A DNA stretch of 64,000 nucleotides from an uncultured Planctomycetaceae bacterium (GTDB taxonomy: Bacteria; Planctomycetota; Planctomycetia; Isosphaerales; Isosphaeraceae): assembly GCA_963833985.1 (NCBI GenBank), contig CAWIAD010000001.1:32001-96000 (forward strand). Reading direction: 5' to 3'. This document shows, one piece after another, positions 1 through 64,000 of this stretch; position 1 is the first letter of the stretch; each line of letters starts with the position of its first letter. Under the pieces are notes generated by a model. That model saw only the letters and a program-made list of their open reading frames with translations. It made no database searches and had not been told where the DNA came from. Position numbers and translations under genes: made by a program.

Positions 1-2202
1 ATCGAGGAGATCCGGCCCGTTTATCACAACCGCACGATCGAGGCACTCATGGGCTACTCGCCCGAGGAGGTCCTGGCGTTAGGCTCCAGCGCCATGGCCA
101 CTCTCATTCATCCGGACGACCAGGTCCTTCTGCATGAACACTTCGCCAGGATGCGCGACCTCGGGGACGGCGAGAAAGTTGCCCTCGATTACCGGGTCAA
201 GGATGCGAAGGGCCAGTGGCGGCGGTTCCATGCCGAAGAATCGGTCTTCCAGCGCGGGGCCGACGGACGGGTGAAGCAGGTCATCGGCTCGGCAATTGAT
301 ATCACCGGGTTCCACCTCGCCGACATCACCACCCGTGATCGCCACGATCGGCTCCGCACGTTTGCCGACTCCGACATTGTCGGTATCGTCTTCGCCGACA
401 TTCATGGCGGCATCAGCTTCGCGAACGACGAGTACCTGCGGATCATCGGCTACAGCCGCGAGGAATTCAGCTCGGGAGGGATCCGGTGGACGGCGATCAC
501 TCCGCCGGAATGGCTTCCGGTGGACCAGCGGGCCATCGAGGAAGCGCTTGCCGGCCCCGGCGCTTGCCGGCCTTACGAAAAGGAATACATCCGCAAGGAC
601 GGCAGCCGGGTCCCCGTGCTCGTGGGCTTCACGCTCATCGAGACCGAGGAGACTGTCGCGTTCGTCCTGGACATCTCGGAGCGGAAACGGACCGAAGCGG
701 CGCTGCGCGAGGGTGAGGAGCGGCTCAGTCTGGCCATCGAGGGCGCACGGCTAGGCATGTGGGACTGGGACGTACAGAGCGGACGGGTGCTCTGGAACCG
801 CCATCACGAGCGGATCTTTGGATACGAACCCGGTCAGCCGGAACGCACCTATCGCGACTTCATCAGCCGCGTTCATCCGGACGACCTGCCGGCGATCGAG
901 GCCGGTTTTCAGAAGGCCATGGACGAACGCAGCGAATACCGCTTCGTGCACCGCGTGGTCTGGCCGTCTGGCAAGGTCCGCTGGGTGGAAGCCCACGGCC
1001 GCTTCTCGTATGACTCCCAGGGGCGCGCCGTTCGTTCGCTGGGAATCCTCACGGACATCACCGATCTGAAGCAGGCCGAGGAGGCGCTGCGCGAGGCGGA
1101 TCGCCGCAAGGACGAATTCCTCGCGATGCTGGCCCACGAGCTGCGAAACCCGCTCTCGGTGCTCAGCAACGCCATCCAGCTCTTCCGGTCTCCCACCGCG
1201 ACCGCGGACGATCTGTCGTGGGCGAGCGGCGCCGCGGAACGCCAGGTGAAGAACCTGGTGCGCATGACCGACGACTTGCAAGACATCTCCCGCATCACCC
1301 AGGGAAAAATCAAGGTGCGCAAGACGCGGCTCGACGCGTCGACCGTGGTGCTGCGGGCCGCGGAATCCGTCCGTCCGTTCTTCGACTCACGCGGGCACGA
1401 GCTGCTGGTCTCGGTGGACGCCCCCTTGCCGCTGGAAGGCGATCCGACCCGGCTGGAGCAGGTTCTCACGAACCTGCTGAACAACGCCGGCAAGTATACC
1501 GAGAAGGGTCGGCGCATCCGGCTCAGCGCGGGGGTGGAAGCAGACGCGGTGGTGCTCCGCGTGCGCGACACGGGGCTGGGGATCGCACCGGAGATGTTGC
1601 CCAGAGTGTTCGAGCTCTATGCCCAGGTGGACAGCTCGATCGCTCGGGCCCAGGGCGGCCTGGGAATCGGCCTGGCGCTGGTTCGCGCCCTGGTGGAGAT
1701 GCACGGCGGCCAGGTCTCCGCGGCCAGCGATGGGCCCGGCCAGGGAAGCGAGTTCACGGTCCGCCTCCCCCTCTGCCGCGAGTTTCCCGGGTCGTCTCGG
1801 GCGGCGACCGATGCGCCGAGCTTGCCTAAAGCTCGACCGGTCCGGGGGCGCAAGCTGCTGATCGTCGACGACAACCTTGACACGCTCCGGAGCATGGCGG
1901 TCCTGCTCCAGCTGTACGGCCACACCGTGGTCACGGCCGAGGACGGGCCGATGGCTCTGGAAATGTCGCGCGCGCATCGTCCGGAGGTCGTCCTCATGGA
2001 CCTTGGCCTGCCCGGCATGAGCGGGTACGAAGTGGCCGAGAGCCTGCGCTCCGCCGGATTGGACAATCCCGCGTTGATCGCGGTCTCCGGATATACCCAG
2101 AAGCGGGACCGCGAGAAGTCGCGTCTTGCCGGATTTGACTTCCACCTCGCCAAGCCCGTGGATCTCGAGACGCTGCTGGCGATCCTGGATAAACTGGACT
2201 GA
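1..2202 (+). CDS. Hybrid sensor histidine kinase (multiple PAS/PAC, HisKA, HATPase, receiver); 5'-partial
   Basis: Frame open from base 1. Three PAS/PAC repeats, H-box FLAMLAHELRNPL, N-box NLLNNAGKY, G-boxes DTGLGI/GGLGIGL, C-terminal receiver (IVDDN...MDLGLP...KP). Confidence 0.93.
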   Translation: MEEIRPVYHNRTIEALMGYSPEEVLALGSSAMATLIHPDDQVLLHEHFARMRDLGDGEKVALDYRVKDAKGQWRRFHAEESVFQRGADGRVKQVIGSAIDITGFHLADITTRDRHDRLRTFADSDIVGIVFADIHGGISFANDEYLRIIGYSREEFSSGGIRWTAITPPEWLPVDQRAIEEALAGPGACRPYEKEYIRKDGSRVPVLVGFTLIETEETVAFVLDISERKRTEAALREGEERLSLAIEGARLGMWDWDVQSGRVLWNRHHERIFGYEPGQPERTYRDFISRVHPDDLPAIEAGFQKAMDERSEYRFVHRVVWPSGKVRWVEAHGRFSYDSQGRAVRSLGILTDITDLKQAEEALREADRRKDEFLAMLAHELRNPLSVLSNAIQLFRSPTATADDLSWASGAAERQVKNLVRMTDDLQDISRITQGKIKVRKTRLDASTVVLRAAESVRPFFDSRGHELLVSVDAPLPLEGDPTRLEQVLTNLLNNAGKYTEKGRRIRLSAGVEADAVVLRVRDTGLGIAPEMLPRVFELYAQVDSSIARAQGGLGIGLALVRALVEMHGGQVSAASDGPGQGSEFTVRLPLCREFPGSSRAATDAPSLPKARPVRGRKLLIVDDNLDTLRSMAVLLQLYGHTVVTAEDGPMALEMSRAHRPEVVLMDLGLPGMSGYEVAESLRSAGLDNPALIAVSGYTQKRDREKSRLAGFDFHLAKPVDLETLLAILDKLD

Positions 2203-2266
2203 AGCTGCGGCGAAGCGTGGGACGAGACTCCATCGGCCGCGGCCGGAGTGCTCTCGGAGCAAGCCG

Positions 2267-3733
2267 ATGTCCGAATGGCTCACGAAAACCCTCAAGGCCG
2301 AGGTGCAGAGCTTGCTGCCGCTGGCAGGCGAGGACGATGACCTGCGCGCGGAGCTGCGGGCGCTCGCCCAGGAGATCCTCGCCGCGACGGAGCCGCCACC
2401 GGCCAGGGGTGAGCCGGCGAAAGCGCCTGCCCAGGGTCCCCAGGAAGAGCCGCGGCTTGAGCTGACGCTGGGCCAGAGGCGGACAAACCCTGACCGTCAT
2501 GCCCCGGTGCCGGAGCATCCAGACAGCAAGCCGGCGGCGGCCGGCGGATCCGAGCTGGACCGGCTGGAATTCCGGTGCCGGCGCAAGGCCGAGGCCGCAC
2601 GGTGGGCGGCGGAGTCCCAGCGGTTCGTCCGCGAGCGCGGCGAGGTCCCCGCGCCGGTAGTCGCGCTGGACGGGGAGCTGGCCGACTGGGCCGCCCAATG
2701 GACCGATGCGCTTTGCTGGGTAAGCCAGCGGGACACTGCCGATGCGACCGACATCGCGATCCTGGACGACCTTGCGGGATGCTTCGAGACACTGGCGGAA
2801 GCTCTGGCACTGGTCCGCGAGGCTCCTGCCCGCAGCAAGGCCTTCGACCGGGCGATCCGCCACCTGGCCGAGGCGCAATCGGCACTGCGGAGAGCGCTCG
2901 GGCGCCTGGATATCGGAAACGATTCCGACCAGGAAGCCGCGTTCGAGTGGGTGCGGGCGGCGGCGGCGCGGCAGCGCATCTATCTGGAACGGCACATGTG
3001 CGCCGACGACCTCGCCGACCCCACTGGCTGGCGCGATCTCCTGACGCGAATGGAACACGCCCGCTCGAGCGGCCGCTGGACTGACGAGCAGACCGCGCTT
3101 CTGGAGACGGCCCGCCAGCATGGCCACCGGCTCGCGGAGGGAGCAGGCGCCGCGGAAGACTGGCTGGCGCTGGCGGCCGCCGTTGCCGAGCTCGTGGCAC
3201 ACGGCATGCCGCCCAGCACGCGCGAACTCCGCGACCTGCTCTTGCCGCTCGTCGACGAGATTCCCGACCGCGATGACCTGCCAGTCGGTTTTCAGCGGGT
3301 ACTCCGCGAGATCGATCGCTTCCTGGCCACCCGCGGATTCAAGGCTGAGCCTGCCGCGGGGCCGGAGCCGACCGCTGAAGTGCAAGAGGCCGCACGGCTT
3401 CTGAACGGCAAGGCCGTGGTTCTCATCGGCGGCAGCCGGCGCCGCGATGCACAGGAAACACTCAGGCGCGCGCTGGGGCTGACCGCCCTGGTCTGGATCG
3501 AGACCAGGGAGCACCAGCCGGTGAGCAGCTTCGAACCCGTCATCGCACGCGGCGACGTCGCGCTGGTGCTGCTGGCCATCCGCTGGTCGAGCCACAGCTT
3601 TGGCGAGGTCCGCCATCTCTGCGAGCGGCACGGCAAGCCGCTGGTTCGTCTGCCGGGAGGCTACAGCCTGAACCAGGTGGCGGCACAGGTGCTTGCCCAG
3701 GCCAGCCAGCATCTCGGCATGGCCACCCCGTGA
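2267..3733 (+). CDS. Hypothetical protein, helical N-terminus with DUF2325-like C-terminal domain
   Basis: Long ORF with coding-like composition. C-terminus VVLIGG...VLLAIRWSSH...CERHGKPLVRL resembles the DUF2325 pattern. ATG 2267 chosen to avoid overlap with the upstream gene. Confidence 0.6.
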   Translation: MSEWLTKTLKAEVQSLLPLAGEDDDLRAELRALAQEILAATEPPPARGEPAKAPAQGPQEEPRLELTLGQRRTNPDRHAPVPEHPDSKPAAAGGSELDRLEFRCRRKAEAARWAAESQRFVRERGEVPAPVVALDGELADWAAQWTDALCWVSQRDTADATDIAILDDLAGCFETLAEALALVREAPARSKAFDRAIRHLAEAQSALRRALGRLDIGNDSDQEAAFEWVRAAAARQRIYLERHMCADDLADPTGWRDLLTRMEHARSSGRWTDEQTALLETARQHGHRLAEGAGAAEDWLALAAAVAELVAHGMPPSTRELRDLLLPLVDEIPDRDDLPVGFQRVLREIDRFLATRGFKAEPAAGPEPTAEVQEAARLLNGKAVVLIGGSRRRDAQETLRRALGLTALVWIETREHQPVSSFEPVIARGDVALVLLAIRWSSHSFGEVRHLCERHGKPLVRLPGGYSLNQVAAQVLAQASQHLGMATP

Positions 3734-3744
3734 CACCGGCGGCT

Positions 3745-4299
3745 TCAGTTCACCCTGGGGTCCGCCGGGAGCGACTTGAGACCGAGAAACTCGGAGAGCT
3801 TTCGCGCATGAATCTGCGCAACCACGGTGCGCCAGAGGTCTTTCTCGCCTTCCCAGAAGACGTGATCCTTCGTGGCGGGCAACGTCAGCCATGAATCCCA
3901 GTTGAACTCGCCTTCGAGCTGACCGGGGCCCCAACCCGAATAATTGGCGATGACCAGGGACGGCTCCGGGCGCTCGCGGATCACCTGCTGAACCGCGGCC
4001 GTCTCGAGCGTGACGAACACGCCCGGGATGATCTCGTGGTCCGCCAGGTTCTCAAGCGTATGCAAGACGGTGAGCGAGCCGGGCACCGGGCCTCCAAGCT
4101 GCAATGGCTTGTCCCAGGTGAAGTCCTCCTCGAAGATCCTTCCCGCCAGGTCCGTGATCTGGGTGTTGATCGGCTGATTGAGGATCAGGCCCATGGCTCC
4201 GTCCTGATTGTGCTCCAGCATCAAAAGCACCGACCGCGCGAACACCGGCGTGTCCAGTTGTGGGGCGGCGATCAGCAAGTGTCCCTTGAGCGATTGCAT
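3745..4299 (-). CDS. YqgE/AlgH (DUF179) family protein
   Basis: LLIAAPQL...FARSVLLMLEH...GAMGLILN, GGPV, YSGWGPGQLEGE motifs. Confidence 0.92.
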   Translation of the reverse strand: MQSLKGHLLIAAPQLDTPVFARSVLLMLEHNQDGAMGLILNQPINTQITDLAGRIFEEDFTWDKPLQLGGPVPGSLTVLHTLENLADHEIIPGVFVTLETAAVQQVIRERPEPSLVIANYSGWGPGQLEGEFNWDSWLTLPATKDHVFWEGEKDLWRTVVAQIHARKLSEFLGLKSLPADPRVN

Positions 4300-4428
4300 G
4301 AATTCATCCGCAGCCAGGGGGATCTGTCCATGGCTCACGCACTGTGGCCTACAAAATCCTATGAGTCATGGCAAGCTGCGGGAAATAGCCGTTCAAGGAG
4401 GCTGGCGCCCACACACGCAGATCCGGCC

Positions 4429-4755
4429 ATGACCTATGAGCTTCAGGGTGGTCCGGCTGGTGAGCCGAAATCAGTGTTGTTTCGCCAGCGCGCCGAGATT
4501 TGCATCAGAACCGGACAGGTCCTAGGTTTGGGTGAGGCAGATCCTGGGCAGGAGGATCATCGGGTGGACGGCGCAGCATTGCCAGGTAACGAATTGCCCG
4601 GACAGACCCGGCCCATTGACTTCCTGCGCCACCTGCTGGAGCGCCTGGGCTCGCCCGATCTCACTCTGCCGGAAGCCCGTTGCCTGCGAGTGCGGATTCA
4701 TCAGCTTCTGGGCGAGGTCAATCCGGACCAGCACCTTCCCGAGGTGTTCCCGTAG
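4429..4755 (+). CDS. Small hypothetical protein
   Basis: 108-aa ORF in the gap, divergent from the YqgE gene; helical C-terminus (FLRHLLERLGSPDLTL). No family recognised. Confidence 0.35.
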   Translation: MTYELQGGPAGEPKSVLFRQRAEICIRTGQVLGLGEADPGQEDHRVDGAALPGNELPGQTRPIDFLRHLLERLGSPDLTLPEARCLRVRIHQLLGEVNPDQHLPEVFP

Positions 4756-4809
4756 ATTCAATAAAGTTGAAATAGCGTTAACGAAAAAGGCCAAGAGGCT
4801 TGCGACGGA

Positions 4810-4939
4810 CTTGTTCCCACGCTCTGCGTGGGAACACCGATCGGGACGCTCTGCGTCCCATGGATTTCCCAGGCTCCGCAGGGGCCAAAACGACGCGGAG
4901 CGTCGCAGACGGCATTCCCACGCGGAGCGTGGGAACGAG
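4810..4939. repeat. REP/REPIN-like composite palindromic element
   Basis: Outer inverted arms CTTGTTCCCACGCTCTGCGTGGGAAC (from 4810) and ATTCCCACGCGGAGCGTGGGAACGAG (to 4939), each itself a hairpin. Inner hairpins GGGACGCTCTGCGTCCC and CGACGCGGAGCGTCG. Intergenic. Confidence 0.8.
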
Positions 4940-5033
4940 GGACAAACCTATGCCTGGACTCAACTTATCGCCATTTTCAATGGTATTGCAATTAGATTGA
5001 GTCCGCAAGCCGGCGCGCACACCGCCGCCAGCT

Positions 5034-5504
5034 TCACAGGTGGCAGCTCGCTCCGCCGGTTTTCTGAACATACTTCTGGTGATACTCCTCGGCGCGCCAG
5101 AAGGTGGAGGCGGGCGTGATCTCGGTGACGATCGGCCGCCGGTACCGGCCGCTGGCCTCAAGCCGCTCCTTCATGGACGTGGCAGCTGCACGTTGCGACT
5201 CGTCGTGCGTGAACACGGCCGAACGGTACTGGGTTCCGGAGTCGGGCCCCTGGCGGTTGAGCGTGGTCGGATCGTGGATCTCCCAGAAGATCTCCAGCAG
5301 CCGTTCATAGCCGACCTGGGAGGGATCGAAATGCACCTGGACCACCTCGGCATGGCCGGTCCGGTCGGTGCAGACGGCCCGGTAACTGGGGTTCTCCAGG
5401 TGTCCGCCCATGTAACCGACCGCTGTCTCGGTCACTCCCGGTACACGGCGAAATGCTTCCTCGACGCCCCAGAAGCAGCCCGCGCCGAATGTCGCTGTGG
5501 ACAT
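5034..5504 (-). CDS. msrA: Peptide-methionine (S)-S-oxide reductase
   Basis: GCFWG catalytic motif, [21 protein letters not shown]. Confidence 0.97.
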
Positions 5505-5680
5505 GACTCACTCTCCCCTGGTGTTGCCGGTCGGTCTCCTCAAGAAGTTGTAGGGTGAACCCCGCACCAGAGCAAGCCCCGGCGATTTGGGGTATGCTCG
5601 GGATTCCTGAAAAGCATGGTCCGGATCGTGCCTGAGATGTCGCTCAGACCGGACGTACTCGACTGCTGCGAGGATTCTGA

Positions 5681-6814
5681 ATGAGCCCCGAGACGACCCA
5701 ACCACTGGCCGGCCCGCCGGACCGCAACGACCCGCTGCCCACGGCCGAGCTCTTCAGCCCCCTGGCCATCCGCGGGGTGACGCTGCGCCACCGGGTGGCG
5801 ATGTCCCCCATGTGCCAGTATTCCTCGCACGAGGGGCTGGCGAACGACTGGCATCTCGTTCACCTGGGCAGCCGTGCGGCCGGGGGCGTCTCGCTGGTGA
5901 TGGTCGAGGCGACGGCCGTGACCCGCGACGGCCGCATCTCACCGGGCGACATGGGAATCTGGGACGACGGGCAGATTGAACCCCTGGCCCGGATCGCCCG
6001 GTTCGTTCAGTCGCAGGGCGCCGTGCCGGGCATTCAGATCGCCCACGCCGGCCGCAAGGCCAGTTGCGACGTCCCCTGGAAGGGCGGTAAGAGCCTCAAA
6101 TCGCCGGCCGAAGGGGGCTGGACGGTCGTCGGGCCCAGCGCCATCCCCTTCCGCGCGGGTGATCCGGTACCGGTTGCACTCGATGAGGCCGGAATCGACG
6201 CTGTGGTTGCCGCCTTCGAGGCGGCGGCCCGGCGCGCCTGGTGCGCGGGCTTTCAGCTCATCGAGATCCACGCGGCACATGGTTACCTGCTGCATGAGTT
6301 CCTTTCACCGCTGGCCAATCAGCGCACCGACCGCTACGGCGGCTCGCTGGAGAACCGCATGCGGCTCCTGCTCCGGGTGGCCCATCGGCTGCGGTCGATC
6401 TTGCCGGAGACGATGCCGCTGTTCGTGCGCATCTCCGCCACCGACTGGGTGGACGGCGGCTGGGATGTCGACCAGTCCGTTGTCCTGGCGGGCCTGTTGC
6501 GCGACATCGGCATCGACCTCATCGACGTCTCGTCCGGCGCCATCGTGCCGGACGCGAAGATCCCGGCCGGTCCAGGCTTCCAGGTGCCGTTCGCGCGGAG
6601 GATCCGTGAGGAGGCCAGGATCAGGACCGGCGCGGTGGGCATGATCACCGACTTCGAGCAGGCGCGCACGATCATCGAGTCGGGGGCTGCCGACGTCGTG
6701 CTATTGGGGCGCGAACTGCTGCGCGAGCCGTACTGGGTACTCCGGGCGCAAGAGCACTTCGGCGTGCCGGCCGGCTGGCCCGTACCCTACGGCTACGCGG
6801 TGAAGAGGCGGTGA
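5681..6814 (+). CDS. NADH:flavin oxidoreductase, Old Yellow Enzyme (YqjM/NamA-like)
   Basis: MSPMCQYS, QIAHAGRKAS, EIHAAHGYLLHEFLSPL, YGGSLENR. Confidence 0.95.
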   Translation: MSPETTQPLAGPPDRNDPLPTAELFSPLAIRGVTLRHRVAMSPMCQYSSHEGLANDWHLVHLGSRAAGGVSLVMVEATAVTRDGRISPGDMGIWDDGQIEPLARIARFVQSQGAVPGIQIAHAGRKASCDVPWKGGKSLKSPAEGGWTVVGPSAIPFRAGDPVPVALDEAGIDAVVAAFEAAARRAWCAGFQLIEIHAAHGYLLHEFLSPLANQRTDRYGGSLENRMRLLLRVAHRLRSILPETMPLFVRISATDWVDGGWDVDQSVVLAGLLRDIGIDLIDVSSGAIVPDAKIPAGPGFQVPFARRIREEARIRTGAVGMITDFEQARTIIESGAADVVLLGRELLREPYWVLRAQEHFGVPAGWPVPYGYAVKRR

Positions 6815-6846
6815 GCCTGGCCAGTCCGGACGAAGGAGATCGCAGC

Positions 6847-7188
6847 ATGGCACTGAACGTTCGATTCGATGGAAACGTCGCCATCCTGAGCAACTTCGCC
6901 CGGCTCATGAACGACCCCAGGTACGTCGATGCGGCTCGCGACGTGGCAGGACTGCTCGATGAGGGTACACGGGCTTTCGTCATCGAGCTGGCCGGGGTGC
7001 GGGAGACCGGCTCCAGCTTTCTTGGGGTGCTCATGACGATCACCCGCGCCATCCGCGCCGCGGGTGCCGAGGCGGTGCTTGCTCATCCCAGCCGCGACGT
7101 GCAGGCGCACCTGGCCGAGATGAAGCTTGACGAGTACTGGGACGTCTTCGGTTCGGTGGACGAAGCCGTGCGCTTCTTCCAGCGCTGA
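6847..7188 (+). CDS. STAS-domain anti-sigma factor antagonist-like protein
   Basis: 113 aa; FVIELAGVRETGSSFLGVL resembles the STAS phospho-Ser region. AAGGAG RBS upstream. Confidence 0.75.
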   Translation: MALNVRFDGNVAILSNFARLMNDPRYVDAARDVAGLLDEGTRAFVIELAGVRETGSSFLGVLMTITRAIRAAGAEAVLAHPSRDVQAHLAEMKLDEYWDVFGSVDEAVRFFQR

Positions 7189-7206
7189 GCTCGGTGCACG
7201 GCCGCG

Positions 7207-8739
7207 CTAGCTTGCATTCCCGGAGAGCGCGGCTTCAATGGCCTGGATCGCACGCGTTGCCGCCTCGCTGGGCCGATACGCTGGCTCGGCGGCAGGGTCG
7301 CTTGCCACGGCCCTCAGTGCCGCGAGCGCGGACCTGGCCGAGGCGCCGAACCGGCCCAGCGCGGTGGCGGCTGCCGAGCGGACCGCCAGGTCTCTGGACT
7401 TGAGTGCCTCGGTCAGGACGGCCACCGCGGCGTCCGCGAACTCCGTGTTCGGGGCGAGCTTCGACAGTGCTTCCGCACACGACCACGCGGCGCTGGTCCC
7501 CCCGCTCCTGGGCTCCGCCTGGAAAGCCGCGATCAGGGCCGGGATCGCGGTCCGGGCCGGCGGGCCGATCGAGGACAGTGCGCTCGCCGCGTCCGACCGG
7601 CGGCTCGCGATCGCGGACTTCAGGTTGGCGCTCAGGGCGTCAAGAATCTCTGGACTGGCGGGAAAACAGGCCAGTGCCCATGCGGCTTGGCGCGCAGGGT
7701 TCGGCTGATCGTCGGGCCAGGACTTCTCAGGCTTCCGTTCCACGAACGGCTCTTGCAGGACCACCAGCAGCTCGGGTGTGGACGCCACGGCCTGCGGGCC
7801 CAGCCTGTACAGCAAGTACGCGGCGCATTCGCGAACCTCCGCGACCTTGCTGCGGAGCCGGTCACGAAGCACGGGCACAAGCGAGGGATCGGCCTCCGCC
7901 TGTCTCAGGCAGTTCCTCAGAGCCAGGCGAAACAGCGGTTGCACCGCTTCCAGCCGGGTGAAGAGCTCGGGCAGGAGCGGACGAAGCCCTTCCTTGTAAT
8001 TACTGCAAGCCGTCCCGGCCGACAGTCGCACCTTGTCATCCGGATCCTGCATGTGTTCGACGAGCGCACGCGGGATGCCGGGCGACAGGAACGGCCCGAT
8101 GTTTCCCAGCACCCAGGCGGCGAGGCCGCGGAATTCCGGAGCCGGATCGGCCAGTGTCGCGACAAGGGCTACCCGCACGTCGTCCCGGAGTGTCCCGTCG
8201 CAAGGCTCGAAGCCCAGGCAATAGGGCTGAGAACCAGAGCGGCCGAGGGGCATGGTGCGGAAGTGAACGGCGACCAGCGCTCTGAGGGCCTCGCGCCGCA
8301 CCTCGGCATCACCGTCTTGCAGGCGGCCCAGCAAGCCCCTGGTCACCACGCTCACCAGCGGCTGGTGCGCCTGCAACTCTTCGGGGGCGGGCTTCCAGCC
8401 GTCGAGCAGGCCGCGCATGACGGATCCGAGTGAGTTCGCGGCCGCGGCACGCACCTGGGCATCCTCATCGCCGAGCGCGAGTACCAGTGCGCTGAGGACT
8501 CGCTCGACCTCTCCGGGCTTCGGTGCGGCCACCAGTTCCCGTGCGGCCACGCGGCGGTCCACGGTGTCGCCATACTGCAAGACGCGGATGAACTGGTTTT
8601 GCGTTGTCTGCTCCCAGATCCGCAGGGACGACCAGATGAGCAGCGAGGAGATGGCCACCAGCAGCAGCAGAGTCCGGACGCTCACGCGGAACGGCCCGCG
8701 GCGCGGTTTGCCGGGAGCAGGTGCCGGTTCATCGCTCAT
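7207..8739 (-). CDS. Membrane-anchored HEAT-repeat protein
   Basis: N-terminal hydrophobic segment and repeated L.D.D..VR.AAA.ALG units. Confidence 0.85.
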   Translation of the reverse strand: MSDEPAPAPGKPRRGPFRVSVRTLLLLVAISSLLIWSSLRIWEQTTQNQFIRVLQYGDTVDRRVAARELVAAPKPGEVERVLSALVLALGDEDAQVRAAAANSLGSVMRGLLDGWKPAPEELQAHQPLVSVVTRGLLGRLQDGDAEVRREALRALVAVHFRTMPLGRSGSQPYCLGFEPCDGTLRDDVRVALVATLADPAPEFRGLAAWVLGNIGPFLSPGIPRALVEHMQDPDDKVRLSAGTACSNYKEGLRPLLPELFTRLEAVQPLFRLALRNCLRQAEADPSLVPVLRDRLRSKVAEVRECAAYLLYRLGPQAVASTPELLVVLQEPFVERKPEKSWPDDQPNPARQAAWALACFPASPEILDALSANLKSAIASRRSDAASALSSIGPPARTAIPALIAAFQAEPRSGGTSAAWSCAEALSKLAPNTEFADAAVAVLTEALKSRDLAVRSAAATALGRFGASARSALAALRAVASDPAAEPAYRPSEAATRAIQAIEAALSGNAS

Positions 8740-8856
8740 GGCCGTTTCACCCCGCATCGACCGAGGAGCGAAGCGCAAGGCAGGGGCCAACTGTATTTGC
8801 TGGCCCCCCTGCCCTTCACCTGACATGGCAGCCGCGGCTGGCCGGGTCCGCTGCGC

Positions 8857-10203
8857 TCAGTGGATGGAGAAGCCCTTGCGGTAATCGCGGCGGATGTACT
8901 GGTCGGCGGCCGAGCAGTTCCTGGCCTTCAGCGCGGCCGCGTCCCAGTCGATCTTCGAGCCCGTCTTGAGTGCGACGGTGCCCAGCAGGACCGTCTCGGT
9001 GAGCCGGCCGGCGTACTCGAAATTGGACAGGGCCTTGCTCGGATCGCCGGTCTTGATGGCCTGGACGAACTCGGTGAAGTGCCCCGGCGAGCGCGGCAAC
9101 GTCCGCTTCGGCTTTTCGTAATCCTTGAACTTCTCGCGGGGCAGCAAGACGTGCTCGGCACCGTAGTCGTTCTGCGAGAAGAACGAGCCCTTCTCGCCCA
9201 CCAGCAGCAGCCCGCTGTCGGGGAGCTTCTCGCCGTAGAGCATTTCCTTGTAGACCTTCTTGCTCTCGGGGAACTTGTCGCCGCCGTCGTACCAGGTCAT
9301 CGTGATCGGCCCGCGATGGTTGCGCGGCCCGAACTGGGTGCGGATGATCGACCAGACGGGATAGGTCTCTTGGTCGACGATGCCCGAGGTGTCAAGCACC
9401 TCGACGCTTTCCGGCTCGAACAATTCCAGCGCCATGCAGGCGACGTTGATGGTGTGGCAGGCCATGTCGCCCAGGGCGCCGGTGCCGAAATCGAGCCAGC
9501 CGCGCCAGTTGAATGGCTGGTAGTCGGGATGGTAGGGCCGATCGGGCGCTGCACCCAGGAATTCGTACCACCGCACATGATTCGGAACGCCCGGCGTTTC
9601 CTTGAACCGGCTCAGCCCCTGGGGCCAGATGGGCCGGTTGGTCCAGACGTGGATCTCCTTGATGGGACCGAGGAGTCCGGACCGGATAGTCTCGACGCCC
9701 GCGCGGAACCCGCCATCGGCGGTTCCCTGGTTGCCCATCTGGGTGCAGAGCTTCTTCTCGGCCGCCAGCGTCCGCATCGTGCGGGCTTCCTCGATCGACC
9801 AGGTGAGCGGCTTCTGGCAGAAGCAGTGCTTGCCCATCTTCATGGCCATGATGCTGGCCGGGGCGTGCGTGTGGTCGGGTGTGCTCACGGTGACGGCGTC
9901 GATCTTGTCACCGAGCTCCTCGAGCATCTTGCGATAGTCGTAGAACTTCTTGGCCCTGGGATACTTCGCACCCATCTTGTCAAGGGTGTGCGCGTCGATG
10001 TCGCAGAGGGCGACGATCTCGCCGTGGCCGCCGGCGTCGTTGGTGTCGCTGTCTCCCTTGCCGCCCACTCCGATACAGGCGAAGCGGACTTTTTCGTTGG
10101 GCGAGCGGGTCGGGGCCAGCGCGAAGGCTGGTGCGCCACCGGCCGCGAGGGACCCGGCCGCGCCCGCCAGCGCAGTCCCCGTCAAGAACTCACGACGTCT
10201 CAT
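8857..10203 (-). CDS. Gfo/Idh/MocA family oxidoreductase with Tat signal
   Basis: MRRREFL twin-arginine signal, IGVGGKG, STPDHTH, CQKPL, GALGDMACH. Confidence 0.93.
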   Translation of the reverse strand: MRRREFLTGTALAGAAGSLAAGGAPAFALAPTRSPNEKVRFACIGVGGKGDSDTNDAGGHGEIVALCDIDAHTLDKMGAKYPRAKKFYDYRKMLEELGDKIDAVTVSTPDHTHAPASIMAMKMGKHCFCQKPLTWSIEEARTMRTLAAEKKLCTQMGNQGTADGGFRAGVETIRSGLLGPIKEIHVWTNRPIWPQGLSRFKETPGVPNHVRWYEFLGAAPDRPYHPDYQPFNWRGWLDFGTGALGDMACHTINVACMALELFEPESVEVLDTSGIVDQETYPVWSIIRTQFGPRNHRGPITMTWYDGGDKFPESKKVYKEMLYGEKLPDSGLLLVGEKGSFFSQNDYGAEHVLLPREKFKDYEKPKRTLPRSPGHFTEFVQAIKTGDPSKALSNFEYAGRLTETVLLGTVALKTGSKIDWDAAALKARNCSAADQYIRRDYRKGFSIH

Positions 10204-10396
10204 GATCCAGGCACTCCATCCGAAAACTGGTAGGAAACGTATCGGCTCACCCTGTGCCCGACTCGAGATTCAGACTGCCCCGAGGGATAGGGCCGCTTAA
10301 GCGGTGGGCCTGCCCTGAACCCTTTCAGCATGACACGGCACCCGCGCGATGGCAATGCCGTGCTATTGCCGGGTGGCTCCGAGGATAGGGCGCAGC

Positions 10397-13189
10397 TCAC
10401 TCCTGCGGCTGCACTGCGGCTTGCAGCAGCGCCGCCATGCCCTCGAAGAGCGCGCTGAGGCTTGATGCGGCCTCGGCGGGCGCCTCGATCACGACGCGCC
10501 CGTTCGACTCGCGGCGGACCTGAAGCTGCGAGAAGAGCTGCCGCACCTCACCCGTGCCTGGCAAGGCGGCCAGCGCACGGCCCGTGGCATCGGGCTCGGC
10601 GGGCGGTTGGGCCGTGGCTCCTTGCGGAGTCGTGGCTCCTTGCGGAATCGTGGCTCCTTGCGGAGTCGCGGCAATTGCCGGAGCCGGGGCGGGCAGCACC
10701 ATCGGAGCGAGCACGGGTTCGGCGGGGCGTTCCGCCTCGGGTTCCACGCGGTCCTGCGACTCGTCGCCGGCCTCGATCACCTCTTCGAACGGGTCTGCCA
10801 CCTCGTCATCCAGGCCCGCGTCGGCCAGCTCGATCATCTCGATCGCCTCGCTACCGCCCGAAGGGGCTGCCGCGGCAAGGGTGGCGGGGTCGTACAGCTT
10901 CCTCACCCGCGACAGGAATGACCCGGATTGCTCGAACTTCACGCTATCACTCTCGCCGTCGAAGAGGCCCTTGAAGAAGGCCTGCTTGTTGCCCACCAGA
11001 TCGGCGATCCGCGATTCGATGCCTTCCTCGCAGACCAGGTTGTAGACGTCGATCGGCTGCTTCTGGCCCAGCCGGTAGATGCGGCCGATGCGCTGCTCCA
11101 GCACCGCCGGGTTCCAGGGCAGCTCGAGATTGACCACGCAGTTGGCGGCGCGTTGCAGGTTCAGTCCCACGCCGCCCGCATCGCTGGCGAAGAGGATCGA
11201 GAACTGAGGATCGTCGTGGAACTCGACGATGTTCTGCGTGCGCCGCTTCTGGCTTTCGGCACCGGTGAAGAACCCGCCGCGCAGCCCGCGTTCGTTGAGC
11301 AGGTCGCTGACCGCCCAGTGGGCCAGGTGCAACATGCGCCGCCACTGGCTGAAGATGACGATCTTCCGCCCCTGGTCCACAGCCACCTGGCGCACGATCT
11401 GGCGCAGCTCCAGCAGCTTGGGCGCGGAGAGGCCCCTGAGCACGCTCTCGTCGGGCGGGCAGCCGCGCAGCGAGGGCCAGACGTGCTCGAATTGAAGCTG
11501 CGCCAGTCCGTTGGAGATGATCCGCTGGGTGGTCAGCAGGCTCATCAGGCGGAGGAACTCGGCCTGGGTGAGCGGCCGCAACTCGGCGAGTCGCATGAGG
11601 GCGGCGATCGGCTGGATGAGCGCGTCATGCTCTTCACGCTGGGCCTCGGTGAACTCCACCGGCACACGGATGTCCGTGCGGGGTGGAAGCTGATCGAGCA
11701 CCTCCTGGCGCACCCGCCGCACCATGCAAGGCGCCAGCCGCACGCGCAGCGTGTCCAGGTGCCGCACCCCCGTGATTTCCTTGCGGCCGTCACTGCGCAT
11801 CGCATGCAGTGCCGGCAGCCGCCACTTCGGCTCCAGGGCCATCTCGTCGACCCACTCCACGATCGACGCCAGCTCCTCGATCCGGTTCTCCATCGGCGTG
11901 CCGGTGAGCACCAGGCGGTAAGGAGGGTTCAGCCGCTTCACCGAGAGCGCTGTCTTGGTGGCCCAGTTCTTGATTCGCTGGGCTTCGTCCAGCACCACCA
12001 GGTCTGGCTTCCAGGCGCGGACGGTCTCCAGGTCGCGCAGGAGCTGCTCGTAGTTGATGATGAAGAGTCCTTCTCTGGACGTGTTGTAAACGTTCTGCCG
12101 GTCTCCGGGAGACCCGTCGATGACCCGGATCGGCAGCTCGGAAAAATGCGCCCATTCACGGGCCCACTGCGGTTTCAGCGACGCCGGGGCGATGATCAGC
12201 CCCCTGCGCACCCTGCCGGTGCGCCAGAGGATATCGCATGCGACGATGGCCTGGGCGGTCTTGCCCAGCCCCATGTCATCGGCCAGCAGGAGCTGACCGG
12301 TCTCCAGGAACCGTTTGACTCCTTCGCGCTGATACGGATAAAGCGGTGTCTTCAGCCCCTTGAGCACCGCCTTCTGCTCCGACGGCCAGAGCGTCTTCTC
12401 CACCAGCCGCCTGAGCCTGTCGCGCTCGTGAACCAGCAGGGCGCGCAGGGCAGGGTCGTGCCGCAGGCTGGACGACCGGCCGGGAACCACTTTGAGCAAG
12501 GCTTCGACCATCGCCAGCCGGCGATCCGGCTGGTCCGGGAAGGTCTTCTTGAGCGTCATCGTCCCGTTTTGCACCGGCCGGAACCATGTCAGCGCCTCCG
12601 CGGCCTTCGTGTTCTGCCTCTCCTGGCCGTCGCCGTCCAGCCAGGCAACCCGCTCAAGCCAGTCGCCCCGCCCCAGCAAGGGGCGAACCGGATCCCAGGC
12701 CGGCCCGCGAAAGGTGGTCTGCGCCAGATGAGCCTGCTCCCGCAACGCCCGCTTGAGCAGCGCGGGCTTGCCGTGCACGTGTTCCAGCACCACGAGGATG
12801 TGCTTGCAGAGAGCCAGCGAGTTTCTCAGGTAGTCCGGGCAATCACAACGGCCCTGGATCGGATCAACGCCCAGGACGATCGTGCGATACGGACGCGCCT
12901 CCGAGCCCCTGCGCCGGGTGCCGTAGTGGCCCAGGAGCTTGCCGTTCTCTGGCCGGCTGTCAATGCGCAGCTCATCCTTGCGGCCGGATTCCAGCCTGCG
13001 CAACAGAGCGTCCATGGCCTCGACGCGCACGGGCCACTCGTGCGCGGGCACGATCTGCATCACATGCCGCGCGAGGACCTCAGCCGGAATATTCGAGGCG
13101 TTGCGGCCCACCCGGCCCACCAGGGTGGCGAAGGCCTCGGTCTCTTCGAGAGGGATGGTGGAAGCGGAAGCGGTTGTCGCGGTGCTCAT
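10397..13189 (-). CDS. SNF2-family helicase with N-terminal SWIM zinc finger
   Basis: SWIM CDCPD...CKH, Walker A LADDMGLGKT, DEAQ, LTGTPMEN, GGVGLNLQ, QRIGRIYRLGQ. Confidence 0.92.
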   Translation of the reverse strand: MSTATTASASTIPLEETEAFATLVGRVGRNASNIPAEVLARHVMQIVPAHEWPVRVEAMDALLRRLESGRKDELRIDSRPENGKLLGHYGTRRRGSEARPYRTIVLGVDPIQGRCDCPDYLRNSLALCKHILVVLEHVHGKPALLKRALREQAHLAQTTFRGPAWDPVRPLLGRGDWLERVAWLDGDGQERQNTKAAEALTWFRPVQNGTMTLKKTFPDQPDRRLAMVEALLKVVPGRSSSLRHDPALRALLVHERDRLRRLVEKTLWPSEQKAVLKGLKTPLYPYQREGVKRFLETGQLLLADDMGLGKTAQAIVACDILWRTGRVRRGLIIAPASLKPQWAREWAHFSELPIRVIDGSPGDRQNVYNTSREGLFIINYEQLLRDLETVRAWKPDLVVLDEAQRIKNWATKTALSVKRLNPPYRLVLTGTPMENRIEELASIVEWVDEMALEPKWRLPALHAMRSDGRKEITGVRHLDTLRVRLAPCMVRRVRQEVLDQLPPRTDIRVPVEFTEAQREEHDALIQPIAALMRLAELRPLTQAEFLRLMSLLTTQRIISNGLAQLQFEHVWPSLRGCPPDESVLRGLSAPKLLELRQIVRQVAVDQGRKIVIFSQWRRMLHLAHWAVSDLLNERGLRGGFFTGAESQKRRTQNIVEFHDDPQFSILFASDAGGVGLNLQRAANCVVNLELPWNPAVLEQRIGRIYRLGQKQPIDVYNLVCEEGIESRIADLVGNKQAFFKGLFDGESDSVKFEQSGSFLSRVRKLYDPATLAAAAPSGGSEAIEMIELADAGLDDEVADPFEEVIEAGDESQDRVEPEAERPAEPVLAPMVLPAPAPAIAATPQGATIPQGATTPQGATAQPPAEPDATGRALAALPGTGEVRQLFSQLQVRRESNGRVVIEAPAEAASSLSALFEGMAALLQAAVQPQE
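10613..10666. repeat. 18-bp tandem repeat x3 in the helicase C-terminal linker
   Basis: CGTGGCTCCTTGCGGAGT / CGTGGCTCCTTGCGGAAT / CGTGGCTCCTTGCGGAGT; encodes (T/I)PQGAT units. Confidence 0.85.
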
Positions 13190-13276
13190 GTCGGGCCTCG
13201 TACAGTCCATGCACAAAGGGTCTACACACGGGTCCGTATTCTGCACGAATTCGCAATCGAATTCCACAACCTGGTG

Positions 13277-14038
13277 GTATCCGTTCACCGGGTGGGGCAG
13301 CTGGAATCAGGCAGCTTGTAGGGGACCTCCAGCACCCCGGAGGATTGACGCCCCAGCTTGGAAATCATCCCGGTGGAGATCGGGAGGCCGAACAGGTCCT
13401 TGATCAACTGCTGAACCCGCCGTTTGCTGAGGCGGTAGGCACCGGCCAGCGTCGAGCGGAGAGCCTGGAGATAAGGACCGAAGTTACCGGTCGGGACCCC
13501 GCGGGGCACGACGCCGCAGGTTGTCACTCCGCGGTCCGGGCACTACAGCCGATGCAGCCGGTATTCATCGACGACCGGCTCGATCCTGGGCAGTTCGGCG
13601 ACCTGATGAATCAGGGGATTGGGATCAACACCGTGCAGAGCACCGCCGCACCGTCGGCAAGCATTGGGAGTGCAGTCGCGACGGGATCGGAGCTTCCCGT
13701 GGGGAACCAAACAACGGAAGGCCTTGCGATGGCCGATTTGCCCGCCCCGTTTCCGCCGACCGGGAGGAGTGGGAGGATTGCGTTTCAGACCGATGGGATC
13801 GGAAGAAGAGGGCCTGGAGAGTTGGTGGAATTGAGCTTGAGCCGGGCTTCCAGATCTCTGATGCGGCGTTCCAGTTCGGCGATACGGTCTCGGTCGGCCG
13901 CGAACGCAACCAGCAAAGCAGCCTGGGCGTCCTTCGGGAGAGTGCTCCAGAGTGATGCTGCGAGGGGAAGGTGAATGAACATGATTCGCTACTACGATGT
14001 TACTGTACAAAGGGTTTGGTCGGAGTGTGAACGCGTAC
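13277..14038 (-). mobile_element. Internally deleted IS66-family element with both terminal inverted repeats
   Basis: Ends GTATCCGTTCAC (13277-13288) and GTGAACGCGTAC (14027-14038) are imperfect inverted repeats enclosing transposase fragments. Confidence 0.75.
13285..13982 (-). pseudogene. IS66 transposase (TnpC-like) remnant
   Basis: Coiled coil IAELERRIRDLEARLKLNSTNS, then SSDP...GGQIGH, CRRCG zinc finger, HQVAELP...EYRLHRL, FGPYLQA...LSKRRVQ. Frameshift, in-frame stop, and no catalytic domain. Confidence 0.88.
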
Positions 14039-14149
14039 AATTGACGGGAAGACTTCGGCCCTTCAATATCATGCGTGCGCGTGGCAGAATCGGAAGCTCG
14101 GAAAGAATGCAGTGACGGTTCTCGTCTCAAGGGTGAAGTGAGGTGCGTC

Positions 14150-15367
14150 GTGGCGGTCGGACGTGTCGTCATCGTCGGCGCGGGGCCTGCCGGGGCGGCT
14201 CTCGCCTACCTGCTCGCCCGCCGCGGGGTGGAGGTTTCGCTGGTGGAGCGGCACCCCGACTTTCAGCGGACCTTTCGCGGGGATGGATTGCAGCCTAGCG
14301 GCCTTGACGCCTTCGACCAGATGGGGCTCGGGGACCGGCTCCGCCAGCTCCCGCGGGCGATCATAAACACGATCGACGTCTACCAGGGGGGTCGGCCGCG
14401 GGCCCGGCTCGCGACCGCGTCGCTGGGCTTCATCGGTTGCTTCATCCCTCAGCCGGCGGTCCTCGCAATGCTCGCCGATGAGTCTCGCAAGTACCCGTCC
14501 TTCGAGCTCCACATGGGAACGGCGGTCCGGGACCTGCTCCGGTCGGGGGACCGCGTGGTCGGGGTTCGGGCCGATGGCCCGGACGGGCCTCGTGAGTTCG
14601 CGGCGGACCTTGTCATCGGTACCGACGGCCGCTATTCGACGGTCCGCAAACGGGGGGCGTTCACCGAACTGCCGTCCCCGCAGCATTTCGACATCCTGAA
14701 CTTCATTGTTCCCTTTCCCGACTTCTGGCCCGACCGCACAACCGTGCGGCTGGAACTGGGCCCGGGCTGCATCACGGGCGGGATACCTACGGCCGACGGG
14801 CGGCTGTGGGTCGGGATGACCATCCAGAAGGGGCAATACAAGGCGCTCCACGCCGCTGGGGCGGATGGGCTCACCGAGGAGTTGTTACACCGCACCTCGC
14901 CTGACCTGGCGGCGCACCTGCGCGAGAACGCCGAATCGCTTAAACACCCGGTGCTGTTGGATGTCATCGTCGGCCGGCTGGAGACCTGGACGACCCCCGG
15001 CCTACTGCTCCTTGGGGATGCGGCCCACCCGATGTCGCCCAACGGGGGTCAAGGAATCAACGTGGCTTTGCGGGATGCCCTGGTCGCCGCGAATCATCTA
15101 TGCCCGGTGCTCGCATCCGTAAACGACGCCGCAGCAATCAACGCCGCAGCCCGCAGGGTCGCATCGGAGCGGACGCCGGAAATCGTCGCCATTCAGGAGC
15201 ATCAGCGTAAACAGACGCAGACCTTCCTTGGGTCGGACCGCTTCTTGCCACGGCTAGCGATGTGGAGCCTCCCCCTACTCGCGAGAAGCGGCCTGGTCCA
15301 GCTTCTGATCGGGAAGAGGCTACGGGCCTTGCAGCATGGCGTCGTGCCCGTTCAATTGACGGCCTGA
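14150..15367 (+). CDS. FAD-dependent monooxygenase/oxidoreductase
   Basis: IVGAGPAG, DGRYSTVR, GDAAHPMSPNGGQGINVALRD; GTG start after GAGGTG. Confidence 0.92.
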   Translation: MAVGRVVIVGAGPAGAALAYLLARRGVEVSLVERHPDFQRTFRGDGLQPSGLDAFDQMGLGDRLRQLPRAIINTIDVYQGGRPRARLATASLGFIGCFIPQPAVLAMLADESRKYPSFELHMGTAVRDLLRSGDRVVGVRADGPDGPREFAADLVIGTDGRYSTVRKRGAFTELPSPQHFDILNFIVPFPDFWPDRTTVRLELGPGCITGGIPTADGRLWVGMTIQKGQYKALHAAGADGLTEELLHRTSPDLAAHLRENAESLKHPVLLDVIVGRLETWTTPGLLLLGDAAHPMSPNGGQGINVALRDALVAANHLCPVLASVNDAAAINAAARRVASERTPEIVAIQEHQRKQTQTFLGSDRFLPRLAMWSLPLLARSGLVQLLIGKRLRALQHGVVPVQLTA

Positions 15368-15591
15368 GACGGGGGTGCCTCGTCGGATTGTCGAGGGCAG
15401 CCGGATTACAAGCCGACGGAGTTCAAGAGCTGGGCCGAAGGAGCCGCTGCTGAAGTGGGCCGTTCCGGTGCTGCGCATTGGTATGGTTGCCCGACGCGCC
15501 TTCAGAGCATGCTCGCAGCTCGACTCAATTTTGCACGTTTGTCACCCATCGACTTGTGAGCGGGTACACCCGGTGCCCAGGCCTGCGAATA

Positions 15592-16014
15592 TCAGAGAGT
15601 GAGGATGTGAGCCGCCATCGCCAGCCCCACGAGCGCCAGGATCGCCGCCATGACCAGCGGTGCCTTCGCGCCCATCGACGGGTTCGCCACGCCGCTCTCG
15701 AGCGCCCGAACATACGCGCGGTACCGCAGCGCCGAGACCAGGCACACGATCACGCCCAGGCAGACCATGGCGAATCCGAGCCAGGGTGAAATCCTCGGCC
15801 GGGCCACCATCTCCTGCGACTGGACCACGACCTCGGTCTCACGGATCAGCAGCCCGAACCGGGCGATCAGGAAGCCGAAACCCATCATGGCCAGCGAGGT
15901 CCGGACCCACGCCAGGAACGTCCGCTCGGCCGCCAGGTAGACCCGCGGATCCGCCACCCGCCCGGGCACCGGTCGCGAGGGCCGCATGGCATTCTCGTTC
16001 TCTGAAGCGTTCAT
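15592..16014 (-). CDS. YidH/DUF202 family membrane protein
   Basis: DPRVYLAAERTFLAWVRT motif and three hydrophobic segments. Confidence 0.92.
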   Translation of the reverse strand: MNASENENAMRPSRPVPGRVADPRVYLAAERTFLAWVRTSLAMMGFGFLIARFGLLIRETEVVVQSQEMVARPRISPWLGFAMVCLGVIVCLVSALRYRAYVRALESGVANPSMGAKAPLVMAAILALVGLAMAAHILTL

Positions 16015-16140
16015 GATCCATCTGCCCAGATGCCGCCGAGGTCTTCAGCCCGCCGTGTGCCAGAGGCTAGTCTTGCACGCCGCGACCGGCTACAACACGG
16101 CTCAGCTTCGCGTTCTTCCACGTGGAACGCCATCGTATCC

Positions 16141-17294
16141 ATGGAGCCCTTTTCCGTGAATCCACCATCGCTCGCACGCCCTGGCACCGCGACTCTGGCG
16201 TTTGCCTGCTGGCTGGCACTGGGACCGCTGGCATCGGCCGGCGAAACTCTGCGCTGGAACGAGATCCAGGTGATCGGCACGCACAACTCGTACCACCTGG
16301 CACCGCTGCCGGCCGTGCGGGCGCTGATCGCGGCTGCCGGCGAGGCGCAGGCCCAGTCACTCGACTACACGCACCTTCCACTGGCCGAGCAATTCTCGGT
16401 CCAGGGAGTCCGGCAGATCGAGCTCGACATCTTCCACGACCCCGACGGCGGCCGATACGCCCGGCCGGCCGCAAGGAAGATCCTCTCCGCGTCGGGCCGC
16501 GACGCCGGTCCCGATCCCGCCCTGGACGGTGTGCTGGATCGCCCGGGCATGAAGGTCCTGCATGTTCCGGACGTCGACTACCGGACCACCGCGGCCACGC
16601 TCGCCGACGCGCTGAAGCAGGTGCGAGCCTGGTCCCGCGATCATCCCCGGCACGTGCCCATCATGATCTTGCTGGAGCTCAAGGAGAGCGCCATTCCCAC
16701 ACTACCCACCCGGCCTCTGCCATTCGACCGCAAGGCGCTCGAGGCGCTGGAGGCGGAAATCCTCGCCGTTTTCCCGCGGGGCGCGATCATCACTCCGGAA
16801 GAGATCCGGGCGCCTTGCCGACCCTGGCCGAGGCCGTCCGGACGCGCGGCTGGCCCCCACTGGACTCCGTGCGCGGGCGGGTCATGTTCGCACTCGACAA
16901 TGAAGACGAGATCCGCGATCGCTACCTGCAAATCCATCCGGATGGGCAAGGTCAGCTCTGCTTCCCCAGCGTCGCCGAATCGCACCCGCAAGCGGCCTGG
17001 TTCAAGATCAATGACCCGGTGCGCGATTTCGACCGGATTCGCCGGCTGGTCGCCGCGGGCTACCTGGTGCGCACTCGGGCCGACGCCGACACGGACCAGG
17101 CGCGCACCAATGACACGACCCAGCGTGACAGGGCTCTCTCCAGCGGGGCCCAGTTCGTCAGCACGGACTATCCGCGTCCCGATCAGCGGCTCTCGGCTTA
17201 CTGCGTGCAATTCCCCGACCACGTCGTGGCGCGTCCCAACCCGGTCAACGGAAAAAAGTCGGGGACCCCGAGCGATCTGGATCAAGGCCGGTGA
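16141..17294 (+). CDS. Secreted phosphoinositide phospholipase C-like phosphodiesterase (frameshift ~16810)
   Basis: Signal-like N-terminus, GTHNSYH, GVRQIELD, HVPIMILLELK. Continues in another frame as GWPPLDSVRGRVMFALD...GYLVRTRADAD...SGAQFVSTDYP. Confidence 0.82.
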
Positions 17295-17312
17295 AACCTC
17301 GGCATGCGCGCT

Positions 17313-18584
17313 TCAGCGCCGCGTGCTGCGCGGCCGGCGCAGGTCGACAACCCGGGTCAACTGGTCGATCGCCGTCTGGCAGGCCGCCTCGGCGTTCGGA
17401 CCCGCCTGGTTGGTCACGGCCATGACCAGGAAGTCCCGGGCGGGAACGATCCAGATGGAAGCGTACCAGTACGTGTTGCTGCCGTTGTGGCTGAGAATCT
17501 TGCCGCCGGACCATGGCCGCTGGCCGACCGTCCAGCCGCCCGCGTAGTCGAACCCCGGCGGCGGCGTGTGCAACGTGCGGAACGTGGCCGGCTTGAGCAG
17601 GCGGCCCTTGCCCTGGGCTCCGCGGAGGTGCAGGCTGGCGAACTTTCCCCAGTCCGGGACCGAGCAGTGCACGGTTCCCGCCGGTCCCATGCACGGGGCA
17701 TTGTCGCGGAGCACCGGCACGAGCTTTCCCCCCGTCTCGCGGTGGCCCCAGGGCTGTTCGATGCGCCCTCGGGCTGCGCCACCGGGAGGGCCAAAGCCGG
17801 CCGAGCTCATGCCCAGGGGCTCGAACAGACGATCCTGCATGAGATCTTCCCAGGGCTGGCCGGAAACCTGTTCGGCCATCAAGCCGGCCAGGACGTAGCC
17901 CGCGTTGGAATAGGCGTACACCGTTCCGGGACGTGAGAGCGGAGGCTTGCAAAGCAGCTCGAGCAATGCCGCCCTGCGCTGGTCGGTCGTGGTCTGGCCG
18001 GGGAGCCGCCACCAGGACGCGTCGTGCGGCAGCCCCGCGCGGTGCGTCAAGAGTTGTGCCAGCGTGACGGCCTGGAAATCGGGATGAAGCTGCGAGGCCA
18101 CTTCCGGGAACACAGCGTGAACCGTCGACGACCATTCCAGCAGCCCGTCATCGACGAGCATGCCGCAGAGTGTTGCCGTCATGGCCTTCGTGCACGAGCC
18201 CAGATGCACCTGGTCATCAATCTTCATCGGTTGCGCGGAGCCGAGCTTGCGCACGCCCGCCGCGGCGATGTTCGTCAACCGATCACCCCGTACGATGGCT
18301 CCGATGATGCCCGGCAGGTGCTGGGCGTCACGGATCTGTTCAAGCAAGTGGGCCAGTTGCGGGTCTTGCTGGAGTGCCGGCGTGGCGGACCCCGGCGCGC
18401 CGGGCGTTGTGCTGCGGTTCTTCGGCAGCGCGGGCCTGCGGACTGTGCGGCTGGACGCCGAAGCTTTGCCGGCGGGGCCGGTCTGCCCTCGGGCCTGGTG
18501 CAAAAACGGAGCGGCCTGGCATGCCCCCCACGCGGCCAGGGCCCGCGTGATCTCCCTCCCCATCCAGTCTCTGCGCCCGATCAT
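17313..18584 (-). CDS. Serine hydrolase, beta-lactamase/class C-like family
   Basis: SCTK (SxxK), LLTHRAGL, YSN, HNGSN motifs. Start is uncertain. Confidence 0.88.
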   Translation of the reverse strand: MIGRRDWMGREITRALAAWGACQAAPFLHQARGQTGPAGKASASSRTVRRPALPKNRSTTPGAPGSATPALQQDPQLAHLLEQIRDAQHLPGIIGAIVRGDRLTNIAAAGVRKLGSAQPMKIDDQVHLGSCTKAMTATLCGMLVDDGLLEWSSTVHAVFPEVASQLHPDFQAVTLAQLLTHRAGLPHDASWWRLPGQTTTDQRRAALLELLCKPPLSRPGTVYAYSNAGYVLAGLMAEQVSGQPWEDLMQDRLFEPLGMSSAGFGPPGGAARGRIEQPWGHRETGGKLVPVLRDNAPCMGPAGTVHCSVPDWGKFASLHLRGAQGKGRLLKPATFRTLHTPPPGFDYAGGWTVGQRPWSGGKILSHNGSNTYWYASIWIVPARDFLVMAVTNQAGPNAEAACQTAIDQLTRVVDLRRPRSTRR

Positions 18585-18844
18585 CGCCGCCTCCGCCTGG
18601 CTCGCTCGCTCGCCGCTGTCTCTCTGCGTCACTCCATTATCGAGCATAGACCAGCTCATCGGGCAGGTGCAACCAGTGCCGGCTCGTACTGGCTCTCGCA
18701 TCGTGCGGTCTGGTGAAGCTGTACGGGCCAGGCTCAGGAAGGGCAGCCATAGGAGAATCGGCCGGTTGCATATTCGGATGCCATGAGCGGACACCCCTGG
18801 GCCTGCGGGGATTGCCTGTTCTTCAACGGTCGTTTCCTTCCCCG

Positions 18845-19516
18845 TCATGAAAAAAGCGCGAGCCCGCGCAGGCTGATAAGAAGCAAGTGGATGAGCATGC
18901 ACAGTATTCCGGTCAAGGCTGCCAGAACGCCGCCAGCCATGAGCCGAACCGGGAAGAGTCCGAGTCGGACGTGGACCGGGAAGACGTGGGTCTTCTCGAT
19001 GGCGGCCCACTTGTGGACGTCGGCGCGGTCCGCCGCCAGGTCGGCGCAGAGGCTGAGCAGGTCGCGACGGCTGCGGTACCGGACGAGGGCGATGCAGTCC
19101 CACTCCTCGGCGCCGTCAGGGGTAAGGAACCGGCCGGCCCATCGTCCCAGGAAGATGGGGACGCAGCCGCGCTTGAGCAGCCGCGGGACGACGGCGCGGT
19201 TGTACAGGGCGTCGGCCGCGCGCGGGTCATCGCCGTAATCCCAGGAGGGCGGGTAGACGGCCTTCGTGCGGAACCGGATCAGGTTCACCATCACGAACTC
19301 CCGGCCGTCGTCGTCCTTGACGGCCGTGCGGAGTGCGTCGAGGAAGTCCTGGTCGATGGGTGCACCCTGACCCTGCGCGTTCCGCTGCACGTGCTCCACA
19401 ACCGCGTCCGTCTCGGCGGAGGTCAACGGCCGGCCTCGGCCGCCATACCAGACCAGGAACACGACAAAGGCCAGCGTGAACGCCACGAGACCAGCAAACG
19501 GCAGCGAGAAAAACAC
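18845..19516 (-). CDS. Membrane-anchored DUF1330-like protein
   Basis: Terminal hydrophobic helices around VMVNLIRFR...EWDCIALVRYRSRRD. GTG start inferred. Confidence 0.6.
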   Translation of the reverse strand: MFFSLPFAGLVAFTLAFVVFLVWYGGRGRPLTSAETDAVVEHVQRNAQGQGAPIDQDFLDALRTAVKDDDGREFVMVNLIRFRTKAVYPPSWDYGDDPRAADALYNRAVVPRLLKRGCVPIFLGRWAGRFLTPDGAEEWDCIALVRYRSRRDLLSLCADLAADRADVHKWAAIEKTHVFPVHVRLGLFPVRLMAGGVLAALTGILCMLIHLLLISLRGLALFS

Positions 19517-19664
19517 CTGGACGGCTCCCTGAAGAGGCGCGGCGTGGGCTGACGCCGTGCGCGGTGGCCGGCAAGGCTTGACTCCTGCCCTACAACTTGT
19601 ATATGCATGTAACTGGCGCCGGTCAAGTGACCCGGCGGGGTAACATCGTTCGAGGAGCAGGGCC

Positions 19665-20423
19665 ATGGGAAATTCGGACAGGGTCGCGTTCATCACCGGG
19701 GCGAACAAGGGGATCGGCCTGGAGACGGCACGGGGGCTCGGGGCCCTGGGCATCGCGGTGGTACTCGCCAGCCGCGACGAGGCAAACGGTCGGGCCGCGG
19801 CCGACCTGTTGAAAGCAGAAGGAATTGCCCAGGTCGAGCCTGTCCGGTTCGACGTCACGCAGCCGGCGGACCACAAGGCGATCGCCCGGTTCCTGGAGGA
19901 CCGTTACGGCAAGCTCGACATCCTGGTGAACAACGCGGGGGTGGCACTCGAGGACGCCGACTTCGGTGCGCCTGGGGGCTTCAACACGACGCCCACGGTC
20001 AAGCCCGAGATCCTGCGCCAGGTCTTCGAGACCAATTTCTTTGCCGTCGTGGAGCTGACGCAGACGCTGCTGCCGCTGATCCGCAAGGCGCCGGCCGGCC
20101 GGATCGTCAACCTGTCGAGCATACTCGGCTCGCTCACGCTGCATTCGGACCCGTCCTCGGGCATCTACGACAAGAAGGCATTTGCCTATGACGCCTCGAA
20201 GACAGCGCTCAACGCGTTCACGGTGCACCTTGCTCAGGCGCTCCGATCGACGCCGATCAAGGTGAACTCGGCTCACCCCGGCTGGGTGAAGACGGACATG
20301 GGCGGCGAGTCGGCCCCGATGGAACTCTCGGAAGGCGGTAAGACCAGTGTGCAACTGGCAACCTTGCCGGCAGGCGGCCCCACCGGCGGCTACTTCCATC
20401 TCGGCGAGCCCCTGCCCTGGTGA
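19665..20423 (+). CDS. Short-chain dehydrogenase/reductase (carbonyl reductase-like)
   Basis: TGANKGIG, NNAG, YDASK, HPGWVKTDM. Confidence 0.95.
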   Translation: MGNSDRVAFITGANKGIGLETARGLGALGIAVVLASRDEANGRAAADLLKAEGIAQVEPVRFDVTQPADHKAIARFLEDRYGKLDILVNNAGVALEDADFGAPGGFNTTPTVKPEILRQVFETNFFAVVELTQTLLPLIRKAPAGRIVNLSSILGSLTLHSDPSSGIYDKKAFAYDASKTALNAFTVHLAQALRSTPIKVNSAHPGWVKTDMGGESAPMELSEGGKTSVQLATLPAGGPTGGYFHLGEPLPW

Positions 20424-20468
20424 TTCGTGTTGCAGCCGACTCATCGCACTATCCATCAAGAGGCAATC

Positions 20469-20951
20469 ATGAACACAGGCAGCCTGGTCGAATCCTACCT
20501 ATCGGGGCCCGAGGACCTGCGCGCAGCCGTCGCCGGCATGACCCGCGAGCAAGTCGTCGCGCGGCCGATTCCCGGCAAGTGGAGCGTGCTCGAAGTTGTC
20601 TGTCACCTCGCCGATACGGACGCCAACATCGCGCATCGACTGAAGCGGGTGCTGTCGGAGGATCGTCCCGCGTTCGAGCGCGTTCAGCCCGAGATGATGC
20701 GCGCCGCCCTCGCGTACCACTCCCGCGACCTTGACGAAGAGCTGGCGTGCTTCGAGTCTGGCCGTCGGCAGCTCGCTCGCATCCTGAACGCGTCCCTGCC
20801 GGAGGCCTGGGACCGGATCGGGATCGTGGGCGATCGAGGCGACAAGACCGTTGCCCAGATGGTGAACGGGGCGATCGAGCACCTGGCGCATCACCTCCCC
20901 TTCATCGTCGCCAAGCGGCAAGCCCTGCGGATGACCGAAGTCCATCCATGA
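20469..20951 (+). CDS. DinB family protein
   Basis: GKWSVLEVVCHLAD and C-terminal HLAHH metal-binding histidines. Confidence 0.88.
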   Translation: MNTGSLVESYLSGPEDLRAAVAGMTREQVVARPIPGKWSVLEVVCHLADTDANIAHRLKRVLSEDRPAFERVQPEMMRAALAYHSRDLDEELACFESGRRQLARILNASLPEAWDRIGIVGDRGDKTVAQMVNGAIEHLAHHLPFIVAKRQALRMTEVHP

Positions 20952-21314
20952 CATCGATTCGTGGCGTCGTTCGAGCTGCTCTTGCTCATGGCTCCGGATC
21001 GTCGAACATCTCGAGGTCCCGCGAATGGTGGAAATGTTGACCGGCGTGGAGTTCCACGGCCCCCCGGACGATTTCGACGCTGATCTTCGGAGTGGGCGCA
21101 GCGCATCCAGCGACCTGCTGGAGGATCGTCGCGGGCACGTTCAGGGCGGTTTTCTGACCGTCGCAGGCAGTTTCCGAGTTTTGAAAGGGGGGGCAGTCTG
21201 CGATCCGAGTGAAAACCACTCTGGAATGGCTGCCGACCGAGGGGGCTTCCAGTCGCTTCGTCTGCCACGGCCGTTGTTCGTACGGTCTCCAGTCCACCTT
21301 TCGCGGAGAGGACC

Positions 21315-22731
21315 ATGTCCATGAACCGTCTGGTCAGGTGCGGTGCCGGACTCCTCGGCGCGGCGCTGGCTGCGCTCCTGCTGCTGCTCTCATCCGACCC
21401 AGCCTCCGCCCAGGAGAAGGGCGCGGCCAGAGCGAACCCGCCCGGTCTCGCACCGGCCGGCTATAACGACTACCAGAACATGCTCGATCAGCTTGGCATC
21501 AAACGGATGCGCAGGGGACGCAATGCGCGCGTGCCGGACACGTCACGCGAGGCCACGGCGAACTCCTACAAGGAGACCATGCCAGACCTGATGACATTCC
21601 AGGATGGAACGAAGGTGACGTCTCCGGAGCAATGGCCGCGACGGCGGGCGGAGCTCGTCGAGTTGTTCGAGCGCGAGCTCTACGGCCGGATTCCCAGGGG
21701 CGTGCCACGGGTGGACTGGGAAGTCACACGCACGGTCGAGGGTAAGAGCGGCGAAATGGAAACGCTCACCAGGACCCTCGTCGGCCACGTCGACAACAGT
21801 TCGTTCCCGCAGATCAAGGTCGCAATCCAGGCCAGTTACACGGTGCCCCGGAACGCAAAGGGGCGCGTGCCGATGATCCTCCAGTTCGGCTTCGGGTTCG
21901 GAGGCCGGGCCGTGCCCAGCTCGTGGACTCAACAGGCCCTCGACAAGGGCTGGGGTCACGGCACCATCGTCCCCAACAGCATTCAGCCGGACAACAACAA
22001 GCTGCGCGAGGGCATCATTGGCCTTACGAACAAGGGCCTGCCGCGCAGCCCAGAGGACTGGGGTGCTCTGCGCCTGGGCCTGGGCCTGGGGCGTGAGCCG
22101 CCTGATCGACTACTTCGAGGCGAACTCCGACTCTGGGGTTGACCCGGCCAAGGTGTGCATCACGGGCGTGTCGCGCTACGGCAAAGCGGCGCTGGTCGCG
22201 ACGGCCTTTGACACGCGGGTCGCGGCAGGCTTCGTCGCCTCCTCCGGGGCGGGCGGCGCCAAGCTCTTTCGCCGCGACTTCGGTGAGCTGCTCGAGAACC
22301 TGGCGTCCTCAGGAGGATACCACTGGATGGCCGGCAATTTCCTGAAGTATGCCGCCGATGAGGGCGCGGCGGGCAAGAAGACGGCGGCGGATCTGCCCGT
22401 GGACCAGCATGAGCTGATTGCCCTGTGTGCCCCCCGGCCCTGCTTCATCAGTTATGGCGTCCCCCCGGGGGATCCCAACTGGGTGGACGCCCACGGCAGC
22501 TTCATGGCAGCGGTGCTGGCTGGTCCCGCCTACCGGCTGCTGGGCAAGAAAGACCTCGGCACGCCCGGCGATTACCTTACCGACCCCATGCCTCCGGTGA
22601 ACACGCTCATCGGCGGCGAGCTGGCCTGGCGGCAGCACAGCGGAGGACACACGAACGTTCCCAACTTCCCGGCATACTACGAGTGGGCCGGCCGCTCCAT
22701 TCCAGCGACGGGACCGGGCAAGCACGAGTGA
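21315..22731 (+). CDS. Carbohydrate esterase CE15 (glucuronoyl esterase-like), frameshift ~22080
   Basis: Signal peptide; WGAL..WAWGVSRLIDY split across frames; GVSRYGK nucleophile motif; DQHELIALCAPRP; HSGGH. Confidence 0.85.
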
Positions 22732-22873
22732 ACGTCCGCTACAGTACCAGGCAAATCAAGGGCAAAAGGGAGCGGGCGATCCACGCGGGCCTGGGGCATC
22801 CCGGGCGTGCGAGCGGCGGGAACAGGCCCGGGAGCCCGCAGACTTCACACACGTTTCTGAACCGGAAGCGACC

Positions 22874-23755
22874 ATGCACTTGAATCGCAGCGGGCACGCG
22901 CACGGCCGTACCAACCTGCGGCTGCTGGGGATCCTGTGGCTCTCGGTCTCCTGGCTTCAGGGCACGTTTGCCCAGGGGGTGGTTCGCGGTCCGGCCGCCG
23001 ATCAGCCGGTGGCCAGGAGAGACGCCAACTCCGCGCTGGCCCACGAGCAAATGCTCGCCAACGCGAAGAAAGGACGCATCGACGTCTATTTTGCCGGCGA
23101 CTCCATCACGCGCCGCTGGCGCGCCACCGACTACCCGGCTTTGCTGGCGAACTGGAACCACAATTTCTTCGGCTGGAACGCGGCCGACTTCGGCTGGGGC
23201 GGAGACACCGTCCAGAACATCCTCTGGCGATTGCACCATGGCGAGCTGGAGGGCGTCCACCCCAGGGTCATCGTCCTGCTGGCGGGAACCAATAACCTCG
23301 GAAACAGGCCCGCAAGTGAGGCCAGGGAAGACGAGGTCGTCCTCGGCATCAAGGCCGTGCTTCGCACCATGAGGGAATTGGCCCCCGACGCCACGATCAT
23401 CGTCATGGGGATCTTCCCGCGCAACGACGGGCCGCGGCCGACCGCGGTCATGCCGTCAATCCGCCGCATCAACGAACGCATCGCCAAAATGGCCGATGGC
23501 AAGACCGTCCGCTACCTGAACATCAACGACAGGCTGGCGGATGAGGATGGAAAACTCCTCGAGGGCATGACCGTGGACCGTCTACACCTCAGCCTCAAGG
23601 GTTACCAGATCTGGGCCGATGCCTTGAAGCCCCTGTTCACGGAACTGCTCGGCCCGCCGGCAAAGGAAGATCAGGCACCGCCGCCGACCGGCGACCCCAG
23701 TGCCGCCAGGAGGAAGCCTCCGGCGAAAAGTCCCGTCAGAACTCGAGGCGGATGA
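22874..23755 (+). CDS. GDSL/SGNH hydrolase
   Basis: GDSIT, GWGGD, GTNN, DRLHL blocks. Confidence 0.92.
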   Translation: MHLNRSGHAHGRTNLRLLGILWLSVSWLQGTFAQGVVRGPAADQPVARRDANSALAHEQMLANAKKGRIDVYFAGDSITRRWRATDYPALLANWNHNFFGWNAADFGWGGDTVQNILWRLHHGELEGVHPRVIVLLAGTNNLGNRPASEAREDEVVLGIKAVLRTMRELAPDATIIVMGIFPRNDGPRPTAVMPSIRRINERIAKMADGKTVRYLNINDRLADEDGKLLEGMTVDRLHLSLKGYQIWADALKPLFTELLGPPAKEDQAPPPTGDPSAARRKPPAKSPVRTRGG

Positions 23756-24096
23756 GCCTTCCGTTCGCGCACGGTACAGAACACTACCAGCTCCTGGTGC
23801 AGTTGCCGATCCGCCGGCCACGAGCGTGAAAGGTGATGCGGCACTGACAAGGACGCCCGGCCCTCTTCGTCCCTGTTTCGAGTGCAGCCAGACCACGGTG
23901 CGAAGCCCTCTCTTTTATCGGGCCGCGAGCTAGAGTTGATGATGAAGCGAATGCAGTCGCGACGCAGAGGGTACAGGCGGCGAGCGCCCGCGTTCGTCAA
24001 GGGAGCAGGGAGGAAACCACGGCAGATTCTTCGCGCAGGTCGGTGTGATGAGGCGCACCGTGGACCCCCAGCAACGGGCACTCCAGGAGGAAGTCC

Positions 24097-24804
24097 GTGA
24101 ACTTTTTCTATCTGGACGGTCCAGGGATCAGCGGGCTGTTCGAGCAGACCATCAACGACGTCGAAAACGAGTTCGATCGGCTTTACCGGGCCGATCCCAT
24201 CGGCAGCCTGCACGAGAAGACGGTCCTTGCCAGGCGACTGGGCGACCTGCTGGGAGTGGACCAGTTAACCACAGGCGGGACGTTCTGCCGGTCCAGGAAA
24301 TACATCGATGAGATCAAGGCCAAGTTGAGCGTCCAAAACAAGACGGTCCGGCTGCTCGACTATCAACGGGACGTCGAATCGGCAGCCAGGGCGTCGACGC
24401 TGGACCTGGCGATCCGCCGCTGGCGGTTCGGTGCGGCCAACCTGATTTGCGTGCACGAACACTTCCACATGCCGCAGTTCACCATGGGGCAGCGGAGCGA
24501 AGTCCTGGTCTACGCATCGGGCTTCTTGGAATTCGAGCTCGAGTTGCTGGTCGAAGCCGGCCTGGGCCGGAGGGGCTCAGCGATGGCCGCCACCGCGACC
24601 CTGACGCGCGAAAAACTGCTCGTGCTGATGTCGGCCAACCTCAGCAAGTTCCAGAACCTGCGGCAGGGGAAGATGACTCCCGAGAGCCCCGAAGCCCAGT
24701 ATTTTCACAGCTTCCAGGGAATGCGCGTGCCGCTCCACGTGCTGGGATCGCTCAACAAGTGCAAGGACGTATTCCGGATCAAGCCGCTGGCACTTTGGCG
24801 GTAG
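24097..24804 (+). CDS. Hypothetical protein
   Basis: 235-aa ORF with AGGAGG RBS and GTG start. N-terminal FFYLD...LFEQ and C-terminal IKPLAL loosely recall DUF6414-like proteins. Confidence 0.65.
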   Translation: MNFFYLDGPGISGLFEQTINDVENEFDRLYRADPIGSLHEKTVLARRLGDLLGVDQLTTGGTFCRSRKYIDEIKAKLSVQNKTVRLLDYQRDVESAARASTLDLAIRRWRFGAANLICVHEHFHMPQFTMGQRSEVLVYASGFLEFELELLVEAGLGRRGSAMAATATLTREKLLVLMSANLSKFQNLRQGKMTPESPEAQYFHSFQGMRVPLHVLGSLNKCKDVFRIKPLALWR

Positions 24805-26042
24805 CTCCGGCACTTTGGCGGGACTGCCTCAGGCAGGCCTCATATGCCGCGGGAAAAGGTGAGAGCGCGCGCTCGAAGATGCCCAGAGTGTACGCGATCG
24901 CCAGACCGTAATTGGTCACCGGCACGCCGACTGACCGGAAGCGCTCCAGCCGCGAGACCATTTCACGGCGGTTTTGAACGCAGGCACCGCAATGGATGAC
25001 GAGCTGGTAAGGGCTGAGATCTGGAGGCAGATCGTGACCCGAATAGTGTTCAAACTGAAGCGCTCCGCCGACGTATTGCGTGAGCCAGCGCGGGATCTTC
25101 ACCCGCCCGATGTCGTCGGCGATGGGATGGTGGCTGCACGCCTCGCACACGAGGACGCGATTCCCCGGCCGCAGCCGTTCAATGGCCGTGGCTCCCTGCG
25201 CCTGGAGCACCAGGTCTCCCTTCTGGCGCGAACAGAATTGAAAATGAGGTCAGGGGCACGCCCGGCGGCGTATCGGCCGACACCTTGAGAAATGCCTGCG
25301 AATCCGTAACCACCAGCGCGGGCGGCTCCCGGAGCTGAGCCAGCGCGCCTGCCAGCTCGCGCTCCTTCACCACCAGGGCCAAGGCGTCGTTGTCCAGCAA
25401 GTCACGGATGGTTTGCACCTGGGGCAGGATGAGGCGGCCCTTCGGTGCTTCCTTGTCGATCGGCGTCACCAGCACGACAAGTGCGCCCGGCGGAACCAGG
25501 TCGCCGACCAGCGGCGGTGGGGCCAGAAACTCCTCAGGCGCCACGCGGATCAGCGCCTCCCTCAGCTCGGCGAGGCCCTCGCGACGCGTTGCCGAGGTGC
25601 ACACCGTGCGCACTCCAGCCGACCCCAGGCGGGCGATCTCAGCCTGGCTCGGACGACCCAGGTCCGCCTTGTTGAAGGCAACGACCACCGGGGTCCGACG
25701 GTCCTGAAACTGGGTCAGAAGGCCTTCCTCGAACACGCCCCAGTCGTCCGCGGCCGCGACCAGAACCGCCACGTCGATCCGCTCGAACACGCGGCGAGTG
25801 CGGTGCACGCGCTGCTCTCCCAGATCCCCGACGTCATCGATGCCGGCCGTGTCGATGAACAGCACGGGACCCAGGGGCAATAGCTCCATGGGCTTCTCCA
25901 CCGGATCGGTCGTGGTGCCGGCCACGGCCGAGACAAGCGATACGTCCTGGCGCGAAAGCGCATTCAGAAGCGCGCTCTTGCCGACGTTGCGCCGGCCGAA
26001 AAGCCCGATGTGCAGGCGGTTGGCGTTGGGAGTTCGGAGCAT
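24779..26042 (-). CDS. hydF: [FeFe]-hydrogenase H-cluster maturation GTPase (frameshift ~25226)
   Basis: GRRNVGKS, GTTTDPV, DTAG, NKAD, APKGRLILPQVQ, TDSQAF. C-terminal EACSHH...HCGAC...TNYG in the second frame. Confidence 0.95.
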
Positions 26043-26086
26043 CTCTGGTGAGTCCTGGTGCGCCCGCTACGGCACGAACGCAGATG

Positions 26087-27499
26087 TCAAGGGGTGCCGC
26101 GCCCCGGGAGCTGGGAACCGAGCCTCATTACGGCTTGCGGGCTGACGTACTCGTCGAATTCCGCGCCCGAGAGCAGTCCCTGCTCAACCACCACGGATCG
26201 CAGGTTCCGTCCCTGCTGGCGGGCCAGCAGCGCAACGCCCTGCGCGGCTTCGTAGCCGAGCCGGCCGACCAGGGCCGTGGCCGTTGCCGTGGCTCCCTCA
26301 AGGTGCGAGCGGCAACGCGCCCGGTCCGCCGTGATGCCGTCGATGCAGCGGTCGGCCAGCAAGCTCGATGACCGGGTCAGCAGTTCCACCGCGGTCAGCA
26401 GGCTGTCGGCCACGAGCGGCAGCAGGTGGTTCAGCTCCAGGTTGCCCTGTGCGCAGGCCAGAAAGACCGTCTGGTCGCAGGCCGACGCGGCCCAGGCCGC
26501 CTGGATCACTCCCTCGGGAATGACCGGATTGACCTTTCCGGGCATGAGCGTCGAGCCCACCTGCACTGCCGGCAGGAGAATCTCGCCCAGGCCGGCATCG
26601 GGTCCGGATGCCAGCAGCCGCAGGTCGTTGGACACCTTGATCAGGCTGGCGGCGAGGGCACGGATGATGCCCGAAGCCTCCACGATCGCGTCCAGGTTCT
26701 GGGTGGCGTCAAGCAGGTTCTCGGCGCGGGCCAGGCCGAAACCGGTGATCTCCCGGAGATGCTCGATCACGCGGAAGATATAGGACCTTGGCGCTCCCAG
26801 GCCGGTCCCCACGGCGGTTCCTCCCAGGTTCACGACGCGCAGCCGTTCCGTGCACTTGGCGACACGCCAGCGATCTCGGGCGAACGCGTCGGCAAACGCG
26901 CCGAAGGCCCGGCCCAGGGTGATCGGCACGGCGTCCTGAAGCTGTGTGCGGGCCAGCTTGACGACGTCCGCGAACTCCTGCTCCTTGCGCTGGCACGATT
27001 CGGTCAGCCGCGTGACCGCGGATTCCAGGTTCCTGAGCTGATCCAGGGCGGCCACCCTGAGCGCCGTGGGGTAGGTGTCGTTCGTGGACTGGTGCAGGTT
27101 GACCTGCGCGGGGCCAAGATGCTTGTGATCGCCGGGGGCAAGACCCGCGATCTGTAGCGCGCGGTTGGCGAGCACTTCATTGACGTTCATGTTCGTGGAG
27201 GTGCCGGCTCCTCCCTGAAGCGCGTCGACGATCACATGGGCGTCCAGCGCGCCGGACATCATCTCCCGGCACGCGGCTTCCAGAGGGCGGGTCATCGCCG
27301 CGGGCAGGTAGCCCAGCTCGGCGTTGGTGCGCGCGCACGCGAGCTTCACGGCGCCGAAGCCGCGCACCAGGGAGCGATGCACGGGCCGGCCGGAAAGGGG
27401 AAAGTTCTCGACCGCCCGGCAGGTGGCGATGCCGTAGAGCGCCTCGGCGGGGACCTCCCGCATACCCAGCATGTCGCATTCCATCCGGACTGCCGTCAT
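26087..27499 (-). CDS. aspA: Aspartate ammonia-lyase (fumarase/aspartase superfamily)
   Basis: QGGAGTSTNMNVNEV, QSTND, RTQLQDAVP, GSTLMPGKVNPV. Confidence 0.88.
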   Translation of the reverse strand: MTAVRMECDMLGMREVPAEALYGIATCRAVENFPLSGRPVHRSLVRGFGAVKLACARTNAELGYLPAAMTRPLEAACREMMSGALDAHVIVDALQGGAGTSTNMNVNEVLANRALQIAGLAPGDHKHLGPAQVNLHQSTNDTYPTALRVAALDQLRNLESAVTRLTESCQRKEQEFADVVKLARTQLQDAVPITLGRAFGAFADAFARDRWRVAKCTERLRVVNLGGTAVGTGLGAPRSYIFRVIEHLREITGFGLARAENLLDATQNLDAIVEASGIIRALAASLIKVSNDLRLLASGPDAGLGEILLPAVQVGSTLMPGKVNPVIPEGVIQAAWAASACDQTVFLACAQGNLELNHLLPLVADSLLTAVELLTRSSSLLADRCIDGITADRARCRSHLEGATATATALVGRLGYEAAQGVALLARQQGRNLRSVVVEQGLLSGAEFDEYVSPQAVMRLGSQLPGRGTP

Positions 27500-27542
27500 G
27501 GTCTGGCCTCGCAGTGCAAGACGCGCGGCGCTTGCTCTGGCG

Positions 27543-29055
27543 CTAGAAGAAGAGATCGCGCTCGTCCGTGTTGCGGATCCGCGCCAGCCGGCTGCCGAGT
27601 CTCGCGTTTCAGCTCGCCGTCGGGCAGGGCGTTCAGCTCGCGCGTGAGCATTTGCTCGCCGGCCGCTCGGGTGGACGGGCTCGCGTAATCGACCAGGTAT
27701 TCCAGCAGCGTGCTCAGCGCGTTGGGCGTACACAGCCGCTCGATGAAGCCGGGGATGGCGAACTCCATGAAATGTTCGCCCGTCCGGCCCAGACGATAGC
27801 AGGCCGTGCAAAAGCTGGGGATGTAGTCGTCGTCGAGCAGCTGGCGGACGACCTCGTCCAGCGTGCGGACGTCGCCGAGCTCGAACTGCTCGCGCTCGCG
27901 GACCTGCTGCTGGGAGTCTCCGGCCTCGGTGTAGCCGCCAAGCTCGATGCGGCTGCCGGCGTCGATCTGGGAGACGCCAAAGCCCATGATCTCGTTCCGC
28001 AGCGCGGCCGGCTCACGGGCCGTAAGGATCATGCCCGTGTACGGAACGCTGAGCCGCAGGATCGCGACCACGCGCTTGAAGTCCTCGTCGGAGACCAGAC
28101 AGCGGCTGTTGGAGGCAACCCCTGAGGCCGGGCGCAGCCGTGGAAAGCTGATCGTGTGCGGGCCGCAGTTGTAGCGTTCCTGGAGGAAGCGGGCATGCGC
28201 CACCAGGCCGAGGACCTCGAACCGCCAGTCATACAGTCCGAAGAGCGCGCCCAAGCCCACGTCGTCCAGCCCCGCTTCCATGGCGCGCGAGAGGGCGTCG
28301 AGCCGCCACAGGTAGTCGGCCTTGCGCGTGCCGGCGGCGTGGACGGCCGCGAAAGTGGCGTGGTGGTAGGTCTCCTGGAAGACCTGGTAGGTGCCAATTC
28401 CGGCTTCCTTCACCACGCGGTAGCCCGCGTGGTCAAGCGGAGCGGCGTTGATGTTGACGCGGCGGATCTCCCCCTTCCCCCGCGTCGTTCCGTAAACGAC
28501 GCGTACCGTCTCGGCGATGAACGCGGGGTCGTACTTCGGGTGCTCTCCGAAGACGAGGATCAGCCGCTTGTGGCCGCTGTCTTCCACGGCCTCAACCTGC
28601 GCACGGACCTGGCCCAGGTCAAGCGTGCGGCGGACCGCGTCGATGTTGGACCTGCGGAACCCACAATAGTCGCAATCGTTCACGCAGTAATTGCCGATGT
28701 AGAGCGGCGCGAAGAGAACGATCCGGCGCCCGTACACGTCGCGCTTGAGCTGCCGTGCGGCGTCGAAGATCTCGGCAATGAGGTCCGGGTCGGTCGCGCT
28801 TAGAAGCACCGCGGTCTCGGCGAGCGTGAGCGGCTGCTTCTCCATGCTCCGGGCGATCACTTCGCGCACCTGCCGACGATCCGCCTTGTCGCTCAGCAAG
28901 CCGGTGAGTTCATCGTCGTTGATGAAGTCAACGGCGTGGTCGCTCAGAGCAGCGAGGCTCGGCAGGCCCCGGCCAGCGCGGGGGCCCGGTCGGGCGGCCG
29001 GCCCAGCAGCCGGCGGTAATGGTAAGGGGTTCACAATCGGAAGTTGGTAGTTCAT
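27543..29055 (-). CDS. hydG: [FeFe]-hydrogenase maturation radical SAM protein (frameshift ~27590)
   Basis: CVNDCDYC radical SAM motif, GPHTISFPR, C-terminal CTAC-x22-C cluster motif. The canonical ERDLFF end is in an adjacent frame, stopping at 27543. Confidence 0.95.
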
Positions 29056-30144
29056 GTCTGGATACCTAGATTGTTCTGAACCTGGGCTCTTGCTCGGTCC
29101 TGGTAGTTAGGCGAATGGCCGTGGCCGCGACCGACCACACGGCCGATCGACCGGATGCGCCCGTGCAGGCAGCCGTGACAGGCCTGAGCCGAGTCGTCGA
29201 CGCATGCCTTGTTGGGATAGATCTCGTACGCTTTGCGATAGACCATGGGAGTGACGTTCGGCATGACCACGTTTGCGCCGCACTGGAGACCGCGCTCGCG
29301 GCCGCTCGCCGGGTTGAGTGTGGCTAATGCCGTGGTGCTGGGGAGGTTCGCGCGGGGACAGACCAGTCGAGCCAGCGCGATCGTCTTCAAGGTCGTGGTC
29401 TCATCGGCGGGCACCTGGCGGTGCGTCGGGAGTACCCAGCGGCGCACGTCCCGTCCCATGGGGGTCTCGGGGTGTGGGAGATAAGGACCCACCCCGATCA
29501 TGTCCAGGTCGAGGGCCCGCATCAGCTCCAGGTCCGCGGCCAGATCGTCCCAGGACTGACCCGGAATGCCGACCATGACGCCGCTTCCGACCTCATAGCC
29601 CAGGTCGCGTAGGCCCATCAGCAGAGAGATCCGGCTGGCTGGCTGGCTCGCGTGCGGGGGGTGAATCGCCTGGAAGAGCGTGGGATTGGAGGTCTCGAAC
29701 CGCAGCAGGTAGCGATCGGCCCCGGCCTGGCGCCACGCCGCCAGCTCATCGATCCGCCGTTCTCCCAGGCTGAGTGTGACGGCCAGCGGAGTGTGCTCCT
29801 TGATCTCCCGGATGCGATTCGCGACCCAGCGCATATCGAGTCCCGGATCCTCACCCGCCTGGAGCACGACAGTTCCGTAGCCGAGTGAGGCGGCCGTCGC
29901 GGCGGATTGCATCACCTCGGCGGCCGTCATCCGGTACCGCCCGAGCGTGCGGTTGCCGGCGCAGGCCGCAGTAGACGCAGGCGCGCCGGCAGTGATTGGA
30001 GAGCTCGACCAGCCCGCGGAGGTGAACGGCCTGGCCTACGTGCTCGCAACGGACGACGTCGGCCCGGGCGAAAAGCTGGTTCTGCCGCCCTGGATCGGGG
30101 CTCGTCAGAAGCTCGAGAACCTCGGTTCGAGAGATGACGTCCAT
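29052..30144 (-). CDS. hydE: [FeFe]-hydrogenase maturation radical SAM protein (frameshift ~29960)
   Basis: VHLRGLVELSNHCRRACVYCGLR, then RYLLRFETSN, MIGVGPYLPHPETP, GANVVMPN, YEIYPNK. ATGA overlap with hydG. Confidence 0.93.
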
Positions 30145-30183
30145 TGCGCCTTCCAGCTTCGGGCCCGGGTGCGGGAATGCGGG

Positions 30184-31920
30184 TCAGTGCCGACCGTCGG
30201 TTTTGTGCGACAGGTTCCGTTCCAGGATCTCGACGACGCGCTCGCCCAGACCTTCGACCTCGGTGACGACCGCCGAGAAAGCCTCCTGAAGCTTCTTCGA
30301 GCACGGCTCGATGACTTCCGCTTCCTTTCGTATGCCACCGGCCAGGTCGCGCACGGCGCTGCTGACGACGGAAAACGCAGCCCCGGCCTGGCCGGCGCGT
30401 GCCGCCTCGATCCGAGCGTTCAGGGCCACAATGTGGGTCTGTCGCGAGAGATCGACGATCGAATCGGCCACCCGTCCCAGCTCGTTGGTCGACTGCGATG
30501 CATCGGTGACCTTGGCGACCGTGCCCTCGAAGTTGGCGATCACTTCCTTCAGTGCGGCCGCGCGCCGCTCCTGGTCTCGATTGATCGTTCCCAGGAAATA
30601 GACACAGTGTTCGCGGCGATTCAGCCCGTTGTGCACGGCGATCGCCATCGCCTCGCACGATCCGTAGCCACAGGCGCCGCAGTTGAGCAGGTCTTCCGGC
30701 CCAAACTTGCTCATGCTTTGGTAGACGGCCTGTAGCTCGGACTGGCTGGGCTTCTTGAGCTTCACCGAGGCCGATCGATCGACGTACGAGCGCTGGAAGC
30801 CCGCGGGATCATCACGCTCACGCAGCAGGCTGGCCACTGCCGCCTGGCAATCCTCATCGCTGGCCTTTTCTCCGGCGTACCGCTCCCGCGCCTCCCTCGC
30901 GCGCTGAGTGACGTAGCTTTCGATTCGATCGATGCCGACCGTGCGTGCCGGCGTGCCCGTACCACCGTTGCACCCTTTCTCGCAACTCAGGCAATCCACC
31001 AGCAGCGGAGCGATGCCCTCGCGGACCGCGCATGGCAGATCGTCAAGATAATGATAGACTCCAGGAGTGCCCTCGATCTTGCGGGTGGCGCGGGAGGCAT
31101 CGCGGCTCCAGCGCTCGAGCGTGTCACGCAGCCCACCGGGCGACGAGAAGAGCACGGCTCGCTCCGCCGGCGGACCGTCGAAGTCGGTGGCCGGGTAGCG
31201 CGAAAGCTCCACCCCGCGCGCCGTGAAGTGCTCTGCGAGCGACCTCATGGTCACGTTGTAATCGCCCAGACCGGTCTCGTCGTACTCTCGCCGCTTGGCG
31301 ATGCACGGAGAGATGACCGCGATTCTGTGACCGAGGTACTGCGGGTACTGGTTTCGCACCATCCGCATGGAGTGCTGCATCGGGCTGCCGGCCGGTGCCA
31401 GGTAAGGCAGTAGCTCGGGCCGGTACAGCTCGATGTACGTGACGATCGCCGGGCAGGGCTGCGCCACCACCGTCGTGGCGTGGCTCTCCGAGATGTGCCG
31501 CAAGTAGCTCTGGACAGTCAGCTCGGCTCCGAAGCTGACGTCGAAGATCGCGCTGACTCCGGACTGCTTGAGCCAGCCGTTGAAGTTGAGGTACTGGTGC
31601 GGGAATGCGGCCGCCACCGCCGGCGCAACCACGGCAATCATCCGTACGCCAGCTTGCAGGTCCCTCCAGAACGCCTCAAAGTCATCCATCGGAAAGTGCG
31701 CACCGTGCTGGCATGCATCAATGCAACTGCCGCAGCCGATGCAAAGCTCAGGGTTGATTTCGACTGCATCGCCGGACGCCACGTTGCAGTACTTGACGGG
31801 GCAGGCGGTAATACAGGCATGGCAATTGACGCACCGCTCCGCGTCGACCCCCACCACGGCAGTCAACCCCTGCTGGGTAAGGTGCGGGCTGCTCGATTGG
31901 GATGCGATCGTTGATGACAT
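30184..31920 (-). CDS. Sensory-type [FeFe]-hydrogenase fused to a methyl-accepting chemotaxis signalling domain (group C, chemotaxis-linked)
   Basis: 2x[4Fe-4S] motifs (CVNCHACITACP, CIGCGSCIDAC); H-cluster motifs AQPCPA, SPCIAKRRE, CLSCEKGCNGG; Cx2Cx4Cx16C FeS motif; C-terminal QTHIVALNARIEAARAG MCP tip. Confidence 0.9.
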   Translation of the reverse strand: MSSTIASQSSSPHLTQQGLTAVVGVDAERCVNCHACITACPVKYCNVASGDAVEINPELCIGCGSCIDACQHGAHFPMDDFEAFWRDLQAGVRMIAVVAPAVAAAFPHQYLNFNGWLKQSGVSAIFDVSFGAELTVQSYLRHISESHATTVVAQPCPAIVTYIELYRPELLPYLAPAGSPMQHSMRMVRNQYPQYLGHRIAVISPCIAKRREYDETGLGDYNVTMRSLAEHFTARGVELSRYPATDFDGPPAERAVLFSSPGGLRDTLERWSRDASRATRKIEGTPGVYHYLDDLPCAVREGIAPLLVDCLSCEKGCNGGTGTPARTVGIDRIESYVTQRAREARERYAGEKASDEDCQAAVASLLRERDDPAGFQRSYVDRSASVKLKKPSQSELQAVYQSMSKFGPEDLLNCGACGYGSCEAMAIAVHNGLNRREHCVYFLGTINRDQERRAAALKEVIANFEGTVAKVTDASQSTNELGRVADSIVDLSRQTHIVALNARIEAARAGQAGAAFSVVSSAVRDLAGGIRKEAEVIEPCSKKLQEAFSAVVTEVEGLGERVVEILERNLSHKTDGRH

Positions 31921-32036
31921 GTTCGCGGCTCCGCTTGCTTGATCCAGCGCGCTGCAACTTCGGGGCGTCAGGCTGGATTGAGGAGAACAGTCATACCAAC
32001 CGTAGAACAATCTCCTGATGACGGGTCAGGGGAACG

Positions 32037-32052
32037 CCTGATGCTCATCAGG
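32037..32052. promoter_or_regulatory. Candidate operator palindrome in the hyd/che divergent intergenic region
   Basis: CCTGATG-CT-CATCAGG perfect 7-bp inverted repeat, next to an AT-rich tract (32053-32087). Confidence 0.35.
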
Positions 32053-32603
32053 AAAAACCTTACATATGCAGACAACGTAATATATGAGGGAATCCCAGGA
32101 CGGGCTGCCAGCGCGGCTCGCGGGCGCGAGACGACAGGGCGGCGAGCATGCGACGCGGTGCACGCGGGCCCGCGGAGGAGTTCTTTGGTTCGTTTGAAGC
32201 CCTCAGTTCGCGGGATCACAAGTCGTACGCCCTGCTTACCTTCGGCGGTCTCGGGCGGTTCGTGGACGAACCAGGTCCGGTCCGGGCATACGCGCCGGTC
32301 ACGTTCCGGACGCCGACTATAAAGTGCGGATGGGGACCACCAATTCGGGACCGGCCTGGGCATTGAGGTTGTCGCTGGCGAGCCGCGGTACTGGCGGCAG
32401 TGGCTCACGCATGATGGATCTGGGCGGCATCACCGGCGCCGACCTGTTCTATGGTTGATTCGTGACGATCAGGGCAAGAATCGCCCCGGTGCATGTCACT
32501 GGTCCCATGCACGGTGAAGTGCTCGGCCGGGTCGGCAACCTGTTCAATCCTCCAACGGAGTGCTCGCTCCGGGGGCAACCGCCGCGCGCGGAGAATTCCT
32601 CTG

Positions 32604-35243
32604 ATGAATGATCTAGAAATTGCGATCCGAGAGTTTCTCGCTGAGAGCTACGAGAACCTGGATCAGCTCGAACACGACCTGGTGGCCATCGAGGCGGATT
32701 CGCGCAGTCGAGAGACGGTCGACCGGATCTTCCGTACCGTTCATTCCATCAAAGGCGCCTGCGGGTTCCTGGCGTTTCCCAGGCTGGAAGCCGTCGCTCA
32801 TGCTGGTGAGGGACTCCTGTGCCGATTGCGCGAGGGTGAGCTCGACTGGAGCCCCTCGATCACCACGTCTCTGCTCGCGCTGGCCGACGCCATGCGGATC
32901 ATCCTGCGCCACATCGAAGAGAATGGGGCCGAGGGAACCGAGGACCACACGGTGCTGATCGAGCGCCTCATGGCGTTGCAGGCGCAGGAAGGTCAGGAGC
33001 CGGCAGTCTTCGGCGCGGGCTCGGAGCCACCGCGTGCGGCTTCCGAGAGCAAGACCCCGGCGCAAGAAGGATCTCGCCCCGTGGCCTCCGCTGCCCGGAT
33101 CTCCGATCGCGCTCCTACCCCCGTGTACGATGAGTGGAACGGCGAGACCGAGGCCGAAAAGCCGAATGGAAGTCCCGCCGGCGGGATCTCCAGCGGCAAC
33201 ATCCGTGTGGACGTAGGGCTGCTGGACAAGCTGATGAACCTCGTGGGCGAGCTGGTGCTGGCCCGCAACCAGATCCTTCAGCACGCCAGCACACGCGAGG
33301 ACGCCTCGCTGCTGGGCACCTCGCAACGGCTCAACCTGATCACCACCGAGTTGCAGGAAGGGGTGATGAAGACCCGGATGCAGCCCATCGGCAACGTCTG
33401 GAACAAGTTTCCGCGCGTGGTCCGCGACCTGGCGCTGGAGTGCGCCAAGCAGGTGCGCGTGGAGCTGGAAGGAAGCGAGACCGAGCTCGACCGGACGATC
33501 ATCGAGGCGATCAAGGACCCGCTGACGCACGTGGTGCGGAACGCCGTCGACCACGGCATCGAGCCCCCCGAGGAACGGCGTCGCAAGGGGAAGCCGGCGA
33601 CCGGTTGCCTGCGGATGCGGGCTTTCCACGAGAGCGGGCAAGTCAACATCGAGATCTCGGACGACGGCGCAGGGCTGGACGTCGAGCGGATCACCCGCAG
33701 CGCCCTCGACCGCGGGCTGATCTCGCGTGAGCATGCGGCTCGGATGGGCGATCACGATCTGATGCAGCTTATCTTCCTGCCCGGATTCAGCACCGCCGAG
33801 CGGATCACCAGGATTTCCGGCCGGGGCGTCGGCATGGACGTGGTCAAGACGAACATCGAGAAGATCGGCGGCACGATCGACATCCAGAGCACCGTCGGCC
33901 AGGGTACCACCCTGAAAATCAAGATCCCGCTCACGCTGGCGATCATCCCGGCGCTCATCGTCAGCACCAGTGGCGACCGTTTCGCGATACCGCAGGTCAG
34001 CCTCCTGGAGCTGGTTCGACTTGAAGGCGAGCAGGCGCAGCGCGGCATCGAGATGATCCACGGTGCGCCGATCTTCCGGCTCCGCGGCAGCCTGCTTCCC
34101 CTGGTGAGCCTGGATCACCTGCTCGGCTCGAACGACTCGAAACCCTCGGGGGTGAATTGGCACGACCACCACGACTCCCGGAACGTCGACTTCGCCCGCC
34201 TCCGCGAGATGGATCTACAATGGAAGACGCGGCTGGCCCGCGTGCTCAAGGGCGAGGAAGCGCTGGACGCCGAACGGCTGGCTTCGGCCGAGGAGTGCGA
34301 GCTGGGCCTGTGGCTGAAGAGCGAGGGTATTCGCGAGTTCGCGGGGCGTGACGAATTTGTACGCCTGATCCAGGTGCACAAGCAACTGCATGCCGCTGTG
34401 AAGGAGGTTGTGACGCTTCACAGCTCCGGCAGGCGCAGCGAGGCGCAGGCCGCACTTGGAGCGGTGGAGGCCAGGTCGCTTGAACTGGCAGGCGGGCTGA
34501 CGGGCGTCGAGCGCGTGCTCGAGGCGACCAACCTGGTGAACATCGTTGTGCTCCAGGCGGACGGCCGGCGCTTCGGGCTGGTGGTCGAGGGAATCAGCGA
34601 CACCGAGGAAATCGTGGTCAAGCCGCTGGGCAAACAGCTCAAGGGCGTGTCGCTCTTCGCCGGCGCCACGATCATGGGTGACGGTCGCGTGAGCCTGATC
34701 CTCGATGTGGCGGGCATCGCCCAGAAAGCGGGCGTGGCCTGCGGCACCGTGGAACGCCTGGCGCTCGAGGAGAGCTCTGCCAGGCAAGGGCGGCAGGACG
34801 AGCGATCCGCCTATCTGTTGCTGCGCCACGGCAGCGACAGCCGGGTGGCGATTCCGCTCTCTCTGGTGGCCCGGCTGGAGGAGATTCCCTGCGCGGCGGT
34901 GGAGCATTCGGGAAACCGCGAGGTCGTTCAGTACCGGAACCAGATCATGCCGCTGGTGCGGCTCTCGCAGGTGCTGCAACAGCGCGGCTACGAAGAAGCC
35001 CAGGAATCCGACCCGATGCAGGTGGTGGTCTACACGCAAAACGGCCAGAGCGTTGGCCTGGTTGTCGATACCATCCTCGACATTGTCGAGGACGCAATCC
35101 AGGTGCGGCCCACCCGTCGCGGGCAGGGTCTGGTCGGGTCGGCGGTGATCCAGCAGCGTGTCACCGACGTGGTCGACGTCCCGGGGCTGATTCGATCGGT
35201 CGATCCCGATCTGGTGACCAGTGCGATGGGAGTGGGAGACTGA
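32604..35243 (+). CDS. cheA: Chemotaxis histidine kinase with two CheW-like domains and an inserted CZB-like domain
   Basis: Hpt IFRTVHSIKG, IRVDV...LMNLVGELV, HVVRNAVDHGIE, SGRGVGMDVV, PLTLAII, plus a second CheW-like domain at the C-terminus. Confidence 0.96.
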   Translation: MNDLEIAIREFLAESYENLDQLEHDLVAIEADSRSRETVDRIFRTVHSIKGACGFLAFPRLEAVAHAGEGLLCRLREGELDWSPSITTSLLALADAMRIILRHIEENGAEGTEDHTVLIERLMALQAQEGQEPAVFGAGSEPPRAASESKTPAQEGSRPVASAARISDRAPTPVYDEWNGETEAEKPNGSPAGGISSGNIRVDVGLLDKLMNLVGELVLARNQILQHASTREDASLLGTSQRLNLITTELQEGVMKTRMQPIGNVWNKFPRVVRDLALECAKQVRVELEGSETELDRTIIEAIKDPLTHVVRNAVDHGIEPPEERRRKGKPATGCLRMRAFHESGQVNIEISDDGAGLDVERITRSALDRGLISREHAARMGDHDLMQLIFLPGFSTAERITRISGRGVGMDVVKTNIEKIGGTIDIQSTVGQGTTLKIKIPLTLAIIPALIVSTSGDRFAIPQVSLLELVRLEGEQAQRGIEMIHGAPIFRLRGSLLPLVSLDHLLGSNDSKPSGVNWHDHHDSRNVDFARLREMDLQWKTRLARVLKGEEALDAERLASAEECELGLWLKSEGIREFAGRDEFVRLIQVHKQLHAAVKEVVTLHSSGRRSEAQAALGAVEARSLELAGGLTGVERVLEATNLVNIVVLQADGRRFGLVVEGISDTEEIVVKPLGKQLKGVSLFAGATIMGDGRVSLILDVAGIAQKAGVACGTVERLALEESSARQGRQDERSAYLLLRHGSDSRVAIPLSLVARLEEIPCAAVEHSGNREVVQYRNQIMPLVRLSQVLQQRGYEEAQESDPMQVVVYTQNGQSVGLVVDTILDIVEDAIQVRPTRRGQGLVGSAVIQQRVTDVVDVPGLIRSVDPDLVTSAMGVGD

Positions 35244-35246
35244 GCC

Positions 35247-35696
35247 ATGGCCAACCTGCGACAGTATTGCACCTTCTCAGTTGCCGACCTGTACCTGGCC
35301 ATCGACGTGCTCGAGGTCCAGGAGGTGATCCGCTACCAGGAGATGACCCGCGTTCCCACGGCGCCTCGGGTTGTACGCGGGCTCATCAACCTGCGTGGGC
35401 AGATCGTCACCGCCATTGACCTCCGCCGCCGCCTGGACCTGCCTCCCCCGGCCGACGACCTGCGGCCCATGAACGTGGTGATCCGCACCGACGACGGAGC
35501 GGTCAGCTTGCTGGTGGACGAGATCGGCGACGTGCTCGAGCTGGACGACCGCGAGTTCGATCCGCCACCCGAAACCATACCGGCCGTGATCCGCGATGTC
35601 GTCGTGGGGATCCACCGGCTCACGGACCGACTGTTGATCGTCCTTCATCCCGATAAGGTCGTGAGCCTGATCGGGGCAACCTCTTCACTCGCCTGA
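35247..35696 (+). CDS. cheW: Chemotaxis coupling protein
   Basis: VQEVI...TRVP...GLINLRGQIVTAIDLR...LLVDEIGDV. Confidence 0.95.
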   Translation: MANLRQYCTFSVADLYLAIDVLEVQEVIRYQEMTRVPTAPRVVRGLINLRGQIVTAIDLRRRLDLPPPADDLRPMNVVIRTDDGAVSLLVDEIGDVLELDDREFDPPPETIPAVIRDVVVGIHRLTDRLLIVLHPDKVVSLIGATSSLA

Positions 35697-35732
35697 AAGG
35701 ATCGCTGGTCGCACCCGACCGGGAGAACCGAA

Positions 35733-37844
35733 ATGAGAAGCAATGGTCATCACAAGGCGGGCAACGGCAGTGCGCAAGCCGCGGCGTTGCTTCCTCAGCC
35801 CGAGCTCGAAAGCCATCAGCCGGCAGTCCGCAGAGCCGTCCCACGCCAGGCTGACGACCTGGCCCGGCTGCAAAGCCAGCTCGAAGAGGCGAATGAGAAC
35901 CGGCATGCGATCGTGTCGCTGATCGTCGCGCTGGAGGGCGCGAACTCGGTGCACGAAGCGATCACCGCCGCGCTGGACACCGTGCGCGAGGCCTTCGGTT
36001 GGGCCTATGGTTCATACTGGGCGCTCGACGCGAAGACCAACGCCCTCGGGTTCCTGCTCGAAAGCGGGTCGGTCAACGACGAGTTCCGGCGGGTCACGCT
36101 GGAAGCGCGCTTCCGCGAGGGCGAAGGTCTCTCGGGCCGCGCCTGGAAAGCGCGTGACCTGGTGTTCGTGCCCGACCTCGGTCAGGTGCGCGATTGCTGC
36201 CGGGCCCCCGTGGCCCAGCGCGCCGGTGTCAAGTCCGGCGTTTGCTTCCCCATCATGGACGACGGCAAGGTGCTTGGCACGATGGACTTCTTCTCGATGG
36301 AAACGCTCACGCTCTCGGAGCAGCGGTTGGAGCAGCTGCGCTACGTGGGCAGGATGGTTTCCACGACCCTGCGTGCCCTGCGGTCCGCCGAGAAGGCCAA
36401 GGAAATCGCCCAGAACGCGCAGGCCGTCAATCACGTGCTGGAGCGCATCGGCAGCGTCCAGAGCGTCGGCGAGGCGATCCAGGTTGCGCTCGATACCGTC
36501 CGCGACGAGTTCGGCTGGGCTTATGGCTCGTACTGGGTCCTCGACACGGCCGAGAACGCCCTCAAGTTCTCGGTCGAATCCGGTGTGGTGGACACCGAGT
36601 TCCGTCGGGTCACGCTGGAAGCGCGCTTCCGCGAGGGCGAAGGTCTCTCGGGCCGCGCCTGGAAAGCGCGTGACCTGGTGTTCGTGCCCGACCTCGGCCA
36701 GGTGCGCGATTGCTGCCGGGCCCCCGTGGCCCAGCGCGCCGGCGTCAAGTCCGGCGTCTGCCTGCCGATCACCGACGGCGGCCAGGTCACGGGCACGATG
36801 GACTTCTTCTCGATGGAGGCGCTCGACCTCAGCCAGGAGCGGATCGACGCGGTGCGGAACGTCGGGCGGCTGGTCTCCAGCGCCATCGAGACGATGAGAC
36901 GCCAGGAGCGGATGAACGAGATGGCCGAAACCCTGCGCGGGGTTCTGAGCCGCGTCAGCGAGCACTCGCATCAGATCGCAGACTCCGCGCAGGAGCTCAC
37001 CGCGTCCAGCCAGCAGATGAGCTCGGCGGCCGATGAGACTTCGGCACAGGCGAATACGGTTTCGGCGGCGGCCGAGCAGGTCAGCGCCAACGTTCAGACG
37101 GTGGCCACCGGCGTGGAGGAGATGAGCGCCAGCATCAAGGAGATTGCCCGCAGCGCGGCGGAGGCAGCCAAGGTGGCCAATATCGGTGTGGGTGTGGCCG
37201 AGAAGACCAACACCACCGTCGGCCAGCTCGGAGAATCGAGTGCGGAGATCGGCAAGGTCATCAAGGTCATCACGTCGATCGCCGGCCAGACGAACCTGCT
37301 GGCGCTGAACGCAACCATCGAGGCGGCACGCGCCGGCGAGGCAGGCAAGGGGTTCGCGGTCGTCGCCAACGAGGTGAAGGAGCTGGCCAAGGAGACCGCA
37401 AAGGCCACCGAGGACATCAGCCAGAAGATCGAGGCGATTCAGCGAGACACCCGCGAGTCCGTGGCGGCCATCGACCAGATCGGCCAGATCGTCAAGCAGA
37501 TCAACGAGATCCAGGGGACGATCGCCAGCGCCGTGGAAGAGCAGACGGCCACGACCAACGAGATCGGCCGGAACATCGCGGAGGCGGCCAAGGGCTCCAA
37601 CGAGATCGCCCGGAACATCACATCGGTGGCGCAGGCGGCGAAATCGACGACGGTGGTGGCCAACAACACGCTGCGGTCCGCGGGCGAGTTCGCCCACGTG
37701 GCCACCGAGCTGACGGCCCTGGTCGGTACCATCCAGCTCGATGACGAAGGGACCGGCGCTGCCAGGCACAACCAGTCGAGGACCGCGAGCAAGCCGGCGG
37801 GTGCGGCTCACGCCGCCGGTCCGCCGCCGACCGTCCGCCGCTGA
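35733..37844 (+). CDS. Soluble methyl-accepting chemotaxis protein with two GAF domains
   Basis: No transmembrane segment; duplicated GAF (GEGLSGRAW...GVCFP/GVCLP); canonical [37 protein letters not shown]. Confidence 0.93.
36081..36761 (+). repeat. Near-identical 165-bp direct repeat (36081-36245 and 36597-36761) in the two GAF domains
   Basis: Manual alignment gives 4 mismatches in 165 nt, all synonymous; period 516 bp. Confidence 0.9.
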
Positions 37845-37851
37845 CGACCCT

Positions 37852-37893
37852 CCGGGTCCGCACGCGGCCGTGTCCAGGGTCGTGCGGACCCGG
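37852..37893 (+). other. Intra-operon stem-loop between the MCP gene and cheY
   Basis: CCGGGTCCGCACG / CGTGCGGACCCGG perfect 13-bp inverted repeat, 16-nt loop, no U-tract. Confidence 0.6.
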
Positions 37894-37921
37894 TGACTTC
37901 CCGTTCCCAGAGGAGGATGCT

Positions 37922-38293
37922 TTGAAAGCACTCGTGATCGACGATTCCAGGGCGATGAGGACGATCATCGGCCAGATACTCAGAAGCCTTGGCTACGAGG
38001 TGGCCGACGCCGGCAACGGCCGCGAGGGCCTGGAGCGCGTGCGTAGCCAGGGCCCGCCCGACCTGATCCTCGTGGACTGGAACATGCCCGAGATGAACGG
38101 CCTGGAGTTCGTACGGAACCTCCGCAGCCAGCGTGAGTATGACCACGTCCGTGTGATGATGGTGACCACCGAGACCGAGATGAAGCGCATGTCCGAGGCG
38201 CTCGACCAGGGCGTCAACGAGTACGTGATGAAGCCGTTCACCCGGGATGTGATCCTTCAAAAACTGGAACAGATGGAATCGGCCAATGTCTGA
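37922..38293 (+). CDS. cheY: Chemotaxis response regulator
   Basis: Single receiver domain (VIDDS, VDWNMPEMNG, MVTT, KPF); GAGGAGG RBS with TTG start; lies in the che operon. Confidence 0.9.
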   Translation: MKALVIDDSRAMRTIIGQILRSLGYEVADAGNGREGLERVRSQGPPDLILVDWNMPEMNGLEFVRNLRSQREYDHVRVMMVTTETEMKRMSEALDQGVNEYVMKPFTRDVILQKLEQMESANV

Positions 38294-38417
38294 GTGGCCG
38301 CGGCCGCCCCGCAAGAAGCATGCGAAGAATGTCCACGAACTCAGGGAATGAGTGCGAAATCGCGATTTCAGGGACGATCCCAGCACACCCCGCCAGGCAA
38401 GACACAGGGCCGTGCTC

Positions 38418-39550
38418 ATGAATGTGATCAACAAGATCCGAGTTCTCATTATTGACGACTCCGTCGTCGTGCGCAGGATGCTTTCCGGCGTGATCTCGGC
38501 CGATCCCCAGCTTGAGGTCACAGGCACCGCCGCCAACGGCCGCATCGGTCTTTCCAGGATCCATCAGTCCAGCCCCGACATCGTGATCATGGACGTAGAG
38601 ATGCCCGAGATGTGCGGCCTCGAGGCACTCCGGGAGATTCGACGGTCCTGGCCGCGCCTGCCGGTCATCATGTTCAGCTCGCTCACCCGCTGGGGCGCGA
38701 CGGTCACCCTGGACGCCCTGGAACTGGGCGCCAACGATTACGTCACCAAGCCGGCTCAGGTGGAAAGCATCGATCACGCCGAACGGCAAATTCGCGACGA
38801 CCTGATTCCCAAGATCAAGGCCCTGTGCCAGCGGAACCACGCCCGCACCGGGACGCCGGATGCCAGCCCGGCCATTACGCCCCGCGCATCCACAGCGCGC
38901 CGCGACCGGCGGCTCCCGTCGCACGCAGGATCGAGGTCGTCGCGATCGGCACCTCCACGGGAGGGCCCAATGCGCTGGCGATGGTCATTCCCGCGCTGCC
39001 CGCGGGCTTCCCCGTCCCCGTGCTCATCGTCCAGCACATGCCTCCTTTCTTCACTGCGGCACTTGCCGACCGGCTGGCCTCCAAGTCGGCCATCGCGGTC
39101 AAGGAAGCAGCCACGGGCGACCGGCTCATGCCGGGGCACGCCTACATCGCGCCCGGCGATCATCATATGGTGGTCCGCAGATCAGAGGGCGGGGTGGGCA
39201 TCGAGCTGAACCAGGAGTCTCGCGAGAACTCCTGCCGGCCCTCGGTCGATGTCCTCTTCCGCTCGGTCGCCGCAGTCTATGGCGGGGCGACGCTGGCCGT
39301 GGTGATGACCGGCATGGGGCAGGACGGCCTGCTCGGGTGCGAGCTGCTCCATAAATCCGGCGCCGCGATTTATGTCCAGGATGAGCCGACGAGCGTGGTG
39401 TGGGGCATGCCCGGTTTCATCGCTCGTGCCGGACTCGCCGAGCAGGTCCTCCCTGTTGACCGCATCGGTCCGGCAATCAGTGGTCGCGTGGGCTTCAAAG
39501 CACCTGAGTCACGGTCTGCAAGAGCGGAGAACCTGTCTTCATGTGGCTGA
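38418..39550 (+). CDS. cheB: Chemotaxis methylesterase (receiver + esterase; frameshift in linker ~38900)
   Basis: Receiver IIDDS...MDVEMP; esterase GTSTGGP, VQHMP, RPSVDVLF, TGMGQDG, VWGMP in the second frame. Confidence 0.93.
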
Positions 39551-40410
39551 ACACGGCCGACTTCAATTACGTCCGGATGCTTGTCAAGCAGCACTCCGCC
39601 ATCGCGCTGGATGAGAGCAAGGCCTACCTGGCGGAGACCAGGCTGCTCGGCCTGGCTCAGCGCGAGGGGATCCCCTCGCTGGCGGAGCTGGTCGCGCGGG
39701 TTCGCGCCGACCGTGGCGATGTGCTGCGGGGCAAGGTCGTCGAGGCGATGACCACGAACGAGACATCGTTCTTCCGTGACCTGCTGCCATTTGAAATGCT
39801 TCAGCGCGCGTTGCTGCCGGAGCTGATCGCCTGCCGCGCCCGCCAGCAGACCCTGCGGATCTGGAGCGCGGCTTGCTCCACGGGCCAGGAGCCCTACAGT
39901 ATCGCCATGCTCATCCGCGACAAGTTCCCCGGTCTGGCCTCGTGGCAGGTGAAGATTCTGGCTACCGATCTGTCTTCCGAGGTCTTGAACCGGGCCCGGG
40001 AGGGACGATTCAGCCAGCTCGAGGTGAACCGCGGCGTGCCCGCTCACCTGCTGGTGCGGCACTTCCGGAGGCAAGGACTCGACTGGTACATCAGCGACGA
40101 GATCCGGCGGATGATCGACTTTCAGGTACTGAACCTGGTGGGGACATGGCCTTCCATGCCGTCCATGGATCTCGTGCTGCTCCGTAACGTGCTCATTTAC
40201 TTCGACGCTGATTCAAAGCGGGAGGTATTTCAGAGAATTGCCCGGACACTTGCACCGGATGGCTTTCTCGTTCTGGGCAGCTCCGAGACCACGCTGTTCG
40301 ACAATAGCTCCTTCGAGCGCGTCGACCTCGACCGCTCATGCGCTTTCCAGTTCAAGAGCCACACCGCCTATGCTGGGCCGCACCTGCGCAGCTGGAACTG
40401 CGTGCAATGA
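39541..40410 (+). CDS. cheR: Chemotaxis methyltransferase
   Basis: TTNETSFFRD, IWSAACSTGQEPYSIAM, ATDLS, RNVLIYF. Confidence 0.96.
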   Translation: MWLNTADFNYVRMLVKQHSAIALDESKAYLAETRLLGLAQREGIPSLAELVARVRADRGDVLRGKVVEAMTTNETSFFRDLLPFEMLQRALLPELIACRARQQTLRIWSAACSTGQEPYSIAMLIRDKFPGLASWQVKILATDLSSEVLNRAREGRFSQLEVNRGVPAHLLVRHFRRQGLDWYISDEIRRMIDFQVLNLVGTWPSMPSMDLVLLRNVLIYFDADSKREVFQRIARTLAPDGFLVLGSSETTLFDNSSFERVDLDRSCAFQFKSHTAYAGPHLRSWNCVQ

Positions 40411-40553
40411 TTCGCCTGTGAACACAGATCCACGGACCAAAAACGACTACCGAATGGGCCTCGCGCAGGAGTGCGTTGACGAACCAGACTCATCCGCAGA
40501 TTGGTTGATCGTGCCACCACTGGCCGCCAGGGTGTGCCCGCTGGAGATTGGAT

Positions 40554-41033
40554 ATGCTGACTGAAACCCCATGCATCGAACTCACCGAGAATACAACTCA
40601 CCTTCGGACCGCCATCGAATCCGTGTGGTCCACCATGCTCGGCATCGAGGTTGAGCCGGGCGAGGCGATGCTGCTTGACCGCGGCGAACCCGACTACATG
40701 ACCGGCTGCATCCAGATCACCGGTGCCTGGCAGGGGGCGGTCACCGTCGATTGCTCGATCGGCCTGGCCCGGCAAATCGCGGCCATCATGTTCGGCGTGG
40801 AGGTCTACGAAACCACGCCGGATCAGGTCAGCGACGCGCTGGGTGAGTTCACGAACATCATCAGCGGCAATCTCAAGTCATTTCTTCCCGAGCCCAGCCA
40901 TCTTTCGCTCCCCTCCGTCGCCGAGGGGACCGATTGCTACTTCCGCGTCATCGGCACACGGGTCCTCGCCCAGTTCTGCTTCGCGCACAAGGGTCAGCCG
41001 TTCCAGGTGACCATCGTCCAGGGGCTCAAGTGA
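40554..41033 (+). CDS. cheX: CheX-like CheY-P phosphatase
   Basis: ITGAWQG, DALGEFTNIISGNLK (ExxN motif), LSLPSV. Confidence 0.85.
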   Translation: MLTETPCIELTENTTHLRTAIESVWSTMLGIEVEPGEAMLLDRGEPDYMTGCIQITGAWQGAVTVDCSIGLARQIAAIMFGVEVYETTPDQVSDALGEFTNIISGNLKSFLPEPSHLSLPSVAEGTDCYFRVIGTRVLAQFCFAHKGQPFQVTIVQGLK

Positions 41034-41690
41034 AGACCGCTGCTTGCGGCCGGGTGGGAAGCCGGATGCGGAAGCAGGTTCGCAGTCGCGGCTGACTCTC
41101 CACGTCGATCCGGCCTCCATGCTTGGCGATGATGCCATGACACGTTGCCAGCCGCAGACCTTGGCTGCTCGTTGGCGAGGATGAGCTTCTCCGTTTGTTG
41201 TCTCCGCTCCTGCTCGCTGCGCACGTTGTCGCCGCAGTTCTTATCGCAGCCGCAGAGTGTCCCAGAAAAGGGCTCAGAAGGAGGACGGATCACTCCACCC
41301 GGATTTCCCCAAGGTTTCCCGCTGGAGGCAGTCGGGACAGATCTTGCTGCCCTGGCAGCCAGGAACCTCGATGGTTTTGCCACAGTGCTTGCCGGTCGGT
41401 TCGGCCATCAGGAATCAAACTGGGGACGCCGCGATGCGGCACCCTCCGCACGGCCCGTGGAATCTGTCGGGCGTGAGTCACCTTCTGCTCGATGGTAACG
41501 GAGTTCAGGCGATGCGATTTGAAAGTTCGGAGAAGATACACGGAACACACCAGCGGACCCGGTGCCGGCAACCCGACGGATTCGCACAGCGCATGCCAAT
41601 TTCGGTTGACGCCCTCCGCGCCAGCGGCTCTGCTGGACGGTATGTCGAGTCGCCGGTGTCGCTTCCGGTCCATGCGTCCAGGGAGTTGTC

Positions 41691-42035
41691 ATGAACGCCC
41701 CCGAACTCTCTCCGCAGGTCGCTCCTCGTGATGAGCGCTTGCCGGAGTCTCCCAGGCTGCGGAACACGATCCGCAAGTCGGCACTGCTGAACGTGACCGT
41801 CATCCTGACCTCGTTTCCGGTTCTCGTCTTCGCGGGTGGCGCACAATCCCTCGTTCCCTGCCTGGCGATCATGGCCGGGATCTCGCTGCTGATCTGGAGT
41901 GTCACCTTCGCGCTCTTCTCGTTCGTTTCGCTCTTCGGCGTTTTCTTCATGCCCGCGGCCGGCAAACCGCGAAAGCGCACGCAGCAGGTGACCGGGGAGG
42001 GTCTGTCGGACCGGTGGCTGGACGAATCGGTGTGA
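41691..42035 (+). CDS. Small hypothetical membrane protein
   Basis: GGGAG RBS; long hydrophobic stretches. Confidence 0.6.
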   Translation: MNAPELSPQVAPRDERLPESPRLRNTIRKSALLNVTVILTSFPVLVFAGGAQSLVPCLAIMAGISLLIWSVTFALFSFVSLFGVFFMPAAGKPRKRTQQVTGEGLSDRWLDESV

Positions 42036-42069
42036 TCGTAGAGAAGGCGCAGGGGCAGTGGGCGGAATC

Positions 42070-42500
42070 ATGGCGAAAAAGCGCGCTTCCGAGGATATCC
42101 ACATCGGCAAGTTCGACATCCTTGCCACCTACGCTTACGCCAGTGCCTTGCAACATGGGCTGGACGATGACCAGGCCAGGCAGCGCGGGATGGTTGCGGC
42201 AATCATGGGCGCACAGCGCGGCTCGGTGTGCGCAGCGACCACGGCGACGACTACGAGTCCCAGAAGGAAGCGGCCGAGAAAAAGAAGAAGACTACCATCA
42301 CCGCCGCGGCGTTCGATTCGCAGGTGGTCCGAAAGATGGGCGACTTCTTTGACACCACCTTCCTGCCCGCCATGACCAAGCTGGTCGCGGCCGGACTTTC
42401 CTATGATGAGGTGAAGTCGCTGGTCAAGATCCCCAGGACCTGGGGCGCGAAGATCAGCGGAGAGAAGTTCCGGGAGCGCGTTGCGGAATACCTGAAGTGA
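42070..42500 (+). CDS. Hypothetical protein (frameshift ~42220)
   Basis: Two overlapping coding-like ORFs (MAKKRASEDIHIGKFDILATY..., then ...DDYESQKEAAEKKKK...AEYLK) that join into one ~143-aa protein. Confidence 0.55.
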
Positions 42501-42730
42501 TCCCCGCATTGTCGGATGCGAACGGCAGCTTCGCTCGGCCGCCCACTGAATTCATCGCCCGTATTGACCCATTGTGCTGGATCGTAGTGTGGCGCGTGAA
42601 CATTCCTGCCGGCAGCCGACCGGTGCGAGCAGGGACGAGGTTATTCTGGTGTTTCCCGCCATGACGACCGCGAGGCGCGTTATGATCGGGTCGAGTTGCC
42701 GTCTCGTCAGGTCATCCCGGAGAATCCGCC

Positions 42731-43177
42731 ATGTGGCGCTGTCTCAAGTGCCGCGAGAGGGTCGATGACTCGTTCGAGGTCTGCTGGTCCTGCGGTACCA
42801 CCGCCGATGGTATCGAGGACCCCAATTTCATCCCGGCCGACGAGGCCGAACCGATCGAGGACGAGCCCGTCCCGGAGGGATCCGACGTCGACGACCCGTT
42901 TGCCGACTTCGCCGGCGCCCCCCTGCCCGAGGTGGTCGAATGCTACACGGCCAGCAACACAATCGAGGCGAAGTTCATCGCTGACCAGTTGATGGAGCAA
43001 GGCATCCCAGCCATCGCCGACAAGATCCATGTCAACCTGGTCCTTGGCGGGTTCCACCCCGAAATGTGGGGTTGCGGTCCCCGAGTCCGCGTGCGCAAGG
43101 ATGACCTGCCGAAGGCCGTGGCCTGGCTCCGAGCGTACGAACAGCGCCGCAGGGCCAGGCAAGAGTCGCCGGGCTGA
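42731..43177 (+). CDS. Zinc-ribbon plus DUF2007-like protein
   Basis: WRCLKC...CWSCG N-terminus; EAKFIADQLMEQGIPA...RVRV DUF2007-like domain. Confidence 0.75.
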   Translation: MWRCLKCRERVDDSFEVCWSCGTTADGIEDPNFIPADEAEPIEDEPVPEGSDVDDPFADFAGAPLPEVVECYTASNTIEAKFIADQLMEQGIPAIADKIHVNLVLGGFHPEMWGCGPRVRVRKDDLPKAVAWLRAYEQRRRARQESPG

Positions 43178-43199
43178 GCCGCTAACCCGCGGAGACTTC

Positions 43200-44365
43200 T
43201 CAATCAGCTGCTTGACGCCGGGCGTGGCGCGCACAACCGAGCACGCCCAGCAGGCCGATGCCCAGGAGCACAAGGCTCGCCGGCTCAGGGATACCGATGG
43301 TGACGATGCCGGGAGAGCCGGGCTGATCCAGGGGTATGGGTGATGGAGGAAAGTTCGGAAAAACGCTGCGAATCCCGCTCACTCCGCCGCCCGAGACGTT
43401 GATGTTGCTGAGGTCGCCGGTAAAGCCGCCCGTGCCGTACTCGACGAGCACCTGGCCTCCGCCACCGCCACCACCGGCGTAAGTGCCGCCATCACCGCCT
43501 TGCGCCTCAGGAGCCCCGAACTTGTCAGTGCGACTGAATCACCATGGAGAAAGATTCCACCACCGCTGCCCCCGCCGCCGCCAACAACGCCCGCAGAGCC
43601 GTCCGCCAGGATGCTGCCGGCGACCGTGACCGCGCCGACCGCACCAATCTCGATCGCACCACCGCCCCCGCCGCCGGAGCCGTTGCCTACCTTTGTGTTA
43701 TAGATACCGCCCCCGCTTCCACCTTGAAGGGTGATTGCCAGATTGCCGTAACTGCCACCACCCGGCCCGCCTCCACCCGGGCTGTACTGGACAGACCCGG
43801 GCGGGCCTGTAAGACTTCCGGCACCGCCGCTCCCACCTTGGCCCCCAAAACCTCCACCACCGCCATTACTGAAGTAGATTCCGGTCTGGTCGCTCCCGTA
43901 GCCCCCGCTGCCTCCCGCGCCGGGACCGCTGCCGCCACCGAAGCCTCCAGGACCACCGCTGGAAAGTACCCCGCTCAACCCTCCCTGGAAGGAGATGCCG
44001 CTGACGTTGATGGATCCATTGATACTCACATCACCCCGCGACAGCAGGGCCAGAGGCGGAGCCACGACACCGCTGCTCGGGTAGGGATCGACCAGGACCT
44101 GATTGCTGGCCAGGTTGATCGAGTTAAAATCGAACACGGCGATGCCGTTGTAGATCACCCCGTTCAACACTTGCCCGGTCGGCCCGTCGATAAAGGGCGT
44201 CGGCCCGGCGGTGGAGACACTGTACGTCCCCGCCGCCGTGGGAAATGCCCCCAGCGACGTGAAGCCGAGCGGGTCCAGCGGACCGGCCAGCGTCTTCTCC
44301 GCACCACCCAGGAGAAACGAGAACAGGACCACGGTGCACGCCGAGTCTGAGAATACGCGCCTCAT
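43200..44365 (-). CDS. Glycine-rich PEP-CTERM surface protein (frameshift ~43500)
   Basis: Signal peptide, GGGGSGGGI repeats; IPEPASLVLLGIGLLG...RHARR sorting signal in an adjacent frame. Confidence 0.85.
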
Positions 44366-44695
44366 GAGGGCTCTCCTGCGACAGAATTACGGAGATGACG
44401 TGACACGAAAATCGATGGAAGAATGGCTGCACGCTTGAATAATATCAACGCTAGCGTGCCTGAAAGCGCAGGTCAAAACATTTCTTTTTCCAAAGACACG
44501 AGAGAAAACCAGGAAACGCAAGCGTCCGTCCCGAGCGCCGGCGGCATTCACTTTGATCTCTGTAAACTCCGCGGCTGGCTTGCGGCTTCGGACGCCGCCT
44601 GATAAGAGGCTGGATCGTCAATGATCGTGATGCGAGAATAAACGATCTTGACGAATGGAAACCCGGTCCGCGTTGCGGTTGGCGGAGGGCTGAGC

Positions 44696-46331
44696 ATGCC
44701 TGGGGAACCGGCTGACGACAGTATGTTCCCCGCTGCTCGGCTGAACGAGCTGATCGAGATCTGCAATCGGTTCGAGGCCGCCTGGAGGAAGGGGACTCCG
44801 CGCGATCGAGCACGAGCTGGGAGGAGTTCCGGAAGAACTGCGGTCATGCGTGCTCGGGCCGTTGCTCGCCCTGGAGGTCAAGCTGCGCCGGGAGCAAGGA
44901 GAACGTCCGACCTTGCAGGAGTATCTCGCCCGATTCCCGGCCGATCAGGATCTCATCCAGGCGCACTTCTTGATGATAGACGCGCCAGATGACACCAGAG
45001 ACCATGATTCACTGCCCGAAGCGCCGACTGCACCGATCCTTCCCGATCGGATCGGGCGTTACCGCATCGATCGGCTTGCCGGAAAAGGCGGTTTCGGGCT
45101 GGTCTACCTGGCACACGACGACGAGCTGGATCGGCCCGTGGCCGTCAAGGTGCCCCACGCACATCTTGTCTCCCGTCCGGAGGATGCCGGGCCGTATCTC
45201 GTGGAAGCCCGTACGGTCGCCGGTCTCGACCATCCTCATATCGTGCCGGTCTACGATGTGGGAAGCTCCTCCGGGTTTCCTCTTTTTGTCGTCTCCAGGT
45301 TCATCCACGGAGTGAATCTGGAGTCGATGCTGAAGGAACGGCGCCCCACACCGCACGACTCTGCCGGTTTGGTGGCGGTGGTCGCCGAGGCCCTGCACCA
45401 CGCCCACAAGCGCGGGCTGGTTCACAGGGATATCAAGCCGGGCAATATCCTCATCGATCGGGACGGCAATCCACACATCGTGGATTTCGGTCTGGCCTTG
45501 CGCGAACAACAGACAGCCACCGGGCATCGCTACGCCGGTACTCCCGCCTACATGAGCCCCGAGCAAGCCCGCGGCGAGGGAAACCGGGTCGATGGCCGTT
45601 CCGACATCTTCAGCCTGGGCGTGGTCCTGTATGAACTGCTGACGGGCCGCCGGCCGTTCCGGGGCGATTCCCTGGAGGAGCTTTTCGAGCAGGTCATCGA
45701 GCTCGAGCCTCGCCCGCCCCGCCAGTACGATGAAACCCTCCCCAGGGAACTGGAGCGCATCTGCCTGAAAGCGCTATCGAAGCGGGCAGCCGAGCGCTAC
45801 ACAACCGCATGGGACATGGCCCGGGACCTGCGTTCCTGCTTCCAGACGGTGCCGCAAGCGGCGCCCGACAACCTGCTGCACCTGATGTGGGACAGCCTGG
45901 ACGAAGGTCTCCAGGACGCCTTCGCCCTGGCCTACAACAAGAAGCGGAGGCAGGGCGGCAACCGGATCAGCACGAAGGACTTCTTCCAGGCCCTGGTCCG
46001 GCTCAAGGATGACTCGGTGCGTACGTTGATCGATTCGTTGCCACCAGACGCCCTTCCCGAGCCGATCGACGGCAGCATCCCCAGAGACAGGCGGCTCGTC
46101 CTGGGCGAGCAGCCGCTCCTGTCCGATTGCGTGGCCGACTCGCTCGGGCATTTCAGCAAGCTCGGCTCGCTGCCCAGGAAACTAAGTCCCGCCGACGTGT
46201 TCGTGGACATCGCCAGACACGGCCACGGCGAGTCCGTGGTGCGACTGCGCGAGCACGGTGTCGGGCAAAAGCAGATCGAGCAGAAGGTCGACGAGCTGAG
46301 ACTGGTGGTCCTTCGAAGGAAGGGCCAGTGA
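44696..46331 (+). CDS. Serine/threonine protein kinase (frameshift ~44800) with unusual helical C-terminal domain
   Basis: CNRFEAAW N-terminus; GKGGFG, VAVK, HRDIKPGN, DFG, GTPAYMSPEQ, DIFSLG. Confidence 0.92.
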
Positions 46332-46371
46332 GTGGACGGCAAAGAGCCCTGTGCGTGAACCATCGCCACGA

Positions 46372-46419
46372 TAGGCGATGAGGGACTGGAACCCCCCGAC
46401 ATCTTGCGCGGAAAGCAGT
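46372..46419 (-). repeat. Degenerate copy of the 3' part of tRNA-Val (att-like direct repeat)
   Basis: TAGGCGATGAGGGACTGGAACCCCCCGACATCTTGCGCGGAAAGCAGT aligns with 47344-47390. Confidence 0.85.
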
Positions 46420-46723
46420 CAAATCTCACGCCGTTCTCTTGCTCTAATCAGACACCGTCATTCGATCTTTGGTGCACGAATGCTTGGTCGAGACGATCCA
46501 AGAGAACCCAATGACCGACCCACAAGACGCGAAGTTGCGGGACGTGATTCCCAAGATTCGGCGGAGCTACGTGCTCATCGGTGACGACCGTGGGCCCTGC
46601 CTTGAATAAACGTCCGAACCTGTCGATTCGCCTTGTGTCGCTCATTGGCCGCATGAAACTGTAACGCTAGTATGAAGCTCACGGACGAGGTCCCATGTGT
46701 GCCTGCGCGATCCGGGGGGCGAA

Positions 46724-46942
46724 ATGACGATCGAAGAGATCTACAACCAATCCATCAAGCCGCTTTCACCCTCTGAGCGATTTCGGCTGGCGACGCTCAT
46801 TCTGAGCGAGATACCTCCGCAGTGCGTCGTGGACGTCCGCGACGCATGGGACGATGAAGACATGCGCGATGTTTCCGCCTATTCCGCGGGGCGGTTCACC
46901 GCCGAATTCCCGGAGGAAGGCGACCTTGCTCAAGCCAGGTGA
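46724..46942 (+). CDS. Putative antitoxin
   Basis: 72-aa acidic ORF (IKPLSPSERFRLATLIL) overlapping the downstream toxin start. Confidence 0.65.
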   Translation: MTIEEIYNQSIKPLSPSERFRLATLILSEIPPQCVVDVRDAWDDEDMRDVSAYSAGRFTAEFPEEGDLAQAR

Positions 46943-47255
46943 CGTGGTCGTCGTCGACTTCCCCGGCGTGACGGGCATCAAGCGCAGACCGGCTGTCGTG
47001 GTGTCTTCCGACGTGTATCACTCCGCTCGGCCTGACGTGATCGTCGGCCTGATCACAAGCCAGGTGACCATCTCGCTCGGACCCACCGATCATGCGCTCA
47101 CGGATTGGTCCGCGGCTGGCTTGCGCCTTCCCTCGCTGTTCCGCAGCTTTCTTGTGACCTTGCCCCGGACGGCCGTGTACCAGGTTGCGGGCCACCTTTC
47201 CGAGCAAGACTGGCTCGCTGTCCGTGCAAGAGTCGGAACTGCGCTGGCTCCTTGA
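46926..47255 (+). CDS. PemK/MazF family toxin
   Basis: PGDVVVVDFP...KRRPAVVVS...VIVGLITSQ...W..AGL..PS pattern. Confidence 0.88.
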   Translation: MLKPGDVVVVDFPGVTGIKRRPAVVVSSDVYHSARPDVIVGLITSQVTISLGPTDHALTDWSAAGLRLPSLFRSFLVTLPRTAVYQVAGHLSEQDWLAVRARVGTALAP

Positions 47256-47342
47256 TCGACAAGCAGCGGCTCATGGAAGTCTGTTGATCGGGGCGAGCTG
47301 ACGCTCCTGACACGGCAAGCGCAAGCCAAAACGGTCAGAGGC

Positions 47343-47417
<75 letters not shown>

Positions 47418-47444
47418 GGCACGAGAGTGATTTTAACAGACGGA

Positions 47445-48578
47445 TTATCGCGTGTCTGGAGCACTCGCCGGATTGCCCAGGGAGCGCGGTGGGGTGTCGC
47501 CGGGGGATGACGGCACTGGCACCTGGACGGGGGGCTCCTCCGGCTCGCCGGGCTGGATGCGCCGGGCGGCGATGATGCGCCAGCCGGTGTCGATGCCTTC
47601 CAGGCGGAAACGCACCAGGCTGAGGCGGAGATGGCTGGGCGGATCGCCCAGCGAGGCGAGCTGGTCAGTCACCTCGGCGTTCACCACGGCACGCTCATAG
47701 ACGAAGGGGCCGTCTGCCTTGAGCGTGTGGAAGGGACGCTTGAGCAGGGCATCCCAGGTCTTCGGGTCGCCGGCCACGTCGCCGGCCAGGGCCTGCTGCG
47801 CTTCGGGCAGGGGCGGTTTGGCGTCGTCGACCAGCATCTTGTAGGTGGGCAGGATCTTCTTCGGAGCCAGTGCGCCCTCGGCAAGGTCGCTGAAGACCTT
47901 GCCGAAGTTTTCGGCGGCGTCGAAGATGTCGTTCGGGTCGCCGCTCGCCATCTTCTCGTAGATCCCTGATTTCTCGGCCTTTTCCTTGGCGGCGTGCACG
48001 GCGTCGAGTGTCTGGCCGGCTGCGCCGAGCGGGTTCTTGGGGGTGAAGCGGGTAATCTCAGGATCATACGTGAATTCGGACGCGATCCTGGCGTGCAGGC
48101 GGGCCAGCGGCGCGAACGTGCCCTTGAATGTGCGATCGCGGCCGCGGTCGCGCCGTATTCTGGCATACGAGCGGATCGCCGGCGGCTCCTCGATGGTGCT
48201 CAGCCGGCGCTGGGCCGGCTCATCGCTTTTCATGAGCGCCTGCATATAAGCCTCCGAGACACGCTCGACGGGATCGACGGGCCGCGGCTTGAGACGCGGC
48301 CAGAGGATCAGGGCCGACAATCCGGCCGCGGTCAATAGAACGAGAAGCACCGCGGAGACGAGCCACCAGCGTCGGGACTTCCGGACTTGCGCTTCCCCGG
48401 AGGGCACGAAGACGTTAGAGGGCGGCGGGGGTTCCGACGCGGCCGCCGTCGTGTCGCTGCCCACTCGCGGCAGCCGGTGCCGCGCTCCGCACTTGGGGCA
48501 TTCCACAACTTCGCCAGGACCGTCGACCGCGGTGAGAAAGGCCGTCTGGCAGCGAGTGCAGCGAACGCGCGTGCTCAT
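47445..48578 (-). CDS. Hypothetical membrane protein with N-terminal zinc ribbon
   Basis: CTRC...CPKC, one TM helix, large C-terminal domain; ATGA overlap with the upstream gene. Confidence 0.7.
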   Translation of the reverse strand: MSTRVRCTRCQTAFLTAVDGPGEVVECPKCGARHRLPRVGSDTTAAASEPPPPSNVFVPSGEAQVRKSRRWWLVSAVLLVLLTAAGLSALILWPRLKPRPVDPVERVSEAYMQALMKSDEPAQRRLSTIEEPPAIRSYARIRRDRGRDRTFKGTFAPLARLHARIASEFTYDPEITRFTPKNPLGAAGQTLDAVHAAKEKAEKSGIYEKMASGDPNDIFDAAENFGKVFSDLAEGALAPKKILPTYKMLVDDAKPPLPEAQQALAGDVAGDPKTWDALLKRPFHTLKADGPFVYERAVVNAEVTDQLASLGDPPSHLRLSLVRFRLEGIDTGWRIIAARRIQPGEPEEPPVQVPVPSSPGDTPPRSLGNPASAPDTR

Positions 48579-49414
48579 GAAAGGTCCCGGTTCAAGGAGG
48601 AGCGTGCGGGCCGCTCCGGTGTGGGTCGTGGTGGCGATCCTCGGGGGGGACTGGCCTGACATTCCAGGCACACCGGCTCGCCGCCGGCCACGGGCTTGCC
48701 GCACCTCTGGCACAGGCCCGCGCGACGACGAATCGAGGGCAAGGCGGCGCGGAGCGGGTCGGCCTCGGGCATGGAACCGAAGCTGTTCAGGCGCGGCGCC
48801 ACCCAGCCGGCGAGCTCGGAGTTCACGCGGTCGGCCTGGACGCGCTGCTCCACGAGCTTCAGCATCCAGATCGCAAGCTGCACATCAATCGCGTGCAACG
48901 CCTCGCCGCGCACGTGCTGCGTGATCTGATCGCGAAGCTCGAACACGCGCCCCACCCGCCCCGCCGCCTGCGCCCGGGCCAGCTCGGAACGGAGACGTTG
49001 AGTGCCGTCGTTTTCCGCGGCGACGTTCGAGGATTCCTCCTGCCCCTCGATCGCCAGTGCGATCCTGTTCAGCGTGGGGACCAGGTGCTGCTCGATCAGC
49101 TCGGTGGTACGACGGGAGGATTCGGCACCGTCGGCCATCACCTCGAGCGCCTGGGCGAACGTGCGCAAAAGCTGGCCCAGGATCCAGCCCGCCAGTCCGC
49201 AACCGCCCAGAGTCACCACCGCCACGATGGCCATCACCCGGCGCTCGCCCCAGGTGAACTGGGCGTCGGAAATGAGGTCCTTCGCCTGGTCCAGAAAAAG
49301 CCCGAGGCCCGAGGTCAGGCAGCCGAGCTGAACCCAGAGGGCCAGCCGTGCCAGCGACCTGGCTCCATCTCGGAGTGGAGCATGGGGTGACGATTCCGGC
49401 GACAGGCGGCTCAT
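48575..49414 (-). CDS. Hypothetical membrane protein with C-terminal zinc ribbon
   Basis: Two TM helices, coiled region, CQRC...CLEC. Confidence 0.65.
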   Translation of the reverse strand: MSRLSPESSPHAPLRDGARSLARLALWVQLGCLTSGLGLFLDQAKDLISDAQFTWGERRVMAIVAVVTLGGCGLAGWILGQLLRTFAQALEVMADGAESSRRTTELIEQHLVPTLNRIALAIEGQEESSNVAAENDGTQRLRSELARAQAAGRVGRVFELRDQITQHVRGEALHAIDVQLAIWMLKLVEQRVQADRVNSELAGWVAPRLNSFGSMPEADPLRAALPSIRRRAGLCQRCGKPVAGGEPVCLECQASPPRGSPPRPTPERPARSSLNRDLS

Positions 49415-49532
49415 GAGCGGTGGCCATGCTCCAGCAAAAACGGTCAGTGCGAATCCTGGTGAGAGGCCGAGCCTCCATTATATCGAGTGAACGCCGGGTC
49501 CCGGCGCATTCTGGCAGTCATGAGGCTTGAAG

Positions 49533-50387
49533 TCATGGCGCGCGGCGTTCCAGCAGGTAATAGCAGCGGCGCTGGCCGGCCGAGCCGTCACGCACCAGGC
49601 CAATTGCGCGGTAGCCTGCGGCGAACGACTGCTGGAAGGCCTGGCGCACGGCCCGATGCCAGACTCCGGCCAGCGCGTGATGGTCGCGGCGCAGTGCCAT
49701 GACGCGCTCGGGGATCTCGAGCAAGACCCGCGGTTCGCCCTGCGATTCCACGACCTGGACCGGCACCAGGGCTCCGGTGGAGTCGCGGTCGGCGCGTACC
49801 AGGCACGTGAGTGACTTCGTGTCGGCAACGCACGGCTCCTGCTCCGGCGCCGGCGGTTCATCGATCTCCCACTCGGCGATCAGCCGGTCGGTGGGTACGC
49901 CGGCGAAGAGTGCGTCGGTGCGATCGCCGTACATGGCCTCGACATAGCGGCGCGCCCGGGCACCCAGGCGGTTGAGATTGAAATGCGCATTGCCGGACTG
50001 GAGCGGGTCGAAGGCCCAGGCAATGAGGCTCAGGCCTTCGGCATGAGCAAAATGGCGCTGGACCAGCTTGATGGCGTGGCCCAATCCGCGCGACTGGTAG
50101 GCGGGCACCACGCCGGTGAGCTGCGAGTAGAGACAGATGCGGTCGTCGAGCCGGCCGAGGAAGCTGAACGACACGCCCACGGCCGAGCCGTCGGCCAGGA
50201 ACGCCCCCAGCACCAGCCCGCCGTGAAGGTTCGCTCCCACCATGGTGGCGATCGGGATGATGTAACTTTCGTCGGTGATGCCCCAGGCCTTGCGCTGGGC
50301 CTCCTGGCAAGCGCGATAATCGGCCGGGCTGGCCGCGCGGCGGATGGTGATCTCGGCATCAAGGTGAACGCTACCGTTGGGCTGCAT
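49533..50387 (-). CDS. GNAT-family acyltransferase (putative D-amino acid N-succinyltransferase)
   Basis: LYSQLTGVVPAYQSRGLG, WAFDPLQSGNAHFNLNRLGA, TDRLIAEW. Confidence 0.85.
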   Translation of the reverse strand: MQPNGSVHLDAEITIRRAASPADYRACQEAQRKAWGITDESYIIPIATMVGANLHGGLVLGAFLADGSAVGVSFSFLGRLDDRICLYSQLTGVVPAYQSRGLGHAIKLVQRHFAHAEGLSLIAWAFDPLQSGNAHFNLNRLGARARRYVEAMYGDRTDALFAGVPTDRLIAEWEIDEPPAPEQEPCVADTKSLTCLVRADRDSTGALVPVQVVESQGEPRVLLEIPERVMALRRDHHALAGVWHRAVRQAFQQSFAAGYRAIGLVRDGSAGQRRCYYLLERRAP

Positions 50388-50401
50388 GGCGAGAGCTCGG
50401 G

Positions 50402-51541
50402 TTAAAGGAATTGCAGCAGGGCTCCCAGGAGAGCGGCGCGCTGGGACAATGAATCGATGAGGATATGCTCGTCATCGGCATGCGCGCCAGCACCCAGCAC
50501 GCCCAGGCCGTCCAGCGTGGGAATACCGAGCGCCGCGGTGAAGTTGCCATCGCTTCCGCCGCCGGTCGAGCCCTCGCAGAGCTCGATGCCGTACCGTCGC
50601 GCGATGGCGCAGGCCTGCTCGTAAAGAACCGCAATCGACGGTGTCCGCTCCATGGGAGGGCGGTTGAACTGGCCGCTCACCGTGAGGCGCGTGCCGGCAG
50701 TCACAGGTGCCAGTGAACGCAGCGTTCGCTCGATGGAGCGGGCCGACTCGGCGGTTGTGGCGCGGACGTCGACCACGGCCGAGGCCCGCGCGGCGACGAC
50801 GTTGGGGACCGTGCCACCGTGCACCACGCCCGCGTTCACGGTCAGACCGCTGGAGGGATCATTGAACGCCTGGAGGCGAAGGACCTGGTGCGCCAGTTCG
50901 ACGATGGCGCTGCGCCCCTGCTCCGGGGCGACGCCGGCGTGTGCGGCCTTCCCTTCGATGTCGATCGTGAACTGGCCCACGCCCTTGCGGGAGGTCTTCA
51001 AGGCGCCGTTGGGCAGGGGCGGTTCGAGCACCAGAACATGCGCGCTCTCGGCAGCTAGCGACTCGATGAGCGCACGCGACGTGGGGCTGCCGGTCTCCTC
51101 GTCGCTGGTGGCCAGTACAACCAGCGGCCGGGCCGGTGCGAGGCGCAGTCGGTGGAGCGCCTCGAGCACCCCGAAAAGCATGGCCAGGCTGGCCTTCATG
51201 TCGTAAACGCCGGGGCCATGGAGCTTGCCGTCCTGCTCGCGGACTGGCATTCCGGCCAGCGTGCCGGCCGGCCAGACGGTGTCGAAATGTGTCAGCAGGA
51301 GCGCGGGCCGCTCTCCTTCCGCTCCGGCGAAGCGTCCGACGACGTGGTTGCCCCCGTGCGGGTTCTTCTGAACCGCCGCGACACCGCCCAGCTCTCGGAT
51401 CCGCCCGGCCAGCACGTCCGCCAGGGCATCGAGCGCGGGTTTGTCATGGCTGGGCGACTCATGCTCGACGAGGCGCACCAGCTCGGAGAGCATCGCCGGC
51501 TTGAGGGACCTCAGGACGCTCAGAAGCGGATGGTCAAGCAC
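50402..51541 (-). CDS. M20 family metallopeptidase/amidohydrolase
   Basis: HFDTVW, GPGVYDMK, DEETGS, GGGSDGN, GAHADDE. Confidence 0.93.
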   Translation of the reverse strand: MLDHPLLSVLRSLKPAMLSELVRLVEHESPSHDKPALDALADVLAGRIRELGGVAAVQKNPHGGNHVVGRFAGAEGERPALLLTHFDTVWPAGTLAGMPVREQDGKLHGPGVYDMKASLAMLFGVLEALHRLRLAPARPLVVLATSDEETGSPTSRALIESLAAESAHVLVLEPPLPNGALKTSRKGVGQFTIDIEGKAAHAGVAPEQGRSAIVELAHQVLRLQAFNDPSSGLTVNAGVVHGGTVPNVVAARASAVVDVRATTAESARSIERTLRSLAPVTAGTRLTVSGQFNRPPMERTPSIAVLYEQACAIARRYGIELCEGSTGGGSDGNFTAALGIPTLDGLGVLGAGAHADDEHILIDSLSQRAALLGALLQFL

Positions 51542-51553
51542 GCCTGCGTTCCC

Positions 51554-52666
51554 CTACTCGATTTCAAGCGTCGCGATGCGCAGCGTGTGTGCCCGGATGA
51601 TCTCCTCGATCGGCTCGACCCCCAGCCCCGGCCGGTCCGGTACGGCAATGCAGCCGCGAGTGGCGACGATCGGCGGATCAACGAGATCCGTGTGATAGTA
51701 TCGGTCGGAGCCGGCGACATCGCCAGGGAGGGTAAAGCCGGGTAGGCTGGCGAGGGCGAGGTTGGCGGCGCGGCCGATGCCGAATTCGTGCATGCCTCCG
51801 CACCAGACCGGGAAGCCACGTCCCCGGCAGTGATCATGAACGCGCCGGGCCTCGAGCAGGCCGCCGAGCCGGCTGACCTTGATATTGATCACGCGGCAGG
51901 CCCCCAGGTCGAGCGCCTTGCGCGCGTCGCCGGCCGAGTGAATGCTCTCGTCGAGGCAGATGGGGGTCTTCAAACTGGCCTGCAAACGGGCATGGTCGAT
52001 GATGTCGTCGTGCGCGAGCGGCTGCTCGATGAGCAAAAGGTTGAAGCGATCCAGCTCCTGGAGAGTTTTCAGGTCGTCGAGCGTGTACGCCGAGTTGGCA
52101 TCGACCTGGAGCGCGCTCTCGGGATAACGGCTGCGCACCTGGCGCAGCACCTCGACGTCGTGGCCGGGACCGACCTTCAGCTTGATGCGGTGATAGCCCT
52201 GGCCAAGGGCCTCCTCGATGCGGGCGCAAAGGACGTCGAGGTCAGGCTCGATGCCCAGGCTCACGCCGGAGCGGATCGCAGTCAAGGAACCACCCAGCAG
52301 CGATTGGAGCGATCTTCCCTCGCTTCGTCCCAGGGCATCCCAGCAGGCCATCTCCAGGCCGGCCCGGGCGAAGGCGTTGCCCTTCACGAGGTGGTAGCAG
52401 GCCGTCAGCTCCTCGATCGTGGTCCACGGTTTTCCCAGGATCATGGGGCAGAGGAAGTCGTGCAGGATGTGCCAGCAGGTCTCGGTGGTCTCCGGGCAGT
52501 AAAAAGGGTCGGCCGGGCTGGCGCATTCGCCCCAGCCGATGACGCCTTCGCCCGTGCGCACGCGGATCAGAATGTGGTCCAGGTGCTCCTTGCGACTGGA
52601 GCTCGTCCGGAACGGGCGGATGAGCGGAAGCCGCACCAGGTGAAGCGTGATCTGGTCAAGCCGCAT
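51554..52666 (-). CDS. menC: o-Succinylbenzoate synthase / N-succinylamino acid racemase (enolase superfamily)
   Basis: KLK, VDAN, IEQP, LDES, NIK, WCGGMHEFGIGRAANL, PGD. Confidence 0.88.
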   Translation of the reverse strand: MRLDQITLHLVRLPLIRPFRTSSSRKEHLDHILIRVRTGEGVIGWGECASPADPFYCPETTETCWHILHDFLCPMILGKPWTTIEELTACYHLVKGNAFARAGLEMACWDALGRSEGRSLQSLLGGSLTAIRSGVSLGIEPDLDVLCARIEEALGQGYHRIKLKVGPGHDVEVLRQVRSRYPESALQVDANSAYTLDDLKTLQELDRFNLLLIEQPLAHDDIIDHARLQASLKTPICLDESIHSAGDARKALDLGACRVINIKVSRLGGLLEARRVHDHCRGRGFPVWCGGMHEFGIGRAANLALASLPGFTLPGDVAGSDRYYHTDLVDPPIVATRGCIAVPDRPGLGVEPIEEIIRAHTLRIATLEIE

Positions 52667-52694
52667 CGAAGCCTCGCTCGGCGCGCGGCGCAGG

Positions 52695-52730
52695 AAAAAG
52701 GGTGGGGATCGTGGCGATCGATCCCCACCC
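52695..52730 (-). terminator. Rho-independent terminator of the DUF1559 gene
   Basis: 12-bp stem GGGTGGGGATCG/CGATCCCCACCC with 7-nt loop, followed by T5 on the minus strand, ~30 nt after the stop. Confidence 0.8.
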
Positions 52731-52761
52731 CGGTTCATGCTAGGTCGGTTTGACCGATCGT

Positions 52762-53883
52762 TCAATAGGCGTCGGCGCTGATGACCTCACCGCCGCGGAT
52801 CGTGGAGAGCTGTTGATACGTGCCGAACTGGGTGCCGGGAGTGACCTGGTAGACGTAACCGGCGGAGTCCAGCGTGATGCCGTTGGGCAAGCTGGTCGCG
52901 GGGTTGATCTGCCAGCACTGGATCGATTCCTTGATGAATCGCACCGAGCCGTCGCAGAACAGGAAATTTGCACCACCGGGATGGAAGCTGGACGCAGAGG
53001 AGACGAAGGTGTCGGAACCGCCGCCGACGTTGCCGATCGTTCCGGTGTTGGCGTCCTTCTTGAACGGGTTGATGGGGTACATGGTGCAGAAGCTGGTGTC
53101 GCCGAAATTGCCGGAGCACCACCAGTTCCAGCACACCTGGTCCGTGGCGCTGAGCATGCCGTGAGCGCGCTCGCTGTACATGAACGTGTTGCTGGTGCCG
53201 TCGGTCACGGAGGCAAGCTTCACGCAGGGGCGGCTCAGGCCCGAGTAGGTGGTTCCCTGGATATAGGCCGGGTTGTCATAGCCCACGTAGACGATCACGC
53301 CGTTCTGGTTGTTGATGGCTGAGCTGAACTCGGTGGCGGGCCAGGAAAATCGGGGAAGCTGGAACCAGGTCCCCGCACAGCCGCCGTAGCTGGAATAGCA
53401 CATCGTCATGTCGGTGCCGTCAACGCTGCCTTTAGCCATGAAGACCTTGTTTTCGACGGCCGGATCGCTGGGGCAATGCACGAAACTGAGCGAGGTACCC
53501 GTGACCGTGGTGTTACCGGCGCCGAAGATGTTGTACATGAAGTTGACGGAGTTATAGACCTGGGACTGCTCCATCATGGGCAGGAGGGGTATGAAGCTGC
53601 CGGCGGAGGTGTACGGGTACCCCGTGCCGCCCGAGCCATCGTTCAGGTTGTGCTGGCGGTAGCAGCCCCACGGGAACACATCGTTGGCGCTGATGTAGTT
53701 GTGGACGCCGAGGCCAATTTGTTTGAGGTTGTTCACGCACTGGGCGCGGCGGGCCGCCTCGCGGGCCGACTGGACCGCGGGCAGAAGCAGGCTGATGAGA
53801 ACGGCGATGATGGCGATCACCACGAGAAGCTCGATGAGGGTGAACGCACGGCGAGCGGAGCAGTGGCGTGGGTTGTGCTTCAT
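52762..53883 (-). CDS. DUF1559 prepilin-type protein
   Basis: [66 protein letters not shown]. Confidence 0.96.
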
Positions 53884-53978
53884 ACGAGATGCTCTCCAGA
53901 GCGAAAGGAAAACAGGGACAACGTGGAAATAGGGTCGATGGATGGAACCGCGGAGCGGCCGGGGAAGGCCGGTGGCAA

Positions 53979-54218
53979 TCAGTAGAGCTTGCTGTTCTTC
54001 TTGGCTGCGGCGTTCTCGGCTTCCTTGGCCTTGGCCTGCTTCGCCGTGGCCGGCTTGGCCGTCTCACCGCCCGGATTGAGGGCTCGCTCCCGGGCTCCCG
54101 GCTCAATCTTGATCGAGCCGGACCCTTCCGATCCGCAGCCGGCGATTCCGAATGTCAGGCTGAAGGTGAAGCACAGACCCAGCGCGCGGCTGGTCCTCGT
54201 TCGTACTGGAACACTCAC
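53979..54218 (-). CDS. Small lipoprotein paired with the DUF1559 gene
   Basis: Hydrophobic signal ending in the IAGC lipobox; AGGAG upstream; Lys/Ala-rich tail. Confidence 0.65.
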
Positions 54219-54837
54219 GTATGTCGGCTCCTGAAGAACTTCTGGGAAAACAAGACCATCACGTGAACCAGACAGGGGCGTACGCCTTGCGGGCGGCCCG
54301 AGTGGAACGCTGTAGGAATTCAGGGACCGTTGCGTCAGTGTCTGAGCATCGGCAATGGGGACGGTTCAACCCGGTTTGTGAGCCGTTCCAGGAGTGCCAC
54401 CTGCAACGATATCACGCCGGAGGAGAGGCTGCTCGAACGATTCGATGATGATCAAACCAATGAACAAGAAGACAGGCGATGGGAGAGAAGCACCGTCATC
54501 CAGCTCGTTAATCGAGGAAAGCGAAATTATTGTGAATAGCATACACCACTGTCAAGACCTCGAACTTAGTAAAACTACTTTTCAAGCAGGATCACATCAT
54601 GACCCGCGGGAAATGGAGGCGTTCGTCAAGTTCGATGTGTTTCGGACTCGCCGCGACCGTCATCCAGTGCATCCGTCCCCGGGCTGAACGATTGCCAGCT
54701 CCGTGGTCCCCTCGTTTTTTCGTCGATGCTGGTCTGGGCACCGCCTGATCGCTAGTCTTACGCGATGTGGCGAACACCCGGAACATCAGAACCTCATGGA
54801 CGGCAGGACCGGCCGAACCCGCGAAGCGAGATCGCTC

Positions 54838-56106
54838 ATGAGCTCGGTACCCTCATCCGCATCGGCATCCAAATCCAGTTCCAGTTCCAGTTCCGCACGC
54901 ATCGTGTCGATGGACCAGTTTCGCGGCTACACCGTCGCGGGCATGTTCGTGGTGAACTTCGTCGGCGGACTGACGGTCATGCCCGCCGTCCTCAAGCACC
55001 ATGACGTCTATTTCAGCTATGCCGACACGATCATGCCCAGCTTCATGTTCGCCGCCGGCTTCTCCTATCGCCTGGTGGCGCTGCGGAGGCTGGCGCAGGT
55101 GGGTCCGCTGCGGACCTACGGCCGGTTCCTGGTACGCAGCCTGGGTCTCGTGCTCGTCTCGCTGGTGATGTACGCCCAGGAAGATTTCGCCGTCAAGAGC
55201 TGGGCCGAGCTGACCGGCGGCGGCTGGTGGAAGTTGATCCTGGGGATTCTCAAGGCGAACCTCTGGGAAACGCTCGCCATCATCGGCGTGACCCAGATCT
55301 TCCTGATTCCCGTCATCGCCCGGAGCGGCCGGGTCCTGGCGCTGGCGGTCCCCATTTGCCTGGCCGTGCACCTGGCGATCTCGCACTGGTTCAACTTCAT
55401 GTTCGTGCACGGCAAGCCGAACTGGATGGACGAGGTCTGGGGGCTGACCGGCAAGACGGCCTGGGATGGGGGCTTCTTCGGCATCATGGCGTGGGCCGTG
55501 CCGATGCTTTTCGGGGCGATCGCCTACGACATCGTCGTCAGCCACGCACCCTGGAACGCGGCAGGACGCCTGTTCGTGCTGGGTGCCGGTTTGATGGTGA
55601 TCGGCTACTCGCTCAACTGCCTGGCGACCCTTTATGACACGGACAAGGGATTCGAGGTGGCCGTCCTTCCCGGCAACGTGGCCGCGTCTCCGGTCCTCCC
55701 TCCGTGGGGCAACATCCGCGGCCGTTCCGCCGAGTCGCTGCTGGCGACGGCTCCATTTCTCAGTCCTCCGCCCTCGAGCATCCGTCCGGATAACTACTGG
55801 CAGATCAACAAGCGCGTGGTGAGCGTTCCGTTCTGCCTGTTCTCCTCCGGGTTCGCGCTGGCCGCCTACGCCCTGTTCATCCCGCTCTGCGACGTCGGCT
55901 CGTTCCGGCTGGGAGTGTTCCGGACGCTGGGACAGAACCCGCTGGCCGCCTACATCATCCACCACCAGGTCGAGCAGGCCGTCCGCGCCGTGGTGCCGGG
56001 CGACTCACCGCTCGCGTATTGCCTGCTGGGAACGGCGGTCTTCTTCGCGATCAGTTACGCCTTCGTGCGCTACCTGGAGAAGCACAACTTCTACCTCAGG
56101 CTCTGA
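54838..56106 (+). CDS. HGSNAT-like (heparan-alpha-glucosaminide N-acetyltransferase-like) membrane acyltransferase
   Basis: [47 protein letters not shown]; multiple TM helices. Confidence 0.8.
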
Positions 56107-56216
56107 GCCTGAGCCGAGTGAGGAGGTTTTCCCACGGGGCTGCACAGAGCCGGCAGGGGAACCGGGAATGGATTTCCGGGGCGCGGACTGTTTGACCCGG
56201 GACCGTCGACACCAGG

Positions 56217-56780
56217 CTACGAATCTTCGCCAGGTACCGGCGGAGAGGCGAGCGAAGGGGCCGGGAAACCGCCATCAGGCGCGGGCGACGGTTTGAGGAT
56301 CAGGTAGCGCATGTCGTGCGGGTTCCGGGCGTCCGCCGGCCAGGATTCGTCATGGACGACCTGCCAGGCCGGGGAGCCCAGGAGCTGTGCCGGGAAATAG
56401 ACGTCACCGGAGAAGTCGCCCTCCACGAGCGTGAGATGGATCAGCGGGCGAAGCGGCAGGAAATCCTCGTACAGCGCGCGGCCGCCGATGATGCAGGCTT
56501 CCGGGCTGCCGGCGGATTGCGCCAGGGCCAGTGCCTGCGCGCTGTCGTGGGCGATCAGGCAACCAGGAGCAATAAGGCCGCTCTGGCGCGTCAGGACGAT
56601 GTTCGTCCGGCCCGGCAGAGCCCGCCCCAGGCTCTCGTGAGTCTTGCGGCCCATGATGATCGGCTTGCCCCAGGTGAGCTGTCGAAAGTGCCTGAGGTCT
56701 CTCGGCAGCTTCCAGGGCAAGGCACCTTCGCGGCCGATCAGGCCGTCTCGACTCATCGCCACCACCAGCGCGAGCTGCAC
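56217..56780 (-). CDS. folA: Dihydrofolate reductase
   Basis: IG...LPWKLPRDLRHF, IMGRKT, LPGRTNIVLT, IIGG, GDVYFP; directly follows thyA. Confidence 0.95.
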   Translation of the reverse strand: MQLALVVAMSRDGLIGREGALPWKLPRDLRHFRQLTWGKPIIMGRKTHESLGRALPGRTNIVLTRQSGLIAPGCLIAHDSAQALALAQSAGSPEACIIGGRALYEDFLPLRPLIHLTLVEGDFSGDVYFPAQLLGSPAWQVVHDESWPADARNPHDMRYLILKPSPAPDGGFPAPSLASPPVPGEDS

Positions 56781-56793
56781 GGCACCGGGCCTC

Positions 56794-57627
56794 CTACACG
56801 GCCACCTCGCCCGGCAGCGCGGGGTGGGAGCGATAGTCCAGAAGCTTGATCTGCTCGCGCGTGATGCGCGCCAGGTCGCTCATGGCCGGGTCGATCTCCA
56901 GCCGCGGCAGGGGCAGAGGCTCGCGCGTGAGCTGCGTGTCCACCTGGTTCAGGTGGTTCGCGTAAATGTGCGCGTCGCCGAACGTGTGGATGAACTCACC
57001 GGCGGCGAGCCCGGTTACCTGGGCCACGAGCATTGTCAGCAGCGCGTAGCTGGCGATGTTGAACGGAACGCCCAGGAACAGGTCGGCCGAGCGCTGGTAA
57101 AGCTGGCAGGCAAGCTTCCCTTCCGCGACGCTGAACTGAAAGAGCGTGTGACAGGGCGGTAACGCCATGTCGGCGATGTCGGCCGGGTTCCAGGCCGAGA
57201 CGATGAGCCGACGCCCCACCGACGCCGACGGATCGGCGATGGTGGTCTTGATGCCCTCGACCACCCCGGCAACCTGGTCGATCGTCCGGCCGTCGGGTGC
57301 CCTCCACGACCGCCATTGCCGGCCGTAGACCGGGCCCAGCTCTCCATGCTCATCGGCCCACTCGTCCCAGATGGAGACGCCGTGCTGCTTCAGGTAAGCG
57401 ATGTTCGTGGAGCCGCGGAGGAACCAGATCAGCTCGTGGACGACGGCACTGAAGGCGATGCGTCTGGTCGTGACGAGCGGGAAGCCGGCCGCCAGGTCGA
57501 AGCGGACCTGCCTGCCGAAGACGCTCAGCGCCTCGATCTTCTCGCCGGTCGAGCGAAGCACCGCCCGGGTCGGTTTTCTCACACCGTGGCTGCGGACGTC
57601 GCGGAGCAGGTCGAGGTATTGCCTCAT
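56794..57627 (-). CDS. thyA: Thymidylate synthase
   Basis: [43 protein letters not shown]. Confidence 0.97.
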
Positions 57628-57708
57628 GCGCAGGGATGCTTCACCTGGTGACTCGGGACAGCGGGCTGGGGCGCAGAACCGGCATTATAGCTCAGCGCCC
57701 CGGCAGAT

Positions 57709-58632
57709 TCACCGTGGCCGTGGCAATGGCAGAACCGGCGCCGAGGTGCCGGGTATCGAGGGCAACGTCGTGGTGCCGGCTGGCGGCGACACCACCGGGG
57801 AGGTCTCCAGGCGGGCCGTGATGGCGATGAGATGTTCCTCGTAGCTCTTGACGAAGCCGCGGTCGTGCACGCTGCGCGGGCCCATGCTGACCACCAGGGC
57901 GCCGTCGGCGGGAATCAGCCAGCGGCCCTCGACCCGGCGGCTGTCCACTTCGGGAACCTGGAACGTGGCGTTCAGTGCCGCGGGGTGCGGTCCGTGGTTG
58001 GGGCTGAGCCGCTCCAGGAACGACGCCTTCGACACGTCGGAATCGGTACCGGGCTTCGGCTGCACGGTCTCGGTGTACCGGGCCGTGTACATGGCCACGA
58101 GCCGGTTCTCCTCGATCACCACCTTTGCGAGCAAGCCGCCGCCCTGAATCTCGCTCGATTCGACGTTGATGCGGACGCCGCTGTGGATCGTATCCACCTG
58201 CGGCTCGAACGCGAGCTTGGTGGACTGACCGGGCGGTCCGTCGGCGACACGTTTCAGCGTGGCAATGTAGTGCAGCGCTTCCTCGCTGGTCATCCGCGCC
58301 GGGTCTCCCACTCGGGCCGTCATCTTCGGCGCCTGAACGATATGCATGCGGGCGTCGGCCTGGCAGTGCTCCAGCAGTGCGCGGAAACTCACCGCGTCCA
58401 GCGACCAGACCGCCGCTCCTTCATGGCGGGCGACCGGCTGCATGCGGAGCATGAACTTGCCCCGCCATTCCGGGCTGGAGACCCGAATATCACGGACCTC
58501 GAAGGCAACCATGGCGCCCGGGCTCGCCGAGGGCGCGGTTCGCGGCACCGTCGGCAAGGGCGTGATCACCGGGCGGGCAGGCCTGTCATCACCTATCAAG
58601 CACGCCAGTAGTAGCGTCAGCATCAAGTGCAT
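57709..58632 (-). CDS. Exported hypothetical protein, possibly secretin-core-like
   Basis: Short signal-like N-terminus; IVQAPKMTARVGDPA...AFEPQVDTIHSGVRINV beta-rich pattern. Confidence 0.6.
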   Translation of the reverse strand: MHLMLTLLLACLIGDDRPARPVITPLPTVPRTAPSASPGAMVAFEVRDIRVSSPEWRGKFMLRMQPVARHEGAAVWSLDAVSFRALLEHCQADARMHIVQAPKMTARVGDPARMTSEEALHYIATLKRVADGPPGQSTKLAFEPQVDTIHSGVRINVESSEIQGGGLLAKVVIEENRLVAMYTARYTETVQPKPGTDSDVSKASFLERLSPNHGPHPAALNATFQVPEVDSRRVEGRWLIPADGALVVSMGPRSVHDRGFVKSYEEHLIAITARLETSPVVSPPAGTTTLPSIPGTSAPVLPLPRPR

Positions 58633-58817
58633 CCATGCCCTCCATCGCTCGGCCTGGGATAGCCAGGATCGTTCTCCGGCCCTCGGAGCCGCGGATGGTA
58701 AGGCCGACCCGCCATCAGGTCAACCGCGAAAGCTTTTTGCTGCACATCGCGTGCGTGCATGCTCGACGCTCGGCCGCCGGCAGCGCGCCCGGAACGCACG
58801 GGCCGCGACTCTCGCGG

Positions 58818-59788
58818 TCATTGCGACCACTCCGTGGGCGTGCGGTCCCAGCGGTGCTCTTTGAGCTGCCGCATCAGCTCGGGGGCGAGCCGACGGCCGT
58901 CGCTCACCGCCAGGTTGGCCTGTGCGTGCTTGAGCTTGCGCATACCGGGGATGGTGGTGCAGACGTCTGGATTCTCGAGGATCCATCGTAGAGCCAGCTC
59001 GGCCATGCTCATGCCGGCGGGAACCAGCGGCCGCAGCGCCTCGGCGTGATCGACGCTGGCCGAGAGGTTCTCTGGTACGAAGTAGCTGTTCCGCCAGTCC
59101 CCGTCGGGCCAGCGGCTGGCCCTGGTGAGCGTTCCCGTGAGCGTCCCTTCATCGAGAGGAACCCGAGCAATGACGGCAACGCCCCGCTCGTGGCAGAGCG
59201 GGAAGAGCTCGTCCTCCGGCGCCTGGTCGAAGATGTTGTAGATCACCTGCACGGCATCGATCAGCCCGGTCCGCACCGTCTCGAGCGCGTTGGCCGGCTC
59301 CCACCGGTTGATGCTGATGCCGACGGCGCGGATCATGCCCTGGCGCTGGAGGTCGTCCACGGCGCGGTGCCAGCGCTCGTCGCGCGCCCAGGCGTCTTCC
59401 CAGACGTGGAACTGTTGCAGGTCGATGGTGGCGACGCCGAGGTTCTCCAGGCTCTTCTCCGTGTACTCCCGGATGTGATCGGGGGGAAACAATCCTCGAG
59501 CGTGAAGCCCCGGCGTGACGGCCATTGCATGTTCTTGGGAGGAATCTTGGTGGCGCAGTAGAGCCTTCGTTCCGGGTTCTGCTTCAGTAGCTTGCCCAGG
59601 ATCTGCTCGCTGCGGCCGTTGCCGTAGCCCCAGGCCGTGTCGAAGAAGTTGCACCCCGAGGCGACGGCCTGGTCCAGTGACGCGCGTGTTTCCGCGTCGT
59701 CCGCGCCGGTCCAGCCCGCGAGCCCCCACATGCCATAGCCGATCTCGCTGACGGACCAGCCCGTCCGGCCGAACGTGCGATAGTTCAT
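58818..59788 (-). CDS. Aldo/keto reductase (frameshift in homopolymer ~59481-59486)
   Basis: VSEIGYGMW, FFDTAWGYG, ATK, IDLQQFH, QVIYNIF, TIPGMR. Confidence 0.92.
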
Positions 59789-59971
59789 GCCTTGCTCCCT
59801 CCTCGATTCCAGAGCTCACTGGCTTGAGACTAACAGGCCCGCACCCGGCGCGGCCACGAGGTACTCGGTCCCGTGGGTCCATTCCGAATTGGGACTTTGC
59901 GACGTAAGCCATTGGGGTTACGCTGGGATGGGGTGCCGCGACGAGGTCGACGTTACGGGGAAATCCCGGCC

Positions 59972-61751
59972 ATGAGCGATCAAGACCTGGGAGAGTATGA
60001 TCTCGAGGACCTGCCCAAGCCACGCCAGCCGAAGCCGCCGCCCGGGCCGGTCAAACCGTTGCCCCGGCTCTGGAAGGCCGAGCCGGAGGACGAGGAGGAC
60101 GACGCGCCTGGCTCGCCCGCGCGCCCCGGAAAGAACGAAGCGGCCCCGCCCCCCGAGGGCTCACGGAAGCCGGCGGCGGCCCCCCGGACTGCGCAAGGCC
60201 GCGTCCAGGGAGAGCAAGAAGGCCGCCAGGGGCGAGGGGGGCGAGAAGAAAGTCCTCGTCGAGGATACCCCGGCGCTTGATACCTACGAGGCACGCCAGC
60301 GCGGACGCTGGATCATCGGCGGACTGGTCGCGAGCATCTTCGGCATCTTCCTGTGGGTCTTCTACAGCCTCTTCCACGACCCGATGTCCATCGAGGATAC
60401 CGGCGAGGAGCCTCCCGCGACCGTGGCGCTGCCACTGCCTCCGCAGAAGAAGGACCTGGAACCCGAAGCCCGGAGCATGTTCAGGCGAGCCCAGGATGCC
60501 GCCAAAGCCGGAAACACTGACCAGGCGATCAGCCTGCTCCAGACCATCCTGACGTCCTACAAGGGCACCAGGAGCGCCGCCGAGGCGGCCCAGGCACTCG
60601 ACCGGCCAAAGCAGAAGCTGCCGCTGTTCCTGGATCGTCCCACGGTGCAGGCAGCCCCCGCGCCGCGTCCGGCCCCCGCGCCGCCGCCGGCTCCTCCCGC
60701 CGTCGTCACTGTTCCGCCACGGCAGGCTGCCGGCAGCGCCAGCCTGACTCTTCCGGCCAACCCGTCCGAGGCGGTTCCGCCGGCACGAGGATCGCTCGCC
60801 ATGACGGGTACGTCACCCAGCGCGGGCACGCCGCCAGCCCCCGCGGTGCCGGCCCGGGTCTTGCCCAGCGGGTTCACCGCCCGGCCCGGTAGCGGCCTGC
60901 ACAGCTCCGGCTGGCCGCTGGCGATTGTCGGCAGCCGCGACGGCGCCCCCATGGTGCTGGTCCCTGGCGGGACGTTCAGCATGGGCAACGACAACGGCCC
61001 GCCCGCCGAAGCGCCCGCGCACAAGGTCACGCTCTCCACCTTCTATATCGACCAGCATGAGGTCACTGTCCGGCAGTTCCGGCTCTTCCTCGACGAGTCC
61101 CACTACCGCGGCCAGCCCCCGCACAACGCGAACTGGACCGAGGACTTCAAGAAGAATCCGCCCGAGACGTTCCCCATGGTCATGGTCAACGGCCGCGACG
61201 CGCAGGCCTACTCGGAGTGGGCGCTCAAGCAAATGCCGACCGAGGCCCAGTGGGAAATGGCCGCGCGGTCGACCGACAACCGTCTCTATCCCTGGGGCGC
61301 CGAGCCGCTCAAGCTACCCCGTACCGCCACGGGCCAGCTCGAGCCGGTCATGTCGGTGGCCGGGGACGTGTCGCCCTTCGGCGTGCACGACATGGGCGGC
61401 AGCATCCTGGAATGGACCAGGGACTGGTATGATTCCCGGTACTACCATCAGTTCTTCAACCAGCCGGCGGTGAACCCCATGGGACCGGCCACCAAGCCGC
61501 GCGGGCTGGAGCTGGTGGTCAAGGGGGACCGCAAGACCGGCAGTGCTTCGGCCCGGCAGGGAATCACTCTCGAGAAACGGCTCAGCTACGTGGGCTTCCG
61601 TTGCGTCCTGCCGGTGAACGACCCGGGCGCCGTCACTCCAGGCTCCGCTCCGCCGCCGGGGGCTCCGGCGTTTCCACCGCCTGGCCAGTCACGCCCGCGG
61701 TCGAATGCGCCTCGGCCAGGGGCGGCGGGGGGGTCGACGCAGCCATTCTGA
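59972..61751 (+). CDS. Membrane-anchored FGE-sulfatase (SUMF1-like) domain protein (frameshift ~60190)
   Basis: TM helix, Pro-rich linker, VPGGTFSMG, FYIDQHEVT, PTEAQWEMAAR, DMGGSILEW, GFRCV. Confidence 0.85.
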
Positions 61752-62832
61752 GCTTCCGGAACTGTGAGAAGAGCCAGACGCCGGGCGGCATGCGGTGGTG
61801 CGGCACCCGCGCCGGCTCGTCCTCGAAGAACCAGCGGACCGTCCGCTCGAGGCTCTGCCAGTAGGTGAGCGCGGGCCTCCAGCCCAGCTTCGTGCGCGCC
61901 TTCTCGGTACTGTACTCCAGGTAGCGTCCCAGCAGCCAGGCTCCATAACGCGTGACCCGCGGAGGCTTCTTGCTGCTCAGCAGGCGCTCCCGAAGCTCCA
62001 GCGACAGCCCTCCGTAGTAGGCGTACCAGTAGGGGTAGTGCCAGGTGACCCGGGGAGCCCCCAGGACGTCGGCCAGCAGGTCCAGAAACGCGCGCTGGGT
62101 GATCCGGCAATGGCTCGTGATGTTGTACGCCTCGCCCACCGAGCCGGCATCGTTGGCCGCCAGGATCGCCGCGTCGGCCACCACGCCCGCGTAAACAGCA
62201 CTCAATGGATTATCACCCTTGCCCACGATGGACACCCTGTGCCAGCGGAACTCCTGGATGAAGCGCGGAATCGTGGTCCGGTCGCGCTCGCCGAAGAGCC
62301 AGCTCGGGCGCAGGATCGTGAGGGGGAGCCGGCCCGAGGAGGCCATGTCCCAGAGCAGCCGCTCGCAGTCCACCTTGCTGCGGGTGTAGTGGTCGACCAG
62401 CCAGAGATTCTGGCCCAGCGGAGCGGTCTCGTCGATCGGCGTGGCCTGATCGGGCGGATGGCCGTAGGCGCTCGTCGAGCTGATGTGAATGAAGCGATCG
62501 ACCCCGGCCCGCGCGGCCGCCTCGGCGAGCGTGCGCGTGGACTCCAGCCCGCCCCTCTGAAATTCCTTCCAGCTTCCCCAGTCGCCCACCTTCGCCGCGC
62601 AGTGGAACACCTGCGCGGCATCCCGGACCGCGCGGCCGCAGGCCGCCGGATCGGTCAGGTCCCCACGCTGGACCTCGATGCCCAGGCCCTCCAGGAACGC
62701 CGTATGGCTTGACGGCCGCACCAGCGCGCGGACCCGCTCGCCTTGTGCGACCAGCTTCTCGGCGATGTGGCTGCCCAGCAGCCCCGTGCCTCCCGTGACC
62801 AGTACACTGCGCCCTCTATCCATCGAAATCAT
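61633..62832 (-). CDS. NAD-dependent epimerase / 3-beta-HSD-like extended SDR
   Basis: VTGGTGLLG, FHCAA, YTRSK, LRPSWLFG. 3' end overlaps the convergent gene. Confidence 0.9.
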   Translation of the reverse strand: MISMDRGRSVLVTGGTGLLGSHIAEKLVAQGERVRALVRPSSHTAFLEGLGIEVQRGDLTDPAACGRAVRDAAQVFHCAAKVGDWGSWKEFQRGGLESTRTLAEAAARAGVDRFIHISSTSAYGHPPDQATPIDETAPLGQNLWLVDHYTRSKVDCERLLWDMASSGRLPLTILRPSWLFGERDRTTIPRFIQEFRWHRVSIVGKGDNPLSAVYAGVVADAAILAANDAGSVGEAYNITSHCRITQRAFLDLLADVLGAPRVTWHYPYWYAYYGGLSLELRERLLSSKKPPRVTRYGAWLLGRYLEYSTEKARTKLGWRPALTYWQSLERTVRWFFEDEPARVPHHRMPPGVWLFSQFRKLRMAASTPPPPLAEAHSTAGVTGQAVETPEPPAAERSLE

Positions 62833-63039
62833 GCCCTCATACTTCCCGATATGCGGCTTCCCACCACATTCCAGACGCGTCTGAAGCGGTTCGCCGGGGG
62901 ACGGCCCGCGGCAACGTGGCTCCTCGCCCGGCATGTTTTCTGCGTGATTTCCAGCTTGATCACGCGTCATGCGGACCCGCGACGAACGGACCGCCATGGC
63001 TCTGTTCCTTCGCTGGCCCGGCAACCGGAGTCCTTCAAA

Positions 63040-63948
63040 ATGACGATACAATCATCCAGGAATCAATACGACATCCAGGATCCGACGAAACAGTATCCGC
63101 GCGCCGACTTTCCGGAGCAACGCCAGCCGGTTCCCGGCCTGGCCCGGGAGATGACGCCGAAACCCGACCACGGCGAGGAGAGCTACCAGGGTCTGGGCCG
63201 GCTGCTGGGCCGCAGGGCGCTGGTCACCGGGGCCGATTCGGGGATCGGTCGGGCCGCGGTGATTGCGTTCGCGCGTGAAGGCGCGGACGTCGTGATGAAC
63301 TTCTTGCCCAGCGAGATGCCCGACGCGGACGAGGTCTGCACTCTGGTGCAGAAGACTGGCCGCAAGGCCGTGGCGCTCCCCGGCGACATCCAGAAAGAGG
63401 CCTTCTGCACACGGCTCGTGGCCGAGGCGATCGCCGCCCTGGGAGGGCTGGACCTCGTGGTCAACGTGGCCGGGCATCAGCAGGCCGCCGAGAGCATCGA
63501 GGACATCACCACGGCCCAGTTCGACGAGACGTTCAAGACCAACGTGTACGCGATGTTCTGGATCTGCAAGGCCGTGCTGCCGCACCTGGCGGCCGGCTCT
63601 GCGATCATCAACACCACGTCGATCCAGGCCTACCAGCCGTCGGCAACGCTGCTCGACTACGCCTCGACCAAAGCGGCCATCGTCGCCTTCACCAAGTCCC
63701 TGGCCAGGCAGGTCGCCTCCAGGGGCATCCGCGTGAACGCGGTGGCGCCCGGTCCGGTCTGGACGCCGCTCCAGACCAGCGGCGGGCAGCCGGCCGAGAA
63801 GATCCCCGAGTTCGGCAACAAGGTGCCACTGGGCCGGCCGGGACAGCCCGCCGAGCTGGCGCCCGTGTATGTCTTCCTCGCGTCGCAAGAATCGAGCTAT
63901 GTGACCGGCGAGATCTACGGCGTCACCGGCGGCAACCCCCTGCCCTGA
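63040..63948 (+). CDS. SDR oxidoreductase (YghA-like)
   Basis: PDHGEESYQG, TGADSGIG, YASTK, APGPVWT, RPGQPAELAPVY. Confidence 0.93.
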   Translation: MTIQSSRNQYDIQDPTKQYPRADFPEQRQPVPGLAREMTPKPDHGEESYQGLGRLLGRRALVTGADSGIGRAAVIAFAREGADVVMNFLPSEMPDADEVCTLVQKTGRKAVALPGDIQKEAFCTRLVAEAIAALGGLDLVVNVAGHQQAAESIEDITTAQFDETFKTNVYAMFWICKAVLPHLAAGSAIINTTSIQAYQPSATLLDYASTKAAIVAFTKSLARQVASRGIRVNAVAPGPVWTPLQTSGGQPAEKIPEFGNKVPLGRPGQPAELAPVYVFLASQESSYVTGEIYGVTGGNPLP

Positions 63949-64000
63949 GCGGTCTCTTCGTCATTTCCGCACCTTTCTTTCACAACGGGGAATCCGGTCA

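Follow-up and report, generated by a model that had tools for sequence, protein, structure and literature searches.

A candidate H2-sensing chemoreceptor encoded with its maturases beside a che operon in a planctomycete genome

Among the [FeFe]-hydrogenases, Table 1 of the HydDB description (PMC5037454) lists a class "C2 Chemotactic (putative)", whose predicted role, according to the accessible portion of that source, is H2 sensing via chemotaxis proteins, as proposed here. Like these soluble proteins, the protein described below combines a hydrogenase domain having a sensory-type pocket with a C-terminal FeS motif and a fused methyl-accepting chemotaxis protein (MCP) part. In contrast to group C2 at large, its MCP part is a minimal hairpin, as in its near clade (the short form occurs in 10 of 20 aligned homologues), and its gene accompanies hydE-hydG-aspA-hydF. 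The PAS-linked enzymes TmHydS and TamHydS are known from biochemical work and, in the portions of the sources at hand (PMC10055695, PMC8163306, PMC13104023), share with it altered residues at C299, M353 and M497, N-terminal FeS clusters and an atypical C-terminal [4Fe-4S] site adjoining the signalling domain; their output domain is PAS instead of an MCP tip, and C299 is replaced by Ala in TmHydS and by Pro here. In Ralstonia eutropha, the accessible part of PMC6978683 describes HoxBC, with the kinase HoxJ, as a hydrogenase that likewise serves as cytoplasmic H2 sensor on a histidine-kinase pathway, but this enzyme is [NiFe], with an unrelated metal site and fold, forms a separate complex rather than a fusion, and leads to transcription, not to a CheA pathway.

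An operon labelled Ca. Rifleibacterium (L063; cheX-cheY-cheA-hydMCP-cheW-cheB-cheR) contains the same che set, including cheX, a CheA of the same well-supported clade and a hydrogenase-MCP as sensor. Its hydrogenase-MCP, however, is a protein of 934 aa that includes HAMP_2 and a long MCP part, and is the sole receptor inside an operon without adjacent maturases, whereas here the corresponding protein is short and is encoded outside the operon on the opposite strand, the operon itself including a GAF-MCP gene. Riflebacteria hydrogenase-MCPs carry HAMP and a full MCP, unlike the short hairpin. No published experiment on an MCP-linked hydrogenase, including H2-dependent signalling, was found in the literature, so any tractable example would help to show whether bacteria steer by H2.

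The locus and its hydrogenase-chemoreceptor

A preliminary description of the window (the whole 64,000-nucleotide stretch of DNA that was analysed) had placed a minus-strand hydrogenase cluster divergent from a plus-strand che operon, and the gene order and coordinates were confirmed by Pfam and NCBIfam profile matches. The shared intergenic region, given as ~680 bp, measures 683 bp if the flanking genes start at 31920 and 32604. The planctomycete origin is supported by a protein with DUF1559 and N_methyl matches at 52765-54063 of the window and by the nearest genome-contig matches, which carry the submitter labels Gemmataceae and Isosphaeraceae. That description did not mention that four genes are frame-broken in the assembly, namely hydE, hydF, cheB and, at its 3' end, hydG.

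The source genome (G000) encodes Hox-type and group-1-like [NiFe] hydrogenases and two haem-copper oxidases. The motility genes proposed as a check were found in part: the profile search of the source genome detected FlhA (FHIPEP) and FliG_C, both located at C2:5.21 Mb, as well as three genes of the PilT family above cut-off, and did not detect Flagellin_N, FliM or Flg_bb_rod.

The fusion gene (30184..31920, minus strand; longest ORF extending to 32010) encodes 578 aa with Pfam matches to two Fer4 domains, Fe_hyd_lg_C (2-244/245, E = 2.4e-27), a PF04060 FeS domain (residues 442-470) and MCPsignal, and aligns to L094 without internal gaps over 1737 nt. In alignments with solved hydrogenases its cysteines fall on L1, L2 and L3, and the H-cluster ligands C156, C206, C313 and C317 are invariant across 20 aligned homologues, as are the motifs QPCP, SPCxAKxRE, DCLxCxxGC and Cx2Cx4Cx16C (C414, C417, C422, C439). 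At the positions of CpI C299, M353 and M497 the fusion has Pro, Ser and Leu (in QPCP, SPC and DCL); according to the portion of PMC10055695 available, sensory enzymes differ at these three residues, Pro standing at C299 in ~10% and Ser at M353 in ~32% of them. The Cx2Cx4Cx16C accessory cluster motif sits directly before the short MCP hairpin. This motif is a mark of [FeFe]-hydrogenase groups C and D. The accessible text of PMC13104023 backs this assignment. The presence of both the sensory-type pocket and the C-terminal motif agrees with the earlier view of the fusion as a group C-like sensor; against the NCBIfam [FeFe] group A and B models it scored below cut-offs (TIGR04105, 135.6 vs 450). 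Judged from its sequence, the protein appears to have every testable feature of HydDB [FeFe] group C2.

The MCPsignal match (57.9 bits, cut-off 34.6) is confined to positions 18-116 of the 172 in the profile, and the tip matches solved MCPs. By manual count along the alignment, each arm of the hairpin has ~65-70 residues (~20 heptads in all) and is probably too short to hold the methylation helices usual in MCPs. Standard MCPs reportedly fall into heptad classes 24H-44H, as set out by Alexander and Zhulin in 2007.

This receptor type is already catalogued and has thousands of members in many phyla, many Planctomycetota included. Of 7999 proteins scored, 3546 belong to the family at E<=1e-10, and PF02906 and PF00015 are both present in 118 of the 120 best family matches, as read from the table. 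The notion that planctomycetes are not usually linked to [FeFe] enzymes did not hold, given that many Planctomycetota-labelled MAGs carry the same fusion and that PMC11929135, in the part available, calls [FeFe] hydrogenases common in anaerobic-digester Planctomycetota. The congener G011 joins this sensor core (65% identity) to HisKA-HATPase-REC, as would be expected of a signalling input.

The maturase cassette and its frame breaks

Downstream of the fusion gene the minus strand carries hydE (29052..30144; radical SAM maturase, TIGR03956), hydG (~27543..29055; radical SAM maturase, TIGR03955, 475.2 bits, cut-off 312), a gene for an aspA-like aspartate ammonia-lyase (26087..27499; NF008909, 573.8 bits, cut-off 510) and hydF (24779..26042; H-cluster maturation GTPase, TIGR03918). 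This hydMCP-hydE-hydG-aspA-hydF cassette of ~7 kb keeps its order in three relatives (G007, L094 and L014/L098), the aspA-like gene lying between hydG and hydF in each. The HydE/G/F genes thus travel with the fusion in relatives, in line with the claim that maturases accompany the sensor; among 160 loci the combination of fusion and hydE-hydG-aspA-hydF was found only in L014, L094 and L098. Genome-wide, the fusion gives the one Fe_hyd_lg_C match of the source genome, and hydE, hydG and hydF are each single-copy. As the fusion is the sole H-cluster enzyme encoded, the maturases serve the sensor alone.

The sensor core is present in 2 of 13 congeners and the cassette occupies different chromosomal sites in congeners; where G007 has its cassette of 7.5 kb, the source genome has an empty site (C2:1727022-1727296). 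A repeat search found no flanking direct or inverted repeats at the cassette borders, its matches being confined to a duplication in the GAF-MCP gene and the likeness between both MCP tips.

None of hydE, hydF and hydG is a single intact frame in this assembly; all are intact in L094. The hydF gene is read in two frames (24779-25222 and 25227-26042), the window being short of 2 nt in a GCGCGG run near 25222-25227 relative to the intact L094 gene (419 aa), and its pieces match TIGR03918 at 2-270 (356.8 bits) and 273-392 (167.9 bits), together 2-392 of 392. In hydE the break lies near 29960, directly after the CxxxCxxC motif, where a CGCGCC run is 2 nt shorter than in the intact L094 gene (373 aa); the two pieces, in two frames, match TIGR03956 at 10-70 and 75-336, together 10-336 of 340, the higher-scoring piece with 254.5 bits and the other with 44.4 bits. 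In hydG the frame changes near 27597, so that ~19 residues at the end of the protein are displaced: the conserved C-terminus ending in RIRNTDERDLFF and the true stop (TAG, 27545-27543) are read only in another frame, and are in frame in L094 and L098. On the plus strand, cheB (~38415..39550; Response_reg and CheB_methylest 1-174/174, in two frames) is broken in the linker at 38850-38930, which separates its receiver and methylesterase halves. That these are two genuine genes was considered and rejected, as G008 encodes the orthologue in a single frame of 392 aa and the linker is where the two halves part.

Frames were followed genome-wide with tblastn HSPs of G004 ORFs against a subset of the source genome, protein-level HSP frames being used because the G004 DNA is too divergent for indel calls (66-85% identity, 71% vs 65% GC). 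Frame changes were found in 10 of 68 G004-referenced orthologues (31,549 aa compared), carB and methylmalonyl-CoA mutase included, and GCGC was present at 9 of the 10 junctions vs 2.8 expected (P about 6e-5). The halves of the broken genes keep full-length, high-scoring domain matches on either side, and no stops or further lesions were seen in them. Three of the four breaks lie in the 7-kb cassette vs ~0.75 expected from background; a real enrichment was nevertheless rejected, the 3 HSP-detectable breaks in 16.25 kb not differing significantly from the ~1.7 expected (10 per 94.6 kb). Assembly indels are the likeliest source of the four frame breaks.

The che operon and its position beside the cassette

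The operon on the plus strand begins with cheA (32604..35243; Pfam Hpt, H-kinase_dim, HATPase_c, CZB at 575-640, and CheW), for which a start at 32604 is likelier than that of the longest ORF (32493). It continues with cheW (35247..35696; CheW 1-135/138), the gene for a soluble GAF-GAF-MCP, the operon's own receptor (35733..37844; two GAF_2 matches, MCPsignal 3-169/172), cheY (37922..38293; Response_reg 2-110/111), cheB, cheR (39541..40410; CheR_N and CheR) and cheX (40548..41033; CheY-P phosphatase family, Pfam CheX, E = 2.5e-20). The complement expected of such an operon is present, with a CheA having Hpt, dimerisation, ATPase and CheW-like domains and with CheW, MCP, CheY, CheB and CheR. 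The CZB domain is inserted in or beside the CheA P5 region and is also found in the G008 CheA; the GAF-GAF-MCP gene holds a 300-nt tandem duplication (85% identity). G008 has an orthologous che operon in the same order, with identities of 64% for CheA, 75% for CheW, 57% for the GAF-MCP and 62% for CheY. The che operon is a module separate from the hyd cassette.

The preliminary description had itself named a lack of conserved hyd/che adjacency as evidence against its reading, and this adjacency proved not to be conserved nearby: in G007, L094 and L014/L098 no che genes adjoin the cassette within the flanks covered (for L094, 1.5 kb upstream of the fusion), and the congener G008, in an assembly 92% complete, has the che operon without a hydrogenase-MCP match. 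When wider homologues flanked by 5 kb or more on each side are considered, 8 of 41 genome loci have cheA within 10 kb; of 19 metagenome loci with such flanks, 4 have a che gene of some kind and 2 have cheA. Homology to L094 in blastn stops at 31869 and homology to the G008 operon begins at 32584, and the divergent junction of the two modules (31921..32603, no strand assigned) is without blastn homology to relatives. A scan of this junction returned 0 sigma-70-like promoter sites and one weak terminator-like hairpin, and no Rfam family reached its gathering score over 23000-43000. The hyd/che neighbourhood is special to the source genome, that is, lineage-specific.

Evidence bearing on a partnership comes from the lineage of CheA. 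The window CheA, its G008 orthologue and 8 CheAs adjoining hydrogenase-MCPs form a clade (95/98 support), and the four other CheA paralogues of the source genome, which has five CheA loci, fall outside it. In Riflebacteria and Fibrobacterota, members of this lineage have a hydrogenase-MCP in or beside the operon. The suggested relay through the adjacent che genes gains from this recurrence in other phyla, which makes the adjacent operon the likeliest partner. Binding of CheW by the fusion, also claimed earlier, is favoured by a model of the MCP tip dimer with the neighbouring CheW, which scored 0.69 vs 0.18 for the best of 3 controls. Of 78 solved complexes 51 attained the mark, as against 2 of 108 mismatched pairs; 90% or more of the contacts are common to the runs, and the pLDDT of the partner is no lower than 84. 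This pass may reflect likeness to the MCP-CheW complexes that have already been solved. The model does not discriminate between CheW paralogues. The hairpin is far shorter than the GAF-MCP, so that co-assembly of both receptors in one array is uncertain.

Candidate mechanism, alternatives and significance

On balance, the 578-aa protein is probably a cytoplasmic chemoreceptor with a slow, sensory-type [FeFe]-hydrogenase as its input and the adjacent che operon as its likeliest partner. H2 would be oxidised at the H-cluster with reduction of the FeS relay, the C-terminal cluster included; the redox change would shift the coiled-coil tip and modulate CheA through CheW, and CheY and CheX would pass on and reset the signal. 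CheB and CheR would adapt the co-encoded GAF-MCP rather than the hydrogenase-MCP hairpin. The cassette would have landed divergently beside the che operon in the source genome.

The two modules may, however, be chance neighbours, the cassette having inserted in a variable region and its receptor signalling through a different one of the five che systems or having no particular partner, with the operon serving only its own GAF-MCP. This is rather unlikely, although cassette and operon are separable in congeners, homology to relatives ends at both edges of the 683-bp junction, the genome has five CheA loci to choose from, the two receptors differ greatly in length and che genes lie near only about a fifth of well-flanked homologues. 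It is opposed by the recurrence of this CheA lineage beside hydrogenase-MCPs in four other lineages, with the G000 paralogues outside the clade, and by the modelled complex with the adjacent CheW, though the latter would not tell paralogues apart. If the breaks in hydE, hydF, hydG and cheB were real, no H-cluster would be made and the locus would be a recent pseudogene cluster. The density of breaks (four within 16 kb, of which the 7-kb cassette has three), the frame changes in hydG, aspA and hydF of the G007 cassette and the patchy distribution of the cassette in the genus (sensor core in 2 of 13 congeners) are compatible with such decay; it is nonetheless improbable in view of the 10 of 68 conserved orthologues broken genome-wide, carB included, the clustering of breaks at GCGC motifs, the lack of stops or further lesions between domain matches complete on either side of each break, and the state of the G007 assembly (84% complete, 110 contigs).

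The cue itself might be other than H2: either cellular redox, through the ferredoxin-like clusters, or O2 or CO, through damage or inhibition of the H-cluster, would give a receptor of the energy- or aerotaxis type. The two N-terminal Fer4 clusters and the C-terminal cluster would suit this role, the two haem-copper oxidases imply that the host meets O2, and a putative sensory enzyme has unusual reactivity towards hydrogenase inhibitors in the part of PMC8163306 available. A dedicated HydE/G/F set carried solely for the fusion, H-cluster ligands invariant across the family and host [NiFe] hydrogenases that make H2 a meaningful cue all stand against it, and we regard it as slightly more improbable still than a decaying locus.

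For the H2-sensing reading, sensor, all maturases and a candidate relay within 16 kb make a convenient test locus. With the sensor as the only H-cluster protein in the cell, a maturase knock-out would give a clean sensor-null, and natural variants that pair the same sensor core with a kinase output are available for comparison. These advantages are conveniences and involve no new principle; Riflebacteria-type operons, with the receptor inside the che operon, are at least an equally good test case.

More tentatively, and with some doubt, hydMCP-hydE-hydG-aspA-hydF may be viewed as a self-sufficient, horizontally mobile "plug-in" H2 sensor, which would carry the entire H-cluster assembly into hosts without a catalytic [FeFe] hydrogenase, here one that can respire aerobically, relies on [NiFe] enzymes in its H2 metabolism and is possibly without flagella. 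Its output would be swappable, as the MCP tip of this fusion and the histidine kinase of a congener would illustrate, and it would dock onto a CheA lineage repeatedly partnered with hydrogenase receptors, where it may steer a non-flagellar output.

Gene content of the locus and its hydrogenase-linked receptor

The gene assignments made in the preliminary description for the region 24779-41033 were borne out by Pfam and NCBIfam searches. The minus strand carries, from 24779 onward, hydF, an aspartate ammonia-lyase gene (aspA), hydG, hydE and the gene for a 578-aa fusion (30184-31920) in which two Fer4 motifs, Fe_hyd_lg_C, the PF04060 FeS motif and a partial MCPsignal domain were recognized; cheA, cheW, a GAF-GAF-MCP gene, cheY, cheB, cheR and cheX follow on the plus strand up to 41033 (Pfam). 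The divergent intergenic region, estimated earlier at about 680 bp, measures 683 bp, with the fusion start taken from the gene caller and the start of cheA that homology to the congener genome G008 suggests. The source genome comprises 10.16 Mb in two contigs (C1 and C2; 65% GC; 96% complete), the window being C1:32001-96000, and the planctomycete origin proposed previously fits both the DUF1559/N_methyl protein encoded in the window and the submitter labels (Gemmataceae, Isosphaeraceae) of the nearest homologue records. An ORF with a PemK/MazF-like toxin domain is also present in the window (46806-47252; Pfam E = 5.7e-12).

Alignment of the receptor to solved hydrogenases and to 20 homologues showed that the four cluster cysteines are present and that the motifs QPCP, SPCxAKxRE and DCLxCxxGCNGG are invariant, so that Pro, Ser and Leu occupy the positions of CpI C299, M353 and M497. 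According to an excerpt of PMC10055695, it is precisely these three positions that differ in sensory enzymes, with Pro replacing C299 in ~10% of them and Ser replacing M353 in ~32%. A Cx2Cx4Cx16C motif immediately precedes the coiled coil, and the MCP part consists of the tip only (about 65-70 residues per arm, counted manually on the alignment), with no room for the usual methylation helices, a short form common to 10 of the 20 aligned homologues.

Of 7999 proteins scored, 3546 fall in the family at E<=1e-10, both domains being present in 118 of the best 120 members, and at least 593 loci were found in species-representative genomes; fusion loci occur in Planctomycetota, Bacteroidota, Acidobacteriota, Spirochaetota, Fibrobacterota and other phyla. 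In the HydDB scheme, as excerpted from PMC5037454, such fusions belong to group C2, "Chemotactic (putative)", and the receptor type is already catalogued and widespread. The previous statement that planctomycetes are not usually linked to [FeFe] enzymes is contradicted by the Planctomycetota fusion loci and by the portion seen of PMC11929135, in which [FeFe] hydrogenases from this phylum are already published. Our literature search found no experimental test of any MCP-linked hydrogenase; the closest analogues that have been tested are the HydS enzymes linked to PAS domains (PMC10055695, PMC8163306) and, for the [NiFe] type, the HoxBC-HoxJ sensor (PMC6978683).

The maturase cassette and its reading frames

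The order hydMCP-hydE-hydG-aspA-hydF recurs in the congener G007, in L094 (the closest relative found, with 76% nt identity across 7.0 kb) and in L014 and L098, two loci that look like the same organism. Across the other loci compared, tblastn matches were limited to one resembling hydE in L069 and a weak one resembling hydG in L030. The G007 cassette is flanked by genes whose orthologues in the source genome adjoin each other on C2, the two flanks lying 275 bp apart in the source genome vs 7.5 kb in G007, which argues that the block has moved between chromosomal sites. The sensor core is present in 2 of 13 congeners; in G011 (L013:13842-16508; 65% identity) it is fused to HisKA-HATPase-REC, not to an MCP tip, and no maturases were seen on that contig. 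A core that swaps outputs is as expected of a signalling input. The G011 fusion adjoins a CHAT/TPR protein. A DUF4058 gene adjoins the cassette in L094 (L094:150-806); this family is multi-copy in the source genome (e.g., C2:424119, C2:4264877, C1:23650-24156), with one copy ~8 kb before the window.

As the fusion is the only Fe_hyd_lg_C protein of the source genome and hydE, hydG and hydF are each single-copy, gene content indicates that the maturases serve the sensor alone.

Four genes of the locus (hydE, hydF, hydG and cheB) are not in single frames in the assembly. Relative to L094, in which hydE (373 aa) and hydF (419 aa) are intact, 2 nt are missing within CGCGCC in hydE (near 29960) and within GCGCGG in hydF (near 25225); the conserved end of hydG (...RIRNTDERDLFF*) is shifted to another frame from about 27597, and cheB, which in G008 is one 392-aa frame, switches frame in the linker (38850-38930). 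For the background rate, intact ORFs in 400 kb of the congener G004 were paired with 68 putative orthologues in the source genome (31,549 aa compared), of which 10 change frame, among them those for the carbamoyl-phosphate synthase large subunit (carB) and methylmalonyl-CoA mutase, a background of about one break per 10 kb, and GCGC lies within 12 nt of 9 of the 10 junctions vs 2.8 expected (P about 6e-5). Genome-wide examples include C2:874585, C2:671735 and C2:738587, frame splits affect at least 5 of the roughly 150 protein-kinase domains listed, as read off the table, and in the window an aldo-keto reductase is broken at a run of six C (59400-59600). The rate, the core-metabolism genes affected and the sequence motif together make systematic assembly indels the probable origin of the breaks. 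True decay of the locus is improbable: the three breaks in the 7-kb cassette do exceed the background expectation, but breaks occur throughout the genome, core metabolism included, and are linked to GCGC, and both halves of every broken gene retain complete, strong family matches (Pfam, NCBIfam). In G007 (L011:6400-10600), the alignments of hydG, aspA and hydF are each spread over two or three frames, and hydE and the fusion are intact; being 84% complete in 110 contigs, this assembly is probably indel-prone as well.

The che operon and its proximity to the cassette

A query with the window CheA against 10 congeners gave a match at E<=1e-100 in G008 only, where an orthologous che operon with the same gene order (48-75% aa identity) occurs in a genome without a hydrogenase-MCP match, on a contig that ends 1.9 kb past cheA. 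Towards the relatives, homology of the window ends at position 31869 (hyd side) and restarts at 32584 (che side). This gap and the separate occurrence in relatives suggest that the two modules are independent and that their juxtaposition is specific to the source genome; recurrence of the hyd-che synteny, proposed earlier as a check, was thus not found in the relatives. In the wider set of loci, a cheA gene is no further than 10 kb from the fusion in 12 of 80 from genomes and in 3 of 80 from metagenomes; where at least 5 kb is available on both sides, cheA was found in 8 of 41 loci (genome set) and any che gene in 4 of 19 (metagenome set).

In a CheA core tree of 22 rows, sampled via the fusion gene, the CheA of the window and that of the G008 operon fall in a clade (support 95/98) alongside eight hydrogenase-MCP-adjacent CheAs (five closely related Riflebacteria-type, one Fibrobacterota and two unlabelled), the four CheA paralogues of the source genome lying outside it. 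Given how this sample was picked, the tree points to recurrence of the CheA lineage beside hydrogenase-MCPs, not to enrichment. In L063, a record labelled Ca. Rifleibacterium, the operon (5983-15246) reads cheX-cheY-cheA-hydMCP-cheW-cheB-cheR, and its hydMCP, with HAMP_2 and a long MCP, is the sole MCP of the operon. A CZB (chemoreceptor zinc-binding) domain (residues 575-640) is inserted in or beside the CheW-like P5 region of the window CheA (32604-35243); it is kept in the G008 CheA (L174:10223-12838) and absent from the same-clade Riflebacteria-type CheA. The two GAF domains of the operon MCP (35954-36253 and 36470-36769) are a recent tandem duplication of 300 nt with 85% identity.

Proposed signal relay, motility genes and hydrogen metabolism of the host

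The predicted complex of the receptor tip dimer with the adjacent CheW scored 0.69 vs 0.18 for the best of three controls and passed the mark, which 51 of 78 solved complexes attained, as did 2 of 108 mismatched pairs. Contact agreement between runs is 90% or more, with a partner pLDDT of 84 or above. Since MCP-CheW complexes have already been solved, the model shows likeness; it does not discriminate among CheW paralogues.

We lean, by a modest degree, towards a receptor that senses H2 and signals via its MCP tip, CheW and CheA. Oxidation of H2 at a slow H-cluster would reduce the FeS relay together with the C-terminal cluster, and the MCP tip may shift in response and so set CheA activity via CheW, the adjacent che operon being the likeliest relay and the GAF-MCP carrying adaptation. 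That the two modules are coincidental neighbours and the receptor signals through another che system is a less likely reading, though one of some weight: the apparent independence of the modules agrees with it, and the recurrence of this CheA lineage beside hydrogenase-MCPs speaks for the adjacent operon. A receptor of redox, O2 or CO is rather unlikely, slightly more so than decay of the locus; the maturase set carried for this protein alone and the H-cluster ligands, invariant across the aligned homologues, speak against it.

Regarding motility, the suggested check for flagellar or type IV pilus genes gave a partial answer: FHIPEP (FlhA-like) and FliG_C genes lie 4 kb apart (C2:5212353-5218841) and three PilT-family genes exceed the cut-off, and profile searches of the 96%-complete genome did not find Flagellin_N, FliM or Flg_bb_rod. 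The FliG_C/FHIPEP pair belongs either to a flagellar set that is reduced or highly divergent, or to a different export apparatus.

Particular to this locus are the maturase-carrying, apparently mobile cassette, a sensor that is the genome's one H-cluster client, its minimal MCP hairpin and the lineage-specific docking beside che. The host encodes a group-1-like and a Hox-type bidirectional [NiFe] hydrogenase. Of the two loci (C1:1252311-1256104 and C2:4729178-4734512), one pairs genes for the small and large subunits with a formate/nitrite-transporter-like gene; the other, Hox-type, comprises a NuoF-like gene, HoxU (410 bits vs a cut-off of 333), both hydrogenase subunits (small and large) and a maturation protease. 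As the genome also codes for two haem-copper oxidase subunits I, the organism would respire, and H2 makes a plausible cue for it.
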